Source of the DNA: an uncultured bacterium
GTDB lineage: Bacteria > Bacillota_I > Bacilli_A > RFN20 > CAG-826
Length of the DNA: 64,000 nucleotides
Reading direction: 5' to 3'
Assembly (NCBI GenBank): GCA_949299165.1
Contig: CASFZJ010000004.1
Coordinates: 31,965 to 95,964 of the forward strand
Shown here: piece by piece, positions 1 through 64,000 of the stretch
Layout of the letters: each line of letters starts with the position of its first letter
Numbering within the stretch: the stretch's first letter is position 1
Notes under the pieces: model-generated
Databases searched by the model: none
What the model was told of the DNA's origin: nothing
What the model saw: the letters and a program-made list of their open reading frames with translations, nothing else
Program-made: the position numbers and the translations under genes

Positions 1-273
1 GTCATCATTTAAATCACTAGCGTTATTTTGGAGACGAAGCTCATTAACGCTAATTTTTGTCGTGTCAACATTAGCTTGTGCCTTAAAAGTATCTAAAATA
101 AAGTTTTCGCCTTGTTCTACACTATCAAAATAAGTGGTGTTAACACCATTGTAACCATACATGTAGTTTGAAGTATCTAAATTTGAACAAAATGAATTAC
201 AGCTTGTTAAAAGTAGAACTGCCCCAAGAACAGTTGCCCCTCCAAGAACCTTTTTAATGCTTTTTTTATTCAT
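1..273 (-). CDS. putative lipoprotein precursor, N-terminal part (gene runs off the left edge); could be the insertase-type lipoprotein expected after rnpA, but identity is unresolved
   Basis: Not in the ORF track because it is truncated by the window. Minus-strand ATG at 273-271 is preceded by AAGGAG. Translation MNKKSIKKVLGGATVLGAVLLLTSCNSFCSN... is a signal peptide plus lipobox (LLTS-C). It sits 4 nt downstream of the rnpA stop. Confidence 0.5.
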   Translation of the reverse strand, partial: MNKKSIKKVLGGATVLGAVLLLTSCNSFCSNLDTSNYMYGYNGVNTTYFDSVEQGENFILDTFKAQANVDTTKISVNELRLQNNASDLNDD

Positions 274-276
274 TGA

Positions 277-615
277 TTACTCCTTAATAGAAGTGATTTG
301 TAGAATCAATTCTTTGAGAAGATTTTCGTTTTTCGAAAATTCTTCAGTTTTATATTTTTTCGAGATAACAATAATGATATCTAATCCGCAATTTTTATAA
401 TCAAGATATTTATCAACAATTGATCTGACTTGTCGTTTGATTTTAACTCTTTTTACAGCGATTCCGTTCTTTTTTGTTACAAGTATTCCGACTCTAGAGT
501 ATCCGAATTCGTTTTTACGATAATATAATGTAAAGATTTCGTTTCGTTTAAATTTTCTGAGGTCGAGTATTTCCTTAAATTCTCGATATTTTTTTACGCG
601 GTTAAGTTCTTTCAT
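277..615 (-). CDS. rnpA: ribonuclease P protein component
   Basis: 112-aa basic protein immediately downstream of rpmH (start 3 nt after the rpmH stop). Contains the ...RVGILVTKKNGIAVKRVKIKRQVR... RNase P protein-like basic motif. Conserved rpmH-rnpA synteny next to oriC. Confidence 0.85.
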   Translation of the reverse strand: MKELNRVKKYREFKEILDLRKFKRNEIFTLYYRKNEFGYSRVGILVTKKNGIAVKRVKIKRQVRSIVDKYLDYKNCGLDIIIVISKKYKTEEFSKNENLLKELILQITSIKE

Positions 616-618
616 TAA

Positions 619-765
619 TTAGTGCTTTGTATTAACAACTAAGACTTTTCTGCCTTTCTTTCTTCTTAAAGCTAAAACTTTTCTTCCATGACCTGTAGCC
701 ATTCTAGCTCTGAAACCATGTACTCTTGCTTTGTGCAATTTGCTTGGTTGATAAGTTCTTTTCAT
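619..765 (-). CDS. rpmH: 50S ribosomal protein L34
   Basis: Below the ORF-track size cutoff; translated by hand as [48 protein letters not shown] (48 aa). This is the canonical L34 sequence. An AGGAGG RBS lies upstream. Confidence 0.9.
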
Positions 766-916
766 ATTACATTCCTCCTAAAATATGCAAAAGAAATTAT
801 ATATGTATAAATACATATAAGTCAACAAATTGTGCTTTTTTGACACTTTAGCCACACAAGCGATTTTTTAAACTTTTTATGTTTTGCACAGCGATGTTGA
901 AAAAGAATATTTTTAA

Positions 917-1113
917 TGTGGAAAGCAAAAATTTTAATGATAAATAAGGAAAAATATGAGTGTGGAAAAATAATTTTAATGTGTATAAGTTTTAACACAA
1001 TCCACATTTTCCACATTGATAAAAGTTTTCCACATATTTTTCCACATTAAAATTGTGTATAAATATTTTTATTATGTGCCTATCGAATTTTTTTGAATTT
1101 ATAATGTGGAAAA
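917..1113. other. oriC part 1: DnaA-box cluster upstream of dnaA
   Basis: Nine 9-mers within 0-2 mismatches of TTATCCACA. Plus orientation: CAATCCACA 998-1006; TTTTCCACA 1007-1015, 1026-1034 and 1038-1046. Reverse orientation: TGTGGAAAG 917-925; TGTGGAAAA 961-969 and 1105-1113; TGTGTATAA 980-988 and 1054-1062. Very AT-rich flanks. Confidence 0.8.
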
Positions 1114-1177
1114 CTCTCTTTTTGGTATTTTACACCCTTAATTTTTATATTCGTTTAATATACAATATTAAAGCGTT

Positions 1178-2539
1178 ATGAATACTACTACAGTCAGTCA
1201 AAACAAAGAACTTTGGAACAACATATTGGCGTTGGTATCGAAAGAAAATGAAAAAACGATATACGACGCTTTTTTTCGCAACACCTCTATTTATAAGGTT
1301 GACGGAAGTAAAATTTTCATTCTTTGTGAATCAAAATTAGCTAAAGAAATTTTGCGTGATCGCTTCGCGAATTACCTTTCTCAAAAGATTAATCAAGCGA
1401 CTTCTTCAAATTACACACCTATCTTTGTCACACAAGATGATTTAAAAGATAAGCAGAAGTTCGTTGATTCTTCCACAGAAGAACCATCGTATTTTAAAAA
1501 CTCTATTATCGATCCAAATTATACTTTTGATAATTTCGTGGTCGGACCATCCAATTCCGAAGCACAAAAAGCGGCACTTTATACTGCGACCGCACCAGGT
1601 GGAATCTATCAAACTCTCTTTATTTATGGAGGAAGTGGATTAGGTAAAACTCACCTTTTAAGTGCAATTGGAAATTACATTAAAAACACAACTCCAGAAA
1701 AGAAAGTTTTGTATTTTTCTAGCCAAGATTTTTTAAACGAATATCTTGATTTCGTGAGTGGTGATACTCGTCGCGAGCAGCTTTATAAATTCTTAAAAAG
1801 TTTTGATATTTTATTGATTGATGATATTCAAATGTTAAAAGATAAAAAGAAGACTCAAGAATTTTTCTTTAACATTTACGAGGATTTTCGTCAAAATCAC
1901 AAGCAAATTTGCTTCACGAGCGATCGCTTGCCTGGCGAACTCGAAGGAATCGATCAAAGAATTTTAACAAGATTTACAAGCGGTTTAAGCGTCTCGATCA
2001 CCAAACCAGACACCGATACTTGTGTCCAAATTTTAAAGACTAAAATTGTTGCTTCAGGAAGTGATTTATCAACTTATGATGAAGACGTTTTGTTTTTTAT
2101 GGCTGATAAATTTAAAGACTCAGTTAGAAGTTTAGAAGGTGCTTTAATCAGACTTAATTTTTACGCCTCAATCAATAAAGCCGAACACATCGATTTGAAA
2201 CTTTGCATGGAAGCTCTTCAGTCGATGGTTGATGTGAGCGATGCGAAAAGCAAAGTCACAGAGCAAAAAATTCTTAACGCAGTTAGTTCTTATTATTCAT
2301 TAAGCATAAGTCAAATTACTGGAAAAATTAAATCTGGAAATATAGTAAACGCAAGACACGTCGCAATTTATTTATTTAGAGATTTATTAAATCTTCCTTT
2401 AAAGAAAATTGGTGCTGTATTTAGCGGAAGAGACCACACCACAATCATGCACTCTGTTGAAAAAATAGACAAAATGTTGAAAACTGATGTGCAAACTCAA
2501 ACCGCTATTAAAGAGTTAAAAAAGCGCATTTCATCGTAA
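1178..2539 (+). CDS. dnaA: chromosomal replication initiator protein DnaA
   Basis: 453 aa. Walker A GGSGLGKTHLL, AAA+ core and C-terminal DNA-binding helix region (...HTTIMHSVEKI...). Flanked by DnaA boxes. Confidence 0.97.
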   Translation: MNTTTVSQNKELWNNILALVSKENEKTIYDAFFRNTSIYKVDGSKIFILCESKLAKEILRDRFANYLSQKINQATSSNYTPIFVTQDDLKDKQKFVDSSTEEPSYFKNSIIDPNYTFDNFVVGPSNSEAQKAALYTATAPGGIYQTLFIYGGSGLGKTHLLSAIGNYIKNTTPEKKVLYFSSQDFLNEYLDFVSGDTRREQLYKFLKSFDILLIDDIQMLKDKKKTQEFFFNIYEDFRQNHKQICFTSDRLPGELEGIDQRILTRFTSGLSVSITKPDTDTCVQILKTKIVASGSDLSTYDEDVLFFMADKFKDSVRSLEGALIRLNFYASINKAEHIDLKLCMEALQSMVDVSDAKSKVTEQKILNAVSSYYSLSISQITGKIKSGNIVNARHVAIYLFRDLLNLPLKKIGAVFSGRDHTTIMHSVEKIDKMLKTDVQTQTAIKELKKRISS

Positions 2540-2570
2540 TTATTTGATTTAGTGAATTCTTAAAACAGAG

Positions 2571-2613
2571 ATTTCCACACAATCCACAGAGCTTATTATT
2601 ATAAATATAAAAA
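2571..2613 (+). other. oriC part 2: tandem DnaA-box pair plus trinucleotide-periodic AT tract (candidate unwinding element)
   Basis: ATTTCCACA (2571-2579) abuts CAATCCACA (2580-2588). These are followed by GAGC and then TTATTATTATAAATATAAAAA (2593-2613), in the dnaA-dnaN spacer. Confidence 0.6.
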
Positions 2614-2628
2614 GAGGTAATATTATTT

Positions 2629-3753
2629 ATGAAATTTACAATTAAAAGAAACGAATTTTTAAGAGCAGTTACACAAACAAGTAAATTTATTCCTACAACT
2701 TCACCTAATCCAATTCTTTTAGATTTAGCTCTTGTTGTTAATGAAGAAGGTTTAGTTTTATATGGTGGAAACGGAGAAGTTTTTTCTGAAGCTTTCATTC
2801 CTTTTGTTTTAAATGACAAAGAAATCATTCGTGATTATAAAGAAGGTTCAATTTTAATTAACGCAAAAATTTTGAACGAAATTGTTAAAACAGTAGATGG
2901 AGATGAAATAACATTAGAAATAGTTGAAGATGGTTTAGCTAAACTTGAAAACGATAACAACACAAAATATTCTTTAACTGTTACAAGATTTGAAGAATAT
3001 CCAGATTGTAATTTCGAAGAAAGTGGCACAAAAATTGTAATTGATGCTAAAAAATTCCAAGAAGCAGTCAATCAAGTCTCATTTGCAGCATCTCAAAAAA
3101 ATACTAGAGTTCAATTAAAAGCTGTAAATTTTGAAAATAATGGTACAAATTTAGTTTTTACCGCAACAGATGGATCAAGACTCGCTAAAAAAGAATTGCC
3201 AAGTGATTGTCAAAATCTTTTCTCCATTAATATTGATGCTAAAACGCTCTCAGAGGCCGCTAGAACGCTCGAAAATGAAAAAGAGATTGAAATATATGTT
3301 AGTGATAAAAAAATCTTATTTAAGTATGCTAATTCAAAAATAATCACAAATTTAATCGGTGGTGATTATCCAAATGTCAAAAATATCATTCCAAAGACTT
3401 ATTATTACTACCTTGAAGTTAATGCGAATGACTTTTTAAGCGCTATTAATAGTGTTGCTATGCTTACCCTTGATAGAGAAAACATTGTTAAAGTCACAAT
3501 GGTTGAAGGAAATGTTGTTGTTTCTTCAAAATCTCAGCTTTCTGGTAGTGGTGAAAAAATCTTAAGTTTGTTTAGATACACAGGTGAAAGATTAGAAATC
3601 AGTTTTAACTATCACTATGTTGTTGATGCGATTAAGGCGCTTGGCAGTCAAGATGTTTTAATTTCGTTCGTTGGCGAAATGAAACCATTCACAATCACTG
3701 ATAAAAACGATACAAGTAACGTTCATTTAATAACCCCTGTAAGAACTTATTAG
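2629..3753 (+). CDS. dnaN: DNA polymerase III beta sliding clamp
   Basis: 374 aa with typical three-domain clamp length, MKFTIKRNEFL... start and position after dnaA. RBS AAGAGG. Confidence 0.95.
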   Translation: MKFTIKRNEFLRAVTQTSKFIPTTSPNPILLDLALVVNEEGLVLYGGNGEVFSEAFIPFVLNDKEIIRDYKEGSILINAKILNEIVKTVDGDEITLEIVEDGLAKLENDNNTKYSLTVTRFEEYPDCNFEESGTKIVIDAKKFQEAVNQVSFAASQKNTRVQLKAVNFENNGTNLVFTATDGSRLAKKELPSDCQNLFSINIDAKTLSEAARTLENEKEIEIYVSDKKILFKYANSKIITNLIGGDYPNVKNIIPKTYYYYLEVNANDFLSAINSVAMLTLDRENIVKVTMVEGNVVVSSKSQLSGSGEKILSLFRYTGERLEISFNYHYVVDAIKALGSQDVLISFVGEMKPFTITDKNDTSNVHLITPVRTY

Positions 3754-3773
3754 AAGAACAAAATTTAAAGACT

Positions 3774-3803
3774 CGACTACCTATACAAGGGCAGTCGTTT
3801 TTT
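3774..3803 (+). terminator. rho-independent terminator after dnaN
   Basis: Stem CGACTACC (3774-3781) pairs with GGGCAGTCG (3789-3797), with one mismatch. Followed by TTTTTT. Confidence 0.6.
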
Positions 3804-3849
3804 CTTTAAAATAAACTTCCTTTAATATATAATATTAAAGGAGTTTTAT

Positions 3850-4071
3850 ATGGCAAAAGTTGTGAAGATCAAAATAACGAGTGAATATATTACACTTGGT
3901 CAATTTCTTAAATTCGCTGATGTAATTTCTTTTGGAGGCGAAGCAAAGGAGTATATTTTAGAACACAATATTTTTGTTAATGGCGACATCTGTAAGATGA
4001 GGGGCAAAAAACTTTATCCTGGCACAGAAGTTGTTATTGATGACTCCTTGTTCTTTGAAATAGATAAATGA
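3850..4071 (+). CDS. yaaA: S4-domain RNA-binding protein YaaA
   Basis: 73 aa with S4-like ...ITLGQFLKF...VNGDICKMRGKKLYPGTEV... Conserved position between dnaN and recF. Its stop overlaps the recF start (ATGA). Confidence 0.8.
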   Translation: MAKVVKIKITSEYITLGQFLKFADVISFGGEAKEYILEHNIFVNGDICKMRGKKLYPGTEVVIDDSLFFEIDK

Positions 4072-5132
4072 TTGTAAAAAAACTTGAATTACAAAATTTT
4101 CGAAATTATGACTCTTTAGTAGCTGATTTTGAAAGCGGAATAAATTATATCTATGGAGAGAATGCAAGTGGCAAAACAAACATTCTTGAAGCGATATATT
4201 TTTTATCTTTAACTAGGTCTTTTAGAACAAGCGATATTTGCGATTTAATTGAAAAAGACAAAGGTTTTGCAAGGATTTTCGCAGAAATTGTTGATAAAGA
4301 CAGCACAAAAAAGCTAGAAATTTTATTCAATAAAACAGGTAAAAAAATTCTTGTTAATGGTAAGAAAATTTCGAAAATCAGCGAAATCAATAAACTCATA
4401 AATGTGGTAAGTTTTATTCCGAAGGACACAAATCTTTTAAAAGAGCCACCTAAAGAAAGAAGAAGATTTTTAAATATTTATATTTCAAAACTTTCAGATA
4501 AATATTTAAAAATATTGTCTCTTTACGAAAAAATTCTAAAAGAAAGGAATGACGCATTTAAAGCTTACAAGATAAATTACACATTAATTGATATTTTGAC
4601 GAATCAATTAATTGAGTTAAATAAGGAAATTTATCTTTATCGAAAGAAATTTATTGAGGAAATTAATAAAAAAATCCCGGAAATTTTTCAAAAAATTACG
4701 AAAAAAGTTAAAAAACTATATATTTTTTACGAAAGTTTCATAAAAAATGAAAAAATTACGGAATTTTTAAAAAAAGAATTCGAAAAAGTTAGAGAAGAAG
4801 AATTTATCAAAAAGCAAACTTTAATTGGAGTCCATAAAGACGATTTTAAGATTTTTATAGATGATAAAGATGTAAGTCTTTATGGATCACAAGGCGAAAA
4901 TCGAATGAGTGTAATAAGTTTAATTTTATCAATCTATTATCTAACAAAAGAAAATAAACCAGTGATAGTTTTAGATGATGTAATTAGTGAACTTGATAAC
5001 TATCACGAAGAAAATTTGATTAATTTTCTAGAAATATTTGACCAAGTTTTCATAACAAACACTGCAAAAAGCCAATATTTTACAAAAAAATATTACCACT
5101 TAATAGATAGAGAGCTTAAGGAGGAAGAATGA
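4068..5132 (+). CDS. recF: DNA replication/repair protein RecF
   Basis: 354 aa. N-terminal LELQNFRNY...GENASGKTNILEAI Walker A, C-terminal SQGENRM signature region and VLDDV Walker B. Confidence 0.9.
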   Translation: MIVKKLELQNFRNYDSLVADFESGINYIYGENASGKTNILEAIYFLSLTRSFRTSDICDLIEKDKGFARIFAEIVDKDSTKKLEILFNKTGKKILVNGKKISKISEINKLINVVSFIPKDTNLLKEPPKERRRFLNIYISKLSDKYLKILSLYEKILKERNDAFKAYKINYTLIDILTNQLIELNKEIYLYRKKFIEEINKKIPEIFQKITKKVKKLYIFYESFIKNEKITEFLKKEFEKVREEEFIKKQTLIGVHKDDFKIFIDDKDVSLYGSQGENRMSVISLILSIYYLTKENKPVIVLDDVISELDNYHEENLINFLEIFDQVFITNTAKSQYFTKKYYHLIDRELKEEE

Positions 5133-7240
5133 TGGAAGAAGAGAAAAAAGAAGTAAAAGTCGAAGAAACAGAAGAAGAAACGATTAATGAAAAAATCGAT
5201 GTAAATGAAGGTTTCGACGACCAAGAAGAAGGAATTGATGCCAAAATTTCTGACGAAATTATTGACATTAATGACGAGAGAGCGCTGGAAAAAGGCGATG
5301 AAAAATACGATAGTAACGCGATCCAAGTTTTAGAAGGTCTTGAAGCGGTTAGAAAAAGACCTGGTATGTATATCGGGTCCACTTCATCGACAGGTCTCCA
5401 TCATTTAGTTTGGGAAATCGTTGACAATGGTATTGATGAAGCTTTAGCTGGATATTGTGACACAATTTGTGTTGATGTTAATCCGGATAACACCATCACT
5501 GTTACTGATAACGGAAGAGGTATTCCAGTCGATGTCGTTGGAAAAACTAAATTAAGTGGTGTTGAAACTGTTTATACGGTTTTACACGCTGGTGGTAAAT
5601 TCGGTCAAGGAAGTGTTTATAAAGTTTCTGGTGGTTTACATGGCGTTGGCGCATCCGTTGTTAACGCTCTTTCTTCATGGCTTGAAGTTACTGTTCATAA
5701 AGATGGTGGAGTTTATTTCATTCGCTTTGAAAACGGTGGCCATTCAGTTGAACCTCTTAAAAGAATAGGTGATTGTTCGTTTGAAGAACACGGCACAAAA
5801 GTTACTTTTAAGCCTGACCCTACAATTTTTAAAGAAACAACAGTTTATTCTTACGAAACAATTAAAAATAGATTAAGACAAATGGCTTTCTTAAATAAAG
5901 GAGTCACAATTAAACTCCGTGATTTAAGAATGGACCCAATTTTAGAAGACAAATTCCATTTTGAAGGCGGAATTAAGGAATACGTTACTTATGTAAATAG
6001 AAATTCTGATTCATTATTCCCTAATGTTTTTTATTCTGAAGGCGCTCAAATTTTCGATGACAACGGAAATAAAGAAACAATTTATGTTGAAATCGCTCTT
6101 CAATATACGAGAGGATACACACATAATGTTTATTCTTTCTGTAACAATGTTTCAACCGGAAATGGTGGTATGCACGTCGACGGCTTTAACCTTGCGCTTG
6201 TTAGAGTCATCAACAACTACGCAAGAGACAATAAAGTTTTGAAAGATAGCGATAAAGAAAGAATCACTCTTGAAGATTGTCTTGAAGGTTTAACTGCAAT
6301 TATTTCTGTTAAACACCCAAACCCTCAATATGAAGGTCAAACAAAAGGAAAACTTGGAAACCTTGAAGTTAAAAAGATTGTAAATACTGTTTTCGGTGAT
6401 CAATTCCAAAGATATTTACTCGAAAATAAAGACATCGCAATGGCGATTACCAAAAAAGTAAAGAGTGCCTATGATGGAAGACTTGCTGCTCGTGCTGCAA
6501 AAGAAAACATGAGAAGAAAAGACGTTTTAGAGCCTACAACACTTCCTGGAAAACTCGCTGATTGTAGTTCAAATAATCCAGAAGAATGTGAATTATTCAT
6601 TGTTGAAGGTAATTCCGCAGGTGGAAGCGCAAAGCAAGGAAGAGACCCAAAAACTCAAGCTATCATGCCTTTAAGAGGTAAAATTCTTAATGTACAAAAG
6701 GCACAAGCACATCGTATTTTTGAAAATGCTGAAATCGGAAATATGATTAGTGCAATTGGTGCTGGCTATGGCGAAGAATTCGATATTACAAAAATTAGAT
6801 ATCATAAAATTGTTATTATGACTGATGCCGATGTCGATGGTTCTCACATCAGAATCTTGCTTTTAACTTTCTTCCATAGATTTATGAAACCTTTAATCGA
6901 ACATGGTTGTGTTTATATTGCTCAACCTCCTCTATATAAAGTTGAATATAAAGGAAAAGCTTATTACGCATATAACGACGAACAATTAAATGTTATTAGA
7001 AAAGAATTAGATTTAAAACCTGGCTATCCATACCAAAGATACAAAGGTCTTGGTGAAATGGATCCATCCCAACTTGAAGAAACTACAATGGATCCAAAAG
7101 TTAGAAAAATGTTACGTGTAACTGTTGATGATGCAGTTGCAGCAGATCAAGTATTTAACGATTTGATGGGTGAAGATGTTGAACCACGTTCAACCTTCAT
7201 TGAACAAAACGCTAAGTTCGTTAAGAATCTGGATATTTAA
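5129..7240 (+). CDS. gyrB: DNA gyrase subunit B (with about 55-aa acidic N-terminal extension)
   Basis: 703 aa. Motifs LEGLEAVRKRPGMYIG, GHKL ATPase, EGNSAGGSAKQGRD, Toprim PLRGKILNV and DADVDGSHI. The start is fixed by AAGGAGG 5 nt upstream and overlaps the recF stop. Confidence 0.97.
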   Translation: MMEEEKKEVKVEETEEETINEKIDVNEGFDDQEEGIDAKISDEIIDINDERALEKGDEKYDSNAIQVLEGLEAVRKRPGMYIGSTSSTGLHHLVWEIVDNGIDEALAGYCDTICVDVNPDNTITVTDNGRGIPVDVVGKTKLSGVETVYTVLHAGGKFGQGSVYKVSGGLHGVGASVVNALSSWLEVTVHKDGGVYFIRFENGGHSVEPLKRIGDCSFEEHGTKVTFKPDPTIFKETTVYSYETIKNRLRQMAFLNKGVTIKLRDLRMDPILEDKFHFEGGIKEYVTYVNRNSDSLFPNVFYSEGAQIFDDNGNKETIYVEIALQYTRGYTHNVYSFCNNVSTGNGGMHVDGFNLALVRVINNYARDNKVLKDSDKERITLEDCLEGLTAIISVKHPNPQYEGQTKGKLGNLEVKKIVNTVFGDQFQRYLLENKDIAMAITKKVKSAYDGRLAARAAKENMRRKDVLEPTTLPGKLADCSSNNPEECELFIVEGNSAGGSAKQGRDPKTQAIMPLRGKILNVQKAQAHRIFENAEIGNMISAIGAGYGEEFDITKIRYHKIVIMTDADVDGSHIRILLLTFFHRFMKPLIEHGCVYIAQPPLYKVEYKGKAYYAYNDEQLNVIRKELDLKPGYPYQRYKGLGEMDPSQLEETTMDPKVRKMLRVTVDDAVAADQVFNDLMGEDVEPRSTFIEQNAKFVKNLDI

Positions 7241-7259
7241 TAAAATATGAGGTATTTGC

Positions 7260-9854
7260 ATGGAAAATGATGAAAAGAAAGTAGAAAATTTAAACGAAGA
7301 AACTACTGAAGAAGAACAATTAAAAGAAGAAAATGCCGGACTTGAGGCTGGTATTGTACCATCTTTATCAAATACTGAAATCGTCACGCAAGTTCAAGAT
7401 TCATTCCTTGATTATGCGATGAGCGTTATTGTTTCTCGTGCCCTTCCAGATGTCAGAGATGGTTTAAAACCAGTTCATAGAAGAGTTATTTTTGGCATGA
7501 TTGATGCTGGATACACTCCAGATAAACCATTTGTTAAGTCAGCAAAAATTGTTGGTGATGTTATGGGTAAATATCACCCACACGGCGACTCTGCAATTTA
7601 TCAAACTCTCGTTAGATTAGCTCAACCTTTCTCGATGAGATACACACTCGTTAGTGGACATGGTAATTTTGGCTCAATGGACGGCGATGAAGCTGCTGCT
7701 TCTCGTTACACTGAAGCTAGAATGTCAAAAATCTCTCTTGAAATGGTCAGAGATATAAATTATGAAACAGTAGATTTTGTGCCTAACTATGATGGTAGTT
7801 TAGAAGAACCTAGCGTATTACCAGCACGTTTCCCTAATTTGTTGGTTAATGGTAGTGATGGTATCGCTGTTGGTATGGCTACCAAGATGCCACCACACAA
7901 CTTAACCGAAGTTTGTGATGGAATTAAATTTGTTGCTGAAAATCCAGATTGTTCAATTGAAGATTTAATGAAAATTATTAAAGCACCAGATTTTCCAACA
8001 GGCGGCATTATTTATGGACTTGGCGGAGTGAGAGATGCTTATCTTACTGGTAGAGGTACATTTAGATTAAGAGCAAAAACTGAGATTCAAGAACTTGCAA
8101 ACGGAAAATCAAAAATTATTATCACTGAAATTCCATATCAAGTTAATAAATCAACTTTAGTTGCAAAAATTGGCGAACTTGCTCGTGAAAAAGTAGTTGA
8201 TGGCATTACCTCAGTAAAAGATTTTTCAAAAACTGATGTAAAAATCGAAATTGAAACAAGAAGAGATGTTGTTCCACAAGTTATTCTTAATCAATTATTC
8301 AAAAATACACAACTTGAAGTTAGTTATGGTGTAATTAATCTTTGCATTGTAAACGGCGTCCCTAGAGTATTAGGTCTAAAAGATTTAATTAACCAATATA
8401 TCGATTTCCAAATTGAAATTGTTGAAAAGAGAACTAAATTCTTAAAAGCTAAGGACGAAGCAAGACAACATATCATTGAAGCTTTAATTAAAGTTCACGA
8501 TCTTTTAGATATTAGACAACCTGGCGGAAAAGAAAGCAGAGACGAATTTATTGATCTCGCAACTTCCTCTCCAAACCAAGCAGTCTTAACTGAAAGACTT
8601 ATGGAAAGATATGGATTTACTGAAGTTCAAGCAAAAGCGGTTGTTGCGATGACAATTGGTCGTTTAACTGGTCTTGAAACACAAAAACTTCACGATGAAT
8701 TCGATACTCTTGCTAAAAATATCGAAAGATACGTTTATATTTTGGAATCAAGAGAACATATGCTTGAAGTCGCACTTCAAGAACTCGAAGAAATTAAAAA
8801 GAGATATGGCGACGATAGAAGAACCGCTGTTTCTACCGAAATTTCTTCAATTGATGATGAAGATTTAATTCCTGAAGAAGACATTGTTATTACTTTAACT
8901 AATAAAGGATATATCAAGAGAATGTCTACTTCTGAATTTAAACTTCAAAATAGAGGTGGGACTGGCGTTAAAGGAATGAGTGTTTATAACGACGATGAAG
9001 TTATGATTCTTCTTTCGTCAAAAACTCATACAGATATCTTATTCTTCTCAAATTTAGGCCGTGTTTATCGTAAAAGAGGGCACGAAATTCCAGAATTTGG
9101 CCGAACAGGAAAAGGCTTACCAGTTATTAATTTATTAAACCTTGATAAAGATGAAAGAATTGTTGCTTTAATTAGCGCTGATGAATACGAAAACCATTAC
9201 TTATTCTTCACAACCGAAAAAGGCGTTGTCAAAAGAACAAGTTTAGAAGAATTCAAGAGAATTAATTGTAATGGTAAAAACGCAATTTCCTTCAAGGAAG
9301 GTGACAATTTATTAGATGTTAGAGTAACAAACGGCAAAGCTAGAATTCTTCTTGCAAGTAGCGATGGAAAACTCTGTATGTTTGATGAAGAAGATGTCAG
9401 AGCTATGGGAAGAAACGCTGCTGGTGTTAGAGGTATGAAGCTAAGAGATGAAGATAAAATTATTGGCTTATCTACTAACCAAACAGGACATTTAGTTTTC
9501 GCTTTAAGTGAAAATGGTCTTGGTAAATTATCCGATATTGAAGATTATAGATTAACTAATAGAGGAGCAGGTGGCGTTATCACAATCAAGATAACTGAAA
9601 AAACCGGAAAACTCGTTGGTATGAAAGTCATCAATGGCGACGAAGATTACTTAGTTATGACAAATAACGGTCAAGTAATTAGATCTCCAATTTCTCAGGT
9701 TAGATTATGTGGTAGAAATTCATCTGGCGTTAAAATCATCAACTTAAAAGAAAGTGAAAAAGTTTCAAGTTTCACGATTTTACCTCACGAAGAAAATGTT
9801 GAAACGAACGAAAATAACAAACAAGAAACACCACAAAAACCTACTGAAAATTAA
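7260..9854 (+). CDS. gyrA: DNA gyrase subunit A (acidic N-terminal extension and acidic C-terminal tail)
   Basis: 864 aa. Contains YAMSVIVSRALPDVRDGLKPVHRR, the active-site region ...AAASRYTEARM... and C-terminal beta-pinwheel repeats. Confidence 0.97.
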   Translation: MENDEKKVENLNEETTEEEQLKEENAGLEAGIVPSLSNTEIVTQVQDSFLDYAMSVIVSRALPDVRDGLKPVHRRVIFGMIDAGYTPDKPFVKSAKIVGDVMGKYHPHGDSAIYQTLVRLAQPFSMRYTLVSGHGNFGSMDGDEAAASRYTEARMSKISLEMVRDINYETVDFVPNYDGSLEEPSVLPARFPNLLVNGSDGIAVGMATKMPPHNLTEVCDGIKFVAENPDCSIEDLMKIIKAPDFPTGGIIYGLGGVRDAYLTGRGTFRLRAKTEIQELANGKSKIIITEIPYQVNKSTLVAKIGELAREKVVDGITSVKDFSKTDVKIEIETRRDVVPQVILNQLFKNTQLEVSYGVINLCIVNGVPRVLGLKDLINQYIDFQIEIVEKRTKFLKAKDEARQHIIEALIKVHDLLDIRQPGGKESRDEFIDLATSSPNQAVLTERLMERYGFTEVQAKAVVAMTIGRLTGLETQKLHDEFDTLAKNIERYVYILESREHMLEVALQELEEIKKRYGDDRRTAVSTEISSIDDEDLIPEEDIVITLTNKGYIKRMSTSEFKLQNRGGTGVKGMSVYNDDEVMILLSSKTHTDILFFSNLGRVYRKRGHEIPEFGRTGKGLPVINLLNLDKDERIVALISADEYENHYLFFTTEKGVVKRTSLEEFKRINCNGKNAISFKEGDNLLDVRVTNGKARILLASSDGKLCMFDEEDVRAMGRNAAGVRGMKLRDEDKIIGLSTNQTGHLVFALSENGLGKLSDIEDYRLTNRGAGGVITIKITEKTGKLVGMKVINGDEDYLVMTNNGQVIRSPISQVRLCGRNSSGVKIINLKESEKVSSFTILPHEENVETNENNKQETPQKPTEN

Positions 9855-9883
9855 CTAAAAAACTACTAATTTGTTGAAAAACC

Positions 9884-10915
9884 ATGCAAAACTCAACTAT
9901 TTTTGATATTTATTTCTACGACAATATAAAAGATGACCTTAAGAATTTCGAGTCTAGTACTTTAAGAAAAAATCTTAAGGCATCTTTAGAATTGAACAAT
10001 GTTAGATATTTAACTAACCCAATAGATGAGAATATCGAAGTTGTTGCTTATCTCAACTATAATGATTTAAATAGGTTTAATTATTTCAAAGGCAAAGACT
10101 TTAAAAAAATAACTTTTGCCTTCTTTTCTGAGTTTGAGTCTGATTTTAAAATTTTAAACTTAAAAAACGAAAAAGGAATTATTGGGTATCAAATTAAAGA
10201 AAACGTAATTAAAAATTTAAACCAATTTGATTTAGTTTTTGTGCCATCGCTTGATGGGAAAAAGCTCTTAATTGAAAATGGTGTTTCTACAAATATAGAA
10301 GTTTCGCTTCCGCCAATTAAGAGAACAAAATTCGAACTTAAAGATAAAGAAACCAAAAAACTTGTATATATTTATTTTCATTTAGAAGAAAACTCGAAAT
10401 ATGTTTATACAGTTTTAGATTCTAAAGATGAAGCGGCAGCAAAACGAATTTTGGAATTTGCGAGGATTTTTTCAAATACAAAAATTATCGTTTTAATACC
10501 AAATTTTCATAGTAAAGAAGCCAAAGCGGTAAATAAGTATTTCAAAAGACTCGCTTCGAATGTTTATGCGTGCCCAATAATCGGAGAAGATATTTACTCT
10601 TCTTTAGTTTATAACGCATTCGCTTATATCAATTTGAATTCGAATTATTCGGCAACAATTGAAACACTTGAAGCTTTCACTTGCGGAGTTGATGTTTTTG
10701 CTCTTAAATCAGCCGTTCTTAATGATATATTAATTGATAAAGAAAACGGCTATGTCTATAATGAGTTCGACCAATTAATCGCTGGTTTTAATGACTTTTT
10801 AGTAGGAAAATTACCTTCTTTAAAAGAAAAAGAGATTGAATTTATTAGAAAAAACGACATTAAAAAAGTTGGCTCTAGATTTATTGATGTTTATAAAAGA
10901 TATTTTGGAGAATAG
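9884..10915 (+). CDS. putative GT-B (family 4-like) glycosyltransferase
   Basis: 343 aa. The C-terminal half resembles the GT4 signature (...LEAFTCGVDVFALKSAVLNDILIDKENGYVY...). The N-terminal half is divergent. Confidence 0.4.
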   Translation: MQNSTIFDIYFYDNIKDDLKNFESSTLRKNLKASLELNNVRYLTNPIDENIEVVAYLNYNDLNRFNYFKGKDFKKITFAFFSEFESDFKILNLKNEKGIIGYQIKENVIKNLNQFDLVFVPSLDGKKLLIENGVSTNIEVSLPPIKRTKFELKDKETKKLVYIYFHLEENSKYVYTVLDSKDEAAAKRILEFARIFSNTKIIVLIPNFHSKEAKAVNKYFKRLASNVYACPIIGEDIYSSLVYNAFAYINLNSNYSATIETLEAFTCGVDVFALKSAVLNDILIDKENGYVYNEFDQLIAGFNDFLVGKLPSLKEKEIEFIRKNDIKKVGSRFIDVYKRYFGE

Positions 10916-10918
10916 ATT

Positions 10919-12199
10919 ATGTTAGATATTAATTACGTTATTGAAAACAAAGAACATGTTAAAGAATTATTAAAGAGAAAGCTTTATGAAGCTGATATTG
11001 ATTCTTTGGTTGCGAATGTTGAAGAAAAAAGAAAACTTCAAAAGAAAACTGAAGATAATAAAGCGGAACAAAACAAACTTTCTAAATCAGTTCCTCAAGT
11101 CAAAAAGGAAGGTGGAGATGTAAACGCAATTTTTGCTAAAGTTAAACAACTTGCAGCCGAAAACAAAGTTAACGAAGAAAAACTTAAAGAACTTGAAGGA
11201 AAAATTAATGAAGTTTTAGTTGCTCTTCCAAATTTACCTGATGAAGATTTATTAGAAGGTGGAAAAGAAAACAACAAACCTATCTATTATTATAAAGATA
11301 AACCAGAATTTGGCTTTAAGATCAAATCACACGTTGAACTTGCTGAATCATTAGGTTTAATCGATTATGAAAGAGCAGCAAAAGTTAGTGGACATGGAAC
11401 TTGGTTCTATACTAATCTTGGCGCAAGACTTGAATGGGCGTTATTAAATTTCTTTATTAATGAACATATTAATGATGGATTTGAATTCATGATGCCGCCA
11501 CACATCTTAAATTACGAAAGTGGTTTTACAGCAGGTCAATTCCCAAAATTTGAAGGCGATGTTTTTGAATTAAAAGGAATGGATCCAGCAAAATTCTTAT
11601 TGCCAACAGCTGAAACAGCCCTTGTTAATTACTACAGAAATGAAATTTTAGATGGTAAAGAATTACCAAAGAAATTCTTTGCATATTCTCCATGTTATAG
11701 AAAAGAAGCTGGATCATATCGTACTGAAGAAAGAGGCATGATTAGAGGCTACCAATTCAATAAAGTAGAAATGTTTGAATACACTAAAGAAGATGAAAGC
11801 GATAAAGCTTTTGAAGAATTACTAAATAAAGCTAAAACTTTAGTCGAAAAATTAGGTTTACACTTTAGAGTTTCAAAACTTGCAGCAGCTGATTGTTCTC
11901 ATTCAATGGCAAGAACTTATGATATTGAAGTTTATTTACCATCAATTGGAATTTATAAAGAAGTCTCGTCCGTTTCTAACGCAAGAAGTTATCAAGCTAG
12001 AAGAGGCATGATGAGATATAGAGGTGAAGATGGAAAACTACACTATATGCACACATTAAATGGTAGTGGACTTGCAACTTCAAGAGTTTTCCCTGCAATC
12101 CTTGAACAATATCAACAAGAAGATGGAAGTGTTATTGTTCCAGAAGTATTAAGACCTTATATGGGTGGAATCGAAGTAATTAAACCTATTAAAAAATAA
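10919..12199 (+). CDS. serS: seryl-tRNA synthetase
   Basis: 426 aa. N-terminal coiled-coil arm, class II motifs (...FAYSPCYRKEAGS..., ...GSGLATSRV...). Confidence 0.95.
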   Translation: MLDINYVIENKEHVKELLKRKLYEADIDSLVANVEEKRKLQKKTEDNKAEQNKLSKSVPQVKKEGGDVNAIFAKVKQLAAENKVNEEKLKELEGKINEVLVALPNLPDEDLLEGGKENNKPIYYYKDKPEFGFKIKSHVELAESLGLIDYERAAKVSGHGTWFYTNLGARLEWALLNFFINEHINDGFEFMMPPHILNYESGFTAGQFPKFEGDVFELKGMDPAKFLLPTAETALVNYYRNEILDGKELPKKFFAYSPCYRKEAGSYRTEERGMIRGYQFNKVEMFEYTKEDESDKAFEELLNKAKTLVEKLGLHFRVSKLAAADCSHSMARTYDIEVYLPSIGIYKEVSSVSNARSYQARRGMMRYRGEDGKLHYMHTLNGSGLATSRVFPAILEQYQQEDGSVIVPEVLRPYMGGIEVIKPIKK

Positions 12200-12221
12200 A
12201 AATTTCTATTATAATTATTAA

Positions 12222-12300
12222 GCCGTTACGAGCAACTTCTTCGAACCAGGTCAGGACAGAAATGTAGCAGCCTTAAGATTATTGTTGTCTGTGTAACGGT
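12222..12300 (+). ncRNA. ffs: small SRP RNA (4.5S/scRNA type)
   Basis: Closing helix GCCGTTAC (12222) pairs with GTAACGGT (12300). The conserved domain IV core AGGTCAGGACAGAAATGTAGCAGCC resembles the GGUCAGG...GAA...AGCAGCC consensus. Followed by a T-rich tract. The Firmicutes-typical neighbourhood of serS and tadA supports the call. Confidence 0.75.
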
Positions 12301-12340
12301 TTTTCTTTTGAAAAATAATATTAATTTGTAAAATTTATAT

Positions 12341-12793
12341 ATGTTTTTAGATGAAAAATTCATGAATATCGCGATAAAAGAAGCAAAAATCGCTTATGAA
12401 AAAAACGAGATACCAGTAGGAGCAGTTTTAATTGATAATTTTTCACATAAAATAATTGTTAAAGCACATAATGATAAAGAAAAAAAGAACGATATAACAG
12501 GCCACGCAGAAATTAACGCAATTAGAAAAGCTGAGAAGAAACTAAAAAATCGGCGACTAGAAAATACAACTTTATATGTAACGCTTGAACCTTGTCCAAT
12601 GTGCATGAGCGCTATTTTACAATCCAGAATTTCTAGAGTTGTATTTATGGTTAATGATGAAGAGTTTGGAGCAGCACATAGCAAAATTGACTTAACAAAA
12701 ATATATAAAACAAATACAACAGTTTTTAAAATTGAAGAAAACCCAGAATATATTAAAATTTTCCAGGATTTTTTTAAAAAACACAGGAAATAA
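12341..12793 (+). CDS. tadA: tRNA-specific adenosine deaminase
   Basis: 150 aa. CDA-fold zinc motifs GHAEINAI and TLEPCPMCMSAI. Confidence 0.9.
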   Translation: MFLDEKFMNIAIKEAKIAYEKNEIPVGAVLIDNFSHKIIVKAHNDKEKKNDITGHAEINAIRKAEKKLKNRRLENTTLYVTLEPCPMCMSAILQSRISRVVFMVNDEEFGAAHSKIDLTKIYKTNTTVFKIEENPEYIKIFQDFFKKHRK

Positions 12794-12930
12794 CATCAAT
12801 TTTTCTAAGAAAATTATCGAAAATATTGTCTTTTTTAAATATTCTCTAGAAATAATTAAAAAAATAGAACAATTTATTAATTTTTCTAGAAAAACCACGC
12901 AGAATCTATACAAAAATTAAGAAAAATAAA
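12757..12930 (+). repeat. dispersed ~40-bp repeat family, locus 1 (4 tandem units; first unit lies inside the tadA 3' end)
   Basis: Cores TTCCAGGA 12761, TTCTAAGA 12803, TTCTCTAGA 12843 and TTCTAGA 12884, with a period of 40-42 bp. Each core is followed by A-tracts. The unit at 12826-12866 is about 80% identical to 49705-49745. Confidence 0.7.
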
Positions 12931-12932
12931 TA

Positions 12933-12960
12933 TTTACAATGTAAAAAACCGCTTTATAAT
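12933..12960 (+). promoter_or_regulatory. candidate sigma-A promoter of the fused ABC transporter gene
   Basis: TTTACA (12933-12938), 16-nt spacer, TATAAT (12955-12960), 50 nt upstream of the ATG. Confidence 0.45.
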
Positions 12961-13009
12961 ATATAAAATTTGTATTAAAATTTTTATTGGTTTAAGCAAG
13001 AGGCGCAGG

Positions 13010-15850
13010 ATGTTAGAACTTAAGAATATTGTTAAAGATTATTATGTTGATAAACAACCATTTAGAGCATTAAAGGAGATTAATCTATATTTCCCTAAAC
13101 AACAATTTTGCTCTATTTTAGGTCCATCTGGTTGTGGTAAAACAACAACTTTAAACATTATCGGCGGACTTGATCATTATACGAGTGGTGATTTATTAAT
13201 TGAAGGTCAATCTACTAAAGAATATAACGATAAAGCTTGGGATAACTATAGAAACAAAAGAATTGGCTTTGTTTTTCAATCATATAATTTAATTCCACAA
13301 CTTAGTATTTTGGAAAACGTCGCTATGTCTTTAACATTAAATGGCGTTTCGAGAAAAGAAAAACTTGAAAGAGCTAAAGTAGCTTTAACAAAAGTTGGGT
13401 TAGATGGAATGTTTAACAAGAAACCAAACCAACTTTCTGGTGGTCAAATGCAAAGAGTTGCCATTGCAAGAGCGATTATTAACGATCCTGAAATTATTTT
13501 AGCTGATGAACCTACTGGCGCTTTAGATTCAACAACATCCATCCAAGTAATGGATATTTTGAAAGAAATATCTAAAGATAGATTAATCATCATGGTTACA
13601 CATAACCAAGATTTAGCTTATCAATATTCAGACAGAATCATCAAATTTAAAGATGGACAAGTTGAAAGCGATTCATGTTCCGCAGAAGAAATCAAAAAAT
13701 TGAAAGAAGCAGAAGATGGAGCATACGCTAAAGAGCGCGATCAAAACATTAAAGAGCTCGCCATTATTAACGAAAAAGATAAAAAGAAAAAAGTTAAAAA
13801 ACGTAAAGAAAAGTTGAGTTCTATGAGTTTTTTAACTGCTTTAAACCTTTCTTTTAAAAATTTATTAACTAAAAAAGGTAGAACTATAATGACCAGTGTC
13901 GCTGGTTCTTTTGGTATTATTGGTGTTGCTTTAGTTCTTGCTGTCAACAACGGCTTTGGGCTTTGGATTGAACAAATGGAAGCTGAAACTGCTTCACAAA
14001 TGCCTCTTACAATATCTTCTTATAGTATAAGTTATGAAATTAATGAAGATTATGATCAGAATCCAGAATACTCCGATGAACAATTTGTTTATCCTTATAT
14101 GAGTAATATTGGAACTCAAACAATAACTTATAACAATATTACCCCAAGATATATTGATTATCTTTCTTATTTAAGAGATGAAACCGATTTAATGAATGAC
14201 TACGTCATTAATTATGGTGATGAATATGCGTTTAATTTAACAACTGCTGACCCCGTCACAAACGAAGCTTATATTGTTCAAAACGGAACGTTTAATTCTG
14301 TAAGTAATATGCTTTACTCGGTTACCGGACTTCCAACAAATTATTTCCATGTTTTATTTGGCCAAGAAGAATATATTACTGAATCATATGATGTAATTGC
14401 AGGAGAATATCCTGATGCAAATGATATGACTCAACTCGCTTTAATTGTTGACGCAAGAAATCAAATTCCTTTAGAAGTTTTAAAAGAACTTGGTTTCTAT
14501 CAAAAAGATGACAACTTCGATGAAGAAGATGCGCAAAATAACCCAATCTCATTTGACGATATCTTAAATAAAACATATAAAGTTTATACAAACGATGATT
14601 TTTATACCGAAAACACAAGAACGGATGAAACAAGTAACGAAGAAATTACTTATTACGAACAAAACGATTTACAAACTTTATATGAAGATGACAGTAAAGG
14701 AATTGAACTTAAAATAAGTGGTATTTTAAGGCCAAAACAAGGCACGAATTTTGCTTCAATGGCGGCAGGACTTGCTTATCAAAATTCACTCCAAGATTAC
14801 CTGGTTGAAGAAAATCAAAAAACAAATATTTACACAAATATAAAGAATAATATTGCATGGAAAGATGGTGCTAGTGTCTCTGATTTTATTACAGATCTAA
14901 CTAATTTAATGAATTCTGACAGTGAAGGTATGTCTAATACTAGTACTAGTGGAACTCAAATTATAAACGATTTGTTCAATAAATATTTTGATTTTTATTC
15001 GATTTTTACAGGGTTATCGGTTGATTCGGAGGGAAATCCATACACAATTGAAGATTATTTAGGTTGGGCAAATATAATTGGCGCCGATTTAGTTGATTCA
15101 GAGATGAAAGCTAATGGAATATCTTTGATTCAAAAATATATAGAACAAATTATTTTGCACCTAACTGCCGGAACTATAAATCCAGAACAATATAAAGAAG
15201 CCTACCCTTACGTAATTTCTTTACTTGCTTACATTAATTCTTATTCAAACATTCAAAGTTTGATTATTTTCCCTTCAAGTTTATCCAATAAAAACATCCT
15301 CATGGAAAGACTTGATGAACGGAATGAAATTGATACAACTGGTAAAGATCCATATAAGGCACAAAATGCAGGCGAACAAGTCCATTACACCGATATGGTT
15401 GGAACACTTACCGGCTCTTTAAATCAATTAATTGATATTCTGTCGATAGTTCTCATAGTTTTTGCTTCTATTTCATTGGTTGTTAGCTGTGTTATGACTG
15501 GCATCATTACTTATGTTAGTGTTATCGAAAGAACGAAAGAAATTGGTATTTTAAGAGCGTTAGGCGCAAGAAAGAAAGATGTCGGAAGATTATTTGAAGC
15601 TGAATGTGTTGTTATTGGTGTAATTAGTGGAGCGTTTGGTTGTTTTATTGCTTATATTGTTTGTTTTCCAATTAACGCAATCCTAAATGCAATTTATCCA
15701 GATTATGGAATTGGAAATATCGCTGCTTTATCAGGTAGCTCTGTTATAATATTAATTGCAGTATCAGTATTATTAACATTTGTTAGTAGTTTATTCCCTG
15801 CTCGAGCAGCAGCAAGAAAAGATCCGGTTACAGCATTAAGGAGTGAATAG
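13010..15850 (+). CDS. fused ABC transporter ATPase plus MacB/FtsX-type permease with very large extracytoplasmic domain
   Basis: 946 aa. N-terminal Walker A GPSGCGKTT, signature LSGGQMQRVAIARA and Walker B ILADEPTGALD. One TM at about aa 290-315, then about 480 aa of hydrophilic sequence. C-terminal FtsX module (...ERTKEIGILRALGARKKDV... plus 3 TM). Confidence 0.85.
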   Translation: MLELKNIVKDYYVDKQPFRALKEINLYFPKQQFCSILGPSGCGKTTTLNIIGGLDHYTSGDLLIEGQSTKEYNDKAWDNYRNKRIGFVFQSYNLIPQLSILENVAMSLTLNGVSRKEKLERAKVALTKVGLDGMFNKKPNQLSGGQMQRVAIARAIINDPEIILADEPTGALDSTTSIQVMDILKEISKDRLIIMVTHNQDLAYQYSDRIIKFKDGQVESDSCSAEEIKKLKEAEDGAYAKERDQNIKELAIINEKDKKKKVKKRKEKLSSMSFLTALNLSFKNLLTKKGRTIMTSVAGSFGIIGVALVLAVNNGFGLWIEQMEAETASQMPLTISSYSISYEINEDYDQNPEYSDEQFVYPYMSNIGTQTITYNNITPRYIDYLSYLRDETDLMNDYVINYGDEYAFNLTTADPVTNEAYIVQNGTFNSVSNMLYSVTGLPTNYFHVLFGQEEYITESYDVIAGEYPDANDMTQLALIVDARNQIPLEVLKELGFYQKDDNFDEEDAQNNPISFDDILNKTYKVYTNDDFYTENTRTDETSNEEITYYEQNDLQTLYEDDSKGIELKISGILRPKQGTNFASMAAGLAYQNSLQDYLVEENQKTNIYTNIKNNIAWKDGASVSDFITDLTNLMNSDSEGMSNTSTSGTQIINDLFNKYFDFYSIFTGLSVDSEGNPYTIEDYLGWANIIGADLVDSEMKANGISLIQKYIEQIILHLTAGTINPEQYKEAYPYVISLLAYINSYSNIQSLIIFPSSLSNKNILMERLDERNEIDTTGKDPYKAQNAGEQVHYTDMVGTLTGSLNQLIDILSIVLIVFASISLVVSCVMTGIITYVSVIERTKEIGILRALGARKKDVGRLFEAECVVIGVISGAFGCFIAYIVCFPINAILNAIYPDYGIGNIAALSGSSVIILIAVSVLLTFVSSLFPARAAARKDPVTALRSE

Positions 15851-15851
15851 T

Positions 15852-18317
15852 ATGTATAGTGAAGGGGAGCACAATATTTTACCTCATTATTTTAAAACAG
15901 GACTTTCTTCGACAGAAGTTCAAAAATTAACTGAAGAAGGAAGAATAAACAAAATTAAAAGCAAAAAATCCAGCAGTATTTTAGGGATAATTTTTAAGAA
16001 TTTATTCACTTTCTTTAATTTATTGCTTTTTTCTATCGCAATTATTTTGGCTATTTTTCAACAATGGTCAAACATGGTTTTCATGGTTGTTGTCCTTGCA
16101 AACTTAATTTTAGGACTTATTCAAGACTTTAGAGCAAAAAGAGTAGTTGATAAATTATCAATTATAAATAAAGGAAAATATATCGTTTTAAGAGATGGAA
16201 AAGAGTGTCAACTTTACGATGAAGAACTCGTTTACGGAGACATTGTTATTTTAAGAGGAAGTGATGTTATTCCTTGTGACTCTAAAGTTTTAACTGGAAG
16301 TTGTTATGTTAATGAATCAATTTTAACTGGCGAAAGCGATAAAGTTAAAAAAGTCGCTGGAGATAATCTTTTAAGTGGAACTTATCTTACAAGTGGTGAA
16401 GTTTATATCGTTATAGAAAAAGTTGGTGAAGAAAATTACATTAATGAATTAAGTAAAAAATCAAAAGAGTTTAAAAGACCAAAATCAAAACTTTTTACTC
16501 AAATTAATAGTGTTTTCAAAATTTTAACCATTCTTGTTATTATTCTTGGCATTTTACAAATTTTAGTTGTTTCTTTTACAAATACTAGAATTGCTAGTGG
16601 CGAAAAAGTGACTTACGAATTAATTTCAAATGAGCTTATCGCTCCTATAAGTGGTGCTTTAATTTCAATGATACCTTCTGGGATGTATTTACTTTTTTCA
16701 ACCACACTTGTCGCTGGCGTTTTGGTTTTATCAATGAAAAAAGTTTTAGTGAACGACATGTATTCACTAGATATGCTTGCTAGAGCTGATGTGCTTTGCA
16801 TTGATAAAACAGGAACAATTACAACTGGAAATATGTATGTTGATAAGTTAAATGTTTATCCAAATTCACCATTTAATGAAAATGAGCTGCATTTAATTCT
16901 TTCGAATTTTAATAGAGCGGTAAACGATTTCAACACAACCGCCGTAGCGCTAAAATCTTACTTTGGTTCAGATAACAAATATAAAGAAAAAAGCATTATT
17001 CACTTTGACTCTTCTTATAAATATTCTGCTGCAACTTTTGAAGGAATAGGCACATTCGTTTTAGGCGCATATGGCTTCTTTAAGTGCGTAAACGACAACG
17101 ATGAATTAAAAGAAAAAGTGGAAAGAGCATCAAATAATGGAGACAGAATTTTAATGATAGCTCATTCAAAAGACCCTATTATTGATGAAAAAATCCCGCA
17201 AAACTTAAGTTTTATTGGAGTAATTGTCATTGAAGATGAAATAAAAAAAGATGCTGAAGAAATCTTGACTTGGTTTAGAAGAAATGATGTTAAGATTAAA
17301 ATTCTTAGCGGTGACAACGAACTTACAGTTAAAAATATTGCTTTAAAGGTTGGACTTGAAGGTGCCGAAAATAGTGTCTCTTTAAAAAATAAAGATGATA
17401 GTTTCATTGAACAAAATGTTGAAAATTATGATGTTTATGGAAGAGTTTCACCAGAACAAAAGAGAACAATTGTTGAAGCTTTACGAAAAAACGGTCATAC
17501 AGTTGCAATGTTTGGTGATGGTGTTAACGATATCTTAGCTTTTAAATCAGCGGACGTTTCTATTTCAGTTGCAAATGGTGCAACAGCAGCGAAACAACTT
17601 GCAAGTTTAATCTTAACCGATAATAACTTTGGAAGTTTACCTGATGTTGTTAGCCAAGGAAGAAGAGTTATTAATAACTTACAAAGAACTTGTTCGTTAT
17701 TTCTAGTAAAAACAACATTCTCAATGTTGTTAAATACTTTCTTCTTATTATATGGCGTGTTTACTAGTATCACATGGCCATTTGTTCCAGGATCATTTTA
17801 TGCTTGGGAATTATGTTCAATCGGTATAGCAAGCTTCTTATTAGCTCTCGAACCAAATTCAGAGAGAATAAAAGGGAATTTCTTGCAGAATATATTTACA
17901 AACGCGATACCTCCAGGAGTTGTATTGAGTGTTTCAGTGGCAGCGTTATATATGATTGTTCATTTTACAGGAAGCGATATGACAATTGGAATTACCGAAG
18001 ATGAATTAAGAACAATTTCAACTTGGTATATTTCTCTCGCAGCATTACTTGTTTTAATTGAAGTGTGTTTACCAATAAACTTCTATAGATTATTCGTTTT
18101 AGGAGTTGCGATTGTATTAATATTTATAATCTTTATTTGGTCAATATTTGGCACGAACTGGTTAAAACTTGAAGGAGATTCACCAAGAATATTGAATACA
18201 AACGAATTTGTTGTATTAACGATTATGGTTGCGACAACGTTGTCGCTATTAATAATTATTTGGTTAGTTAAATATTTTATAAGAAACAAGAAAGTAGCAA
18301 AGAGGGTTAGAAATTAA
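15852..18317 (+). CDS. cation-translocating P-type ATPase (P2-like, HAD-IC family), substrate unknown
   Basis: Motifs TGES, CIDKTGTITTG, GDGVNDILAFKSADV and multiple TM segments. Start moved to ATG 15852 (AAGGAG 8 nt upstream) from the GTG at 15843 in the ORF track. Confidence 0.9.
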   Translation: MYSEGEHNILPHYFKTGLSSTEVQKLTEEGRINKIKSKKSSSILGIIFKNLFTFFNLLLFSIAIILAIFQQWSNMVFMVVVLANLILGLIQDFRAKRVVDKLSIINKGKYIVLRDGKECQLYDEELVYGDIVILRGSDVIPCDSKVLTGSCYVNESILTGESDKVKKVAGDNLLSGTYLTSGEVYIVIEKVGEENYINELSKKSKEFKRPKSKLFTQINSVFKILTILVIILGILQILVVSFTNTRIASGEKVTYELISNELIAPISGALISMIPSGMYLLFSTTLVAGVLVLSMKKVLVNDMYSLDMLARADVLCIDKTGTITTGNMYVDKLNVYPNSPFNENELHLILSNFNRAVNDFNTTAVALKSYFGSDNKYKEKSIIHFDSSYKYSAATFEGIGTFVLGAYGFFKCVNDNDELKEKVERASNNGDRILMIAHSKDPIIDEKIPQNLSFIGVIVIEDEIKKDAEEILTWFRRNDVKIKILSGDNELTVKNIALKVGLEGAENSVSLKNKDDSFIEQNVENYDVYGRVSPEQKRTIVEALRKNGHTVAMFGDGVNDILAFKSADVSISVANGATAAKQLASLILTDNNFGSLPDVVSQGRRVINNLQRTCSLFLVKTTFSMLLNTFFLLYGVFTSITWPFVPGSFYAWELCSIGIASFLLALEPNSERIKGNFLQNIFTNAIPPGVVLSVSVAALYMIVHFTGSDMTIGITEDELRTISTWYISLAALLVLIEVCLPINFYRLFVLGVAIVLIFIIFIWSIFGTNWLKLEGDSPRILNTNEFVVLTIMVATTLSLLIIIWLVKYFIRNKKVAKRVRN

Positions 18318-18853
18318 TGAAGAACGTTGAAAGTGAAATTAAGAAAACGTTTATTAACATATTAAATCAAAGAAACATCGATGAAATCGATGTTCAATTG
18401 TTGTCGGATCAATTAAAAATTACCAGACAAACGTTTTATTATCATTTTAAAAATATTTATGATGTAGTCTTTTCAATTATTATTGATAGACAAATCGAAC
18501 CAAGGGATGGCGAGAATTTAGATGAAATTTCTTCTCACATAATTAATTCTTTTTACGAAAACGAGGAATTATATAAAGAAATTTTGAATTCTAGTGCAAA
18601 TGACATTTTAAAAGAATCAACTTATTCTTATTTTAATAAAGCTTTAAATTATTATTTAAAAGATCATACAAACGTTTCTTTTGATGCCAGAAAAGACATT
18701 GCTTCATTTTTAAGTTATGGAGTTAGTAATCAATTAATAAATTGTTTTAAAAATAATGGTTATAATAAAGATGATGTAAAAATTAAGGTTAAGGCTTTTT
18801 TAAATGAAGAGAGCCTTAATTCAATAGTTGAAGGATACTTAAATAACATTTAA
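18317..18853 (+). CDS. TetR/AcrR-family transcriptional regulator
   Basis: 178 aa. N-terminal HTH ...LSDQLKITRQTFYYHFKNIYDV... Its start overlaps the ATPase stop by 1 nt. Confidence 0.75.
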   Translation: MKNVESEIKKTFINILNQRNIDEIDVQLLSDQLKITRQTFYYHFKNIYDVVFSIIIDRQIEPRDGENLDEISSHIINSFYENEELYKEILNSSANDILKESTYSYFNKALNYYLKDHTNVSFDARKDIASFLSYGVSNQLINCFKNNGYNKDDVKIKVKAFLNEESLNSIVEGYLNNI

Positions 18854-18943
18854 AATATAGCAATAGATTGAAAGTTATTTAAGTCTTAATCGTTTAACTT
18901 CTTAATTATCACACGTTAGCTGGATAGGCTAAGGAGGAAAAAC

Positions 18944-20191
18944 ATGAGAAAAGAAGACTTAATTAGTGATATTCTCTATTTAGCAATGGCAGCCATTGTG
19001 TTGCTTGTAGGTTTTTTAGTTATTCAACCTGCAATTAATAATGGCTTACTCGGAAGAGACATGGGACAAAACGTTCTATTTATTTTGATTGCTCTTGTAA
19101 TAGGAATTATTATAAATGTTGCTTTGATGGAAATTGGGCACTTAATTGGTGCTAAAATTGGCGGATATAAAGTCTTATCTACTAACATTTTAGGTTTTAA
19201 TTTTTATAAAGTTTTTGACAAAAACGCTGCAAAAAGCCAATTAAAATTTAGATTTAAATCATTTAATGGTTTGTCAGGAGAAACAATTATTGAACCAAAG
19301 AAAGATTCTTCCAATCCTTTCTTTTATATTTTTACACCTTTAATTTTGTTCCTTCTTGAATTCGTTGCAATGTATTTTGTTATTAGTCTTGCGCCACAAG
19401 ATAGCGAAACTTATCTAGAAGGAATTCAAATTGTTAAATACGGTTTAATCATTACAACAACAATTGCGGGGTGCATCGTTTTATATGATTATTTCCCTGC
19501 AAAACTAGACACATTAAATGATGGATATAGACTTATTTCTTTATCAAAGAAAATTAATATCGTTGCTTATAATGAAAAATTAAAAATCGAAGCAAACGAA
19601 TATAAAGGAATTAAAAATACCGAATACAAGATTTTTGAAGAAATCACAGACTTTACAGCAAAAGTTAATTTGGAAGCTGCAATAAATGAATTTTTAGATG
19701 AAAAAAGTGAAGAATCTCTTGCTATTATCGAAAAATGTTTAAGTGATCCTACAAAAATTTCCCATAGCACAAAAACTACGCTATTACTCGATAAAATTTA
19801 TATTACATATATTTCGAAAGGTAGCGAAGAAGGCACTAAACTTTTTAAAGAATTAGATCAAGAAACTAATGAATACGTAAAGAAATGCAAGGATTTAGAG
19901 TCAATCAGAGTTTATGCGCTTTATATTGGACTTAACGAAAAGAGTCAAAGTGAAGTTAAATACGCTATAACTAAAGCCAAAAAAGAGTATGAAAGATTAA
20001 CTATTGGCGAAGTAGAAAAAGAGAAGGAATTACTATTAAAAGTAATTTATATGCTCATGGATTTCGATGTTAATTTGATTGATGAGACAATCATAAAATA
20101 TGTATGTGATGCAAATATCGAATCAGAAGATTACAAAAGCGCACTTAAATATTTCATTGATAAAGGCGGAAAAATTTCTGAGAAAAAATAA
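18944..20191 (+). CDS. polytopic membrane protein resembling an M50 (site-2 protease-like) peptidase with a degenerate metal motif, plus C-terminal helical soluble domain
   Basis: 415 aa. TM helix carries ...VALMEIGHLIGAKIGGYKV..., compared with M50 ...HExGHxxxAxxxGxxV. A later TM carries ...YDYFPAKLDTLNDGYRL..., compared with NxxPxxxLDGG. RBS AAGGAGG. Confidence 0.45.
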   Translation: MRKEDLISDILYLAMAAIVLLVGFLVIQPAINNGLLGRDMGQNVLFILIALVIGIIINVALMEIGHLIGAKIGGYKVLSTNILGFNFYKVFDKNAAKSQLKFRFKSFNGLSGETIIEPKKDSSNPFFYIFTPLILFLLEFVAMYFVISLAPQDSETYLEGIQIVKYGLIITTTIAGCIVLYDYFPAKLDTLNDGYRLISLSKKINIVAYNEKLKIEANEYKGIKNTEYKIFEEITDFTAKVNLEAAINEFLDEKSEESLAIIEKCLSDPTKISHSTKTTLLLDKIYITYISKGSEEGTKLFKELDQETNEYVKKCKDLESIRVYALYIGLNEKSQSEVKYAITKAKKEYERLTIGEVEKEKELLLKVIYMLMDFDVNLIDETIIKYVCDANIESEDYKSALKYFIDKGGKISEKK

Positions 20192-20336
20192 AAAAAGCAG
20201 TACTTTTTATAAAAAAGCCTAGGAAAATCGCAAAAAGACATGCTTTATTAAAAATTTCCTAGAAAAAATGTAAAAAAGTATATATTTTTGAAGAATTTCC
20301 TAGAAAAAAGTGGAAAAAGACACATTTTGATAAAAC
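20172..20336 (+). repeat. dispersed ~40-bp repeat family, locus 2 (4 phased tandem units, clearest array)
   Basis: Cores TTTCTGAG 20175, CCTAGG 20218, TTTCCTAG 20255 and TTTCCTAG 20296, with a period of 40-41 bp. Unit pattern is TTTCCTAGAAAAAATG.AAAAAGACA....TTTT..TAAAA. The first unit covers the last codons and stop of the upstream CDS. Confidence 0.8.
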
Positions 20337-20340
20337 AAAA

Positions 20341-20372
20341 ACCCGTACCGTTTTCTCGAGATACGGGTTTTA
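20341..20372. terminator. bidirectional terminator between convergent genes
   Basis: ACCCGTA (20341-20347) pairs with TACGGGT (20362-20368). A-run upstream and T-run downstream. Located between the 18944-20191 (+) gene and mscL (-). Confidence 0.6.
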
Positions 20373-20386
20373 AAATTTTTAGTATT

Positions 20387-21043
20387 TTATTTTTCTTCTT
20401 TATTTTTGAGTAAATCTTTAATTTCTAATAAAACATCAAGTTCTGTTGGTTGTGGAACAACCGGATCTTCAACTTTTGGTTGAGGTCTTTCTTCTGGATG
20501 TTTCTCGTAGTATTCTTCAAGAGCGGCTTTTTTTAACGCTTCACGCTTTGCTTTAAGAGTTGCATAGACTTTAATGATGACGAATAAAGTTAAAGCAATA
20601 ATTAAGAAACTAATAATTGCGTTAATAAATGTGCCCCAATCAATTACTGCAGCACTATTTGCAACATAAGTTGTGCCATGTAATGTGTATTGATTTAAAA
20701 TTTCAGTTTTTGTTGCTTGAACAACTGCATCTTCAACACCAGCGCCATAGTTTTTTTCAGCTAATGCTTGAGCTAAACCTTGTAACTCGCTGCTTTCAAA
20801 TGATTGACCAATACCAGCCATGCCTTGTTGTGAAGCAGATAACGCAGGAAGGATAGTAATAAGTCCCTTTAAACCACCTGGAACGCCCCAAGTACAAACA
20901 CTTAATAAAATATTAACTAAAGCTGTAACGATTGCACTAAATGCGCCGCCGATAACAACACCAACAGCCATATCAAGTACGTTTCCTCTGGAAATAAAAG
21001 CTTTAAATTCTTTCCGGAGTTTAAATTCTCTTTTCTTTTTCAT
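20387..21043 (-). CDS. mscL: large-conductance mechanosensitive channel MscL (unusually long, 218 aa)
   Basis: N-terminus ...[33 protein letters not shown]... is the canonical MscL TM1. A second TM (...[20 protein letters not shown]) follows a loop of about 85 aa. Charged C-terminal tail. Confidence 0.85.
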
Positions 21044-21190
21044 GTTTTTCTCCTTTTCGTTTGTTATTTTATATTATTAATTATTAAAAACAAACTTATT
21101 TTATTGACGCTTGTTTCGCTATAAAAAAAAGAATAATACATTATTTTTGCGATTTATAGTAAAATAAAGTAGTTAATAGGGAGTTATAAA

Positions 21191-22060
21191 ATGGCTAATA
21201 AAGTTATAATTATTGCTGATTCTACAACAGATTTACCAAAAGAATACTTAGAAGAAAATAATATTAAAATTTTACCTTTACACGTTTCATTTCCGGGAGA
21301 TGATCAAGATTATTTAGATGGTGTTAACTTAGACGCTGAAACCATTTATAAGACAGTCGAAAGAATTGGAAATACTCCAAAAACTGGCGCCGCAAACGTT
21401 AACCAATTTATTGAATTTTTTAAACCATTTATTGATGAAGGATATGACGTTATTTATACAGGTATCGGAAGTTCTTTGTCATCAAGTTATCAAAACGCGA
21501 TGATTGCTATTCAAGAATTTCCAGAAGGACGTATTGAAATTGTTGATTCGTTAAATTTATCAACAGGAACAGGTTTACTTGTTTGTAAAATGGTAGATTT
21601 TAGAAACGAAGGTAACGACGTTCACGAAATTGCTAGAAAAGTGAGAGAATTGGTGCCTTTAGTAAGTGCTAAGTTCTGTATTGATAGACTAGATTATCTT
21701 TATAAAGGAGGAAGATGTAGTGGAATGACGAAACTTTTTGCTCATCTTTTAAATCTTCACCCAATCGCAAAAGTTATCGATGGAAAATTAACTGTTTATA
21801 AAACACCACGTGGAAAATACAGAAAAGCGGTTGATTGTCAAATTGATGAATTTAAAGAAGATTTACCAAACATGGATTTAACGAGAGTTTTCGTTACTGA
21901 TAGTGGACATATGGATGGTGAAGACAAATATATCATTGAAGAACTTTCTAAATATATTGATCCATCAAAAATCATTCATACAAGAGCGGGATGTGTTATT
22001 TCTTCACATTGCGGTCCAAAAACAATTGGTATTCTATATATCTTAAAAGAAAAGAAATAG
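21191..22060 (+). CDS. DegV-family fatty-acid-binding protein
   Basis: 289 aa. ...VIIIADSTTDLPKEY... start and typical DegV length and pattern. Confidence 0.85.
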   Translation: MANKVIIIADSTTDLPKEYLEENNIKILPLHVSFPGDDQDYLDGVNLDAETIYKTVERIGNTPKTGAANVNQFIEFFKPFIDEGYDVIYTGIGSSLSSSYQNAMIAIQEFPEGRIEIVDSLNLSTGTGLLVCKMVDFRNEGNDVHEIARKVRELVPLVSAKFCIDRLDYLYKGGRCSGMTKLFAHLLNLHPIAKVIDGKLTVYKTPRGKYRKAVDCQIDEFKEDLPNMDLTRVFVTDSGHMDGEDKYIIEELSKYIDPSKIIHTRAGCVISSHCGPKTIGILYILKEKK

Positions 22061-22080
22061 TAAATGTAAAAATCACAAAT

Positions 22081-22110
22081 AAAAAAAGCGGAAAAATCCG
22101 CCTTTTTTAT
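22081..22110. terminator. bidirectional terminator (degV / pmbA convergent)
   Basis: AAAAAAA GCGGA AAAAT TCCGC CTTTTTT. Confidence 0.6.
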
Positions 22111-22125
22111 TTGTTCTTATTTTAA

Positions 22126-23445
22126 TTATTCAGCTGAAATTTTAAGGTTTTTAAATGCAATTGATGGAGTTGTTATTGAGCTAATTAAGAGTTTCGAGTT
22201 GTTGCCGACTGCAATAATATCATTAAATAGTTCAAAGATATTTCCACTAACTGTGAAAAGTGTTAATGGTTTTCCTTTAACTCCGTTTTCAACATGGAAT
22301 CCTTCAGCTTGTAATGAGAAGTCTCCGCTAGTTGAATCTAAACCAGCATGTAAACCTGATACATCAGTGATATAGACACCGTTTTTAATTTTCTTGAATA
22401 ATTCTTCTTCAGAAAGTCGACCGTTTTTAACAATGATATTTCCGAAGGTAATACCCATCTTGTTGCCTCTTCTTGAAGCGTTTCCTGTAGTTTCGACCCC
22501 ATCTTTCTTTGCAGTTACGAGATTATAGAAATAAGTTTTTAAAATGCCTTTTTCAAAAATAACTTTGTCTTGAGTTGCAACGCCTTCGTCGTCGAAATAT
22601 GTATAGAAGATATTTCTTAAATGAGGTTTTTCATAAACTGTTAATTTATCGCTTAAAATTTTTGTATTTAGTTTACCTTCTAATCTAGAAGAGTGTTTTT
22701 GAACTTGTTCGCTTGAAACGTTTGATAATAAAGCATTAAGTAATGCTGAAACAGATTCTCTTGAGAAAACAGCTTTATATTTTCCTGCTTTGATGGATTC
22801 ACCATGAAGTTTGCCAAGACCTTTTTCAACAATGTTTTTACAGAATTCATCAATGTTAAATTCTTTAGGGTTAACACCAAAATATGAATCATAATTAGAT
22901 TTAATTTCTTCGCCATCTTTGATAACGACGGAAGCGGAAATTACAAAATAATTGCTTGTTTCTTTTAAGTTTAATCCAAATGAATTTGCAAGAATTCTTT
23001 CGGAAGAACTATCAGAATAATAGACTTCAACGTCGGTAATTCTTGAATCGTAATTTTGTAGTTTTTGTTCAATTTCCCTGCAAATCTTTATTTTTTCTTC
23101 TGTTTTCCATTCTTTTAAGTTCTTTGAATTGAGGGTGAATTTCTTATATTTGGAACCGCCTTCATAAATAATTGGTTCGTCATCTGATTCGTTTAAAGAA
23201 GCAGTTAATTTAATTGCATCAATTAAGAAATCAGCGCTTTCTGCACTATCGTTTTCGGTTGTGCCAAAGCCCATTTTGCCTCGATAGATTCCTCTAGAAC
23301 TTAATCTTCTAGAAGTATCGATGTTATAAGAAACTAATTCGCCTTTAAACAATGAGAAAGAAAAAGAAGTTGAAGTAGATGAAGTTAATTCAGAAGAAGT
23401 GATACCAGCTTCTTTTGCTTTTTCAAAATATTTCTTAAAATTCAT
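22126..23445 (-). CDS. pmbA: PmbA/TldE-type metalloprotease subunit
   Basis: TldD/PmbA family fold partner, directly downstream of tldD. Start moved to MNFKKYFEKAKEAG... (ATG at 23445, GGAGGAGGA upstream), overlapping the tldD stop. The ORF-track N-terminal 21 aa lie inside tldD. Confidence 0.8.
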   Translation of the reverse strand: MNFKKYFEKAKEAGITSSELTSSTSTSFSFSLFKGELVSYNIDTSRRLSSRGIYRGKMGFGTTENDSAESADFLIDAIKLTASLNESDDEPIIYEGGSKYKKFTLNSKNLKEWKTEEKIKICREIEQKLQNYDSRITDVEVYYSDSSSERILANSFGLNLKETSNYFVISASVVIKDGEEIKSNYDSYFGVNPKEFNIDEFCKNIVEKGLGKLHGESIKAGKYKAVFSRESVSALLNALLSNVSSEQVQKHSSRLEGKLNTKILSDKLTVYEKPHLRNIFYTYFDDEGVATQDKVIFEKGILKTYFYNLVTAKKDGVETTGNASRRGNKMGITFGNIIVKNGRLSEEELFKKIKNGVYITDVSGLHAGLDSTSGDFSLQAEGFHVENGVKGKPLTLFTVSGNIFELFNDIIAVGNNSKLLISSITTPSIAFKNLKISAE

Positions 23446-24841
23446 TGATTGATCCTCCTCTTCCACCAACAACAATTTCATCAACTCTAATTGTTGGTTG
23501 ACCAACATTTACTGGAATTGAGCCACTTGCCGATCCACACATACCTTGTCCAAAAGCAAGGTTGTTACCAACCATATCGATGTGTTTTAAGATATCTCTT
23601 GCGTTTCCAACAAGAGTTGCGCCTCTTACAGGTTCGCCAATTTTACCATCTTTAATGATGTATGCTTCAGAACAACCAAAATTAAAGTCTCCGGTTGATG
23701 GATCGACTGAACCGCCGTTAAATGAAACTGCATAAATTCCAAGTTTTGTAGCTTTAATAATTTCTTCTTCAGAAGATTTTCCAGGAGCAATGTATGTGTT
23801 GCTCATTCTAGAAGTTGGTTCATATTTATAAGATTCTCTTCTTGAAGCACCGTTTGGTTTGTCATCCATTCTTCTTGAGTTGAAATAATCAACTAAATAA
23901 CCAGTTAAAATGCCGTCTTTAATTAACTCGTTCTTTTGTGGAATTCCGCCTTCATCATCAACGCTATTTGAGCCCCGTTCGTTAGAAAGTGAGCCATCAT
24001 CATAAGCGCTAACACAAGTATTTGCGATTTGTTGCCCTTTCATATTTGAAAAAACACTTAAACCTTTAGCAACAGAAGTAGCCTCAAGTTGATGTCCACA
24101 TGCTTCGTGGAAAATAACTCCACCCCATCCGTTGCCGATAACAACTGGCATTTTTCCGCTAGGACATTCTTTAGCGCCGAGCATTAAGATGACTTTTTGC
24201 GCATTATTTCTTGCGATTTTTTCCACATCAATTTCCTTAGTGAAATAATCCCATCCACCTTGGTTGCCTGGTCCGTCAAATCTTGTTTCAATTTTTCCGT
24301 TTTCGCTAGCGACAGACATCATTGTTAATCTGGAATATTCCTTATTATCTTTATAATGTTTACCATTAGAATTAAAGATTTCGATTTTATTTTCAGTAAT
24401 AGCCATTCCAACGATGCTTCTAACTATTCTCTTATCGTAATCAGAAATAATCGAAGAAGCTTTTTTAAGCAAAGAAATAATTTCATCGACTGGAACTGCT
24501 GAAACTGGTGCTTTTCTTTTGTGAATTTGTTTAACTTTTACATTATCAAAAGAAGTTAATTCAGAAAGTTCTCTATCACCTTCAAAAGATTTAGATAATG
24601 TTTCTGCAAGTTTCATTAAACTTTTTCTTGATTTGTCACTTGTAGAACCATAAACACTTCTTGTGCCTTTTAGTAATCTTAAACCGACTCCGCTTGTTTC
24701 TGAGACAGAAGAGGAGTCAACTTTATTATTTTCTACTGTATATGCATGACGAATGGTATCTTCGTTGAAAATTTCAACAAAATCAGCACCAGTAGAAGAT
24801 GCATAATTTATAACATCTAGAGCTAGTTGTTTATTTAGCAT
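23435..24841 (-). CDS. tldD: TldD metalloprotease
   Basis: 468 aa. Metal motif HEACGHQLE, and the GxC...GSG C-terminal region typical of TldD. Confidence 0.9.
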   Translation of the reverse strand: MLNKQLALDVINYASSTGADFVEIFNEDTIRHAYTVENNKVDSSSVSETSGVGLRLLKGTRSVYGSTSDKSRKSLMKLAETLSKSFEGDRELSELTSFDNVKVKQIHKRKAPVSAVPVDEIISLLKKASSIISDYDKRIVRSIVGMAITENKIEIFNSNGKHYKDNKEYSRLTMMSVASENGKIETRFDGPGNQGGWDYFTKEIDVEKIARNNAQKVILMLGAKECPSGKMPVVIGNGWGGVIFHEACGHQLEATSVAKGLSVFSNMKGQQIANTCVSAYDDGSLSNERGSNSVDDEGGIPQKNELIKDGILTGYLVDYFNSRRMDDKPNGASRRESYKYEPTSRMSNTYIAPGKSSEEEIIKATKLGIYAVSFNGGSVDPSTGDFNFGCSEAYIIKDGKIGEPVRGATLVGNARDILKHIDMVGNNLAFGQGMCGSASGSIPVNVGQPTIRVDEIVVGGRGGSINEF

Positions 24842-25044
24842 TCTTTATTCCCTCCAATTAGATACTATTTTAATATAGGTATAAAAAATAACAACATAAA
24901 TGGATATAAATAAATTTAAGACAATGTAAAAAATGTTTCATTTAACTTGTCAAGTATGATATTATTAGTTGCTAGAAATTTTAGCTAGTTAACATGCTTT
25001 CTTTAAGATCGCATAGAGTCTTAAGGCGGAAGGAGTAGAAAAAG

Positions 25045-25251
25045 ATGAAAAAAGGTATTCACCCAAACTATCACACATGTAAAGTTACATGCATCTCTTG
25101 TGGTAACACATTCGAAACAGAATCAACATTAAACGAAATAAGAGTTGATACATGTTCAAATTGCCACCCATTCTATACTGGTAAACAAAGATTTACACAA
25201 GCTGATGGTAGAGTTGATAGATTCAACAAAAAATATAACAGAACAAAGTAA
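25045..25251 (+). CDS. rpmE: 50S ribosomal protein L31 (zinc-ribbon type A)
   Basis: 68 aa, [10 protein letters not shown]...CISCGNTF...[23 protein letters not shown]. Confidence 0.95.
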
Positions 25252-25262
25252 ATTAATTAAAA

Positions 25263-25288
25263 TCCTTGCAAATTGCAGGGATTTTTTC
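25263..25288 (+). terminator. rho-independent terminator after rpmE
   Basis: TCCTTGCA (25263-25270) pairs with TGCAGGGA (25274-25281), followed by TTTTTT. Confidence 0.75.
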
Positions 25289-25292
25289 TTGT

Positions 25293-25480
25293 TTATTTTT
25301 TGAAAAAAGACAAAAAAGACTATCTTCTAAAACCAAAATATTAAATATTTTTATAATAAATGCACATATATTACTAGAAAAGTTTTCACGAAATGTGCCG
25401 AAGTTTTCACGAAGAAGAAAAAAATGCAAAATTTCCAGGAAATTTATATAAAAAGTGCTAAATTTAATGCTTAAATTTCT
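25293..25480 (+). repeat. dispersed ~40-bp repeat family, locus 4
   Basis: Units include TTTTTGAAAAAAGACAAAAAAGACTATCTTCTAAAA and TACTAGAAAAG... Contains a perfect 17-bp palindrome AAATTTCCAGGAAATTT at 25429-25445. Confidence 0.6.
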
Positions 25481-25519
25481 TATAAAGTTTAAAATATATA
25501 CGAATTGTGGAGAGTATTT

Positions 25520-27112
25520 ATGAGTAAAAAGAGATTTTATATTACAACACCTATTTATTATCCAAGTGGAAACCCACATATTGGACATGCTTATTGCACA
25601 ACCTTATGTGATGTTTTTGCAAGATATAAAAGAATGAGACATTTTGAATGTTATTTTTTAACTGGTACTGATGAACATGGTTTAAAAATTGAGAAAAATG
25701 CTGAAAAGGCCGGTTTAACGCCACAACAATATGTCGATAACATTACAAATGTTTTCACAAAACTTTGGGAAGCAATGAAAATCTCAAATAATGACTTTAT
25801 TAGAACTACACAAGACAGACATATTAAAGTTGTTCAAGATGCTTTCACAAAAATGTATCAAAATGATGATATTTATCTTGGTAAATATGAAGGCTGGTAT
25901 TGCACACCATGTGAATCTTTCTGGACAGATACACAAGTAGGGCCAGAACATCTTTGTCCAGACTGCGGCAGACCTGTCGAAAAAGCAACTGAAGAAAGCT
26001 ATTTCTTTAAAACACAAAAATATTTACCTCAACTTTTAAAATGGTATGAAAACGATAAAGTCATCTATCCAATAAATAGAAAAAACGAAATGTTAAATAC
26101 ATTCATTAAACCAGGTCTTGAAGATTTATGTGTAAGTAGAACTTCTTTTTCTTGGGGCGTGCCTATTAAAGAAAACCCTAAACATGTTGCTTATGTTTGG
26201 TTGGATGCACTCTGTAACTATTTATCTGCTTTAGGATATGGTACAGATCATGATGAGCTTTATCAAAAATTCTGGGCTAGTGAAGACAGTGAAATTATTC
26301 ACGTTATTGGTGCTGATATTACCAGATTCCATACAATTTATTGGCCAGAATTTTTATTATCACTAGGCGTTAGATTGCCTGATAGAGTTTTTGTGCATGG
26401 TCTTTTGATGATGAAAGATGGAAAAATGTCGAAGTCCAAAGGTAATGTTGTATCACCTTATCCATTAATTGAAAGATATGGCGTTGATGCAATTAGGTAT
26501 TATCTTGTTAGAGAAGTAATTTTTGGACAAGATGGTCAATTTACACCAGAACAATTCGTTGAAAGGATTAATGTTGATTTAGCCAATAACATTGGAAATC
26601 TTGTAAGTAGAACGGTTTCAATGATTCAAAAATATTTTGGTGGAGTTATTCCTGAATTTAAAGAAGGTGTTAATTCTCAAGATCATGAATTAGAAGTGAT
26701 GGTTAAAAATACTGTCGATAGTTATCAAGAAAAACTTGATGATTTACATATAACAGAAGCTTTTATTGATGTAATGAACTTACTTGGTAGAGCTAACAAA
26801 TATATTGAAGAAACTGCGCCACGGGCTTTAGCTAAAGATGGGACAAAACAAGAAAATTTAAAGAGTGTAATGGCTCATCTTGCTTATATTATCTTTGTTG
26901 GTAGTAAACTTTTAGAACCAATTCTTGTAGAAAAAACGCCTTTAATATTTAAATCATTAGGTTTAAATGAAAACGAAAGTGATTATGATAATATTTTAAA
27001 CGAACATATTTTAGATAATCACAAAGTTGAAAAAGGCGAAGTCTTATTCCCTAGATTGGATGTAAATAAAGAAGTTGAATATATTAAAGGATTGATGGGG
27101 AATAATAAGTAA
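25520..27112 (+). CDS. metG: methionyl-tRNA synthetase (short form, no C-terminal tRNA-binding appendix)
   Basis: Class I motifs PSGNPHIGHAY (HIGH) and KMSKSKGN (KMSKS), plus zinc knuckle CTPCE...CPDCG. Start at ATG 25520 (GGAGAG upstream) rather than TTG 25505. Confidence 0.95.
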   Translation: MSKKRFYITTPIYYPSGNPHIGHAYCTTLCDVFARYKRMRHFECYFLTGTDEHGLKIEKNAEKAGLTPQQYVDNITNVFTKLWEAMKISNNDFIRTTQDRHIKVVQDAFTKMYQNDDIYLGKYEGWYCTPCESFWTDTQVGPEHLCPDCGRPVEKATEESYFFKTQKYLPQLLKWYENDKVIYPINRKNEMLNTFIKPGLEDLCVSRTSFSWGVPIKENPKHVAYVWLDALCNYLSALGYGTDHDELYQKFWASEDSEIIHVIGADITRFHTIYWPEFLLSLGVRLPDRVFVHGLLMMKDGKMSKSKGNVVSPYPLIERYGVDAIRYYLVREVIFGQDGQFTPEQFVERINVDLANNIGNLVSRTVSMIQKYFGGVIPEFKEGVNSQDHELEVMVKNTVDSYQEKLDDLHITEAFIDVMNLLGRANKYIEETAPRALAKDGTKQENLKSVMAHLAYIIFVGSKLLEPILVEKTPLIFKSLGLNENESDYDNILNEHILDNHKVEKGEVLFPRLDVNKEVEYIKGLMGNNK

Positions 27113-28482
27113 TGGAAATAAAACTCATTGAAAATATTGTTAAGGCTAAAAGAGAATTCTTTTTTAAAGGAAACACTAAAGATTTAAAAACCAGAATAAA
27201 ACGGGTCAAGCAAATTAGAGATAATTTGGTCCTTTATAAAAATGAATTTTACGATGCTTTTAAAGCTGACTTTAATAAATCTTCACTTGAAGTTGCTACT
27301 ACAGAGCTTGGTCAAGTGATCAAAGAGTGTGACTTTTTAATTAAAAAGGGGCGCAGATACTTAAACCCAAAATTTATTAAAACTGGGTTTATTAATCGAA
27401 AATCTTATGGCTTTATTTTTAAAGAACCATATGGAGTGGTTTTGGTTGTTTCCCCACGGAATTATCCGCTTAATTTATCATTAATCCCTGCAATTTCTGC
27501 GTTGTTTTGTGGAAATTGTGTTTTGTTAAAACTATCAAAAAATACTCCAAATATTAATAAAGTTATTGAAAATGTTATTTCTGTAATACCAAAAGAAGTT
27601 TTAAGCACAGTCTATCGTGAAAGAAATGAAGTTGGTTCAATTTTTGATGTTAAATTTGATTATATCTTCTTTACTGGTTCTAAAAATGTTGGAAAAACTG
27701 TAATGGAAAAAGCCAGCAAATATTTGACACCAATTACACTTGAGCTTGGAGGAAAATCTCCAACAATTGTTGATAAAGACGCAAACATAAAAATAGCTGC
27801 TAAAAGAATTGTTTGGGGTAAATTTTTAAATGCAGGACAAACCTGTGTCGCTCCAGATTATGTTTTGGTAGAAAAAAGCATAAGAGATGAATTTATAAAA
27901 CAATGCATTTATTGGATTAATAAATTTTATTTTAAAAAAGGACAAATAAGAAACGAGTTTCCTTTTGTAATTAATGAGGCACAAGCAAATAGATTAAAAG
28001 ATTTTATTGAAGAAGACAAAGTACTAAACAAATATATTTCGTTTGGAAGATTGATTTCGCCAGTACTTTTAGAAGCAAGTTTCGATGATCCTATTATGCA
28101 AGAAGAAATATTTGGCCCAATTCTGCCAATTATTTCGTTTGACTCTTTAAATTCTGTGATTAGAAATTTACAAGAAAACGATAAACCTTTAGCTTTATAT
28201 TATTTTGGAGAAGACTTTAAAAGGACTAATAAAGTGTTATCAAGTTTAAGTTTTGGTGGTGGATGTGTAAATAACACCATTATGCACTTTACTGTAGATG
28301 AATTTCCTTTTGGTGGAGTTCAAGCAAGCGGACTAGGACAATATCATGGTAAATATTCTATTGACGCTTTCACACATCAAAAGAGCGTTTTGTTCCAATC
28401 TCGACGAGAATTAAAAGTTAAATTTCCGCCTTATACTGGGTTTAAAAGAATATTAGTTGAATTTTTCCTAAGGATTTTTTGA
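27112..28482 (+). CDS. NAD(P)-dependent aldehyde dehydrogenase (ALDH3-like)
   Basis: 456 aa. Contains ELGGKSP, catalytic-Cys region GQTCVAPDY and EEIFGPILPI. Its start overlaps the metG stop by 1 nt. Confidence 0.9.
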   Translation: MEIKLIENIVKAKREFFFKGNTKDLKTRIKRVKQIRDNLVLYKNEFYDAFKADFNKSSLEVATTELGQVIKECDFLIKKGRRYLNPKFIKTGFINRKSYGFIFKEPYGVVLVVSPRNYPLNLSLIPAISALFCGNCVLLKLSKNTPNINKVIENVISVIPKEVLSTVYRERNEVGSIFDVKFDYIFFTGSKNVGKTVMEKASKYLTPITLELGGKSPTIVDKDANIKIAAKRIVWGKFLNAGQTCVAPDYVLVEKSIRDEFIKQCIYWINKFYFKKGQIRNEFPFVINEAQANRLKDFIEEDKVLNKYISFGRLISPVLLEASFDDPIMQEEIFGPILPIISFDSLNSVIRNLQENDKPLALYYFGEDFKRTNKVLSSLSFGGGCVNNTIMHFTVDEFPFGGVQASGLGQYHGKYSIDAFTHQKSVLFQSRRELKVKFPPYTGFKRILVEFFLRIF

Positions 28483-28560
28483 TTTTTTCCTTAAGCGTGA
28501 AAATATCCGCATTTATTTTCACAGAAAAATATTCTTTTTTCGACTTGAAAATAAACTTAA
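28462..28560 (+). repeat. dispersed repeat family, locus 5 (begins inside the ALDH 3' end)
   Basis: TTTTTCCTAAGGATTTTTT (covers the last codons EFFLRIF and the stop), then TTTTTTCCTTAAGCGTGAAAATATCC and TTCACAGAAAAATATTC. Confidence 0.5.
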
Positions 28561-28584
28561 ATGGTTTAGTATTTTAATTATAGA

Positions 28585-28700
28585 AGAAATAACAAATAAA
28601 ATTATTTCTAAGAAGGATTAGTAGTTGTTTTGCACATACCTCCTTTCTGGCTACTAGTCTTAACGCCCACTCTAATTGCTCTCGGAGTGGGCTTTCTTAC
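28585..28700 (+). other. structured non-coding element of unknown class (three hairpins)
   Basis: Three stems: AGAAATAA 28585 with TTATTTCT 28602; GATTAGTAG 28616 with CTACTAGTC 28651; CCCACTC 28666 with GAGTGGG 28685, then CTTTCTT. The loop of hairpin 2 carries CCTCCTTTCT (28639-28648), identical to the 16S rRNA 3'-end anti-SD string. Confidence 0.35.
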
Positions 28701-28774
28701 GGGAATGTGAAATGTAGAAAAATAGAAAAATTATCTTTTCATGTTTTAAAATCGGTTTAAAATAATAAGTAGAT

Positions 28775-29080
28775 ATGAGCGAAGTAAGAAGAATTTTATT
28801 TGATAGCGATTTTGATTTTTCATCAAACGACAAATGGTATTGTTATTTAAATGATGACAGACTTGAATTTGTTGAATTTGAGAGATATGTTGGACCTATT
28901 ACCTTACAAAAATTGCCAAATGGAGGTATCCAATCTTTATTTCATGGTGATTTAATTATCAATGTTAATAATGGATTTTTAAAAGTTACAAAAGTAATTT
29001 TTGAAGGAAAAGAACTAAGTTCACAAGAATTCATCGCTCTTGTTGGTGAAGAAAATTTAATTAATCAAGTTTTGTTATAA
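28775..29080 (+). pseudogene. orphan fragment resembling the C-terminal domain of methionyl-tRNA formyltransferase (no catalytic N-domain present)
   Basis: 101 aa. ...GPITLQKLPNGGIQSLFHGDLIINVNNGFLKVTKVIFEGKELSSQEFIALVG... resembles the Fmt C-domain pattern G.I....GI.V..GDG.L.L..LQ.EGKK.MSA.EFL.G. No SD, an in-frame stop 9 nt upstream, and 290 nt of non-coding DNA before it. Confidence 0.4.
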
Positions 29081-29106
29081 CTTGATTTTTTATATAATCA
29101 TTCTTA

Positions 29107-30438
29107 ATGGGAAATGTAACTAAAGTTCGTTGCGTAGATTTTACTTTTGATGGCCAAGGACTAGCAAAAGATGATAAGGGCAGGACGTATTTCGTGCCTT
29201 CTCTTTTAATTGATGAAGAAGCGGAAGTTGAAGTTTTATATAGAAAAAAAGATTTTGATGTAGCTAAGATCAGAAAAATTTTAAAATTTTCGAAATATAG
29301 AATTAATCCTAAATGTGCGTGTGCTACAGCATGTGGAGGATGTTCTTTTCAAAATCTCGATTACCAAAAAGAATTAGAATATAAAAAGAATGTTGCAATA
29401 AAAACCATCGAAAGAATAGCAAAAATTAAGGTTGAAGGCGCTAAAGTCTATGGTATGAAAGAGCCTTATTATTATAGAAATAAGATTCAAGTTCCTTTTG
29501 GGTATGATAAACAAAAACGAATTGTTTATGGATTTTATAAATTTAAAAGCCACGATATTGTGCCTATTAAAGAATGTGTCATAGAAGATGAAGCACATGT
29601 TAAGATTTTAGAAACCATTAAAGATTTAATGCTTTCTTTTAAACTTGATCCGTATAACGAAGATTATCATAAAGGACTTTTAAGACATGTTTTAATTAGA
29701 GTCGGAAAAGTAAGTAAAGAAATAATGGTTGTTTTTGTTGTAAGTTCTTTGCACTTTCCGTCTAGAAAGAATTTTGTTAAAGCCCTCATCGAGAAATGTC
29801 CAAATATAAATACTATAGTTTTTAATGAAAATCCCCGCAAAACTAACGTTATTTTAGGAGAAAAAGAAGAAGTTGCCTATGGGAAAGGCTTTATTTTTGA
29901 TGAATTATTGGGTGTTAAATTTAAAATTAGCAGCAAATCTTTCTATCAAGTAAATCACGATCAATGTGAAGTTTTATATAGTTTAGCTATTGAAAAAGCA
30001 AAACTTACAAAAGATAAATCTATATTAGATGCTTATTGTGGGATAGGCACAATCGGCTTAATTGCAAGCAAACATGTAAAAGATGTTTTTGGTGTTGAAA
30101 TTGTAAAGGAAGCAATTATTGACGCAAAAGAAAACGCAAAAATTAACAACATTAAAAATGCAAATTTTGTTTGTAAAGATGCTTCTGACTATGTTGTAGA
30201 AAACAAATTCGATTGCGTTTTTGTTGATCCTCCAAGAAAAGGTTTAGATAAAGTGTTTTTGGATTCATTAATAAAATCTAGACCAAAGAAAATTGTTTAT
30301 ATATCTTGTGATGTTGGCACTTTTAGTCGCGACATTGGAATTTTAAAAGAATATTACAATATTGAATCAATTGATTTTGTGGATATGTTTCCAAGAACGT
30401 ATCATATTGAAACCGTTGCAAGCTTGTCAAAAAAATAA
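29107..30438 (+). CDS. 23S rRNA (uracil-5-)-methyltransferase, RumA/RlmCD family
   Basis: 443 aa. N-terminal TRAM-like domain, 4-Cys cluster (CACATACGGCSFQ plus a later C), SAM-MTase motifs (DAYCGIGTIGL, VDPPRKG) and catalytic ...YISCD... Confidence 0.85.
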   Translation: MGNVTKVRCVDFTFDGQGLAKDDKGRTYFVPSLLIDEEAEVEVLYRKKDFDVAKIRKILKFSKYRINPKCACATACGGCSFQNLDYQKELEYKKNVAIKTIERIAKIKVEGAKVYGMKEPYYYRNKIQVPFGYDKQKRIVYGFYKFKSHDIVPIKECVIEDEAHVKILETIKDLMLSFKLDPYNEDYHKGLLRHVLIRVGKVSKEIMVVFVVSSLHFPSRKNFVKALIEKCPNINTIVFNENPRKTNVILGEKEEVAYGKGFIFDELLGVKFKISSKSFYQVNHDQCEVLYSLAIEKAKLTKDKSILDAYCGIGTIGLIASKHVKDVFGVEIVKEAIIDAKENAKINNIKNANFVCKDASDYVVENKFDCVFVDPPRKGLDKVFLDSLIKSRPKKIVYISCDVGTFSRDIGILKEYYNIESIDFVDMFPRTYHIETVASLSKK

Positions 30439-30580
30439 AAATTCAAAGTGATATGTGTCTATTACATATAAAGGCACAAAAAAATTAAAAATCTTCTTCA
30501 CATAAGCTTAAGACTTTTGATACTATTTTCGAGATGAAAATACGATTTAAGCGAAAAACCAAACTAAAAGTGAATTATGA

Positions 30581-30612
30581 GTCCTCTTTATAAGGGGACT
30601 TTTTTCTTTTTT
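30581..30612 (+). terminator. rho-independent terminator about 140 nt after the methyltransferase gene
   Basis: GTCCTCT (30581-30587) pairs with AGGGGAC (30593-30599), followed by TTTTTTCTTTTTTT. Confidence 0.65.
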
Positions 30613-30859
30613 TAGGACCTTAAATCGAAAGAAAGGAAAAAAGAATTTATGAAAAAACTTAATTGGAAGAAGTTAAAACCAAATTACAGCGCTTGATGTT
30701 GTTAAAGAAGAAAGAGAAGATAGTTCAAAAGCAGAAAATACTGATAAGAAAAAGAAAAGATTTTATTGGTTTAGTTTCGGTAAAAAAGAAAATAAAGATC
30801 AAAAATAATTGATAAATTATTTAGAAAAATTCAATTTTCTATTATTTTTAAATGAATGA

Positions 30860-30889
30860 AACGCTGAAGATAAAAATTTAGCGTTTTTT
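30860..30889 (+). terminator. orphan rho-independent terminator in a gene-free region
   Basis: AACGCT (30860-30865) pairs with AGCGTT (30880-30885), followed by a T-run. Nothing intact lies upstream; the only coding-like sequence is a disrupted short ORF at 30649-30808. Confidence 0.5.
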
Positions 30890-31107
30890 AATTCAATAAT
30901 TAAAACCCTTAAACGATTAAGTTCTGCTTGCTAAAGTGACTTTTTCTATTTTTAGTAAGTTCTTAGAGTTAGTAACATCCTAAATAAATGATTGAAAGAG
31001 CAGAACTTAAAAGCAATAATATTTTCAATCGAATCTTTATTTAAAGATTAATTCCTACAAAAGATTTTAAGGACAAATCTTAATCATAAAAAAATGGAGG
31101 TAAAAAC

Positions 31108-32496
31108 ATGAAATCTATTAGCGTTAGCGTAAAAAACAAGACAACAATTGAGCTTAATGAAGATGCTCAAAAAGGAGATATTATTGATTTAAGTCAGATT
31201 ACAACTGTTGATACTTCCTTTTTAAATGAACTTATTGAAGAGAAAAAAGAACAAGTTTTAGATAGAAGAATTAAAGAAGAAGTTGATAGAAAAATTATTG
31301 AACTTAACAAAGATAACAAAATTAAATTAAATGCTGAAATTTCTAAAATTAATAAAACTAACGAAGAAGCAATTTCTAAGATAAAAGAAGAAAATAAACA
31401 AAAAGAGTTGAGTTTTGCAAGGAATTTGAACGAAAAAGATATTGAAATTAATAATTTAAAAAATGAAATTTCTAATTTAAACAAACAAAAAGATAGTGAT
31501 ATTAAAAATAAAGAATTAGAAATTTTGAGTAAATATAAAGACGAATTAAGCAATTTGAAACTTGAACTACAAACGAAAGTTAGCGAAATAAAAGAACTTA
31601 AAAACCAATATCAATTAGATCTAGAAAAAGAAAAGTCAAATTTGAAAGATCAGTTTGCAAAGCAAAAACAAGAGGAAGACAAAGTTCATGAAAAAGAAAA
31701 AGAAGATTTAATTAATCAAATCAACCAACTTCAAAGAAATAAAGCTGTTTTGAACATTAAAAATACTGGTGAAGATTTAGAAGTTTGGTGCGATAAAGAA
31801 GTTGAATCTTATATGCAAAATGGATTTAGCAATTGCACATGGCACAAAGACAATAAAGTTGTAAAAGATGAAGACGAAACCAAAGGAAGCAAAGCTGATT
31901 TTATATTTAAAATATATGCCGATGATTCACACAGTGAAGAACAACTTTTGACTTCGGTTTGCCTTGATATGAAAGATGAAAATCCAGATAGCACTTACCG
32001 AAAAGCAAATAAAGATTACTATGCTCAACTTGATCGAAATAGAATTAAAAAACAATGTAAATATGCAGTTTTAGTTTCTAATCTTGAAAGAAAGAGCAAT
32101 TCTAACGATATTCCAATATTTAAAGTTAAAGAATATCAAGATATGTATGTCGTAAGACCAGAATATTTAATGACATTTTTAAATATGTTAGTTTCTTTAA
32201 CTAATAAATTTGCTTATTTATATCTTCAAAAAGCAAAAGAAGAGATTCAATTTTATTCAAGAGAACAATTATTCAAGAAATTTGATGAACTCAAAAACAC
32301 ATATCTCGATAAACCATTAGAAACGTTAGGAAAGAGAGTTGATGAGATTTCAAAGCAAAACGAAAATATTGCAAACGCTAGTAAAAAAATCGGCGAAGCA
32401 ATAGAGGCAATAAAAAAACACTATTTAGATGAAATTGAAAAGAAGTTAAACAATTTTGATATAAAAATTACCAAAGAATATAAAACTATTGGTTAG
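31108..32496 (+). CDS. DUF2130-like protein: N-terminal domain, long K/E/N-rich coiled coil, C-terminal PD-(D/E)xK-like module
   Basis: 462 aa with strong RBS GGAGG. N-terminus ...IELNEDAQKGDIIDLSQITTVDTSFL... A heptad-rich segment of about 200 aa. C-terminal ...GSKADFIFKIY...VCLDMKDE...YAVLVSNLE... The family assignment is from memory, not searched. Confidence 0.5.
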   Translation: MKSISVSVKNKTTIELNEDAQKGDIIDLSQITTVDTSFLNELIEEKKEQVLDRRIKEEVDRKIIELNKDNKIKLNAEISKINKTNEEAISKIKEENKQKELSFARNLNEKDIEINNLKNEISNLNKQKDSDIKNKELEILSKYKDELSNLKLELQTKVSEIKELKNQYQLDLEKEKSNLKDQFAKQKQEEDKVHEKEKEDLINQINQLQRNKAVLNIKNTGEDLEVWCDKEVESYMQNGFSNCTWHKDNKVVKDEDETKGSKADFIFKIYADDSHSEEQLLTSVCLDMKDENPDSTYRKANKDYYAQLDRNRIKKQCKYAVLVSNLERKSNSNDIPIFKVKEYQDMYVVRPEYLMTFLNMLVSLTNKFAYLYLQKAKEEIQFYSREQLFKKFDELKNTYLDKPLETLGKRVDEISKQNENIANASKKIGEAIEAIKKHYLDEIEKKLNNFDIKITKEYKTIG

Positions 32497-33121
32497 ACAC
32501 ACACGAAAATAATAGTGAAAGGCTAAATTTAATAAATTCTTTTCTATCAAATTCATAATAAGTTCCTGCTTTTTGCATAGCAATTTTTTGTTTTGGAATA
32601 GGACTACAAGCAGGAGCTACACCTAAAATTACAGAAAAGAATCCTTGGATGAAGAATGGAATTATTTTTTCATCAATATTAGGAAATTGAAAATTTAACA
32701 TATTTTTTAAAGTGCCAAAAAGGGGTTTAATCTTAATTTTGAATTTATCGAGTCTTTCTTGCGAACAAACATACTCAATTTGTTCTATATATAAGGAATT
32801 AATAACAAGTAAGTCGTAGTATTTTAAAAATATATTTGCTAACGTATCTACTATTTCTTCTTTTGAAAGCTTTTTTGAAAGAAGCTTTTCGTTAATTTCT
32901 TCATTAATTCCTAAGTAATATTCTTCAAGAATATCTAAAAAGATTTCTTCTTTGTTTAAGTAATAATTGTAAATTGTTGATCTTGCAATATTAGTTTTTT
33001 CAGAAATCTTTGTAAACGTAATTTGTCTAAATGATAAAGTTTTATAAAGTTCTTGTGTGGCGTTTATAATGTCTTGTTTTCTTTCATTTATTTGATCGTT
33101 CGTTCTTGCTCTTTGAAACAT
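32486..33121 (-). CDS. TetR/AcrR-family transcriptional regulator
   Basis: 211 aa. HTH ...FTKISEKTNIARSTIYNYYLNKEEIF... Confidence 0.8.
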   Translation of the reverse strand: MFQRARTNDQINERKQDIINATQELYKTLSFRQITFTKISEKTNIARSTIYNYYLNKEEIFLDILEEYYLGINEEINEKLLSKKLSKEEIVDTLANIFLKYYDLLVINSLYIEQIEYVCSQERLDKFKIKIKPLFGTLKNMLNFQFPNIDEKIIPFFIQGFFSVILGVAPACSPIPKQKIAMQKAGTYYEFDRKEFIKFSLSLLFSCVSNQ

Positions 33122-33136
33122 AAAGGCTCCTTTCTA

Positions 33137-33151
33137 TTGACATATTGTCAA
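33137..33151. promoter_or_regulatory. perfect 15-bp palindrome, candidate TetR operator overlapping a -35 hexamer
   Basis: TTGACATATTGTCAA lies 16 nt upstream of the minus-strand TetR start and in the divergent promoter region. TGTCA recurs at 33170 and 33177. Confidence 0.55.
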
Positions 33152-33239
33152 TTGTATTATAGTAATTGCTGTCATTCTGTCAATTATTCATCCATATATT
33201 TTTATTTAAAAAGAACAAAATTTAGAAGATAATTTAAAC

Positions 33240-33545
33240 ATGAAATACCAAAAAGAAGTGTATGAGTTTTTAACAACGATCCCTAAAGGTAAAGTTGTGA
33301 CCTATCAAGATATAGCAATATATTTAGGCAACAAGAATTTATCTAGGGTTGTTGGGAATGTACTTCATAAAAATGATAAACCATTAATTTATCCTTGTTT
33401 TAAAGTTGTAAATTCTAAAGGCGAATTGGCTGAAAACTTCGCTTTTGGTGGAAAAGAAAATCAAAAGAAACTTCTAGAAGAAGATGGAGTTGTTGTAGAA
33501 GATTTTAAAGTTGATTTAACAAAATTTAGGTGGACTGGATTATGA
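33240..33545 (+). CDS. MGMT-family (O6-alkylguanine-DNA alkyltransferase C-domain-like) protein with variant active site
   Basis: 101 aa. ...IPKGKVVTYQDIAIYLGNKNLSRVVGNVL... HTH region, then ...IYPCFKVV... where the canonical motif is PCHRV. Confidence 0.8.
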   Translation: MKYQKEVYEFLTTIPKGKVVTYQDIAIYLGNKNLSRVVGNVLHKNDKPLIYPCFKVVNSKGELAENFAFGGKENQKKLLEEDGVVVEDFKVDLTKFRWTGL

Positions 33546-34501
33546 GTAAAATTTTAGTTATCGGAGAGGTTTTAATTGATTTGATTGAAAATCAAAATAA
33601 ATTTAATTGTTCGGTTGGAGGAGCCCCATTTAATGTAGCTTATAATCTTTCCTCTTTATCTGACGATGTAACTTTTATTGGTCAAGTTGGTGATGACTTT
33701 TTTGGCGAAAAAATAAAGAAACTTATTTCTAACAAAATTAATTTTCATTCTGAAGTTGAAACTTTAAATGATAGAAATACAACCGTTGCACTAAATGTTT
33801 CTGATGAAAACGGAAATAGAAATTACTCATTTTTGAGAAAAAACACTGCAGATTACGCATTTAATTGGGAAAAAATTGAATATTTAGATTTGAAAAATTA
33901 TGATTTAATCCATTTTGGAAGTTTATTTTTATCTGATAATTATTCACGTGAAAAGATGTTAAATTTCGTGAAAAGTTGTAAGGAAAATAGCACATTAATT
34001 TCTTTTGATGTGAACTTTAGATCTGATATTTTTGAATCAGTCGAAAAAGCAAAAAAATCCTATAGATTTTTTATAGAAAATGCGGATATTTTGAAGATTT
34101 CAAGCGAAGAAATTGAAACATTTTTTGGCGAAAAAAATGATTTTGATGTTTTGCGTGAAAACTTGGTAAATAAAGTAGTGGTTTTAACTAAAGGAAAGTC
34201 TGGCTCACTCTTAAAAATCAACAATAAATTTTATACGCAAACTTCATTTAATGTTCGTGTGAAAGATACAATTGGAGCAGGAGATAGTTTCTATAGTGGA
34301 TTCTTGCACAAATTAACAAAATTGAATTTGGAAAAACTTAACGACGAAGAAGTTATGAAAACTCTTGAATTCGCTAGTGCTTGTGGCGCCTTAACTTGCT
34401 CAACAGAAGGCGCCATTCAAGGATATAAAAATGAAGAAGATGTCCTCTCCTTCATTAATAATTATTCTAAAAAGAAAAGATTTATGTTCTTTAAATATTA
34501 A
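33542..34501 (+). CDS. PfkB-family sugar kinase (fructokinase-like)
   Basis: Motifs ILVIGEVLIDL, GGAPFNVA and DTIGAGDSF. The ATG overlaps the stop of the upstream gene (ATGA), so the start is at 33542 rather than the GTG at 33530. Confidence 0.85.
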   Translation: MSKILVIGEVLIDLIENQNKFNCSVGGAPFNVAYNLSSLSDDVTFIGQVGDDFFGEKIKKLISNKINFHSEVETLNDRNTTVALNVSDENGNRNYSFLRKNTADYAFNWEKIEYLDLKNYDLIHFGSLFLSDNYSREKMLNFVKSCKENSTLISFDVNFRSDIFESVEKAKKSYRFFIENADILKISSEEIETFFGEKNDFDVLRENLVNKVVVLTKGKSGSLLKINNKFYTQTSFNVRVKDTIGAGDSFYSGFLHKLTKLNLEKLNDEEVMKTLEFASACGALTCSTEGAIQGYKNEEDVLSFINNYSKKKRFMFFKY

Positions 34502-35088
34502 TAAATACTTGTTAAGAGTCTAGCTAATGTATTTTCGTCTAAATCACAATCTTCATTAACCCATCTTTTAATGACAGCGTACCAACCCGAAATAATAAAT
34601 CCGATGTAGTAAGCGTCATTAATATAGATATTTTGTCTATACTTAATGTTGGTATTTAAAAGATTCGAAACAAAATCAAAAGAAATTAATTTATTACCAA
34701 TTTCCTCATATAAATTGTTATTCATTATAGTTCTTACAAAACGGCGATTTTGTTTTAAATATTTTAACATCAATGAGATTTTAGCTGCAGTGTTTTCGCT
34801 TTTTTCGTCGATGGAATCGGCTAAATATTTTTTGACATTTTTAAAGAATTCAGAAACCATTTCATCAAGAAGTGAATAAATTGAACTATAGTGATTGTAA
34901 AAAGTTGTACGATTAAGATTCGCATTTTTACAGAGCTCACTTACATCAATTTGAGTGACAGGTTTTTCTTGAAGAAGTTTAATTAAACTCTTTGCTAAAG
35001 ACTTCTTGGTGTTTCTGATTTTTTCATGAATTTTTTCAGACTTTTCATCAACTAAATCTAATGTGTCTTCTGCTTTTAACTCTTTCAT
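34498..35088 (-). CDS. TetR/AcrR-family transcriptional regulator
   Basis: 196 aa. HTH ...VSELCKNANLNRTTFYNHYSSIYSL... Confidence 0.8.
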   Translation of the reverse strand: MKELKAEDTLDLVDEKSEKIHEKIRNTKKSLAKSLIKLLQEKPVTQIDVSELCKNANLNRTTFYNHYSSIYSLLDEMVSEFFKNVKKYLADSIDEKSENTAAKISLMLKYLKQNRRFVRTIMNNNLYEEIGNKLISFDFVSNLLNTNIKYRQNIYINDAYYIGFIISGWYAVIKRWVNEDCDLDENTLARLLTSIY

Positions 35089-35140
35089 ATTTATTTATAC
35101 ATTATATCAAAAAATGTTGATTTAAAAATAAAATTTAAAT

Positions 35141-35169
35141 TTGACTAATTGAATAGTCAACATATGTTG
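35141..35169. promoter_or_regulatory. composite inverted repeats, candidate TetR operator for the divergent ABC operon
   Basis: TTGACTA-ATTGAA-TAGTCAA (35141-35160) overlaps the perfect palindrome CAACATATGTTG (35158-35169). Located between TetR (-) and the ABC ATPase (+). Confidence 0.5.
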
Positions 35170-35205
35170 CCTAAAATTGTATTAATTAGTAGAGGGCAAA
35201 ATAGT

Positions 35206-35910
35206 ATGGATTATCTTGTACAGTTTAAAAACGTTAGTAAGGAATATCACGTTGGTGATACTGCGATTAAGGCTAACGATAATTTGTCATTCAACATTAA
35301 AGAAAACGAATTTTGTATCATTGTTGGACCTAGTGGTAGCGGAAAAACCACACTTTTAAATTTGCTTGGTGGTATGGATGCGTTAACTACCGGCTCAATC
35401 ATGGTCGATAAAGAAGATATTTCAAAATATAACGAAAAACAACTTACTCTTTTTAGAAGAAATTCAATTGGTTTCGTTTTCCAATTCTATAATTTAATGC
35501 CTAATTTAACTGCTGTTGATAATGTTGAAATTGCTAGTGAGATTTGTGAAAACCCTCTTGATTCTGTCGAAGCTTTAAGAGCTGTTGGGCTTGAAACACG
35601 TATGAAAAATTTTCCTAGCCAATTATCGGGCGGAGAACAACAAAGAGTTTCAATTGCTAGAGCTTTAGCAAAAAATCCAAAATTATTACTTTGTGACGAA
35701 CCAACTGGTGCCCTTGATTATGAAACTGGTAAAAAAGTTTTGAAAGTTTTGCATGAACTTTGTAAAAAAAGAAATAAAACTGTTATTGTTATTACCCATA
35801 ACTCAGCCTTAACACAAATGGCTGACCATGTTTTACATATCAAAAACGGCACAATTGTTGCTGAAGAATATAATGAAAATCCAAAACCAATTGAGGAGAT
35901 TGAGTGGTAA
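35206..35910 (+). CDS. ABC transporter ATP-binding protein (MacB/LolD-like)
   Basis: Walker A GPSGSGKTT, signature LSGGEQQRVSIARA and Walker B LLCDEPTGALD. Start at MDYLVQFKN (ATG 35206, GAGGG upstream). The ORF-track extension crosses the operator. Confidence 0.9.
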   Translation: MDYLVQFKNVSKEYHVGDTAIKANDNLSFNIKENEFCIIVGPSGSGKTTLLNLLGGMDALTTGSIMVDKEDISKYNEKQLTLFRRNSIGFVFQFYNLMPNLTAVDNVEIASEICENPLDSVEALRAVGLETRMKNFPSQLSGGEQQRVSIARALAKNPKLLLCDEPTGALDYETGKKVLKVLHELCKKRNKTVIVITHNSALTQMADHVLHIKNGTIVAEEYNENPKPIEEIEW

Positions 35911-38492
35911 TGAAAAAAACTTTTATAAAGTATATTTTTTCATCTATTAAAAACGATTTATCTCGTTTGATTGCAATTTTTGTAATTGTTGTTTTGGGAT
36001 TGGGATTTTTAATAGGTTTATCAAGCAGTTCACCTGATTTACAAGCAACCATGAATAATTATTGGAATCAATCCAACTTCATGGATGTTTATATTCAATC
36101 AACGATAGGATTTTCTGATTCAGATGTTGAATCTTTAAAAAATGAATTGAGTGGCGTTAGTGACATTGATGGCTATTATCAAATGGACCAACGGACATAC
36201 ATTAACGATAAAAAAAGCGAAACAAGATTAATCTATAGATCTTTTGGTGATAACGACATTGATAAACTTACTCTTGTTGAAGGAAAATTTCCTGAAAATG
36301 CTAACGAAGTATTGCTTTTAGACAATTCGTCGGAATCTGTTAGCCATGAATTAGGAACACAGATAAGATTTAATAATACCGATGGTACCGAAGAAGTTTA
36401 TGTTGTTTCAGGTTTAGTTAAAGATCCTTTTTACGTTTCAAGAACTGGAGACGTAACTACTATTGGTAGCGGAGTATTGGATGCGGTTGTTTATTTTGAT
36501 AAGTCTTTTTATGAACCAAAAGAAACCACAATTATTAAAATTAGATATAGCGGAGCAAGAAGGTATAACGCTTTCTCTGAGGATTACGATAAATATATAA
36601 ATAATAAAATTTCAGAAATAAATGAGATTAGCGCGCCTTTTATTGAAAATAGGGTACTCGAGATTAAAGAATTAATCAAAGAAGAAGCAAAACAACAAAT
36701 TATTGATTACTTCGAACAAAGTATTCAAGATAGCCAATTCAGTGAAGAAATTAAACAAGGATTGTTGCAAGCATTAGAACAATTTTTAGATACTCAAGAA
36801 TTTGATGTTTTAGTTTCACAACAGGTTGATCAAATCTTTAATGAACAATTTGGAGATGTAGATATGGTTTGGTATGTCTTATCTCGTGATCAAAACCAAA
36901 GCGCTTATATGTTTGAAATCGATTCGACTAAAGTTGACACAATCAGTGCTGTTTTCCCTGTATTTTTCTTCGTCATTGCATTACTTGTTTCGGTAACTAG
37001 TATTACAAGAATTATTAGTAAAGATCGTCCACAAATGGGTACTTTAAAATCTTTGGGTTATAGTAAAGGAATGATTTATACAAAGTATTTAGTCTATGGA
37101 CTTTTAACTACGATTTTGGGTTCTATTGTTGCAGTTGTTTTTGGCTTATTTGTACTCCCTACAATAATTGGAAGCGTTTATGGCACAATTTATGATTTGA
37201 TTGTACCAATGGTCTATGTTGGCGACCCAGCAATGATTGCAATTTATACCCTATCGATGATTGCTTTAATTTTAATAATTATTACACTCATTTCATTCGC
37301 CTCGTTGAGAGACAACGTCTCATCATTAATGATAGGTAAAGCTCCAATTCCTGGTAAAAAAATATGGCTTGAACATCTACCATTTATTTGGAAACACCTT
37401 AAATTTAATACAAAATCGATGTTGAGAAACGTTTTTAGATTTAAGAAAAATTTAATTATGATGCTTATTGGAATCGGCGGCTGTACTGGTTTACTTTTAA
37501 CAGCTTTTGGATTGAAAGATTCTTTAAGTGTTATTAATACAACACAGTTTACGGACATCATTAAATATGATTTTGTTGCGAAGTTAACTACCGAAGGAAT
37601 GGAAGGAGAAAATCCTTTCGATATTGGTGAAAGCAATAAAGTTTATAGTTATGATGGAACCGCCTTGGGAAGCAATGAAAATATAGATTTTACTCTTATT
37701 TCAACAAACAATTTACTAGAATATGTTGGACTCGATGATTCTGATTCTTTTGATGAAAACAGCTTTATTATAACTAAACAAATTGCAGATAAATTCGGCC
37801 TAAGTATTGGCGATAACATTGTAATTTCTCTTAATGATTTAAATAATTCATTAACTCAAATTGAAGTAACAGGCATAACTGAAAACTACATTGAAAACTA
37901 TGTTTATTGTGGTGAAAAAGTTGTGCAAACTTATTTCCCAACACTTGTACAAAATGGATACATTGTTAAAACTGACCTAAACGATCAAGAAGTTAATGAA
38001 TACATCGACAGACTTTTGGAAAACCCAAATATTATTAGTGTTGTTAATAGTCAGAACACTAAATTAATGTACGAAAGCGTTTTGAATAACTTAGATTCAA
38101 TAGTTGCTATTGTTGTTCTTTTAAGTGGTGCTTTGATTGCGGTTGTTATTTATAACCTGACTGATATTATGGTTTCAGAACGTATAAAAGAAATTGCGAC
38201 ACTTCGTGTTAATGGATATTATCGTTATGAATCTTTACTTTATATATTTAGAGAAATATTCTTTATGTCGGTAATTGGTGTTGCAATCGGCATTGGTGTT
38301 GGTGTTCTTTTACATAGATATATTATGGTTGGAATAGAATCGATTGGATTAACTTTTGGAATGTGGATTGCTTGGCCAAGTTATATTTATACCATATTAT
38401 TAGCGTTTGGATTTGTAGCTCTCGTTTGTATTTTGTTCTTCCCAAAAATTAATAAAATTAAAATGGCTGAAGCTTTAAAATCTGTAGAATAA
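35910..38492 (+). CDS. ABC transporter permease, duplicated FtsX-domain type
   Basis: About 860 aa with two FtsX modules (...MGTLKSLGYSKG... and ...KEIATLRVNGY...), each preceded by a large extracytoplasmic domain. The ATG overlaps the ATPase stop. Confidence 0.85.
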   Translation: MKKTFIKYIFSSIKNDLSRLIAIFVIVVLGLGFLIGLSSSSPDLQATMNNYWNQSNFMDVYIQSTIGFSDSDVESLKNELSGVSDIDGYYQMDQRTYINDKKSETRLIYRSFGDNDIDKLTLVEGKFPENANEVLLLDNSSESVSHELGTQIRFNNTDGTEEVYVVSGLVKDPFYVSRTGDVTTIGSGVLDAVVYFDKSFYEPKETTIIKIRYSGARRYNAFSEDYDKYINNKISEINEISAPFIENRVLEIKELIKEEAKQQIIDYFEQSIQDSQFSEEIKQGLLQALEQFLDTQEFDVLVSQQVDQIFNEQFGDVDMVWYVLSRDQNQSAYMFEIDSTKVDTISAVFPVFFFVIALLVSVTSITRIISKDRPQMGTLKSLGYSKGMIYTKYLVYGLLTTILGSIVAVVFGLFVLPTIIGSVYGTIYDLIVPMVYVGDPAMIAIYTLSMIALILIIITLISFASLRDNVSSLMIGKAPIPGKKIWLEHLPFIWKHLKFNTKSMLRNVFRFKKNLIMMLIGIGGCTGLLLTAFGLKDSLSVINTTQFTDIIKYDFVAKLTTEGMEGENPFDIGESNKVYSYDGTALGSNENIDFTLISTNNLLEYVGLDDSDSFDENSFIITKQIADKFGLSIGDNIVISLNDLNNSLTQIEVTGITENYIENYVYCGEKVVQTYFPTLVQNGYIVKTDLNDQEVNEYIDRLLENPNIISVVNSQNTKLMYESVLNNLDSIVAIVVLLSGALIAVVIYNLTDIMVSERIKEIATLRVNGYYRYESLLYIFREIFFMSVIGVAIGIGVGVLLHRYIMVGIESIGLTFGMWIAWPSYIYTILLAFGFVALVCILFFPKINKIKMAEALKSVE

Positions 38493-38500
38493 TTCAATTT

Positions 38501-38610
38501 TTGCGGGATTTTTTTAAAAAAATCCCATATTTTTTGCAAAAAGACTATGAATTTTAAAAATATATTGGAAAAATTAAAAAAACGCTATAAATTTTAATAA
38601 AATGCTCTTT
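38501..38610 (+). repeat. dispersed repeat family, locus 6 (with AT-rich palindromic hairpin)
   Basis: GGGATTTTTTTAAAAAAATCCC palindrome, then TTTTTGCAAAAAGACTATGAATTTTAAAAA (matches the GCAAAAAGACA..TTT..TAAAA tail at 20230-20254), then ATTGGAAAAATTAAAAAAACGC... Confidence 0.5.
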
Positions 38611-38685
38611 TTGATATTTTATAATAATGCTTAATTTTTTATTAAATATCTATTATAATCATTAATCGCGAAGGAGATTCTTATC

Positions 38686-39576
38686 ATGAACAAATTTTTA
38701 TTAAGTTGCTGTTCGACAAGTGATCTAGATATAAATCATTACAAAAAAAGAAATATCAAGTATCTTTGCTTTCACTATTTCCTAGATGGCGTAGAGCATA
38801 AAGATGATTTTGGCGAAACATTGCCGCTACCTGAATTCTATAAAAAAATGGAAGAAGGAGCGATGACAAAAACAAGTCAATTAAATGCACAAGATTACTT
38901 CAATTACTTTGAAAATTTAATTAATGATGGATACAAAGAAATTTTGCATTTAACTTTATCTAGCGGAATTAGCGGAACAATTAATAGTGCACGTTTAGCT
39001 GTTAATATGATTAACGAAAGATACCCAGAAGCAAAAATCTATATTGTTGACTCACTTGCAGCTAGTAGTGGATATGGGCTTTTAATGGATAAACTTGCTG
39101 ATTTAAGAGACGAAGGGAAAAGTATTGAAGAAGTAAAAGAATGGGTAGAAAAGAATAGACTAACTATTAATCATTGGTTCTTCTCAACCGACTTAAAATA
39201 TTTTGTTAGAGGCGGAAGAATCTCAAAAACAAGTGGATTCTTTGGCAATATGTTACATGTTTGCCCTTTACTTAATGTTAACGATGAAGGAAAACTTATT
39301 CCTAGAGAAAAGATTATTGGTAAGAAAAAAGTAATTAACGCTATCGTTCAAAAAATGGTCGAAAACGCAGTAAATGGAACAGACTATGATGATTACTGTT
39401 ACATTTCACATAGTGCAGTTTATGAAGATGCTAAAGCAGTAAAAGATAAAATCGAAGAAAAATTCCCTAAACTTGTTGGAAAAGTTGAGATATTCAACAT
39501 CGGCACAACAATCGGATCACACACTGGTCCAGGAACTGTTGCACTATTCTTTGTTGGCAAAGAACGTAAAGATTAA
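38686..39576 (+). CDS. DegV-family fatty-acid-binding protein (second paralog)
   Basis: 296 aa with DegV pattern (...SCCSTSDL..., ...GTTIGSHTGPGTVALFF). RBS AAGGAG. Confidence 0.85.
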   Translation: MNKFLLSCCSTSDLDINHYKKRNIKYLCFHYFLDGVEHKDDFGETLPLPEFYKKMEEGAMTKTSQLNAQDYFNYFENLINDGYKEILHLTLSSGISGTINSARLAVNMINERYPEAKIYIVDSLAASSGYGLLMDKLADLRDEGKSIEEVKEWVEKNRLTINHWFFSTDLKYFVRGGRISKTSGFFGNMLHVCPLLNVNDEGKLIPREKIIGKKKVINAIVQKMVENAVNGTDYDDYCYISHSAVYEDAKAVKDKIEEKFPKLVGKVEIFNIGTTIGSHTGPGTVALFFVGKERKD

Positions 39577-39621
39577 TTAAAAAAGGCTGTAAAATCGTAA
39601 AAATCGAAAGTAACAGCTTTT

Positions 39622-40845
39622 TTATATTGCGTAATTTTTAATTTTTCTTTGAAGAAAATAAATTATATTAATAGAGAATACATAGTTCATAATTTTATTG
39701 AAGTCTTTAAAATCAATATTGAATAATTCTTTGATTTTTTCTAGACGATAAGTAATTGTGTTTTTATGAAGATAAAGCTTTTTTGCTGACTCACTAAGTG
39801 ATTTATTTGTAACCAGATAAACATAAATAGTATCTATAAAAGAAGTTTTGTTCGCTTCATCATAAAGGAAAATTTTATAGATTTCTTCATTAACGAAGTT
39901 AATTAATTCTTCTTTTTTATGATTGATTAAAGGCAAAAGAGAGATATAGCTTTCTGTATTATAAAGGATATATTCACCAATCGACTTTTCTAAAAGCATA
40001 AACAATTTAAATTCTTCCTCGAAAATGTTATTCAAAGAAAACAAATCAATTATTCGGTTTGATCTAATCATATAAAATCTCATTTTGAATAAGAAATCAT
40101 TAATCTTACCGATTGTTTCTTTTTCCAATTTGTTGTTAATCAACACAACATAATCGCCGTTATGATATGTTGTTGCGACAACACAGTTATGAAGTACAGA
40201 TTTTAGAAAATTTTCGGTTTCAGATTTGGTTTTTTCGTTGAATTGCTCATTAAAATCTAAAATAAGAAGATAAAAAGATTTTCTTAAATCGATTTTTAAC
40301 TCTTTTGATTTTTGAATAAAAATTGTTTTATCGGTAAATGTTTTATTTAAAATAGAAGACAAAAATGAATTCAAATTATCGTTTGTTTTTGCAAAATTTT
40401 GATCCGAAAGATATTTGTTTACTAATTTAGATAAAATTTTCACAAAATCAATTGTCAATTTTTCTAATTTAGTTTCTACCTCTAAAATTATCAAAAAACC
40501 TGCAAAACCTCCATTTTCGTTTTTTATATTTGCAATTAATCTTCGGTTAGATGATAAGGTAGTGATGATTTCGAAATCTTCATCAACCTTTAAAGATTCT
40601 CTAATTTTTTTGTAAGTCTGATAGTTTACATAACCCATTCTTATTGATTCATTCCAGGTTTCGTCTTCAAAAAGAAAGGGAGAATGATACGCTACAAGTT
40701 GAAAATCGTTGTTAATTATGGCGATAGGATTACCAATCAAAGAATAGATGCCAGCAATAATATCATTAAGGTTTTTGGCTTTTATGAATATTTTAAACAT
40801 TTCTTCATATATGTTAGTAGTAATTGGTTTCTCAGCACAGTTCAT
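39622..40845 (-). CDS. PucR/CdaR-family transcriptional regulator
   Basis: 407 aa. C-terminal PucR-type HTH ...SLSESAKKLYLHKNTITYRLEKIKELF... Divergent from the gldA-like operon. Confidence 0.75.
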   Translation of the reverse strand: MNCAEKPITTNIYEEMFKIFIKAKNLNDIIAGIYSLIGNPIAIINNDFQLVAYHSPFLFEDETWNESIRMGYVNYQTYKKIRESLKVDEDFEIITTLSSNRRLIANIKNENGGFAGFLIILEVETKLEKLTIDFVKILSKLVNKYLSDQNFAKTNDNLNSFLSSILNKTFTDKTIFIQKSKELKIDLRKSFYLLILDFNEQFNEKTKSETENFLKSVLHNCVVATTYHNGDYVVLINNKLEKETIGKINDFLFKMRFYMIRSNRIIDLFSLNNIFEEEFKLFMLLEKSIGEYILYNTESYISLLPLINHKKEELINFVNEEIYKIFLYDEANKTSFIDTIYVYLVTNKSLSESAKKLYLHKNTITYRLEKIKELFNIDFKDFNKIMNYVFSINIIYFLQRKIKNYAI

Positions 40846-40930
40846 GAATTAAATATTATCTTTTGGTCACATTGTTTTCAAGTTTAATAATCTTAAAATT
40901 TTGTTGCTAATGGATAGCGGAGGGAAATTT

Positions 40931-42031
40931 ATGAAAGATTTATTACTCATGAGAGCTCCACTCAAATATATTCAAGGAGAAGGCGCGCTCGAACATTTTT
41001 ATGAGAATTGTAAAGATTTTGGAAAGAGATTTCTTTTTGTTTGCTCTCATAGTGGGTATGAACAAACTAAAGATTCAATCGAAAAATCATTCGGAGAAAG
41101 TAAAACTTTTAGAAGATATGAAGTTTTTGGTGGGATTTCTTCGGTTGGTGAAATCGAAAAAATGAGAAAAATCGTTAAAGAAGACAAAATTAATGTTGTT
41201 GTTGGAGTAGGTGGCGGAAGTGCAATTGATACTGCAAAAGCTACTGCTTATTATGAAGGAAAAAGAATTGCAATTATTCCAACAGTTTGCGCAACAGATG
41301 CACCATGTACAGGATTAAGCGTCATTTATAATGATGATCATTCATTTAATTCTTATTTATTTTATCCAAATAACCCAGATTTTGTCTTAGTTGATAGCAG
41401 AATAATCGCTAATGCACCTGCAAAATTCTTAGTTGCTGGAATGGGCGATGCTTTAGGTACATATTTTGAAGCAAGAGCATGTTATAAAACACATTCTTTG
41501 TCACTTGAAAATGGCGGAATTACACTTTCTTCAATGGCTCTTTGTAAACTTTGCTATGAAACATTATTAAAAGATGGTGCTAAAGCATTAGAAGCAGTTG
41601 AAAATCATTTAGTTACACCACAAGTTGATTCAATCATTGAAGCAAATACTTATTTAAGTGGCGTTGGAGCCGATAATGGTGGTTTATGTGTTTCACACTC
41701 TTTCTATAATGGCGTTACATCCTTAAATAAAAAGACAGCAATGCATGGAAATTGTGTTGCTTATGGAACACTTGTTCAACTTTTGTTAGAAGACGCAAGC
41801 GTTGAAGAATATAACCAAGTTAGAGATTTTATGGTTTCGGTTGGTTTACCAATTACATTAAAAGAAATTGGTTGTGACAAAAACGATGTTCATCAAATTG
41901 CTGTTGCAAGTTGTGCAAAAGGCGAATCCATCCATAATTTAAGTGGCGATGTCAGAGTTAAAGAACTTGAGGATGCAATCCTTTTACAAAATAATCTTGG
42001 AGAAAAATATTTAAAAGAACACAATCTTTAA
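40931..42031 (+). CDS. gldA: glycerol dehydrogenase-family (Fe/Zn-ADH group III) oxidoreductase
   Basis: Close motif-by-motif resemblance to GldA: ...KYIQGEGAL..., GVGGGSAIDTAKA, ATDAPCTGLSVIY, AGMGDALGTYFEARAC. Start at ATG 40931 (GGAGGG upstream). Confidence 0.85.
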   Translation: MKDLLLMRAPLKYIQGEGALEHFYENCKDFGKRFLFVCSHSGYEQTKDSIEKSFGESKTFRRYEVFGGISSVGEIEKMRKIVKEDKINVVVGVGGGSAIDTAKATAYYEGKRIAIIPTVCATDAPCTGLSVIYNDDHSFNSYLFYPNNPDFVLVDSRIIANAPAKFLVAGMGDALGTYFEARACYKTHSLSLENGGITLSSMALCKLCYETLLKDGAKALEAVENHLVTPQVDSIIEANTYLSGVGADNGGLCVSHSFYNGVTSLNKKTAMHGNCVAYGTLVQLLLEDASVEEYNQVRDFMVSVGLPITLKEIGCDKNDVHQIAVASCAKGESIHNLSGDVRVKELEDAILLQNNLGEKYLKEHNL

Positions 42032-42041
42032 GGTTTAATTT

Positions 42042-43286
42042 ATGGCAAACGTTGAAAAGAAAGAAAAAAAGCCATTTAAAGGCGTAAAAATATGGGATTT
42101 TTTAAATAAAATCCCTGCTGGAACTATGTTTGTTCCACTTGTAATTAGTGCAATTATTACTACAATTTGTATTCATTGTGGTCTAGGAGTTTCTTTGTGG
42201 GAATATTTAGGAAACCCTATGAAAGATTTGTTCGGATCAACAGGACAAATGCTTCTTATTGGTTTAATGTTATTTTGCACAGGGACCACAATTACTGGAA
42301 GAGATTTTATAGAAGTTGGAAAAAGAGGAATTTGGATTATATTAGCCAGACTTATTCCTGCTTATGTAATTTGCGCAATTGTGTTTGTTTGTTGCGGAGT
42401 TAATGGTTTTGCTGGAATTGATTCAATTACACTTGTTTGCTGTTTAACTTCAGCAAATGCTGCACTATATATGGGTATTATTCAACCATATGGTGACGAT
42501 TCCGATAAGGGAACATTTCCAATTATGCTTATTTTCTCAATGCCATTAGTTCCTTTTATTTTCTTGAGTTGCATGGGTAGTGGAAATAGTGATATCACAA
42601 CAAGTATTTTACAAATTATCTCACTTTTGATTCCTTTCCTTCTCGGTGTTTTACTTGGTAATTTGGATCACAAGATTAGAAATGTATTCAAAGGCGGAAA
42701 TGCAATAATTCTTCCTTTCTTGGGTTTCCAATTTGGTTCTACAATTGATCTAGTTAATGCATTTCAAGGTGAAGTTATTCTTGCAGCTTTATTATTAACT
42801 GTGATTTATTGGGCAGTTACAATGATTCTTCCTTATCTTGTAGATAGATTTATTCTTAAAAGACCAGGCTATGCATCGGTCGCTTCTTGTTCCCTAGCTG
42901 GAGTTGCATTATCTATTCCAGCAATGGTTGCTACTTATACATTTAACGGCGTAAGTGGTGCAGAAGCTGCAAAAAATGCAACAGCAATTCTTGCCTTTGT
43001 TCTCTTTATTACTAACATTCTTGCTCCATTTTTCACTAAATGGACTATGAATGCTTATTTTAAACACAACCACGATGATGCTGTTAGGGTTTTTGAAAGA
43101 TCACACCCAGAACTTTTGAATGCGGTATATGATGAAAACGGAAATTATCGTACACATCATCACAATCACGATTTTTACAAAAAGATTTTTCATATAAAAT
43201 CACATAAAAACCCTGCAAATCCTGAACAAAATAATGAAAATTTAAATGCTCAATCAAATAACGACGAAAGTAATGCAGATAAATAA
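42042..43286 (+). CDS. KdgT-family (2-keto-3-deoxygluconate permease-like) transporter with His-rich C-terminal tail
   Basis: 414 aa. ...KIPAGTMFVPLVISAII... N-terminus and ...LGNLDHKIRNVFKGGNAIILPFLGFQFG... match the KdgT pattern. Tail ...YRTHHHNHDFYKKIFHIKSHKN... Confidence 0.65.
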   Translation: MANVEKKEKKPFKGVKIWDFLNKIPAGTMFVPLVISAIITTICIHCGLGVSLWEYLGNPMKDLFGSTGQMLLIGLMLFCTGTTITGRDFIEVGKRGIWIILARLIPAYVICAIVFVCCGVNGFAGIDSITLVCCLTSANAALYMGIIQPYGDDSDKGTFPIMLIFSMPLVPFIFLSCMGSGNSDITTSILQIISLLIPFLLGVLLGNLDHKIRNVFKGGNAIILPFLGFQFGSTIDLVNAFQGEVILAALLLTVIYWAVTMILPYLVDRFILKRPGYASVASCSLAGVALSIPAMVATYTFNGVSGAEAAKNATAILAFVLFITNILAPFFTKWTMNAYFKHNHDDAVRVFERSHPELLNAVYDENGNYRTHHHNHDFYKKIFHIKSHKNPANPEQNNENLNAQSNNDESNADK

Positions 43287-43303
43287 AATGGAGGTTTATT
43301 GAT

Positions 43304-44020
43304 ATGAAAGAAAATAAATTATTTCAAGTTTCAACTTTAAACGCTTTAATGATGGGCGATTATGAAGGAAGCGTAAAAGTTAAAGATTTTTTAAAACACG
43401 TTGATACTGGTATAGGTACTTTTGATGGCCTTGATGGTGAAGCAATTATTTTTAATGGAAAAGCTTATAATGGTAGAGCAACTGGTGAAGTTTCTGAAAT
43501 GAAACATGATGATTCTTTTCCTTTTGCTTGTGCATGTAAATTTGATGAAAAAGTTCCAGAAAATGAAATAAGCTTTGATTCGATTGAAGATTTTAAGAGT
43601 AAATTTGAATCTCTTTTACCTTCAAAAAATTATTTCTACATTATTAAAATGGAAGGTAAATTTAATGTAAGAGTTAGAAGTTGTTTTAAACAAGAAAAAC
43701 CATACGAACCACTCTACAAAGTTGCATGCGATCAAAGAGAATTTGAATATCATGATATAGATGGTTATGTAATTGGTTTATATTGTCCTAATTATGTAGA
43801 AGGTATGAATTTACCAGGTTGGCATATCCACTTTTTGTCTAAAGATTTAACAAAAGGCGGACATATCTTAAAGGTTAATTCTGCTAAAGCAAGTTATAAA
43901 ATCAATAAACTTGATGAATGGAGACTTGTTTTACCTAATGATAAAGACTTCGCTTCTTGGAATTTAAAAGAAGATTTAAAAGAAAAGACAGAAGCCGTTG
44001 AAGGTTCTTCTAAAAAATAA
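43304..44020 (+). CDS. alsD: alpha-acetolactate decarboxylase
   Basis: 238 aa. ...LFQVSTLNALMMGDYEG...GIGTFDGLDGEAII... and ...PGWHIHFLSKDLTKGGHIL... (His ligands). RBS GGAGG. Confidence 0.85.
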   Translation: MKENKLFQVSTLNALMMGDYEGSVKVKDFLKHVDTGIGTFDGLDGEAIIFNGKAYNGRATGEVSEMKHDDSFPFACACKFDEKVPENEISFDSIEDFKSKFESLLPSKNYFYIIKMEGKFNVRVRSCFKQEKPYEPLYKVACDQREFEYHDIDGYVIGLYCPNYVEGMNLPGWHIHFLSKDLTKGGHILKVNSAKASYKINKLDEWRLVLPNDKDFASWNLKEDLKEKTEAVEGSSKK

Positions 44021-44047
44021 TATTTCCTTACTTACTATAAATTTAAA

Positions 44048-44100
44048 AAGAGTTGTTTATATTCGCGCCGACTTTAGAAATAAGCAACTCTTTTTCTTTT
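44048..44100 (+). terminator. long-stem terminator after alsD
   Basis: AAGAGTTGTTTAT (44048-44060) pairs with ATAAGCAACTCTT (44080-44092), with one G:U. Followed by TTTTTCTTTT. Confidence 0.75.
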
Positions 44101-44160
44101 CTAAATATTTCCAGAGATTTTATAATTTACATTCTGAATAAAATTAATAAAATAAGATAC

Positions 44161-45339
44161 ATGGTTACATTTTTAAGAAAATTATTTATAAAAAATTATC
44201 AAAATGTTGAAGATGAAAAAGTTAGAGAAAAACATGGCGTTTTAGCTTCAATTACTGGGATTGTTATTAACACAATTTTGTTTGTGATAAAACTTTTGAT
44301 TGGTATTTTCACGGCGTCTATATCAATTATTTCGGATGCATTAAACAATATGACTGATTTTGGAAGTAGCATAGTTAGTCTTTTAGGTTTTAAACTTGCT
44401 GGAAAAGACGCGGACAAAGAACATCCTTATGGACATCAAAGAATTGAATATATAACCGGGATGATTACTTCTTTTATTATTATCTTGGTTGCGGGACTTT
44501 TAATTTATAACTCGATTTTAACGCTTGTTAATCAAGATTCATCAACAAGCTATTCAATTTGGGCTTTTGTGATTTTAGGAATTTCTATTCTTCTAAAACT
44601 AGTTTTAGGTTTTATCTATAGTGGTTTAGGAAAAGCGATTAATTCGGTAGCATTAAAAGCCAATCGTCAAGATTCATTTAATGATGCAATTTCAACAACG
44701 ATTGTTTTAATTGCATCATTTATTCAATATTTCTTCGTTGATTTATGGTGGTTAGATAGTTCGGTTTCTCTCCTTGTTGCTTTATTTATTCTTTATAGTG
44801 GAATAAAAATGGTAAAAGAAACAGCTTCACCTTTAATTGGAGAAGTGCCAGACCTTAATCTTATTCAAACAATAGTAAAAGATATCAAAAGTTATGATGG
44901 TGTTTTAGATGTACATGATGTGATGTTTCATTCTTATGGTCCTACTAAAACTTTTATGATGTGTCATGTTGAGGTTGATGGCTATAAAGATATGTTTAAA
45001 TCTCACGATTTAATTGATAACATCGAAAAAGAAATCTCAAACAAATATAAAATTCTTTTAACAATTCATATGGATCCCGTTGATACTAAGTCAGAAGAAA
45101 TACCAAAATTACACGAAATTATTTCAAAAACCCTGCAAAATCTCGATAAAAATTTAAATTTTCATGATTTAAGAGTTGTTACAGGACCAACTCATACTAA
45201 TGTAATTTTTGATGTTGCAATACCAATCGGAGTAAAAGAAAACAAACTTACTATTTCAAAAACACTTCGAGATGAAATTTATAAATACGATTCAAAATAT
45301 ATTTTAGTGATTAATTTTGATGACAATTACATAGATTAG
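44161..45339 (+). CDS. cation diffusion facilitator (CDF) family metal exporter
   Basis: ...SIISDALNNMTDFGSS...HPYGHQRIEYITG... and a C-terminal cytoplasmic domain. Start at ATG 44161, because the ORF-track N-terminus runs through the alsD terminator. Confidence 0.85.
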   Translation: MVTFLRKLFIKNYQNVEDEKVREKHGVLASITGIVINTILFVIKLLIGIFTASISIISDALNNMTDFGSSIVSLLGFKLAGKDADKEHPYGHQRIEYITGMITSFIIILVAGLLIYNSILTLVNQDSSTSYSIWAFVILGISILLKLVLGFIYSGLGKAINSVALKANRQDSFNDAISTTIVLIASFIQYFFVDLWWLDSSVSLLVALFILYSGIKMVKETASPLIGEVPDLNLIQTIVKDIKSYDGVLDVHDVMFHSYGPTKTFMMCHVEVDGYKDMFKSHDLIDNIEKEISNKYKILLTIHMDPVDTKSEEIPKLHEIISKTLQNLDKNLNFHDLRVVTGPTHTNVIFDVAIPIGVKENKLTISKTLRDEIYKYDSKYILVINFDDNYID

Positions 45340-45362
45340 GTAAAAATTTTTTACAGTTTTAT

Positions 45363-45390
45363 TTGACACCATAAAACTTAGTTTTATAAT
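45363..45390 (+). promoter_or_regulatory. near-consensus sigma-A promoter of the feo operon
   Basis: TTGACA (45363-45368), 16-nt spacer, TATAAT (45385-45390). Confidence 0.7.
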
Positions 45391-45397
45391 ATTTTTG

Positions 45398-45415
45398 AGT
45401 TAGGTGTAACTAACT
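45398..45415. promoter_or_regulatory. inverted-repeat operator between the -10 and RBS of feoA (DtxR/IdeR iron-box-like)
   Basis: AGTTAG-GTGTAA-CTAACT. The overlapping 19-mer TTAGGTGTAACTAACTTAG (45400-45418) matches 13/19 positions of the IdeR/DtxR consensus TTAGGTTAGCCTAACCTAA. Confidence 0.5.
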
Positions 45416-45427
45416 TAGGAGATTTTT

Positions 45428-45640
45428 ATGCCGATATTTATTGCCCCACATAACGTTGATCTAAAAGTTCTTAAGGTTATGGTTGATGAAACTACCAAAA
45501 AACATTTAGAAAATTTAGGAATTACGATTGGAAGCAAAGTCCAAGTTCTTTCTAGTGAAAGTGGAAGTGTTATTTTGCTTGTAAAAAACGGCAGATTAGC
45601 TTTAGACAGAAATATTGCTATGAAAATCTTAGTTGCATAA
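45428..45640 (+). CDS. feoA: FeoA-domain protein
   Basis: 70 aa, SH3-like FeoA pattern (...LENLGITIGSKVQVL...GSVILLVKNGRLALDRNIA...). Confidence 0.85.
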   Translation: MPIFIAPHNVDLKVLKVMVDETTKKHLENLGITIGSKVQVLSSESGSVILLVKNGRLALDRNIAMKILVA

Positions 45641-45660
45641 TAGAAAGGTAGGAAAAATTT

Positions 45661-45900
45661 GTGCAAAAGAAATTAAGTACCTTCGAAATCGGCGAGACTG
45701 GCCGAGTCCTTAAAGTAGAAGGTGAAGGAAGGGTTAGAAGAAGACTGTTCGACATGGGTATCACTCCAGGTGCCGAAATTTTTCTCCGTAAAAAAGCACC
45801 TCTTGGAGATCCGCTAGAAGTATCGATAAGAGGCTATGAATTAACTCTTAGAAAAGACGAAGCAGTCTTAGTAGTTATGGAAGTGGGGGATAAACAATGA
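45661..45900 (+). CDS. feoA: FeoA-domain protein (second copy)
   Basis: 79 aa, GTG start. ...RRRLFDMGITPGAEIFLRKKAPLGDPLEVSIRGYELTLRKDEA... Confidence 0.85.
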   Translation: MQKKLSTFEIGETGRVLKVEGEGRVRRRLFDMGITPGAEIFLRKKAPLGDPLEVSIRGYELTLRKDEAVLVVMEVGDKQ

Positions 45901-48296
45901 AATATTTTGCTCTCGCTGGTAATCCAAACTGTGGAAAAACCACATTATTTAATAATTTAACAGGATCAACAGCATATGTCGGCAACTGGCCTGGCGTAAC
46001 CGTTGATAAAAGAGAAGGAACCTATAAAAAACTGAGTGAACCTATTTCAATCGTGGATTTACCTGGTATTTATTCGCTTTCTCCTTATACTCCAGAAGAA
46101 GTTATCTCTAGAAACTATATTTTGGATGAAAAACCTGATTGTGTTATCAATATTGTTGATGCAACAAATCTTGAAAGAAACTTATATTTAACAACACAAC
46201 TTCTTGAAATCGATGTTCCGGTTGTTGTCGCTTTAAATATGATGGATCTTTTAACAAAAAACAAAGAAAGTGTTTTGCTTCAACAACTTGAAGAAAAACT
46301 CGGTGTGCCAGTAGTTGAAATTTCAGCATTAAAATCAGATAACTTAGATGTATTAATGCAAAAGGCTTACGAAGCAAGCAATAATAAAAGAAAAGGTAGA
46401 ACTGTTTTAGAAGACACCAATTTAATCCATTTAGTTAATGATTGTCGTATTGCTTTTGAAGGAATGAATGTTGAAAATCCTTTATTCCATGCTGTAAAAC
46501 TTGTTGAACTTGATGAACTTGAAACCAAAGATCATCCTGAACTTGTGCACATGGTTGAAGAGTTCAAACACACATTTAAAGACGATGTTTTTGGTGATGA
46601 TTTTGAAGCTTTAATTGCAGATGCACGTTATAAATACATTTCAAAATATTTCCATAACGTTATTGTTGTTGATGAAGAAGAGCAACAAAGAAGAGAAGAA
46701 AAACAAAAAGCCAGACTTGAAAAAGTCAAAAACAGAAAATGGCAATTTTGGAAGAAAAAGTCTGCAGAATCCTTAGAAAATGAGGTAAAACTAACTCGTT
46801 CAGATAAAATTGATAAGATTTTAACTAACAGATTTTTAGGTATTCCAATTTTCCTTGTCATTTTATTTGTTATCTTCCATTTAACATTTAGTGAAGACTT
46901 ATTCTATTTAAATGCAATGGGAGCGGTTGATGTTGTCTCTTTTGCTGATGCACCTGATTATGTAGCAGGTATGTTTGCAAATGGAGGTATAAATTCGCCT
47001 GGCGTCATCATAATGAATGCGTTTAATGCACTTACGGGGTGGATTGCTGATTTAATAAATCAAGGATTAACCTTAGCTGGTGCCTCTAACTGGTCAGTAG
47101 GACTGGTTTGTGATGGTATTATTGGTGGATTATTTGCTGTTTTAGGCTTCTTACCTCAAATTCTCGTTTTATTCCTTTTCTTTGCGATATTAGAAGATAG
47201 TGGATATATGGCACGTGTTGCCTTTATTCTTGATCGTATTTTTAGAAGATTTGGATTAAGTGGAAGAGCATTTATGCCTATGATTATGGGCTTTGGTTGC
47301 TCAGTCCCTGCAATGATTAATACAAGAACACTTGCAGATGATAAAGAAAGAATTTCAACAATAAGAGTTATTCCTTTCTTCTCATGTGGAGCTAAAGCGC
47401 CAATTTTAACTGTTTTTGCTTATGGAATTATTTCTATTTTTGGCGAACCAGTTGGCTTCCATTATGCTGATGTAATCGTTTATGGAATGTATGTTTTAGG
47501 AATGGCAGTTGCTTTAATCACTGTTATTTTAATGAGAGAAACAACATTAAGAGGAAAAGTTCCTCCATTTATTATGGAACTTCCTGCTTATCACTTACCT
47601 CAATTTAAATCTTTAATGATTCATTTATGGGATAAAACAAAACACTTCGTTAAAAAAGCATTCACAATTATCTTACTTTCAACAATTGTTATTTGGTTTA
47701 CATCTCATTTTACTTGGGGTTGGCAATTTATTGATATTGAAAGCGAAGATCCTGCACAAATTGCCCTTATTGGAAACTCAATTCTTGCAAGCATTGGTCA
47801 ATTTATTCAACCAATCTTCACTCCACTTGGCTTTGGTTCAACATTAGGAAACTATGGATGGGTATTTGCTGTTGCTGCTATCAACGGTTTAGTTGCAAAA
47901 GAAAACGTTATTTCAACTTTAGGCACAATGGCACTTGTTTTAAGTCCAACATTTAGTGCCGGAGAAGAAACGATTGAAGGTTTAGCTGCTGCAGAACTTA
48001 TGATTCAAGAAACCGGCATTACTTTAAGTGGTGTTCTTGCATTTATTGCATTTAACATGTTAACAATTCCTTGCTTTGCTGCTGTTGCAACTGCAAAAGG
48101 CGAATTACCAAAAGGAAAATTTGCTTCAACATTGTTATTCTGGGTTGTAACTTCTTATATTTTTTCAACAATGATTTTCCTTATTGGAAATTATGTTTGG
48201 ACATTAGCAATCTTTATTCCATTAATCGTTGTCGCAATTGTTCTTCTTGTTTTATGGCATAGAAAGAAATCGGCTGAAGAAGCTGCTGCTCAATAG
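45897..48296 (+). CDS. feoB: ferrous iron transporter FeoB
   Basis: 799 aa. N-terminal G-domain GNPNCGKTTLFN, DLPG, NMMD, and polytopic C-terminal permease. Its start overlaps the feoA stop. Confidence 0.95.
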   Translation: MKYFALAGNPNCGKTTLFNNLTGSTAYVGNWPGVTVDKREGTYKKLSEPISIVDLPGIYSLSPYTPEEVISRNYILDEKPDCVINIVDATNLERNLYLTTQLLEIDVPVVVALNMMDLLTKNKESVLLQQLEEKLGVPVVEISALKSDNLDVLMQKAYEASNNKRKGRTVLEDTNLIHLVNDCRIAFEGMNVENPLFHAVKLVELDELETKDHPELVHMVEEFKHTFKDDVFGDDFEALIADARYKYISKYFHNVIVVDEEEQQRREEKQKARLEKVKNRKWQFWKKKSAESLENEVKLTRSDKIDKILTNRFLGIPIFLVILFVIFHLTFSEDLFYLNAMGAVDVVSFADAPDYVAGMFANGGINSPGVIIMNAFNALTGWIADLINQGLTLAGASNWSVGLVCDGIIGGLFAVLGFLPQILVLFLFFAILEDSGYMARVAFILDRIFRRFGLSGRAFMPMIMGFGCSVPAMINTRTLADDKERISTIRVIPFFSCGAKAPILTVFAYGIISIFGEPVGFHYADVIVYGMYVLGMAVALITVILMRETTLRGKVPPFIMELPAYHLPQFKSLMIHLWDKTKHFVKKAFTIILLSTIVIWFTSHFTWGWQFIDIESEDPAQIALIGNSILASIGQFIQPIFTPLGFGSTLGNYGWVFAVAAINGLVAKENVISTLGTMALVLSPTFSAGEETIEGLAAAELMIQETGITLSGVLAFIAFNMLTIPCFAAVATAKGELPKGKFASTLLFWVVTSYIFSTMIFLIGNYVWTLAIFIPLIVVAIVLLVLWHRKKSAEEAAAQ

Positions 48297-48307
48297 GAGA
48301 AAAGAAA

Positions 48308-48565
48308 ATGTTAAAGTTATTAAATATATTTGCTGATGAAGTTCCTGTTACAACCGCAGATATTGTTATTATTGTTTGTTTAGTAATTGTTGTTTTAGCA
48401 ATAATTGGCTACTTTGTTTGGAAGAAAATGAACGGTAAAAGAATTAGTGATTGCGGCTGCGGCACTGATGGCAAAGGCTTAGTCAAAAAATATTTTAAAA
48501 AATATCCAAAAAACAAAGACAAAGATGAAGAAAAACATAATCATTCATGTTGCTGTGGAAAATAG
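48308..48565 (+). CDS. FeoB-associated Cys-rich small membrane protein
   Basis: 85 aa. One TM, then ...DCGCGTDGKG... and C-terminal ...HNHSCCCGK. Immediately downstream of feoB. Confidence 0.6.
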   Translation: MLKLLNIFADEVPVTTADIVIIVCLVIVVLAIIGYFVWKKMNGKRISDCGCGTDGKGLVKKYFKKYPKNKDKDEEKHNHSCCCGK

Positions 48566-48595
48566 ATAATCATCTATAACTATAAAAAGGTCAGG

Positions 48596-49528
48596 CTAGT
48601 TCCTGATCTTTTTTGGTAGTGGATTTAATGAATCTTCAGTATTTGTGGTTAGTTTAAAAATATAAATTTCAATTAAAAAGACCATAATTATAAAAATTAG
48701 CATATATGCAAAATTTGGAGTTTTTAAGCTACCATAAATAAAAGGAGTCATCAAAAATATCATATATTGATAAAAAACATGGAAAATATTTAAAAAAGTA
48801 TACGTTTTCTGAATATTTATGGATTTTTTATAAATAATTATAGGAAAAGGAATAAAAATTAGAAAAATTATAAGCGGCGAAACAAATACAGTAATTAGAA
48901 ATTCTTCATTTCCTTGAGCATATATATGCGCAAATAGAGTAGACATAAGCGAAGCGGCCATAACTCCGGCGCAATAAGAAATCACATAAATAAGCAATAA
49001 TTCGGCTTCCTTATTTATGTAATATTTTTTATTAAAATATGAGTTTTTAATTTTTTCAGGTTTTTCAGTGTTGTCTGCAAAGGAAAATTTTATTAAATTT
49101 TCATAATAGGATTTTAACTTTTTGTCAACATGGTAATAATAAATGCCACAATATATTGCTGTTATTAGCATCAGAGAAACAAATAAAATAGTTAAAATTA
49201 AATTCTTATAGAACTCTCCGAAAAAGAATACATGTGTATAAATAAATAAAGTGTTTATTAAGAGAATACAAAACGCAAATGATAAAATTTCGTTTCCTTT
49301 TAACTTGGTAATTAACAGTGGTTTAAAGTTAATTGCTTCATAATAAATAAAATAAATTGAGAAAGCGGCACCAATTAATATAAATATTACATATACAGCG
49401 AAAAAATAATCTCTAAAATAGTAAAATCCTGTTAAATAAAAAACGGACGCAACAACAAATATCCGTGCAAAAGTACGTATGTAATCCGTAACAAATAAAT
49501 TTCTTTCTTTTTTACTAAATGGTTTCAT
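48596..49528 (-). CDS. hypothetical polytopic membrane protein
   Basis: 310 aa with about 8 hydrophobic segments and no recognisable motif. Confidence 0.4.
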   Translation of the reverse strand: MKPFSKKERNLFVTDYIRTFARIFVVASVFYLTGFYYFRDYFFAVYVIFILIGAAFSIYFIYYEAINFKPLLITKLKGNEILSFAFCILLINTLFIYTHVFFFGEFYKNLILTILFVSLMLITAIYCGIYYYHVDKKLKSYYENLIKFSFADNTEKPEKIKNSYFNKKYYINKEAELLLIYVISYCAGVMAASLMSTLFAHIYAQGNEEFLITVFVSPLIIFLIFIPFPIIIYKKSINIQKTYTFLNIFHVFYQYMIFLMTPFIYGSLKTPNFAYMLIFIIMVFLIEIYIFKLTTNTEDSLNPLPKKIRN

Positions 49529-49609
49529 CTTTATTTTTATTTTAAATTTATATTTGCGCTTTGTGAAATTGAGTTTTGTCGGATTAATAAAAATTTAATA
49601 AAAGTATAA

Positions 49610-49790
49610 AGATGAAAAAGTTCTATAAAAATTACTAGAAAAAGGAATTTTTACTAAATTTTTAAAGTTTTTTATCAAATTTTCAGAAAAAACGATTATA
49701 AATATAGTCTTTTTTAAATATTTGCTAGAAAAAATATAAAAAATACCGGAAAAAATTAAAAATTATGACTTTTTAAAAAGTTGAAATCTT
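49610..49790 (+). repeat. dispersed ~40-bp repeat family, locus 8
   Basis: Cores TACTAGAA 49633, TTTCAGAA 49681 (AAATTTTCAGAAAAAA) and TGCTAGAA 49723. The unit at 49705-49745 is about 80% identical to 12826-12866. Confidence 0.65.
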
Positions 49791-49821
49791 TATTTTTCTT
49801 CTTAATTTTAAGAAATCTTTA

Positions 49822-49850
49822 TTGTAAGCGCTTTCAAAGTAAATTAAAAT
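49822..49850 (+). promoter_or_regulatory. candidate hydrogenase-operon promoter with embedded cre (CcpA) site
   Basis: TTGTAA (49822-49827), 17-nt spacer, TAAAAT (49845-49850). TGTAAGCGCTTTCA (49823-49836) fits the cre consensus TGWAANCGNTNWCA at every position. Confidence 0.55.
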
Positions 49851-49877
49851 TAATGAAAGGTTTTAAGGAGAATATTA

Positions 49878-50360
49878 ATGAAATTACAAAAAGTAGCAGT
49901 GGATATGATTAAATCCATCTGTGCGAGGTACAAGGATGAACCTAGTCCTCTCATGTTGGTTTTAAGCGATGTCCAAAAAGAATACGGGTATATTCCTTTA
50001 GAAGTACAAGAAATAATTAGCCAGGAACTCAATGTACCTGTAAGTGATATTTATGGTGTTGTCACTTTTTATTCTTTTTTCAGTTTAACACCAAAAGGAA
50101 GATACGTTATTGGAGTTTGTATTGGAACAGCTTGTTACGTTAAAGGCGGACAAAATGTTTTAGATAAATTTGGTGAATTATTAAAAATTAAACCAGGTCA
50201 AACGACCGAAGATGGTTTGTTTACACTAGATGGTTTACGCTGCATTGGTGCTTGTGGTATTGCTCCTGCAATTAGTATTAATGGCAAAGTTTATCCAAAA
50301 GTTAAACTTAGCGATGTTCCTAAAATAATTGAGGAATATAGAAACAAGGAGATGGAATAA
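49878..50360 (+). CDS. hydC: [FeFe]-hydrogenase complex subunit, NuoE/HydC-like thioredoxin-fold [2Fe-2S] protein
   Basis: 160 aa. Cys pattern ...GVCIGTACYVKG...LRCIGACGIAPA... RBS AAGGAG. Confidence 0.85.
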   Translation: MKLQKVAVDMIKSICARYKDEPSPLMLVLSDVQKEYGYIPLEVQEIISQELNVPVSDIYGVVTFYSFFSLTPKGRYVIGVCIGTACYVKGGQNVLDKFGELLKIKPGQTTEDGLFTLDGLRCIGACGIAPAISINGKVYPKVKLSDVPKIIEEYRNKEME

Positions 50361-50361
50361 T

Positions 50362-52266
50362 ATGGTTAAAAAAGTTGAAAAGCCTGCAGAAAGCCAACAA
50401 AAAATCAAAACTTTAGACGATTTAAAGAATAAAATCGCTAAATGTAGTGAATGTGTAAATAATAAATTTGATGGAAAAGATGGTAAAAGACATATTGTCG
50501 TTTGTGGTGGAACTGGTTGTCTTTCATCAAATTCACAAGAAATTATTGATAACTTTAATAAATTAATTAAAGAAAAACATTTAGAAGATAAAGTTACTTG
50601 TAATGTAGTTGGATGTTTTGGTTTCTGTTCTCAAGGTCCTTTCGTTAAGATTTATCCTGAAGACACGTTATATCATGCTGTCAAACCAACTGATTGTGCC
50701 AAAATTATTGAAGAAGATATAATTGGTGGAAAAATCGTTGAAGAACTTTTATATATCGAACCATCAACTGGACAAAAAGTTAAAAGACAAGATGATATTA
50801 ATTTCTATAAAAAACAATTAAGAATTGCTTTACATGGTTGTGGAACTATCAATCCAGAAGTAATCGATGAAGCCCTCGGATACGACGCTTTCAAAGGTTT
50901 AATTCGTGCCTTAAGCATGAAAAGAGAAGAAGTTATCCAAGAAATTTTAGATAGCGGACTTAGAGGTAGAGGTGGCGCAGGTTTCCCTACTGGTAGAAAA
51001 TGGAAATTTGCATATGACTCTCAAAATGAGACAAAATACGTAGTTTGTAACGGAGATGAAGGCGACCCAGGCGCATTTATGGATCGTTCAATTCTTGAAG
51101 GAAATCCTGTTGCTGTTATTGAAGGTATGATGATTGCAGGTTATGCAATCGGTGCTCAAAACGGATATTTCTATGTTAGAGCTGAATATCCTATCGCTGT
51201 TAATAGATTAAGAATTGCGATTAAAGAACTTGAACAAATTGGACTTTTAGGCGACAACATTTTAGGTAGTGGATTTAATTTTAGAGTCCATATTAGACTT
51301 GGTGCTGGCGCTTTTGTTTGTGGAGAAGAAACAGCTTTACTTAATTCAATCGAAGGTAAAAGAGGTATGCCAAGAACTAGACCTCCATTCCCTGCTGTTA
51401 AAGGTTTATGGGATAAACCAACAATCATTAATAACGTCGAAACACTCGCCAATGTGCCATATATTATGAGAGTTGGTACTAAAGAATATGCAAAAATAGG
51501 TACTGAAAGAAGTAAAGGAACTAAAGTTTTTGCTCTTGGTGGAAAAGTTAAAAATGTTGGACTTGTTGAAGTTCCAATGGGCACAACAATTAGAGAACTT
51601 GTTTATGATATTGGTGGAGGAATTCCTAACGATAAGAGATTCCAAGCAATCCAAACAGGCGGTCCATCTGGTGGATGTCTCACGATGAACGAACTTGATA
51701 CACCAATTGAATATGAATCCTTAATTGAAAAAGGAAGCATGATGGGATCTGGTGGCGCAATTGTCATGGATGAAGACAACTGTATGGTAGACGTTGCCAA
51801 ATTCTATCTTGAATTTATTTGTGATGAAAGTTGTGGGAAATGTTCTCAATGTAGAATAGGTACAAAGAGACTTTTAGAAATCTTAAATAAAGTTACAGAT
51901 GGCAAAGCCACAATGGAAGATTTAGATAAGCTTCAAACTTTAAGTGAATCTATTCAAGTTGGTTCACTATGTGGACTTGGCCAAACTGCACCAAACCCAG
52001 TTTTATCTACTTTAAACAAATTTAAAGATGTTTATATTAGACACGTAAAAGATAAGAAGTGTGATGCTGGAGTTTGTAAGTCGCTTATTGAATTCCATAT
52101 TGATCCAAATAAATGTAAAAAGTGTTCGCTTTGCGCGAGAAATTGTCCAGTTAATGCGATTTCTGGAGTTGTTGGCAAAGAACCTTACAAGATTGACCTT
52201 GATAAATGTATTAAGTGTGGAACATGTATTTCTGCATGTAAATTTGGTGCGATCTACAAGAAATAG
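50362..52266 (+). CDS. hydB: [FeFe]-hydrogenase complex subunit, NuoF/HydB-like flavoprotein (FMN/NAD(P)H, multiple Fe-S)
   Basis: N-terminal [2Fe-2S] domain (VCGGTGC...GCFGFCSQGP), GRGGAGFPTGRKW, the ESCGKCSQCRIG N3 cluster, and C-terminal 2x[4Fe-4S] (CKKCSLCARNCP, CIKCGTCISAC). Start at ATG 50362, just after the hydC stop. Confidence 0.9.
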   Translation: MVKKVEKPAESQQKIKTLDDLKNKIAKCSECVNNKFDGKDGKRHIVVCGGTGCLSSNSQEIIDNFNKLIKEKHLEDKVTCNVVGCFGFCSQGPFVKIYPEDTLYHAVKPTDCAKIIEEDIIGGKIVEELLYIEPSTGQKVKRQDDINFYKKQLRIALHGCGTINPEVIDEALGYDAFKGLIRALSMKREEVIQEILDSGLRGRGGAGFPTGRKWKFAYDSQNETKYVVCNGDEGDPGAFMDRSILEGNPVAVIEGMMIAGYAIGAQNGYFYVRAEYPIAVNRLRIAIKELEQIGLLGDNILGSGFNFRVHIRLGAGAFVCGEETALLNSIEGKRGMPRTRPPFPAVKGLWDKPTIINNVETLANVPYIMRVGTKEYAKIGTERSKGTKVFALGGKVKNVGLVEVPMGTTIRELVYDIGGGIPNDKRFQAIQTGGPSGGCLTMNELDTPIEYESLIEKGSMMGSGGAIVMDEDNCMVDVAKFYLEFICDESCGKCSQCRIGTKRLLEILNKVTDGKATMEDLDKLQTLSESIQVGSLCGLGQTAPNPVLSTLNKFKDVYIRHVKDKKCDAGVCKSLIEFHIDPNKCKKCSLCARNCPVNAISGVVGKEPYKIDLDKCIKCGTCISACKFGAIYKK

Positions 52267-52279
52267 GTGGTGAAGAAAT

Positions 52280-54061
52280 ATGGCAAAGATTCAAATATTT
52301 ATTGAAAATAAACCTTACGTAGTAGAAGAAGGTTTAACAATTCTAGAAGCAGCTAAAATCTGTGGATATAACATTCCAAATTTATGTACATGGAAAAAAG
52401 GCGAATGTTCGGTTGCGAGTTGTAGAGTTTGTCTTGTTAAAGTCGAAGGCGAAAGAAGACTCGTGCCTAGCTGCGCCTATCCAATAAGAGAAGGTATTAG
52501 AATTTCAATTGTTGATCCAAAAGCGGTTATTGCAAGAAGAACTAGTGTTGAACTTCTTCTTTCAAACCATTATTACAACTGTCAAGCATGTAGAAAAAAT
52601 GGACAATGTGAGCTTTTAGAAGTTGCACGTAGAGTTGGCGCAAGACCAGAACAATATGTTGGTGAAAAAACTAAGTCAACATATGATGAGCTATCTCCAT
52701 CATTAATTAGAGATACATCAAAATGTATTCTTTGTGGACGTTGTGTTGAAGCGTGTAAAAATGCTCAAGGTATTGGTATTTTAGGTTTTGAAAATAGAGG
52801 ATTTAAAACTATTGTCGGACCAAGTGAAAATAGAAGTTTCAATAATGTTCCTTGTATTCAATGCGGTCAATGTACACTTGTTTGCCCAACTGGTGCTTTA
52901 ATGGAAAGAAGTGAAATAGATAAGCTTGATAAAGCATTTAATGAAGGAAAATATGTTATTGTTCAAACAGCTCCTGCTGTAAGAGCTGCAATTGGTGAAG
53001 AATTTGGCGAACCAATCGGCACAAATTGCACTGGAAAAATGGTTGCAGCACTTCATAGACTTGGTTTCTATCGTGTTTTTGATACTAACTTTGCAGCTGA
53101 TTTAACAATTACTGAAGAAGCTAATGAATTTATTCAAAGAATTATTTCCCATAGACCTGGTCCTATGATTACATCTTGTTCTCCTGGTTGGATTAATTAT
53201 ATTGAATATTATTATCCTGAACTTTTAGAACATCTTTCATCTTGTAAGTCACCTCATGAAATGATGGGTGCTATTATCAAATCATATTATGCAGAAAAAC
53301 ATAATATTGATAGATCACAAATTTGTGTTGTATCAGTTATGCCTTGCACTGCAAAAAAATATGAAAAAGAAAGACCAGCTAACTCTGTTGATGGAATAAA
53401 AGATGTTGATGTTGTTTTAACTACTAGAGAACTTGCTGAACTTATTAAGAGAGCAGGTTTAATGTGGAAGAAATTGCCTGATGAAGATTTTGACGATGAT
53501 TTAATTGGCGAATATAGTGGCGCTGGCGCTATCTTTGGTGTTACGGGTGGTGTTATGGAAGCAGCAATTAGAACTGCATATCATATTCTTACCAACCAAG
53601 AACTTGAACCAATTGAATTTACACCATGTAGAGGTCTTAAAGGAATCAAGGAAGCTACACTTAAAATCAATGGAGTTACATATAACTTTGCAATGTGTAG
53701 TGGAATGAAAAACGCCAAGATTCTTCTTGAACAAATTAAAAATGGTGAATCAAAATATGATTTCATCGAAGTAATGGGGTGTCCTGGTGGATGTATTAAT
53801 GGTGGCGGCCAACCATATGTCTTCCCTCTCTTCTTACCTAATGAAGATGACAATATTCAAGAAACATATATTGCCAAAAGAGCAAAAGTTCTTTATGACA
53901 TCGATAAAGGAAAGAAAGTTAGAAGAAGTCACTTAAACCCAGATATTATTACTTTATATAAAGAATATTTAGGCGAATATGGTTCTCCTAAGGCACATAA
54001 GTTATTACATACAACTTATAATACTCATAGAGAGAAATATCCAGATATTGAAAAAGAGTAG
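52280..54061 (+). CDS. hydA: [FeFe]-hydrogenase catalytic subunit (M3-type: [2Fe-2S] + His-ligated [4Fe-4S] + 2x[4Fe-4S] + H-domain)
   Basis: 593 aa. H-cluster motifs L2 MPCTAKKYE and L3 EVMGCPGGCINGGGQP are canonical. L1 reads TSCSPGW where TSCCPxW is expected. Ferredoxin motifs CILCGRCVEAC and CIQCGQCTLVCP. Confidence 0.9.
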   Translation: MAKIQIFIENKPYVVEEGLTILEAAKICGYNIPNLCTWKKGECSVASCRVCLVKVEGERRLVPSCAYPIREGIRISIVDPKAVIARRTSVELLLSNHYYNCQACRKNGQCELLEVARRVGARPEQYVGEKTKSTYDELSPSLIRDTSKCILCGRCVEACKNAQGIGILGFENRGFKTIVGPSENRSFNNVPCIQCGQCTLVCPTGALMERSEIDKLDKAFNEGKYVIVQTAPAVRAAIGEEFGEPIGTNCTGKMVAALHRLGFYRVFDTNFAADLTITEEANEFIQRIISHRPGPMITSCSPGWINYIEYYYPELLEHLSSCKSPHEMMGAIIKSYYAEKHNIDRSQICVVSVMPCTAKKYEKERPANSVDGIKDVDVVLTTRELAELIKRAGLMWKKLPDEDFDDDLIGEYSGAGAIFGVTGGVMEAAIRTAYHILTNQELEPIEFTPCRGLKGIKEATLKINGVTYNFAMCSGMKNAKILLEQIKNGESKYDFIEVMGCPGGCINGGGQPYVFPLFLPNEDDNIQETYIAKRAKVLYDIDKGKKVRRSHLNPDIITLYKEYLGEYGSPKAHKLLHTTYNTHREKYPDIEKE

Positions 54062-54097
54062 TTTTTGATTAAAAAGCTTGCAAATATTCAATAAAAT

Positions 54098-54240
54098 ATA
54101 GAAAAAAATAAAAATTCCCTTGGAAAATGAAGAAATTCCTGGGAATTTTTAATATTTACGGAAAAGCTTTTGGCAAAAAATACTTTTTAGAGAACGATTT
54201 AATATCAAAGTTTTCAAAAATAATGAAAATACAAAACATT
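54098..54240 (+). repeat. dispersed repeat family, locus 9
   Basis: AAAATTCCCTTGGAAAAT and the palindrome AAATTCC-TG-GGAATTT (54133-54148), followed by A-tract units. Confidence 0.5.
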
Positions 54241-54355
54241 CTCTGTTGAAAAAAATGTAGCAATCTTGAAAACCTTTGAAAGTGTCGGGGAGGGGATAAT
54301 AACTCTCACCAAAATATAATTTTGTTGGATTACAGTAAGAAAAATTACCTAGCAT
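54149..54355 (-). pseudogene. probable remnant of an iron-containing alcohol dehydrogenase gene (only the first ~17 codons recognisable)
   Basis: Retains RBS GGAGG and an ATG. The N-terminus MLGNFSYCNPTKLYFGE matches the Fe-ADH start pattern (M.NF.Y.NPTKI.FG.G). The rest is unrelated and low-complexity, and overlaps the repeat family. Confidence 0.35.
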
Positions 54356-54489
54356 TTTTAATAGTTAGCCTCCGCGTAATTTAGTAATTCTTGACACTAT
54401 GTCAGCATTTAAAATTTATAACTTATTTGACATCGTCTCAATAGTTATGGAAAATTGTCAGTTATTTTTGCTGAGGTACAAAAAGATAT

Positions 54490-54971
54490 ATTTTAAGAAA
54501 TTTATTGCTACACATGATAATTATCGTGGCAATAATTGCGGCAATAAATGTAGCAACTGTTTCTATTGGTAGTTTCGTAACGGTTATGGAAATACTTTCT
54601 AAGATTTTTATTTGGATTGGCTTAGGTTTAGCTATTTTTGCACATCAATTGCGTATAAGAAAAAAGAAATTGGAATTTTAAGAGCAGTAGGCGCTAAAGC
54701 TTCTGATGTATTTAAAATCTTTTTCTCAGAAGCTTTTGTTATAGCAATTATTAATTTGGTACTTGCGTGTATTGGAGCAATAATTAGTATTTATTTTGTT
54801 AACGATGCGTTCATATCGAGTCTGGGCACAATAGGAGCATTCTATTTCTTTAGTTTTAGACAATTTGGAATTATGCTTGCTCTTTCAATAGGAGTAGCTG
54901 CTTTAGCAACATTCTTACCAGTTTATTTCTTATCAAGAAAGAAACCTGTTGATTCAATAAATAATAGGTAA
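54490..54971 (+). pseudogene. truncated, frameshifted FtsX-type ABC permease remnant
   Basis: One frame gives ...SFVTVMEILSKIFIWIGLGLAIFA; the next frame gives ...TSIAYKKKEIGILRAVGAKASDVFKIFFSEAF... plus 3 TM and ...LSRKKPVDSINNR. Together these equal only the last module of a protein like 13010-15850. The frame changes near the T-run at about 54640. No ATPase or N-terminal part is present. Confidence 0.55.
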
Positions 54972-54984
54972 TTTTTGAAAGTAG

Positions 54985-55140
54985 TGATGAAAATTTTAGG
55001 AAAATTTTAAAAAAATTCGCTACATTTTTCAAAAATTCCAGAAAAAGTTAATTTTTTCTAAAATAGTTAAGATTTGCAAGGTTTTTGACAAAATTTCCTG
55101 GAAAAAACAACTTTTTCTAATGTTCAATATTTTAGTAAAA
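54985..55140 (+). repeat. dispersed ~40-bp repeat family, locus 10
   Basis: Cores TTTTAGGAAAA 54995, TTCCAGAAAAA 55037 and TTTCCTGGAAAAAA 55094 (TTTCCTGGAAA is a perfect palindrome). Confidence 0.6.
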
Positions 55141-55142
55141 TG

Positions 55143-55171
55143 CAAAAAAAACGCGAATTTTAACTTCGCGT
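55143..55171 (-). terminator. terminator downstream of tRNA-Ser (minus strand)
   Basis: ACGCGAA (55151-55157) pairs with TTCGCGT (55165-55171). The plus-strand A8 run (55143-55150) gives a U-run on the minus-strand transcript. Confidence 0.7.
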
Positions 55172-55187
55172 CTAGTGTACAAATTTT

Positions 55188-55278
55188 TGGCGGAGAAGAT
55201 GAGATTTGAACTCACGCTAGGGTTACCCCTACTAACGGTTTAGCAAACCGTCCCCTTCAGCCACTTGGGTACTTCTCC
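55188..55278 (-). tRNA. tRNA-Ser (anticodon GCU), CCA encoded
   Basis: Reverse complement is GGAGAAGTACCCAAGTGGCTGAAGGGGACGGTTTGCTAAACCGTTAGTAGGGGTAACCCTAGCGTGAGTTCAAATCTCATCTTCTCCGCCA. Features: 7-bp acceptor stem, anticodon stem ACGGT/ACCGT with loop TTGCTAA, long variable arm, and T-loop TTCAAAT. Confidence 0.93.
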
Positions 55279-55412
55279 AAGATTTGTGCTTAAATATACT
55301 ATCAAAGGCGCAACAAATTATCAAGTTTGAGTTGAAGTTCGATGAAAAAACTTTGTGTAGTGTCAAATATTAAAAATGTATTTTTTAATAAATCGGCCTA
55401 TAATAATAGAGT

Positions 55413-56360
55413 ATGCCGAGTTTGATTACACATTACGAATTCTCAAAGCAGAATTTCCCAACACACAAAAAAATGTTTTATTTAGGCTCACAAGGGCCAG
55501 ATCCATTCTTTTATTATGGATATACAAATCCATTTAAAAAGAATATTAAAGATGTAAGAAAATATGGAACATATCTTCACGATATGGATTCATTTATTTC
55601 GTTTTCTTTTTTACTAGATTATGTTAAACAAGCAGAAGATGCAGAAGATGAAGAAATTCTTCTTTCTTTTGTTAAAGGTTTAATGTCTCATTATGTTTTA
55701 GACAGAACCTGTCATCCTTATATTTATTTCAAAACTGGTTTTCCATTAGGTGGAACAATATATTCTTTCTATCATTCATTACTTGAAACAGATATTGATG
55801 TTTTGATTGAAGATAACTTTAACGACAAGCCAAGCTTTAAAGAAATTTTAAAAGTTGATAATAGAGAGTTAAAACTTGTTTCAAAAATGATGTATGAATT
55901 AGCGAAATTTTTGAACATCAAAAACATAACTGAAAAAAGCTACTATCAAAGCGTTAAAACGATGTTAACAGTTAATAGATGCATTAACTCAAAGCTCTTT
56001 GGTTTTAGAAAATTTGTTTTCTCTCATTTTATGAAGACAAGCGTAATTAATGCAATGTCCCATCCTAAATTAAGTAAATTAAATCAAAAGATAGATTATT
56101 TGAATTTAGAGGAAAAAGAATGGAGAAATTTTGTTACAGGCGAAATCGTTGGCAAAGACACATTCTTTGATTTAATTGATAAAGCATATGTTGATTTAGC
56201 ACACGCTTTACAAACTATCGATGATATTTATTACAATGATTTAGATAAAGAACCACTCAATGAATTTATTGGTCAAGTTAATCACAATGGTATTAAACCA
56301 GGTGAAGAGATGAAATATTTCTCTCTTATATTTGATCTAAAGAAAGGTATTTTAGGATGA
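55413..56360 (+). CDS. zinc-dependent phospholipase C-like family protein (function uncertain)
   Basis: 315 aa. N-terminus MPSLITHYEF...YLGSQGPDPFFYYG resembles the H..(x)..G.QGPD.FFY start of that family. Confidence 0.45.
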   Translation: MPSLITHYEFSKQNFPTHKKMFYLGSQGPDPFFYYGYTNPFKKNIKDVRKYGTYLHDMDSFISFSFLLDYVKQAEDAEDEEILLSFVKGLMSHYVLDRTCHPYIYFKTGFPLGGTIYSFYHSLLETDIDVLIEDNFNDKPSFKEILKVDNRELKLVSKMMYELAKFLNIKNITEKSYYQSVKTMLTVNRCINSKLFGFRKFVFSHFMKTSVINAMSHPKLSKLNQKIDYLNLEEKEWRNFVTGEIVGKDTFFDLIDKAYVDLAHALQTIDDIYYNDLDKEPLNEFIGQVNHNGIKPGEEMKYFSLIFDLKKGILG

Positions 56361-57199
56361 AACATGTATATGTAATTACTGGTGGTGGAAGTGGAATGGG
56401 ACTTGCTACAATTAAAGAGTTAGGAAAAGACCATACAATTATTATCACTGGTAGGACTTTAGCTAAACTCGAAAAAGCAGCTAAGGAATTTAATGATCAA
56501 GGTTATGATGTAGTTTGCACAACTTGCGATGTCTCTAATAGAGAAGAAGTTAAAAAGCTCGTTGAATTCTGCACAAGTAAAGGTGACATCGATGCTGTAA
56601 TTCATGCAGCAGGTGTCTCTCCACATATGGGAAATGCCGAAACTATTCTTAAAATTAATGCTTTAGGTACACATTATGTTGATACGGAATTCGCTAAAGT
56701 AATGAAAAGTGGAAGTGTTATTTTAAATGTTTCTTCAATGTCAGCTTATATGCTTCCTAAAGCCATGTTACCGATTAAGAAATATTCTTTAATTTTTAAA
56801 GATGAAAAGAAATTCTTAACTAAACTTGTTAAAAGATCAAGACTCCTTGGAAAGAAGATGGAAACAAGTTTAGGATATCCTATTAGTAAAAACTTTGTTT
56901 GTTGGTACACAAAAAGAGTTGCTAATGTAATGTATGAAAAAGGAATTAGAGTAATTAGTGTTTCTCCAGGAAACTTTGAAACACCAATGGGAGAGCTTGA
57001 AAGTGGACAAGGTAAAGCTTTCCTTAAAAATAACGCCATTAAAAGATTTGGATATCCGGAAGAAATTGCGGTTTTGTTTAAACACTTAATTGATCCAAGA
57101 TTAGGATATCTAACCGGCACCGATATTGTTTGTGATGGCGGATGTGTTGGTAACCTAGAAGTATACACTTCTAAAGAAAAGAAAGAATTCAAATTATAA
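56357..57199 (+). CDS. short-chain dehydrogenase/reductase (SDR)
   Basis: 280 aa. VITGGGSGMGLA cofactor motif, and S...YxxxK region (SSMSAY...YPISK). Overlaps the upstream stop (ATGA). Confidence 0.8.
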   Translation: MKHVYVITGGGSGMGLATIKELGKDHTIIITGRTLAKLEKAAKEFNDQGYDVVCTTCDVSNREEVKKLVEFCTSKGDIDAVIHAAGVSPHMGNAETILKINALGTHYVDTEFAKVMKSGSVILNVSSMSAYMLPKAMLPIKKYSLIFKDEKKFLTKLVKRSRLLGKKMETSLGYPISKNFVCWYTKRVANVMYEKGIRVISVSPGNFETPMGELESGQGKAFLKNNAIKRFGYPEEIAVLFKHLIDPRLGYLTGTDIVCDGGCVGNLEVYTSKEKKEFKL

Positions 57200-57202
57200 A
57201 AA

Positions 57203-57229
57203 AACTCCGCGATTTGCAGAGTTTTTTTT
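57203..57229. terminator. bidirectional terminator (SDR / MFS convergent)
   Basis: AACTCCGC pairs with GCAGAGTT. A-run before and T8 after. Confidence 0.65.
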
Positions 57230-57254
57230 ATAATTGTTATGTCTTTTTAAAATT

Positions 57255-58652
57255 TTAATTTTCTTCAAATGTTTCAGAAGTAATGTTTAATTCTTTATCT
57301 ATTACACTGTTTTCTTCATCGATGAAATGTTGACTCTTTTTGTTAACAATAACAGCGAAGATAAAGACGATACCACCAACAAAGACTAATACTGCAAGAG
57401 GAATAATACCTAAATTTGATGAGTCGGTTGCTTGAGAGATGATACCAAAGAGAAACGTTCCAATAAAACTTGCGCCCTTTCCAAATGCATCAAATAAAGA
57501 GAAGAGTTCACCAGATTTATTCTTAGGAATGATTTGAGTGAAGTAACTTCTTGAAAGAGCTTGGATTCCGCCTTGGAACATACCAACAGCAACGGCTAAA
57601 ATCCAGAACATCCAGTTATTGTTAATAAAGATTGCAAAAATCGTGATGAATAAATAACCAAGAATTCCAACAAATATCATTTTTTCTGTGCCACATTTTT
57701 TTGCAAGATAAGACATTCCGATAGCACAAGGACAAGCGATAACTTGAACAGCAACAAGTGCGATTAATGAGTCAATTTGACCAACGCCAAATCCTCCAGC
57801 GACTTTAATTGCTAGTTCAATAATTGAATAAACGCCATCTATATATAAGAAGAAAGCGATTAAGAAAAGAATAATTCCAGCGTGTTTTCTAGCATATTTG
57901 AAGATTTCCCAAATTCTTTTATATGAATCACTAACAGCTTTAAACATTGATTTTGCTTTGCTTCCTTGGGCTACATCTCTTTCAACGAAATAATTTTGCT
58001 TATAGGTTTTAAATAGAGGAACAGTGAAAGCTAACCACCATAAGCCATTAATAGCAAAACAGATTAAATATCCCCATGGACAAGCAAGAGAAGCATCCAT
58101 TCCTGTTAATAATTGGCCATCAGCACCATATGCTTCATATCCAGTAAAACCAAAAGCACAAATTGCGATTCCAATTAAGAATGGCACCAAACTACCAATA
58201 TAACCAAACGCATAACCATATGCAGAGACTTTATTTGTTCTTTCAATACTAGTTGTATCAACAAGCATTGAGTCATAAATCATAAGTGCGCCATTGTAGC
58301 AAACTTTACAAATAACAAATAAGATTAACCAACCAACGAAATTCATTGGGACGCCAAGTAAAATACATCCAATTACTGCTAGCAATGTGAAGATTAAGAA
58401 CATTGGCTTTTTAAAGTTTTTGTAATCGCTTAATGTTCCAATTAATGGTCCAATTAAAACGGCGATTAAGGTAACAATACTTGCAGCATAAGACCAAAAA
58501 GCATCTGAATCAGTTGAACTTATTCCCGCAAGGTTTGTTAAATTCGTAAAAAACAACGCAAAAAGAGAAACTGAAACCATTGTGAAGGCACTATTTCCAA
58601 CATCATAAAGGATCCAACATAACTCTTTTTTGGTTAACTTCTTCTTTTTCAT
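57255..58652 (-). CDS. MFS transporter, UMF1 (Atg22-like) family
   Basis: 465 aa. ...KKELCWILYDVGNSAFTMVSVSLFALFF... start typical of UMF1, with about 12 TM. Confidence 0.75.
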   Translation of the reverse strand: MKKKKLTKKELCWILYDVGNSAFTMVSVSLFALFFTNLTNLAGISSTDSDAFWSYAASIVTLIAVLIGPLIGTLSDYKNFKKPMFLIFTLLAVIGCILLGVPMNFVGWLILFVICKVCYNGALMIYDSMLVDTTSIERTNKVSAYGYAFGYIGSLVPFLIGIAICAFGFTGYEAYGADGQLLTGMDASLACPWGYLICFAINGLWWLAFTVPLFKTYKQNYFVERDVAQGSKAKSMFKAVSDSYKRIWEIFKYARKHAGIILFLIAFFLYIDGVYSIIELAIKVAGGFGVGQIDSLIALVAVQVIACPCAIGMSYLAKKCGTEKMIFVGILGYLFITIFAIFINNNWMFWILAVAVGMFQGGIQALSRSYFTQIIPKNKSGELFSLFDAFGKGASFIGTFLFGIISQATDSSNLGIIPLAVLVFVGGIVFIFAVIVNKKSQHFIDEENSVIDKELNITSETFEEN

Positions 58653-58756
58653 AAATTTTTAACCTAAATCCTTCCTTTGTTTACGTAAAAATTTTAATGA
58701 TATAATCTTTAAGATTCAATAAATTGTGAGAAATTAAGGGAAATATTTACTTTTTC

Positions 58757-58926
58757 TTTACATTGGAGTTTAGGATGAATTTGAAAACTCACTTGTTTTT
58801 GATCTAAACTTTTAGTCCAAAAGTCGATTGCATTTTGGTCAAGATTTACACAAAACTCCCTTTCACTTTGGTCAAAAAATGAATAAAACCCCCTTGCATT
58901 TTGGTCCAAAGGGCAACTTTATAAAA
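58757..58926 (+). repeat. degenerate tandem array A, about 5 units of ~33-36 bp (TTGCATTTTGGTCAA...AAAAC.CCC)
   Basis: Units at about 58757, 58793, 58829, 58861 and 58894. The best three are TTGCATTTTGGTCAAGATTTACACAAAACTCCC, TTTCACTTTGGTCAAAAAATGAATAAAACCCCC and TTGCATTTTGGTCCAAAGGGCAAC... Confidence 0.65.
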
Positions 58927-58946
58927 AACTATATAATAAAAAACTC

Positions 58947-59062
58947 CAAAAACGTGCAATTAATTCAAATAAAATCTTGCAAAAACGTGCAATTAATTCA
59001 AATAAAATCTCGTAAAAACGTGCAATTAATTCAAATAAAATCTTGTAAAAACGTGTAATAAA
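58947..59062 (+). repeat. tandem array B, 3.5 near-identical units of 33 bp
   Basis: CAAAAACGTGCAATTAATTCAAATAAAATCTTG at 58947-58979, 58980-59012 (1 mismatch) and 59013-59045 (1 mismatch), plus a partial unit to about 59062. Ends 17 nt before the AAA ATPase ATG. Confidence 0.9.
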
Positions 59063-59078
59063 TACTATCTTATTAGAT

Positions 59079-60464
59079 ATGAAAAGAAAATATTTGGAAA
59101 AACTCGTGGAATGGAAAAATAAACCTGATAGGAAACCGCTTATGGTATGGGGAGCAAGGCAAGTTGGCAAAACTTTTTTAATTGAGGTATTATTTGCTAA
59201 AGAATATTATCCAAATTCATATTTAAAAATAGATTGTTCAAATGATGAAGATTTTGTTAATTATGTCACAGAACATAATCAGCTAGATAAAGTACTTTTA
59301 TATATAGAATTAAACTATAATTTTAAACCTGATAAAAATCATTTATTGTTTATTGATGAAGTGCAAGAATGTTTGCCAATAGTTAAAATGATGAAACATT
59401 TTAACGAGATTAGACGTGATATTCCTTTAATTGTTTCTGGATCGCTTGTAAGATTAAAGATATTTAGATCTGCTCATAAACGTGGTGTAAGAACTGATAA
59501 AAAGAAATTTCTTTTTCCAGTAGGAAAAATTAATGAATTATATATTTATCCGCTTACTTTTGATGAATTTTTAATTAATTATAAGCCAAATATATATGAA
59601 TATTTAAAAGATTGCTATACGAATAATAAGTCGATTGACGCTGGATTTCATTCTAAATTTTTAGAAATTTTTAAAGAATATTTATTTATTGGAGGCATGC
59701 CGGAAGCAGTTGATTTTTTCATAAAAAATGTAGAAAAAGATAGAGCATTTGCTTTTAAGAATGTGGTTTTAATTATTAAAGAAATTTATAACAATTATTT
59801 AGCAGACATGGACTTATATCAAGTATCACCAGAAGCTATAATTAGAAGTCGTTTAATTTATAAAGATATATATAAACAACTGAACAAGGAAAATAAAAAT
59901 TTTAAATTTTCTCTAACAGAAAAAAATGCACGTGGAAGAGATATGTTAAATCCGATAGGATGGTTAGTTGAAGCGAAAATTGTGAATCAATCTTTTGAAC
60001 TTAAAGAAAAGATAACAACACCATTAACAGAAAATAATGATTCATTGATGCGCCTTTACTTAGCTGATATGGGGATGTTCACTTATCAAAGTGGCTTAAA
60101 TGCAAGGATGTTTACTTTGAATTCAGAAAATTCACTGTCTGGAATTTACTATGAAAATTATATGGCTTGTGAACTTGTTGCAAGAGATATAAAACTTTTT
60201 TATTGGCGCGGGAAAAGAGATAGCGAGTTTGAGTTTATACTTGATTTAGATGGAAGAGTAATCCCTATTGATGTCAAAAAAGGTAAATCGAGACTTAACT
60301 CACTAGATGAATTTAGAAATCACAATAAAAAATGGTTAGCAATTAAAATTTCTTCTAATCAATACGGCTATAATAACGAAAAAGAGATTCTTACAATTCC
60401 GTTTTATTTTGTACCGTTCTTTTTAGATGATTTGGAAAATGGCTTAGTTAGAATCTATAAATAG
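59079..60464 (+). CDS. AAA-family ATPase with C-terminal DUF4143 (PD-(D/E)xK-like) domain
   Basis: 461 aa. Walker A GARQVGKT and Walker B LLFIDEVQ. C-terminal ...RGKRDSEFEFILDLDGRVIPIDVKKGKS... fits the E/D...E.K nuclease-fold signature of DUF4143. Confidence 0.75.
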   Translation: MKRKYLEKLVEWKNKPDRKPLMVWGARQVGKTFLIEVLFAKEYYPNSYLKIDCSNDEDFVNYVTEHNQLDKVLLYIELNYNFKPDKNHLLFIDEVQECLPIVKMMKHFNEIRRDIPLIVSGSLVRLKIFRSAHKRGVRTDKKKFLFPVGKINELYIYPLTFDEFLINYKPNIYEYLKDCYTNNKSIDAGFHSKFLEIFKEYLFIGGMPEAVDFFIKNVEKDRAFAFKNVVLIIKEIYNNYLADMDLYQVSPEAIIRSRLIYKDIYKQLNKENKNFKFSLTEKNARGRDMLNPIGWLVEAKIVNQSFELKEKITTPLTENNDSLMRLYLADMGMFTYQSGLNARMFTLNSENSLSGIYYENYMACELVARDIKLFYWRGKRDSEFEFILDLDGRVIPIDVKKGKSRLNSLDEFRNHNKKWLAIKISSNQYGYNNEKEILTIPFYFVPFFLDDLENGLVRIYK

Positions 60465-60634
60465 AAAATACTCTTTTTGCAACTTACCAATTGATAATTC
60501 AAAACAATTTTAGGTTTATACTTACTTTATTCAACAAGACATATTTGTTTGTTCGTTTACTAAATCGAAATCAACAGATCCATCAAGAAAAACACACAGC
60601 ATGTCTTACTGAAAGTTTATAATTAGTGTGAATT

Positions 60635-60770
60635 TGTATAAAAGTCCAGGAAATATTATCGATAACTTCAAAAATTTGCATAAAAACTCCGAGCAAATTG
60701 TTAAAAACCCTAGGAAAAAATGCAAAAAGTCGAAAAAAAGCGTATTTAGAAAATTTACATTTTTTAAATT
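60635..60770 (+). repeat. dispersed ~40-bp repeat family, locus 11
   Basis: AAAGTCCAGGAAATATT..., then CCCTAGGAAAAAATGCAAAAAGTCGAAAAAAAGCG..., nearly identical in pattern to 20216-20240 and 20255-20280. Confidence 0.65.
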
Positions 60771-60805
60771 TTTATGCTCGTTGTTTTGGTTTATAATTTA
60801 TTCGT

Positions 60806-61519
60806 ATGAACGAGAAATTTACTAAAAATTATCAAATAACAACAAATATGATGGATAAAAACGATGTCATAAAAGTATCTACGCTTTTAGATATCGCTCA
60901 AGAAATTGCGGGAAAACACGCAGATGTTCTTGGCTGTGGCTTTGAACCAATGATTAAACAAAACTTAATACGGGTAGTTGTAAGAAATTATGTTGAAATA
61001 TACAAAGAACCTAAAAATTTTGATGAAATTACTGCTGTGACTTATCCACTTAAACCAAGATTCGTTGAATTTAATAGAGATACAGAGTTCTATCATAATG
61101 GTGAATTATTTGCAGCTGTAAGGTCAACATGGATGGTAATTAATATTAAAAATTATCAAGTTGAAGCGCCTAACTTTTTCGATTCTTATGCTGACTCACT
61201 CGGTTTTTTTAAAAGAAGAATTAAAAAGTTACCAACTATTGAAAAAAGTGAACTTACAAAAGCCAAAGATGTCGAAATTGTTTACTCAATGTTAGATCAC
61301 AACGGACATATGAATAACACTAAATATTTGGATTTCTATTTAGATATATTTAAACCCACAAATTCAACAAAAACACTGCAAATAGAATATATAAAACAAA
61401 GTTTTTTAGATGAAACTCTAGAACTTTATATAAATGATAAAGGTGAAAAGAGATATTTAGCTGGATATAAAAATGATGAATTAAGATTCTATATGGAATG
61501 TGAGGAGTTTAAAAATTAG
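60806..61519 (+). CDS. acyl-ACP thioesterase
   Basis: 237 aa, double hot-dog pattern. ...LLDIAQEIAGKHADVLG... and ...SMLDHNGHMNNTKYLDFYLD... Confidence 0.75.
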   Translation: MNEKFTKNYQITTNMMDKNDVIKVSTLLDIAQEIAGKHADVLGCGFEPMIKQNLIRVVVRNYVEIYKEPKNFDEITAVTYPLKPRFVEFNRDTEFYHNGELFAAVRSTWMVINIKNYQVEAPNFFDSYADSLGFFKRRIKKLPTIEKSELTKAKDVEIVYSMLDHNGHMNNTKYLDFYLDIFKPTNSTKTLQIEYIKQSFLDETLELYINDKGEKRYLAGYKNDELRFYMECEEFKN

Positions 61520-61520
61520 T

Positions 61521-62423
61521 ATGAAAATTAGTGAAAGAGTTAAAAAGGCTTTAAGTGAAGGAAAACCAGTTATTGCACTTGAAACAACCATCATTTCTCA
61601 TGGCATGCCTTACCCAAAAAATGTTGAATGCGCATTAGCTGTTGAAAAAACTATTGAAGAAAATGGTGCTATACCAGCAACGATTGGAATTATTGAAGGC
61701 GAACCAATTATTGGTATGAGCCATGAAGAAATTGAACTTTTTGGAAAAACTAAAGGCATTGAAAAAGTTTCAAGAAGAGATTTACCAATTATATGTGCCG
61801 AGAAAAAATGGGGAGCAACAACAGTTAGTGCAACAATGATTCTTGCTGAACTTGCTGGAATTGAATTCTTTGTAACTGGTGGAATTGGTGGAGTTCATAG
61901 AAAAGCACAAGAAACTTTTGATATCAGCGCTGATTTAGATGAACTTGGAAAAACTAATGTATCTGTAATTTGTGCTGGACCTAAAGCAATTTTGGATTTA
62001 AATCTCACAATGGAATATTTAGAAACAAAAGGTGTACCAGTTATTGGATACAATACAGATAAATTACCTGCATTTTTTACTAGAACTAGTGATTTAAGAG
62101 TTGACTATAATGCAAAAACACCTCTTGATATTGCAAAAATTGTTAAATCAAAAAGAGATTATAAATTAAATGGCGGAGTTTTAATTACAAACCCAATTCC
62201 TGAAGAATATTCGATGGATCCTGCTTATATAAATAAAGAAATAGATAAAGCGTTAGTTGAAATGGAAAAAGCTGGGGTCAAAGGAAAAGATGAGACTCCA
62301 TATTTACTTGCAAAGATTGTTGAGCTAACTCAAGGCAAGAGTTTAGAAGCAAATATTCACTTAATATTAAATAACGCAAAACTTGGTGCACAAATCGCCT
62401 CTGAATATGTTAAATTAAAGTAG
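61521..62423 (+). CDS. psuG: pseudouridine-5'-phosphate glycosidase
   Basis: ...KPVIALETTIISHGMPYPKN... and ...TGGIGGVHR... are hallmark PsuG motifs. Start at ATG 61521, after the thioesterase stop. Confidence 0.9.
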   Translation: MKISERVKKALSEGKPVIALETTIISHGMPYPKNVECALAVEKTIEENGAIPATIGIIEGEPIIGMSHEEIELFGKTKGIEKVSRRDLPIICAEKKWGATTVSATMILAELAGIEFFVTGGIGGVHRKAQETFDISADLDELGKTNVSVICAGPKAILDLNLTMEYLETKGVPVIGYNTDKLPAFFTRTSDLRVDYNAKTPLDIAKIVKSKRDYKLNGGVLITNPIPEEYSMDPAYINKEIDKALVEMEKAGVKGKDETPYLLAKIVELTQGKSLEANIHLILNNAKLGAQIASEYVKLK

Positions 62424-62444
62424 ATATTTAAATAGGTGAATGAT

Positions 62445-63335
62445 ATGGATAAAACTTTACTCTTAATTGGTGGTAGTAATATTGACTATATTGCAACTAG
62501 CAAAGAAAAATTACAAAAACGTGTTTCGAATATTGGCGAAGTGAGCATTACTTTTGGTGGCGTTATGAGAAATATCGCTGAAAATTTAGCTCGACTCGGA
62601 AATAAAATTGATTTTGTTACCGCGATTGGAAAAGATGCAAACGGACAAGAGTTAAAAAAAGAACTTATTGAACTTGGAGTAAATGTTATTTCACCTGATT
62701 CAGATTTACCTAGTGGAAGTTATGTCGCAATTAATGACTCAAACCATGACATGGTTGATGGAGTTTGTGATAATCGAATTATTGAAACTATAGATGTTGA
62801 ATTTTTGAAAACTTTAGAAGATTTAATTTCTTCTCATGAATATATTATTTTAGACGCAAACCTTCCAAAAGCGACAATTGATTATATTTTTAGTGTTTAT
62901 GGCGATAAAAAAATTATTGTTGAAGCAATTTCGCCTACTAAAGTCTTAAAATTTAAAGATCATTTAGATCAAATTTATTTAATTAAATGCAATATTCATG
63001 AGGCAAGAATGCTCATGGGTATTGATTTAATGGAAAAAGATCTTGTTAGTGGACTTTTAACTCGTGGAGCTAAAAACGTTGTTGTGTCTCATGGAGCACA
63101 TGATGTTTATTTTGGTGAAAACTATCGTCGAGTTGATCTTGTTAAAGTTAATGAAGTTAAAGAATTTGTTAATACTACTGGATGTGGTGATGCTCTTACA
63201 AGTGGCGTTATCGATTATTTCTTAAGAGGTAAAAAACTTAAAGAAGCGGTAGCTTTTGGAAATGAACTTTCTCGTCTTACTCTCATGAGTAAAGGCGCAA
63301 CAACTAAGGAGATTGAAAAATATAAGCATGAATAG
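62445..63335 (+). CDS. psuK: pseudouridine kinase (PfkB family)
   Basis: PfkB motifs (...LLIGGSNIDY..., ...NTTGCGDALTSG...) and adjacency to psuG. ATG 62445 is preferred over GTG 62436. Confidence 0.75.
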   Translation: MDKTLLLIGGSNIDYIATSKEKLQKRVSNIGEVSITFGGVMRNIAENLARLGNKIDFVTAIGKDANGQELKKELIELGVNVISPDSDLPSGSYVAINDSNHDMVDGVCDNRIIETIDVEFLKTLEDLISSHEYIILDANLPKATIDYIFSVYGDKKIIVEAISPTKVLKFKDHLDQIYLIKCNIHEARMLMGIDLMEKDLVSGLLTRGAKNVVVSHGAHDVYFGENYRRVDLVKVNEVKEFVNTTGCGDALTSGVIDYFLRGKKLKEAVAFGNELSRLTLMSKGATTKEIEKYKHE

Positions 63336-63356
63336 CTTATATTTTTTCTTTTTGTT

Positions 63357-64000
63357 ATGGATAAGATTTTAGTTATAGATTACGGTTCACAATATAACGA
63401 ACTAATTGTTAGAAGAGTTCGTGATTTAGGAGTTTATTCTTTATTAATAAATAACAATACTGATTTATCGACTTTTGATAAAAGCGAAGTTAAAGGAATA
63501 ATATTGTCGGGTGGACCAAATTCAGTAAATGATCCAAATTCACCTAAAATTAATCCACAGATTTTTGATTTTGGTGTGCCAGTACTTGGTGTATGCTATG
63601 GTATGCAAGCTTTAGCTGCTTATTTTGGTGGAAAGGTTGAAAACAACAAAATTAAAGAATTCGGAAAAACTTTAACTCATTTTGATAACAATTCGGATTT
63701 ATTTAAGAACATTCAAAGAGACAATATTGTATTTATGTCTCATTCTGATACAGTCACAGTTTTACCTGATGGATTTAGAAAAATCTGTTCAACTGATGAT
63801 TGTGAATATGCAGGAATCGAGAATAAAGAAAAAAGAATTTATGCTCTTCAATTTCATCCTGAAGTTAGAGATACAATTGAAGGAAATACAATAATTTCTA
63901 ACTTTTTATTTGAGATTTGCAGGGTTTTTAAAAATTGGAGCATAGATAATTGGATTGATGACAAGATAAAAGAGATTAAAGAATTTGTTGGAAACGAAAA
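63357..64000 (+). CDS. guaA: GMP synthase (glutamine-hydrolysing), N-terminal part; continues past the window end
   Basis: Hand translation is MDKILVIDYGSQYNELIVRRVRDLGVYS...GVCYGMQALA...ALQFHPEV... This is a class-I glutamine amidotransferase domain with the Cys-His-Glu triad context, followed by the start of the ATP-PPase domain. Confidence 0.9.
   Translation, partial: MDKILVIDYGSQYNELIVRRVRDLGVYSLLINNNTDLSTFDKSEVKGIILSGGPNSVNDPNSPKINPQIFDFGVPVLGVCYGMQALAAYFGGKVENNKIKEFGKTLTHFDNNSDLFKNIQRDNIVFMSHSDTVTVLPDGFRKICSTDDCEYAGIENKEKRIYALQFHPEVRDTIEGNTIISNFLFEICRVFKNWSIDNWIDDKIKEIKEFVGNE

Follow-up and report, generated by a model that had tools for sequence, protein, structure and literature searches.

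Phased A-tracts and short dispersed repeats in bacteria

Phased A-tracts cause intrinsic bending of DNA, and bent DNA has been reported to be in excess in the intergenic regions of prokaryotes, promoter and terminator segments included (PMC3940949; PMC4060949). Clusters of such tracts in prokaryotic intergenic regions have been described by Bolshoy and co-workers, Tolstorukov et al. and Mrazek (summarised in PMC4060949, PMC3940949). A link between bent intergenic DNA and DNA-bridging nucleoid proteins has been proposed (PMC3940949; PMC4060949), and what A-tract periodicity does physiologically in bacteria is still said to be unclear (PMC3940949). The arrays described here, found in intergenic gaps of a 64-kb stretch of DNA (henceforth the window), are like these clusters in their A/T runs ~10–11 bp apart over ~100–170 bp, in their strong predicted curvature, and in their position beside promoters and terminators, with the cooperation of nucleoid proteins proposed in both cases. 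Unlike generic phased A-tracts, the predicted bend comes from a recognisable ~41-bp unit with a CTAG dyad, arranged in tandem and copied to several gaps, and two sister species have this unit, whereas close relatives whose composition is identical lack it. The restricted repeat family is a species-group-specific variant of phased A-tract bent DNA, an already known kind of feature.

Enterobacterial REP/BIME elements interact with the architectural proteins IHF and gyrase; the REPs, which are GC-rich and fold into stable hairpins, carry a conserved GTAG foot and need a RAYT transposase. The arrays resemble them as short dyad-symmetric intergenic repeats in clusters of alternating orientation, with a preference for gene 3' ends and convergent gaps and a species-group-specific distribution, but their units, with about 80% A+T, fold into no significant hairpins, and no RAYT gene was found among the genes of the window and its flanks. 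Pneumococcal BOX elements, in which tandem 45-bp boxB modules are flanked by boxA and boxC, form stable RNA structures. They share with the arrays a dispersed, non-coding, intergenic module of ~41–45 bp in 1–4 repeats; the arrays have neither boxA/boxC-type flanks nor a stable RNA fold. The sopC site of F is a single locus of twelve near-identical 43-bp repeats, each with a palindromic SopB site, served by a cognate ParB-type protein. A period of about four helical turns and a short palindrome per unit recur here; unlike sopC, the arrays are several degenerate chromosomal loci of variable core geometry, without similarity in plasmid or phage collections.

A small family of 41-bp units

The host is an AT-rich uncultured Mollicutes-like bacterium, of whose genome the 64-kb window and ~10 kb of flanks were examined. 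An earlier note had described at least ten homologous arrays of ~40-bp units, all in one orientation. The sequences that it quoted were found where it had placed them, and a repeat family does exist, though it has fewer members than that note described, is looser, and is less uniform in direction. The features of the three arrays are as follows.

12795–12900, no strand assigned: three units with cores at 12803, 12843 and 12884, defined by alignment to the 49.7k and 20.2k arrays
20169–20335, no strand assigned: clean tandem array of four ~41-bp units, found by TRF
20339–20368, no strand assigned: strong hairpin followed by a T-run (AAAAACCCGTACC...GATACGGGTTTT), from RNA folding
49625–49790, no strand assigned: array of 3–4 units, defined by homology and as the most curved segment of the window

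The proposed period of 40–42 bp was recovered at 20.2k, where TRF gave a period of 40–41, 3.8–4.2 copies, 66–70% matches and a score of 107–120. The cores of this array, at 20175, 20218, 20255 and 20296, are TTTCTGAG, GCCTAGG, TTTCCTAG and again TTTCCTAG, with an A-run after each. It is bounded by the stop codon of a 415-aa ORF (20191) and by a terminator; the gap is convergent, with mscL on the other side, and holds no promoter-like site. Its first unit overlaps the coding end KISEKK-stop, and it is identical across 7 strains. The hairpin at 20339–20368 is, as judged from its predicted fold, the terminator common to both convergent genes, and belongs to the context, outside the repeat.

At 12.8k the cores listed at 12803, 12843 and 12884 stand, and the further unit read at 12757–12793 is the conserved deaminase C-terminus. 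This array sits between the deaminase stop and a strong ABC-transporter promoter, predicted just downstream (TTTACA-16-TATAAT, 12933–12960); among strains there are 5 SNPs in 215 nt, one of them inside a core. The homology noted between 12826–12866 and 49705–49745 proved to be part of a longer match, of 12795–12866 to 49674–49745 (79% over 72 nt). The 49.7k array is closely flanked by strong divergent predicted promoters, at 49567–49539 (minus strand) for a 310-aa ORF and at 49822–49850 (plus strand) for the hydrogenase operon.

Pairwise local alignments of the intergenic regions scored 34.5, 25 and 25 against a dinucleotide-shuffle maximum of 24, and under a stricter null that keeps the 10.25-bp phase the family-wise 95th percentile was 18.0. 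Only the pairs 12.8k–49.7k, 12.8k–20.2k and 20.2k–49.7k exceeded these nulls, with 20.2k–38.5k borderline at 18.5. Homology is therefore demonstrable for 3–4 loci and not for ten. Identity between units is 65–79%, the copies being old and degenerate. The unit is dyad-symmetric, with two dyads, and is both a direct and an inverted repeat. The best alignment of 12.8k to 20.2k is reversed (25 vs 18.5 forward; GTCTTTTTT is the reverse complement of AAAAAGAC), and the claim of a single orientation without any reversed array fails here as well as at 28462–28500, whose cores (TTTTTCCTAAGGATTTTTT, TTTTTTCCTTAAG) lie on the minus strand together with that at 44.1k.

A loose core motif, C[TC][AT]?[AG]G[AG]AAA, is confined to intergenic DNA, where it occurs 17 times on the plus and 7 times on the minus strand (2.2 and 1.6 expected), or 8 and 2 times without the three arrays (1.7 and 1.3 expected). 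CCWGG is enriched in intergenic DNA as well. CTAG, noted earlier as generally rare in bacterial genomes, shows no special depletion here: the window has 109, where a maximal-order Markov model gives 93.

The remaining loci

The other listed loci are weaker curved A-tract clusters, terminators and coding ends, which look like the unit because of their composition and symmetry; those that are not such other features have no more than a short T-run/C-Y-W-G/A-run core in common with it.

25293–25480, plus strand: AT-rich filler between the rpmE terminator and metG, with AAAAAGAC twice and one palindrome, AAATTTCCAGGAAATTT
28462–28500, minus strand: two reversed core-like motifs, their A-run on that strand, which overlap the stop of the aldehyde dehydrogenase gene
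38530–38600, plus strand: a single stretch resembling the unit, TTGCAAAAAGACTATGAATTTTAAAAATATATTGGAAAAATTAAAAAAACG, which follows a terminator and lies upstream of degV; homology borderline
54108–54150, plus strand: terminator-type hairpin after the hydrogenase gene, from RNA folding
54985–55140, plus strand: curved segment with three core-like motifs, TTTTAGGAAAA, TTCCAGAAAAA and TTTCCTGGAAAAAA
60640–60780, plus strand: curved segment with two core-like motifs, of which 60703–60729 resembles unit 2 of the 20.2k array

The likeness to 20216–20240, in the 20.2k array, that had been seen at 60.7k and 38.5k held in part. At 60.7k it reaches an nhmmer E of 0.05 and an alignment score of 14.5 (nominal P 0.017), in a segment of curvature 0.67 (P 0.005); at 38.5k the alignment, to 20230–20288, scores 18.5 (vs 18.0 for the null), with a curvature peak at 38476–38595, and the core read at 38505–38526 is a terminator hairpin. 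Unit-level homology was not demonstrable at 55.0k, where alignments to the arrays are only nominally significant (P 0.007–0.013); this segment has a curvature of 0.74 (P 0.01). The 25.3k locus is moderately curved (0.67, P 0.025) and does not align significantly to the arrays; relatives hold a 164–166-aa gene at this position, and no trace of that gene, as a pseudogene remnant would leave, was found. The supposed cores at 54.1k, TTCCCTTGGAA and TTCCTGGGAA, are the two arms of the terminator hairpin, a block that is conserved in the sister-species sequence L122. The motifs at 28.46k are not curved (0.95, P 0.66), 44101–44125 is a single core, reversed, on the minus strand, and 24911–24997 is the rpmE promoter/L31-leader region. 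An insertion of the repeat into recF was rejected after testing.

Such results bear on the strongest competing explanation, by which the listed loci are mostly heterogeneous AT-rich intergenic sequence and the three arrays a duplicated or recombined degenerate minisatellite, with neither function nor selection. We regard it as possible but unlikely. In its favour, a profile of the clean units found nothing significant outside 20.2k (best 60705–60732, E 0.05, and 55090–55108, E 0.11), nhmmer profiles from 4 or 8 units holding too little information in 80% A+T sequence; a noisy Smith-Waterman scan with the consensus rated A-rich coding DNA as high as most loci; several units turned out to be terminators or coding sequence; and core-like strings within recF and the deaminase gene are normal codons. 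The enrichment of the plus-strand loose core even without the three arrays (8 vs 1.7) argues against it, as do the curvature and the cross-species comparisons presented below. For annotation, the loci are a warning that, in genomes of 30% GC, what looks like a repeat unit is in many cases a terminator arm or codons.

Helical phasing and predicted curvature

The unifying property of the loci is the helical phasing of their A/T tracts. In a periodogram, A/T-tract periodicity at 10–10.25 bp exceeded all of 100 shuffles at 12.8k, 20.2k, 49.7k and 55.0k, and peaks at 10.5–11 bp were seen for 54.1k and 60.7k. With A/T runs one helical turn apart, the DNA is predicted to be strongly bent. A wedge model gave end-to-end/contour ratios of 0.39 for 20.2k, 0.21 for 49.7k (whole segment) and 0.77 for 12.8k, whose curvature peak lies at 12736–12855, compared with 0.89–0.94 for shuffles; 49.7k is the most curved segment, with the lowest 120-bp value in the 64 kb, 0.367. 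The curvature is a prediction, with which the model-free periodogram agrees; control sequences behaved correctly (phased A6 tracts 0.45, 15-bp-spaced tracts 0.99).

In an unbiased scan of the 64 kb, 14 of the 120-bp windows fell below 0.70 (median 0.95); eight of these were listed loci, and intergenic DNA makes up only ~10% of the sequence. That eight loci are curvature outliers speaks against chance likeness of composition, and the suggestion that the arrays are intrinsically curved DNA is the one of the originally proposed roles that these computations favour, through the phasing, the extreme predicted curvature and its retention across species.

Distribution and divergence among relatives

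Arrays and curvature peaks occur in the same gaps in a sister species (L118, L120, L122, L127) that differs by ~35–37% at 4-fold sites: L118 has the 20.2k array, as four diverged units, and the alleles L120, L122 and L127 have array-type sequence at the 49.7k position. The deeper relatives L116, L119 and L129 have no arrays in the syntenic 21 kb; a deeper relative represented in the PPDK cluster is likewise without arrays. L116, L119 and L129 match the window in GC (0.30) and in A5/T5 tract density, yet have no such curvature peaks, which is difficult to reconcile with composition alone. Since these relatives manage without arrays at the same promoters, any function of the arrays is dispensable. 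A deep conservation of the 49.7k array, suggested by the 310-aa protein beside it being only 60–71% identical in L120 and L122, was dropped, as other genes place both in the sister species. The 49.7k gap is hypervariable within that species, and structural variation also touches the arrays as an insertion inside the L118 array and a recombinant junction in L110.

Between the sister species the array sequence drifts almost neutrally while phasing and curvature are retained. Identity of the 20.2k array is 0.69, against a 4-fold divergence of 0.37, and cores are no better conserved than spacers (about 23% vs 15–46% changed). This near-neutral divergence, like the absence from deeper relatives, is what a functionless minisatellite would give. 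The retention of phasing is not: real orthologues keep a curvature of 0.30–0.50, and simulated neutral substitution, with a uniform or an empirical 4-fold matrix and sites assumed independent, gives 0.80–0.87 (P at most 0.004). Homogenisation is not the cause, because orthologous units are only slightly more alike (0.74) than paralogous ones (0.68). Context-dependent mutation, such as slippage regenerating homopolymer runs, could preserve the tracts without selection.

The distribution provides a natural pair, two sister species with discrete, alignable curved arrays and close relatives of equal composition without them, and hence matched promoters and terminators with and without an array; the signal of drifting sequence and constant shape is open to direct test.

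A dispersed repeat that may build bent intergenic DNA

The explanation that we favour, at roughly even odds (probability about 0.5), is that a dispersed non-coding repeat, specific to this lineage, gives rise to intrinsically bent DNA in gaps between genes, near promoters and terminators. The ~41-bp unit spans four helical turns with two dyad centres about 20.5 bp apart, one in the T-run/C-CTAG/A-run core and one in the A-run/N5–7/T-run spacer, and short tandem arrays of it put A- and T-tracts one helical turn apart, which would bend the intergenic DNA. The arrays may have originated by tandem duplication in steps that preserved the helical phase and may have spread between intergenic gaps through copying by recombination. 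Their persistence could reflect a benefit of the bend as such, which would serve the adjacent promoters at 12.8k and 49.7k as an architectural element placed upstream or, alternatively, offer nucleoid-associated proteins a preferred landing site by promoters and terminators; recognition of a specific base sequence would not be required. An upstream-of-promoter role cannot be general, since the cleanest array, that at 20.2k, lies in a promoterless convergent gap.

More specifically, once it has brought bent DNA into intergenic gaps, the repeat might be kept in the clade because selection acts on its helical phasing, a matter of DNA shape, and not on its sequence; it would then be a shape-encoded architectural element, a proposal that we hold tentatively and consider improbable at present. 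Under this proposal the arrays would influence the promoters and terminators next to them, and they might have evolved together with a nucleoid-associated or bridging protein that this lineage acquired.

Binding sites, mobile elements and polar motifs

It is distinctly unlikely that the arrays serve a sequence-specific dimeric regulator or a ParB/Noc-like protein binding a TTTCC-TA-GGAAA-type core every four turns on one helix face. The palindromic core does recur at 41-bp or ~20-bp spacing, both core and CCWGG are concentrated in intergenic DNA, and the window is origin-proximal; centromere-like sites cluster near the origin in Firmicutes. The CodY box is AATTTTCWGAAAATT, the Noc-binding site is ATTTCCCGGGAAAT, and dif consists of two 11-bp arms around a 6-bp centre (28 bp). 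The core shares TTTC...GAAA or TTCCTAGAA with all of these, here with an intra-core spacing that is not fixed. The likeness of the array core to B. subtilis dif, whose left arm is ACTTCCTAGAA, stops at the 9-mer TTCCTAGAA (PMC3025954). Among cores, TTTC and GAAAA lie 1 to 4 nt apart, a range that one dimer geometry could not accommodate, and cores change as fast as spacers between the sister species, so that a specific palindromic operator is not borne out. Neither known box is enriched: at up to 3 mismatches, CodY sites (AATTTTCWGAAAATT) gave 38 matches vs 38.1 expected and Noc/ParB-type sites (ATTTCCNNGGAAAT), which are perfect dyads of 14–16 bp with a fixed spacing, 82 vs 69.9, a count equalled or exceeded in 7 of 100 shuffles. 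There was no match to a dif/Xer site (left arm, N6, right arm) at up to 3 mismatches, and no ParB/Noc gene in the oriC-proximal gene set.

Less probable again is a REP/BIME-like or enzyme-mobilised element, in which alternating ~20-bp half-units were spread by a transposase or recombinase encoded elsewhere. A unit that is direct and inverted repeat at once, a position at gene 3' ends and in convergent gaps, restriction to a narrow clade and the coincidence with structural variation (L118, L110 and the 49.7k gap) would all suit it. As the earlier note had recognised, however, the arrays are not classical MITE, REP or BOX elements. The stable hairpin of a REP/BIME is missing (folding z −1.15 at 12.8k and 49.7k; the z of −4.5 at 20.2k includes the adjacent terminator), and CTAG at the dyad centre stands in place of a conserved GTAG-type foot. 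For BOX, outside the unit the sequences beside the three arrays have nothing in common, boxA and boxC being absent; for a MITE, no terminal inverted repeats or target duplications appeared in a repeat search or in the comparison of filled (window, L118) with empty (L116, L119, L129) sites. The Pfam-scanned genes of the window and flanks include no transposase, of the Y1 type or other, and no recombinase, and the copies, at 65–79% identity between units, are degenerate and old.

It is very improbable that the arrays are a polar motif oriented with replication or segregation, or a transcribed RNA element of 3' UTRs. The loose core favours the plus (leading) strand, 17 to 7, but nearly all neighbouring genes are on that strand, co-oriented with replication, so transcription and replication are confounded; the sole left-replichore sequence of the species (L001:1-8823) holds no arrays with which orientation could be compared. 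Known polar motifs of the KOPS/SRS/Chi type are short words spread over coding as well as non-coding DNA, and their orientation flips across oriC; the array core is restricted to intergenic gaps, cores are reversed at 28.46k and 44.1k, and the three homologous arrays differ in orientation. An RNA element would fit 20.2k, which is probably transcribed because it lies between a stop codon and a terminator, and whose fold, that terminator included, has a z of −4.5; at the other two arrays RNA structure is not significant, 49.7k lies between divergent promoters, outside any 3' UTR, and covariance models of Rfam 15 matched none of the arrays, at gathering score or at E up to 1.

Occurrence in other collections

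A GTDB scan for two cores 33–45 bp apart, which is not a census of the array family, returned at least 100 loci with one hit each, spread over all phyla; these were chance matches or tandem repeats of an unrelated kind, and the source genome was not among the matches listed. Close homologues of the proteins of the window come only from ENA/Logan.

Genomic setting

The sequence analysed covers 64 kb next to the replication origin of an uncultured bacterium of 30% GC, with the gene order rnpA/rpmH, dnaA (1178–2539), dnaN, recF, gyrB, gyrA and an ordinary chromosomal gene content. It is 100% identical to scaffold_1 of ENA assembly ERZ16268249, and homologues of its proteins carry the source names 'Mollicutes bacterium', 'Erysipelotrichaceae bacterium' and 'Candidatus Onthovivens sp.'. 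Rfam matches in the window were the SRP RNA and tRNA-Ser only. Cumulative GC skew climbs across the whole window, making the plus strand the leading strand.

A small family of homologous loci

An earlier note had described tandem arrays of an A-tract unit of about 40 bp, with a TTCC(W)GGAA core, in at least ten intergenic regions. The strings it quoted are present where it placed them, and Tandem Repeats Finder recognised a sole clean tandem array, at 20169–20335 (period 40–41, about four copies, 66–70% matches). We aligned all pairs of intergenic regions on both strands against dinucleotide shuffles, of which 20 sets gave a maximum score of 24. The arrays 12.8k and 49.7k (named, like other loci, by position in kb) aligned with a score of 34.5 (72 nt, 79% identical), and 20.2k scored 25 with each of them. 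Because the loci all proved to have phased A-tracts, we also applied a stricter null in which bases were shuffled only inside the same helical phase. All three pairs were still significant, 20.2k–38.5k was borderline (score 18.5; family-wise 95th percentile, 18.0), and the remaining intergenic pairs were unremarkable. A profile HMM built from the clean units found nothing significant elsewhere. Intergenic enrichment of a loose core, C-Y-(W)-R-G-R-AAA following a T-run, persisted when the three arrays were removed (plus strand 8 vs 1.7 expected, minus strand 2 vs 1.3). Alignments, profile and core counts together therefore define a genuine family whose homologous loci number three or perhaps four, with a wider halo of look-alike cores around it. 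The family originally listed is thus partly confirmed.

Arrays, cores and listed loci of another nature
12757–12793: not a repeat unit but the C-terminus of a deaminase gene (IFQDFFKKHRK); relatives have LLEEFFKNKRSEN at the corresponding place, hence conserved coding sequence
12795–12900: array 12.8k
20169–20335: array 20.2k; its first unit overlaps KISEKK-stop
24911–24997: rejected as an array; rpmE promoter region, beside an L31-leader-like match
25259–25285: intrinsic terminator
28462–28500: two reversed cores, A-runs on the minus strand, read from the sequence
38505–38526: rejected as a repeat unit; intrinsic terminator
44101–44125, minus strand: one core only
49625–49790: array 49.7k
54.1k: two 'cores' rejected as units; arms of a single terminator-type hairpin, retained in the sister species

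The L31-Firmicutes ribosomal-protein-leader-like match (25001–25035, upstream of rpmE) scored 27.4 bits (E 0.13; gathering score 33.3). Deeper relatives carry a 164–166-aa gene between rpmE and metG (L116:16418–16912, L119:17464–17964); 25252–25504 of the window held AT-rich filler only, with no detectable remnant of it. An inverted copy (30 nt, 93%) of the terminator hairpin 38505–38534 lies at 42086–42115, just within the predicted start of a KdgT-like ORF (42042–43286), whose true start may be further downstream.

Orientation of the unit

The unit combines direct and inverted repetition: the CTAG core carries one dyad and the spacer (A-run, 5–7 nt, T-run) a second. The 12.8k and 20.2k arrays align better in reverse (25 vs 18.5 forward), GTCTTTTTT at 12.8k and 49.7k is replaced by AAAAAGAC at the corresponding place in 20.2k, 38.5k and 60.7k, and at 28462–28500 the A-runs of both cores are minus-strand. 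It is therefore incorrect that all arrays share a single orientation. The loose core is nonetheless plus-strand biased. As neighbouring genes are nearly all on the plus strand, replication and transcription are inseparable in the window.

Helical phasing and predicted curvature

Helically phased A/T tracts are the evident and unifying property of the family. The A/T-run periodogram peaks at 10–10.25 bp, above 100/100 shuffles at 12.8k, 20.2k, 49.7k and 55.0k. In a wedge model, the ratio of end-to-end distance to contour length is 0.39 for 20.2k and 0.21 for 49.7k (shuffles about 0.90), a predicted curvature as extreme as that of an idealised phased-A6 control (0.45); a 15-bp-spaced control was straight (0.99). 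We also scanned the whole window in 120-bp windows, blind to the listed loci (median 0.95). Fourteen fell below 0.70, eight of them at listed loci (12.8k, 20.2k, 25.4k, 38.5k, 49.7k, 54.1k, 55.0k and 60.7k) and the rest all in coding DNA. Phased tracts and strong predicted curvature thus lend computational support to 'intrinsically curved DNA', one of the roles first proposed. A 41-bp unit makes four helical turns, so that phase is kept on tandem duplication.

Strong curvature is also predicted within the recF coding region (4646–4765, 0.47). RecF aligns to solved structures without insertion, also where core-like strings occur, so the phased A-tracts there come from K/E/I/F-rich codons; the core-like strings are likewise ordinary codons (KIPEIFQK).

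Comparison with strains and relatives

Among strains 98–99.6% identical we saw no copy-number change. The sister species (L118, L120, L122, L127), whose neighbouring proteins are 94–99% identical and 4-fold sites about 35–37% diverged, has arrays in the same gaps. Deeper relatives (L116, L119, L129; ABC transporter 75–78% identical) have a terminator alone after the 415-aa gene, and the sequence ahead of their ABC transporter is unrelated. Their syntenic 21 kb is free of curvature peaks throughout, and they match the window in GC content and A5/T5 tract density. The arrays are therefore derived in one small clade, and the repeat family is real but modest and specific to that clade.

The main rival to a structural role is neutral minisatellite decay. 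The 20.2k gap is 69% identical between the two species, about the neutral expectation; cores are as changeable as spacers, and the slight gap between orthologous (0.74) and paralogous (0.68) units shows that there is no homogenisation. Both species retain strong phasing and predicted curvature (0.30–0.50). When one species' array was evolved in simulation by the observed divergence, uniformly or with a 4-fold-site substitution matrix, curvature decayed to 0.80–0.87 and at most 0.4% of simulations matched the real orthologue; its phasing was reached by none in most comparisons and by up to 2.8% for window-to-L120. Predicted shape is thus kept while sequence drifts. A structural role is argued for chiefly on this ground, with the main caveat that homopolymer runs might be regenerated by context-dependent mutation. 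The most likely reading, to which we give about an even chance, is that the arrays act as intrinsically bent architectural DNA.

The 90-nt gap 18854–18943, which separates a TetR-like gene from the gene for the 415-aa membrane protein, keeps 98% identity between the sister species, against a 37% difference at 4-fold sites, and would be a strongly constrained leader or operator. A 310-aa ORF (48596–49528, minus strand) has no Pfam domain and is hypervariable: its identity is 99, 71, 61 and 60% across genomes in which the genes next to it reach 94–99%. About 2 kb round it, array gap included, differs between contigs L120 and L122 of the same sister species. At L118:3540–3940 an insertion that carries a minus-strand ORF of 62 aa interrupts the tadA–ABC array. 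The sequence of strain contig L110 (L110:1–369) becomes L116-type directly upstream of the ABC gene, reflecting either recombination or an assembly chimera.

Neighbouring promoters and terminators

An 11/12 promoter match (12933–12960) begins about 35 bp downstream of the 12.8k end, and 49.7k occupies the gap between two divergent promoter matches. The predicted promoter of the [FeFe]-hydrogenase operon has its -35 overlapped by a cre-like site, TTGTAAGCGCTTTCAA (49822–49837), invariant in all sister-species alleles; the adjoining array region is hypervariable. The 20.2k array, in a convergent gap, has a stop codon on one side and a strong terminator on the other, and no promoter match was found there. 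These positions fit published surveys, which report an excess of bent DNA in prokaryotic intergenic regions, in promoter and terminator segments alike, and propose that such DNA works together with nucleoid proteins (PMC4060949, PMC3940949).

In the sister species a different gene, with an SLFN_AlbA_2 domain, follows the hydrogenase operon. In the window, a 119-aa ORF encoding an FtsX C-terminal fragment (54612–54971) comes after about 460 nt of non-coding DNA, the whole (54149–54971) apparently a decayed ABC permease.

Known families and other repeats

CodY boxes (38 matches vs 38 expected) and a Noc-like dyad (82 vs 70) were rejected, as was dif, since the match to the B. subtilis site (PMC3025954) is limited to TTCCTAGAA and a two-arm site was not found. 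The arrays lack the stable hairpins of REP and the flanking modules, terminal repeats and target duplications of BOX and MITE, which supports the first judgement that they are none of these classical elements. They had no match in Rfam or in plasmid and phage collections. The family is a variant among known kinds, namely A-tract clusters and the small repeats dispersed in intergenic DNA, and no new category.

A clean 33-bp tandem repeat at 58947–59063 (3.5 copies, 94% matches, TRF score 199; consensus CAAAAACGTGCAATTAATTCAAATAAAATCTTG), directly upstream of an AAA_14/DUF4143 ATPase gene (59079–60464), bears no relation to the A-tract family, and its internal conservation is much higher. Among the matches listed in a genome-collection scan were perfect tandem repeats of about 40–50 bp with TTCCTAGAAAAA, also unrelated to the family, in Methanobrevibacter, Bacteroidota, Anaerolineales and a cyanobacterium, and, in Bacteroidales MAGs, runs of CTAGAA-type 11-mers preceding genes (repeat and 11-mer loci L011, L089, L020, L023, L072, L015, L076, L094, L097 and L104).
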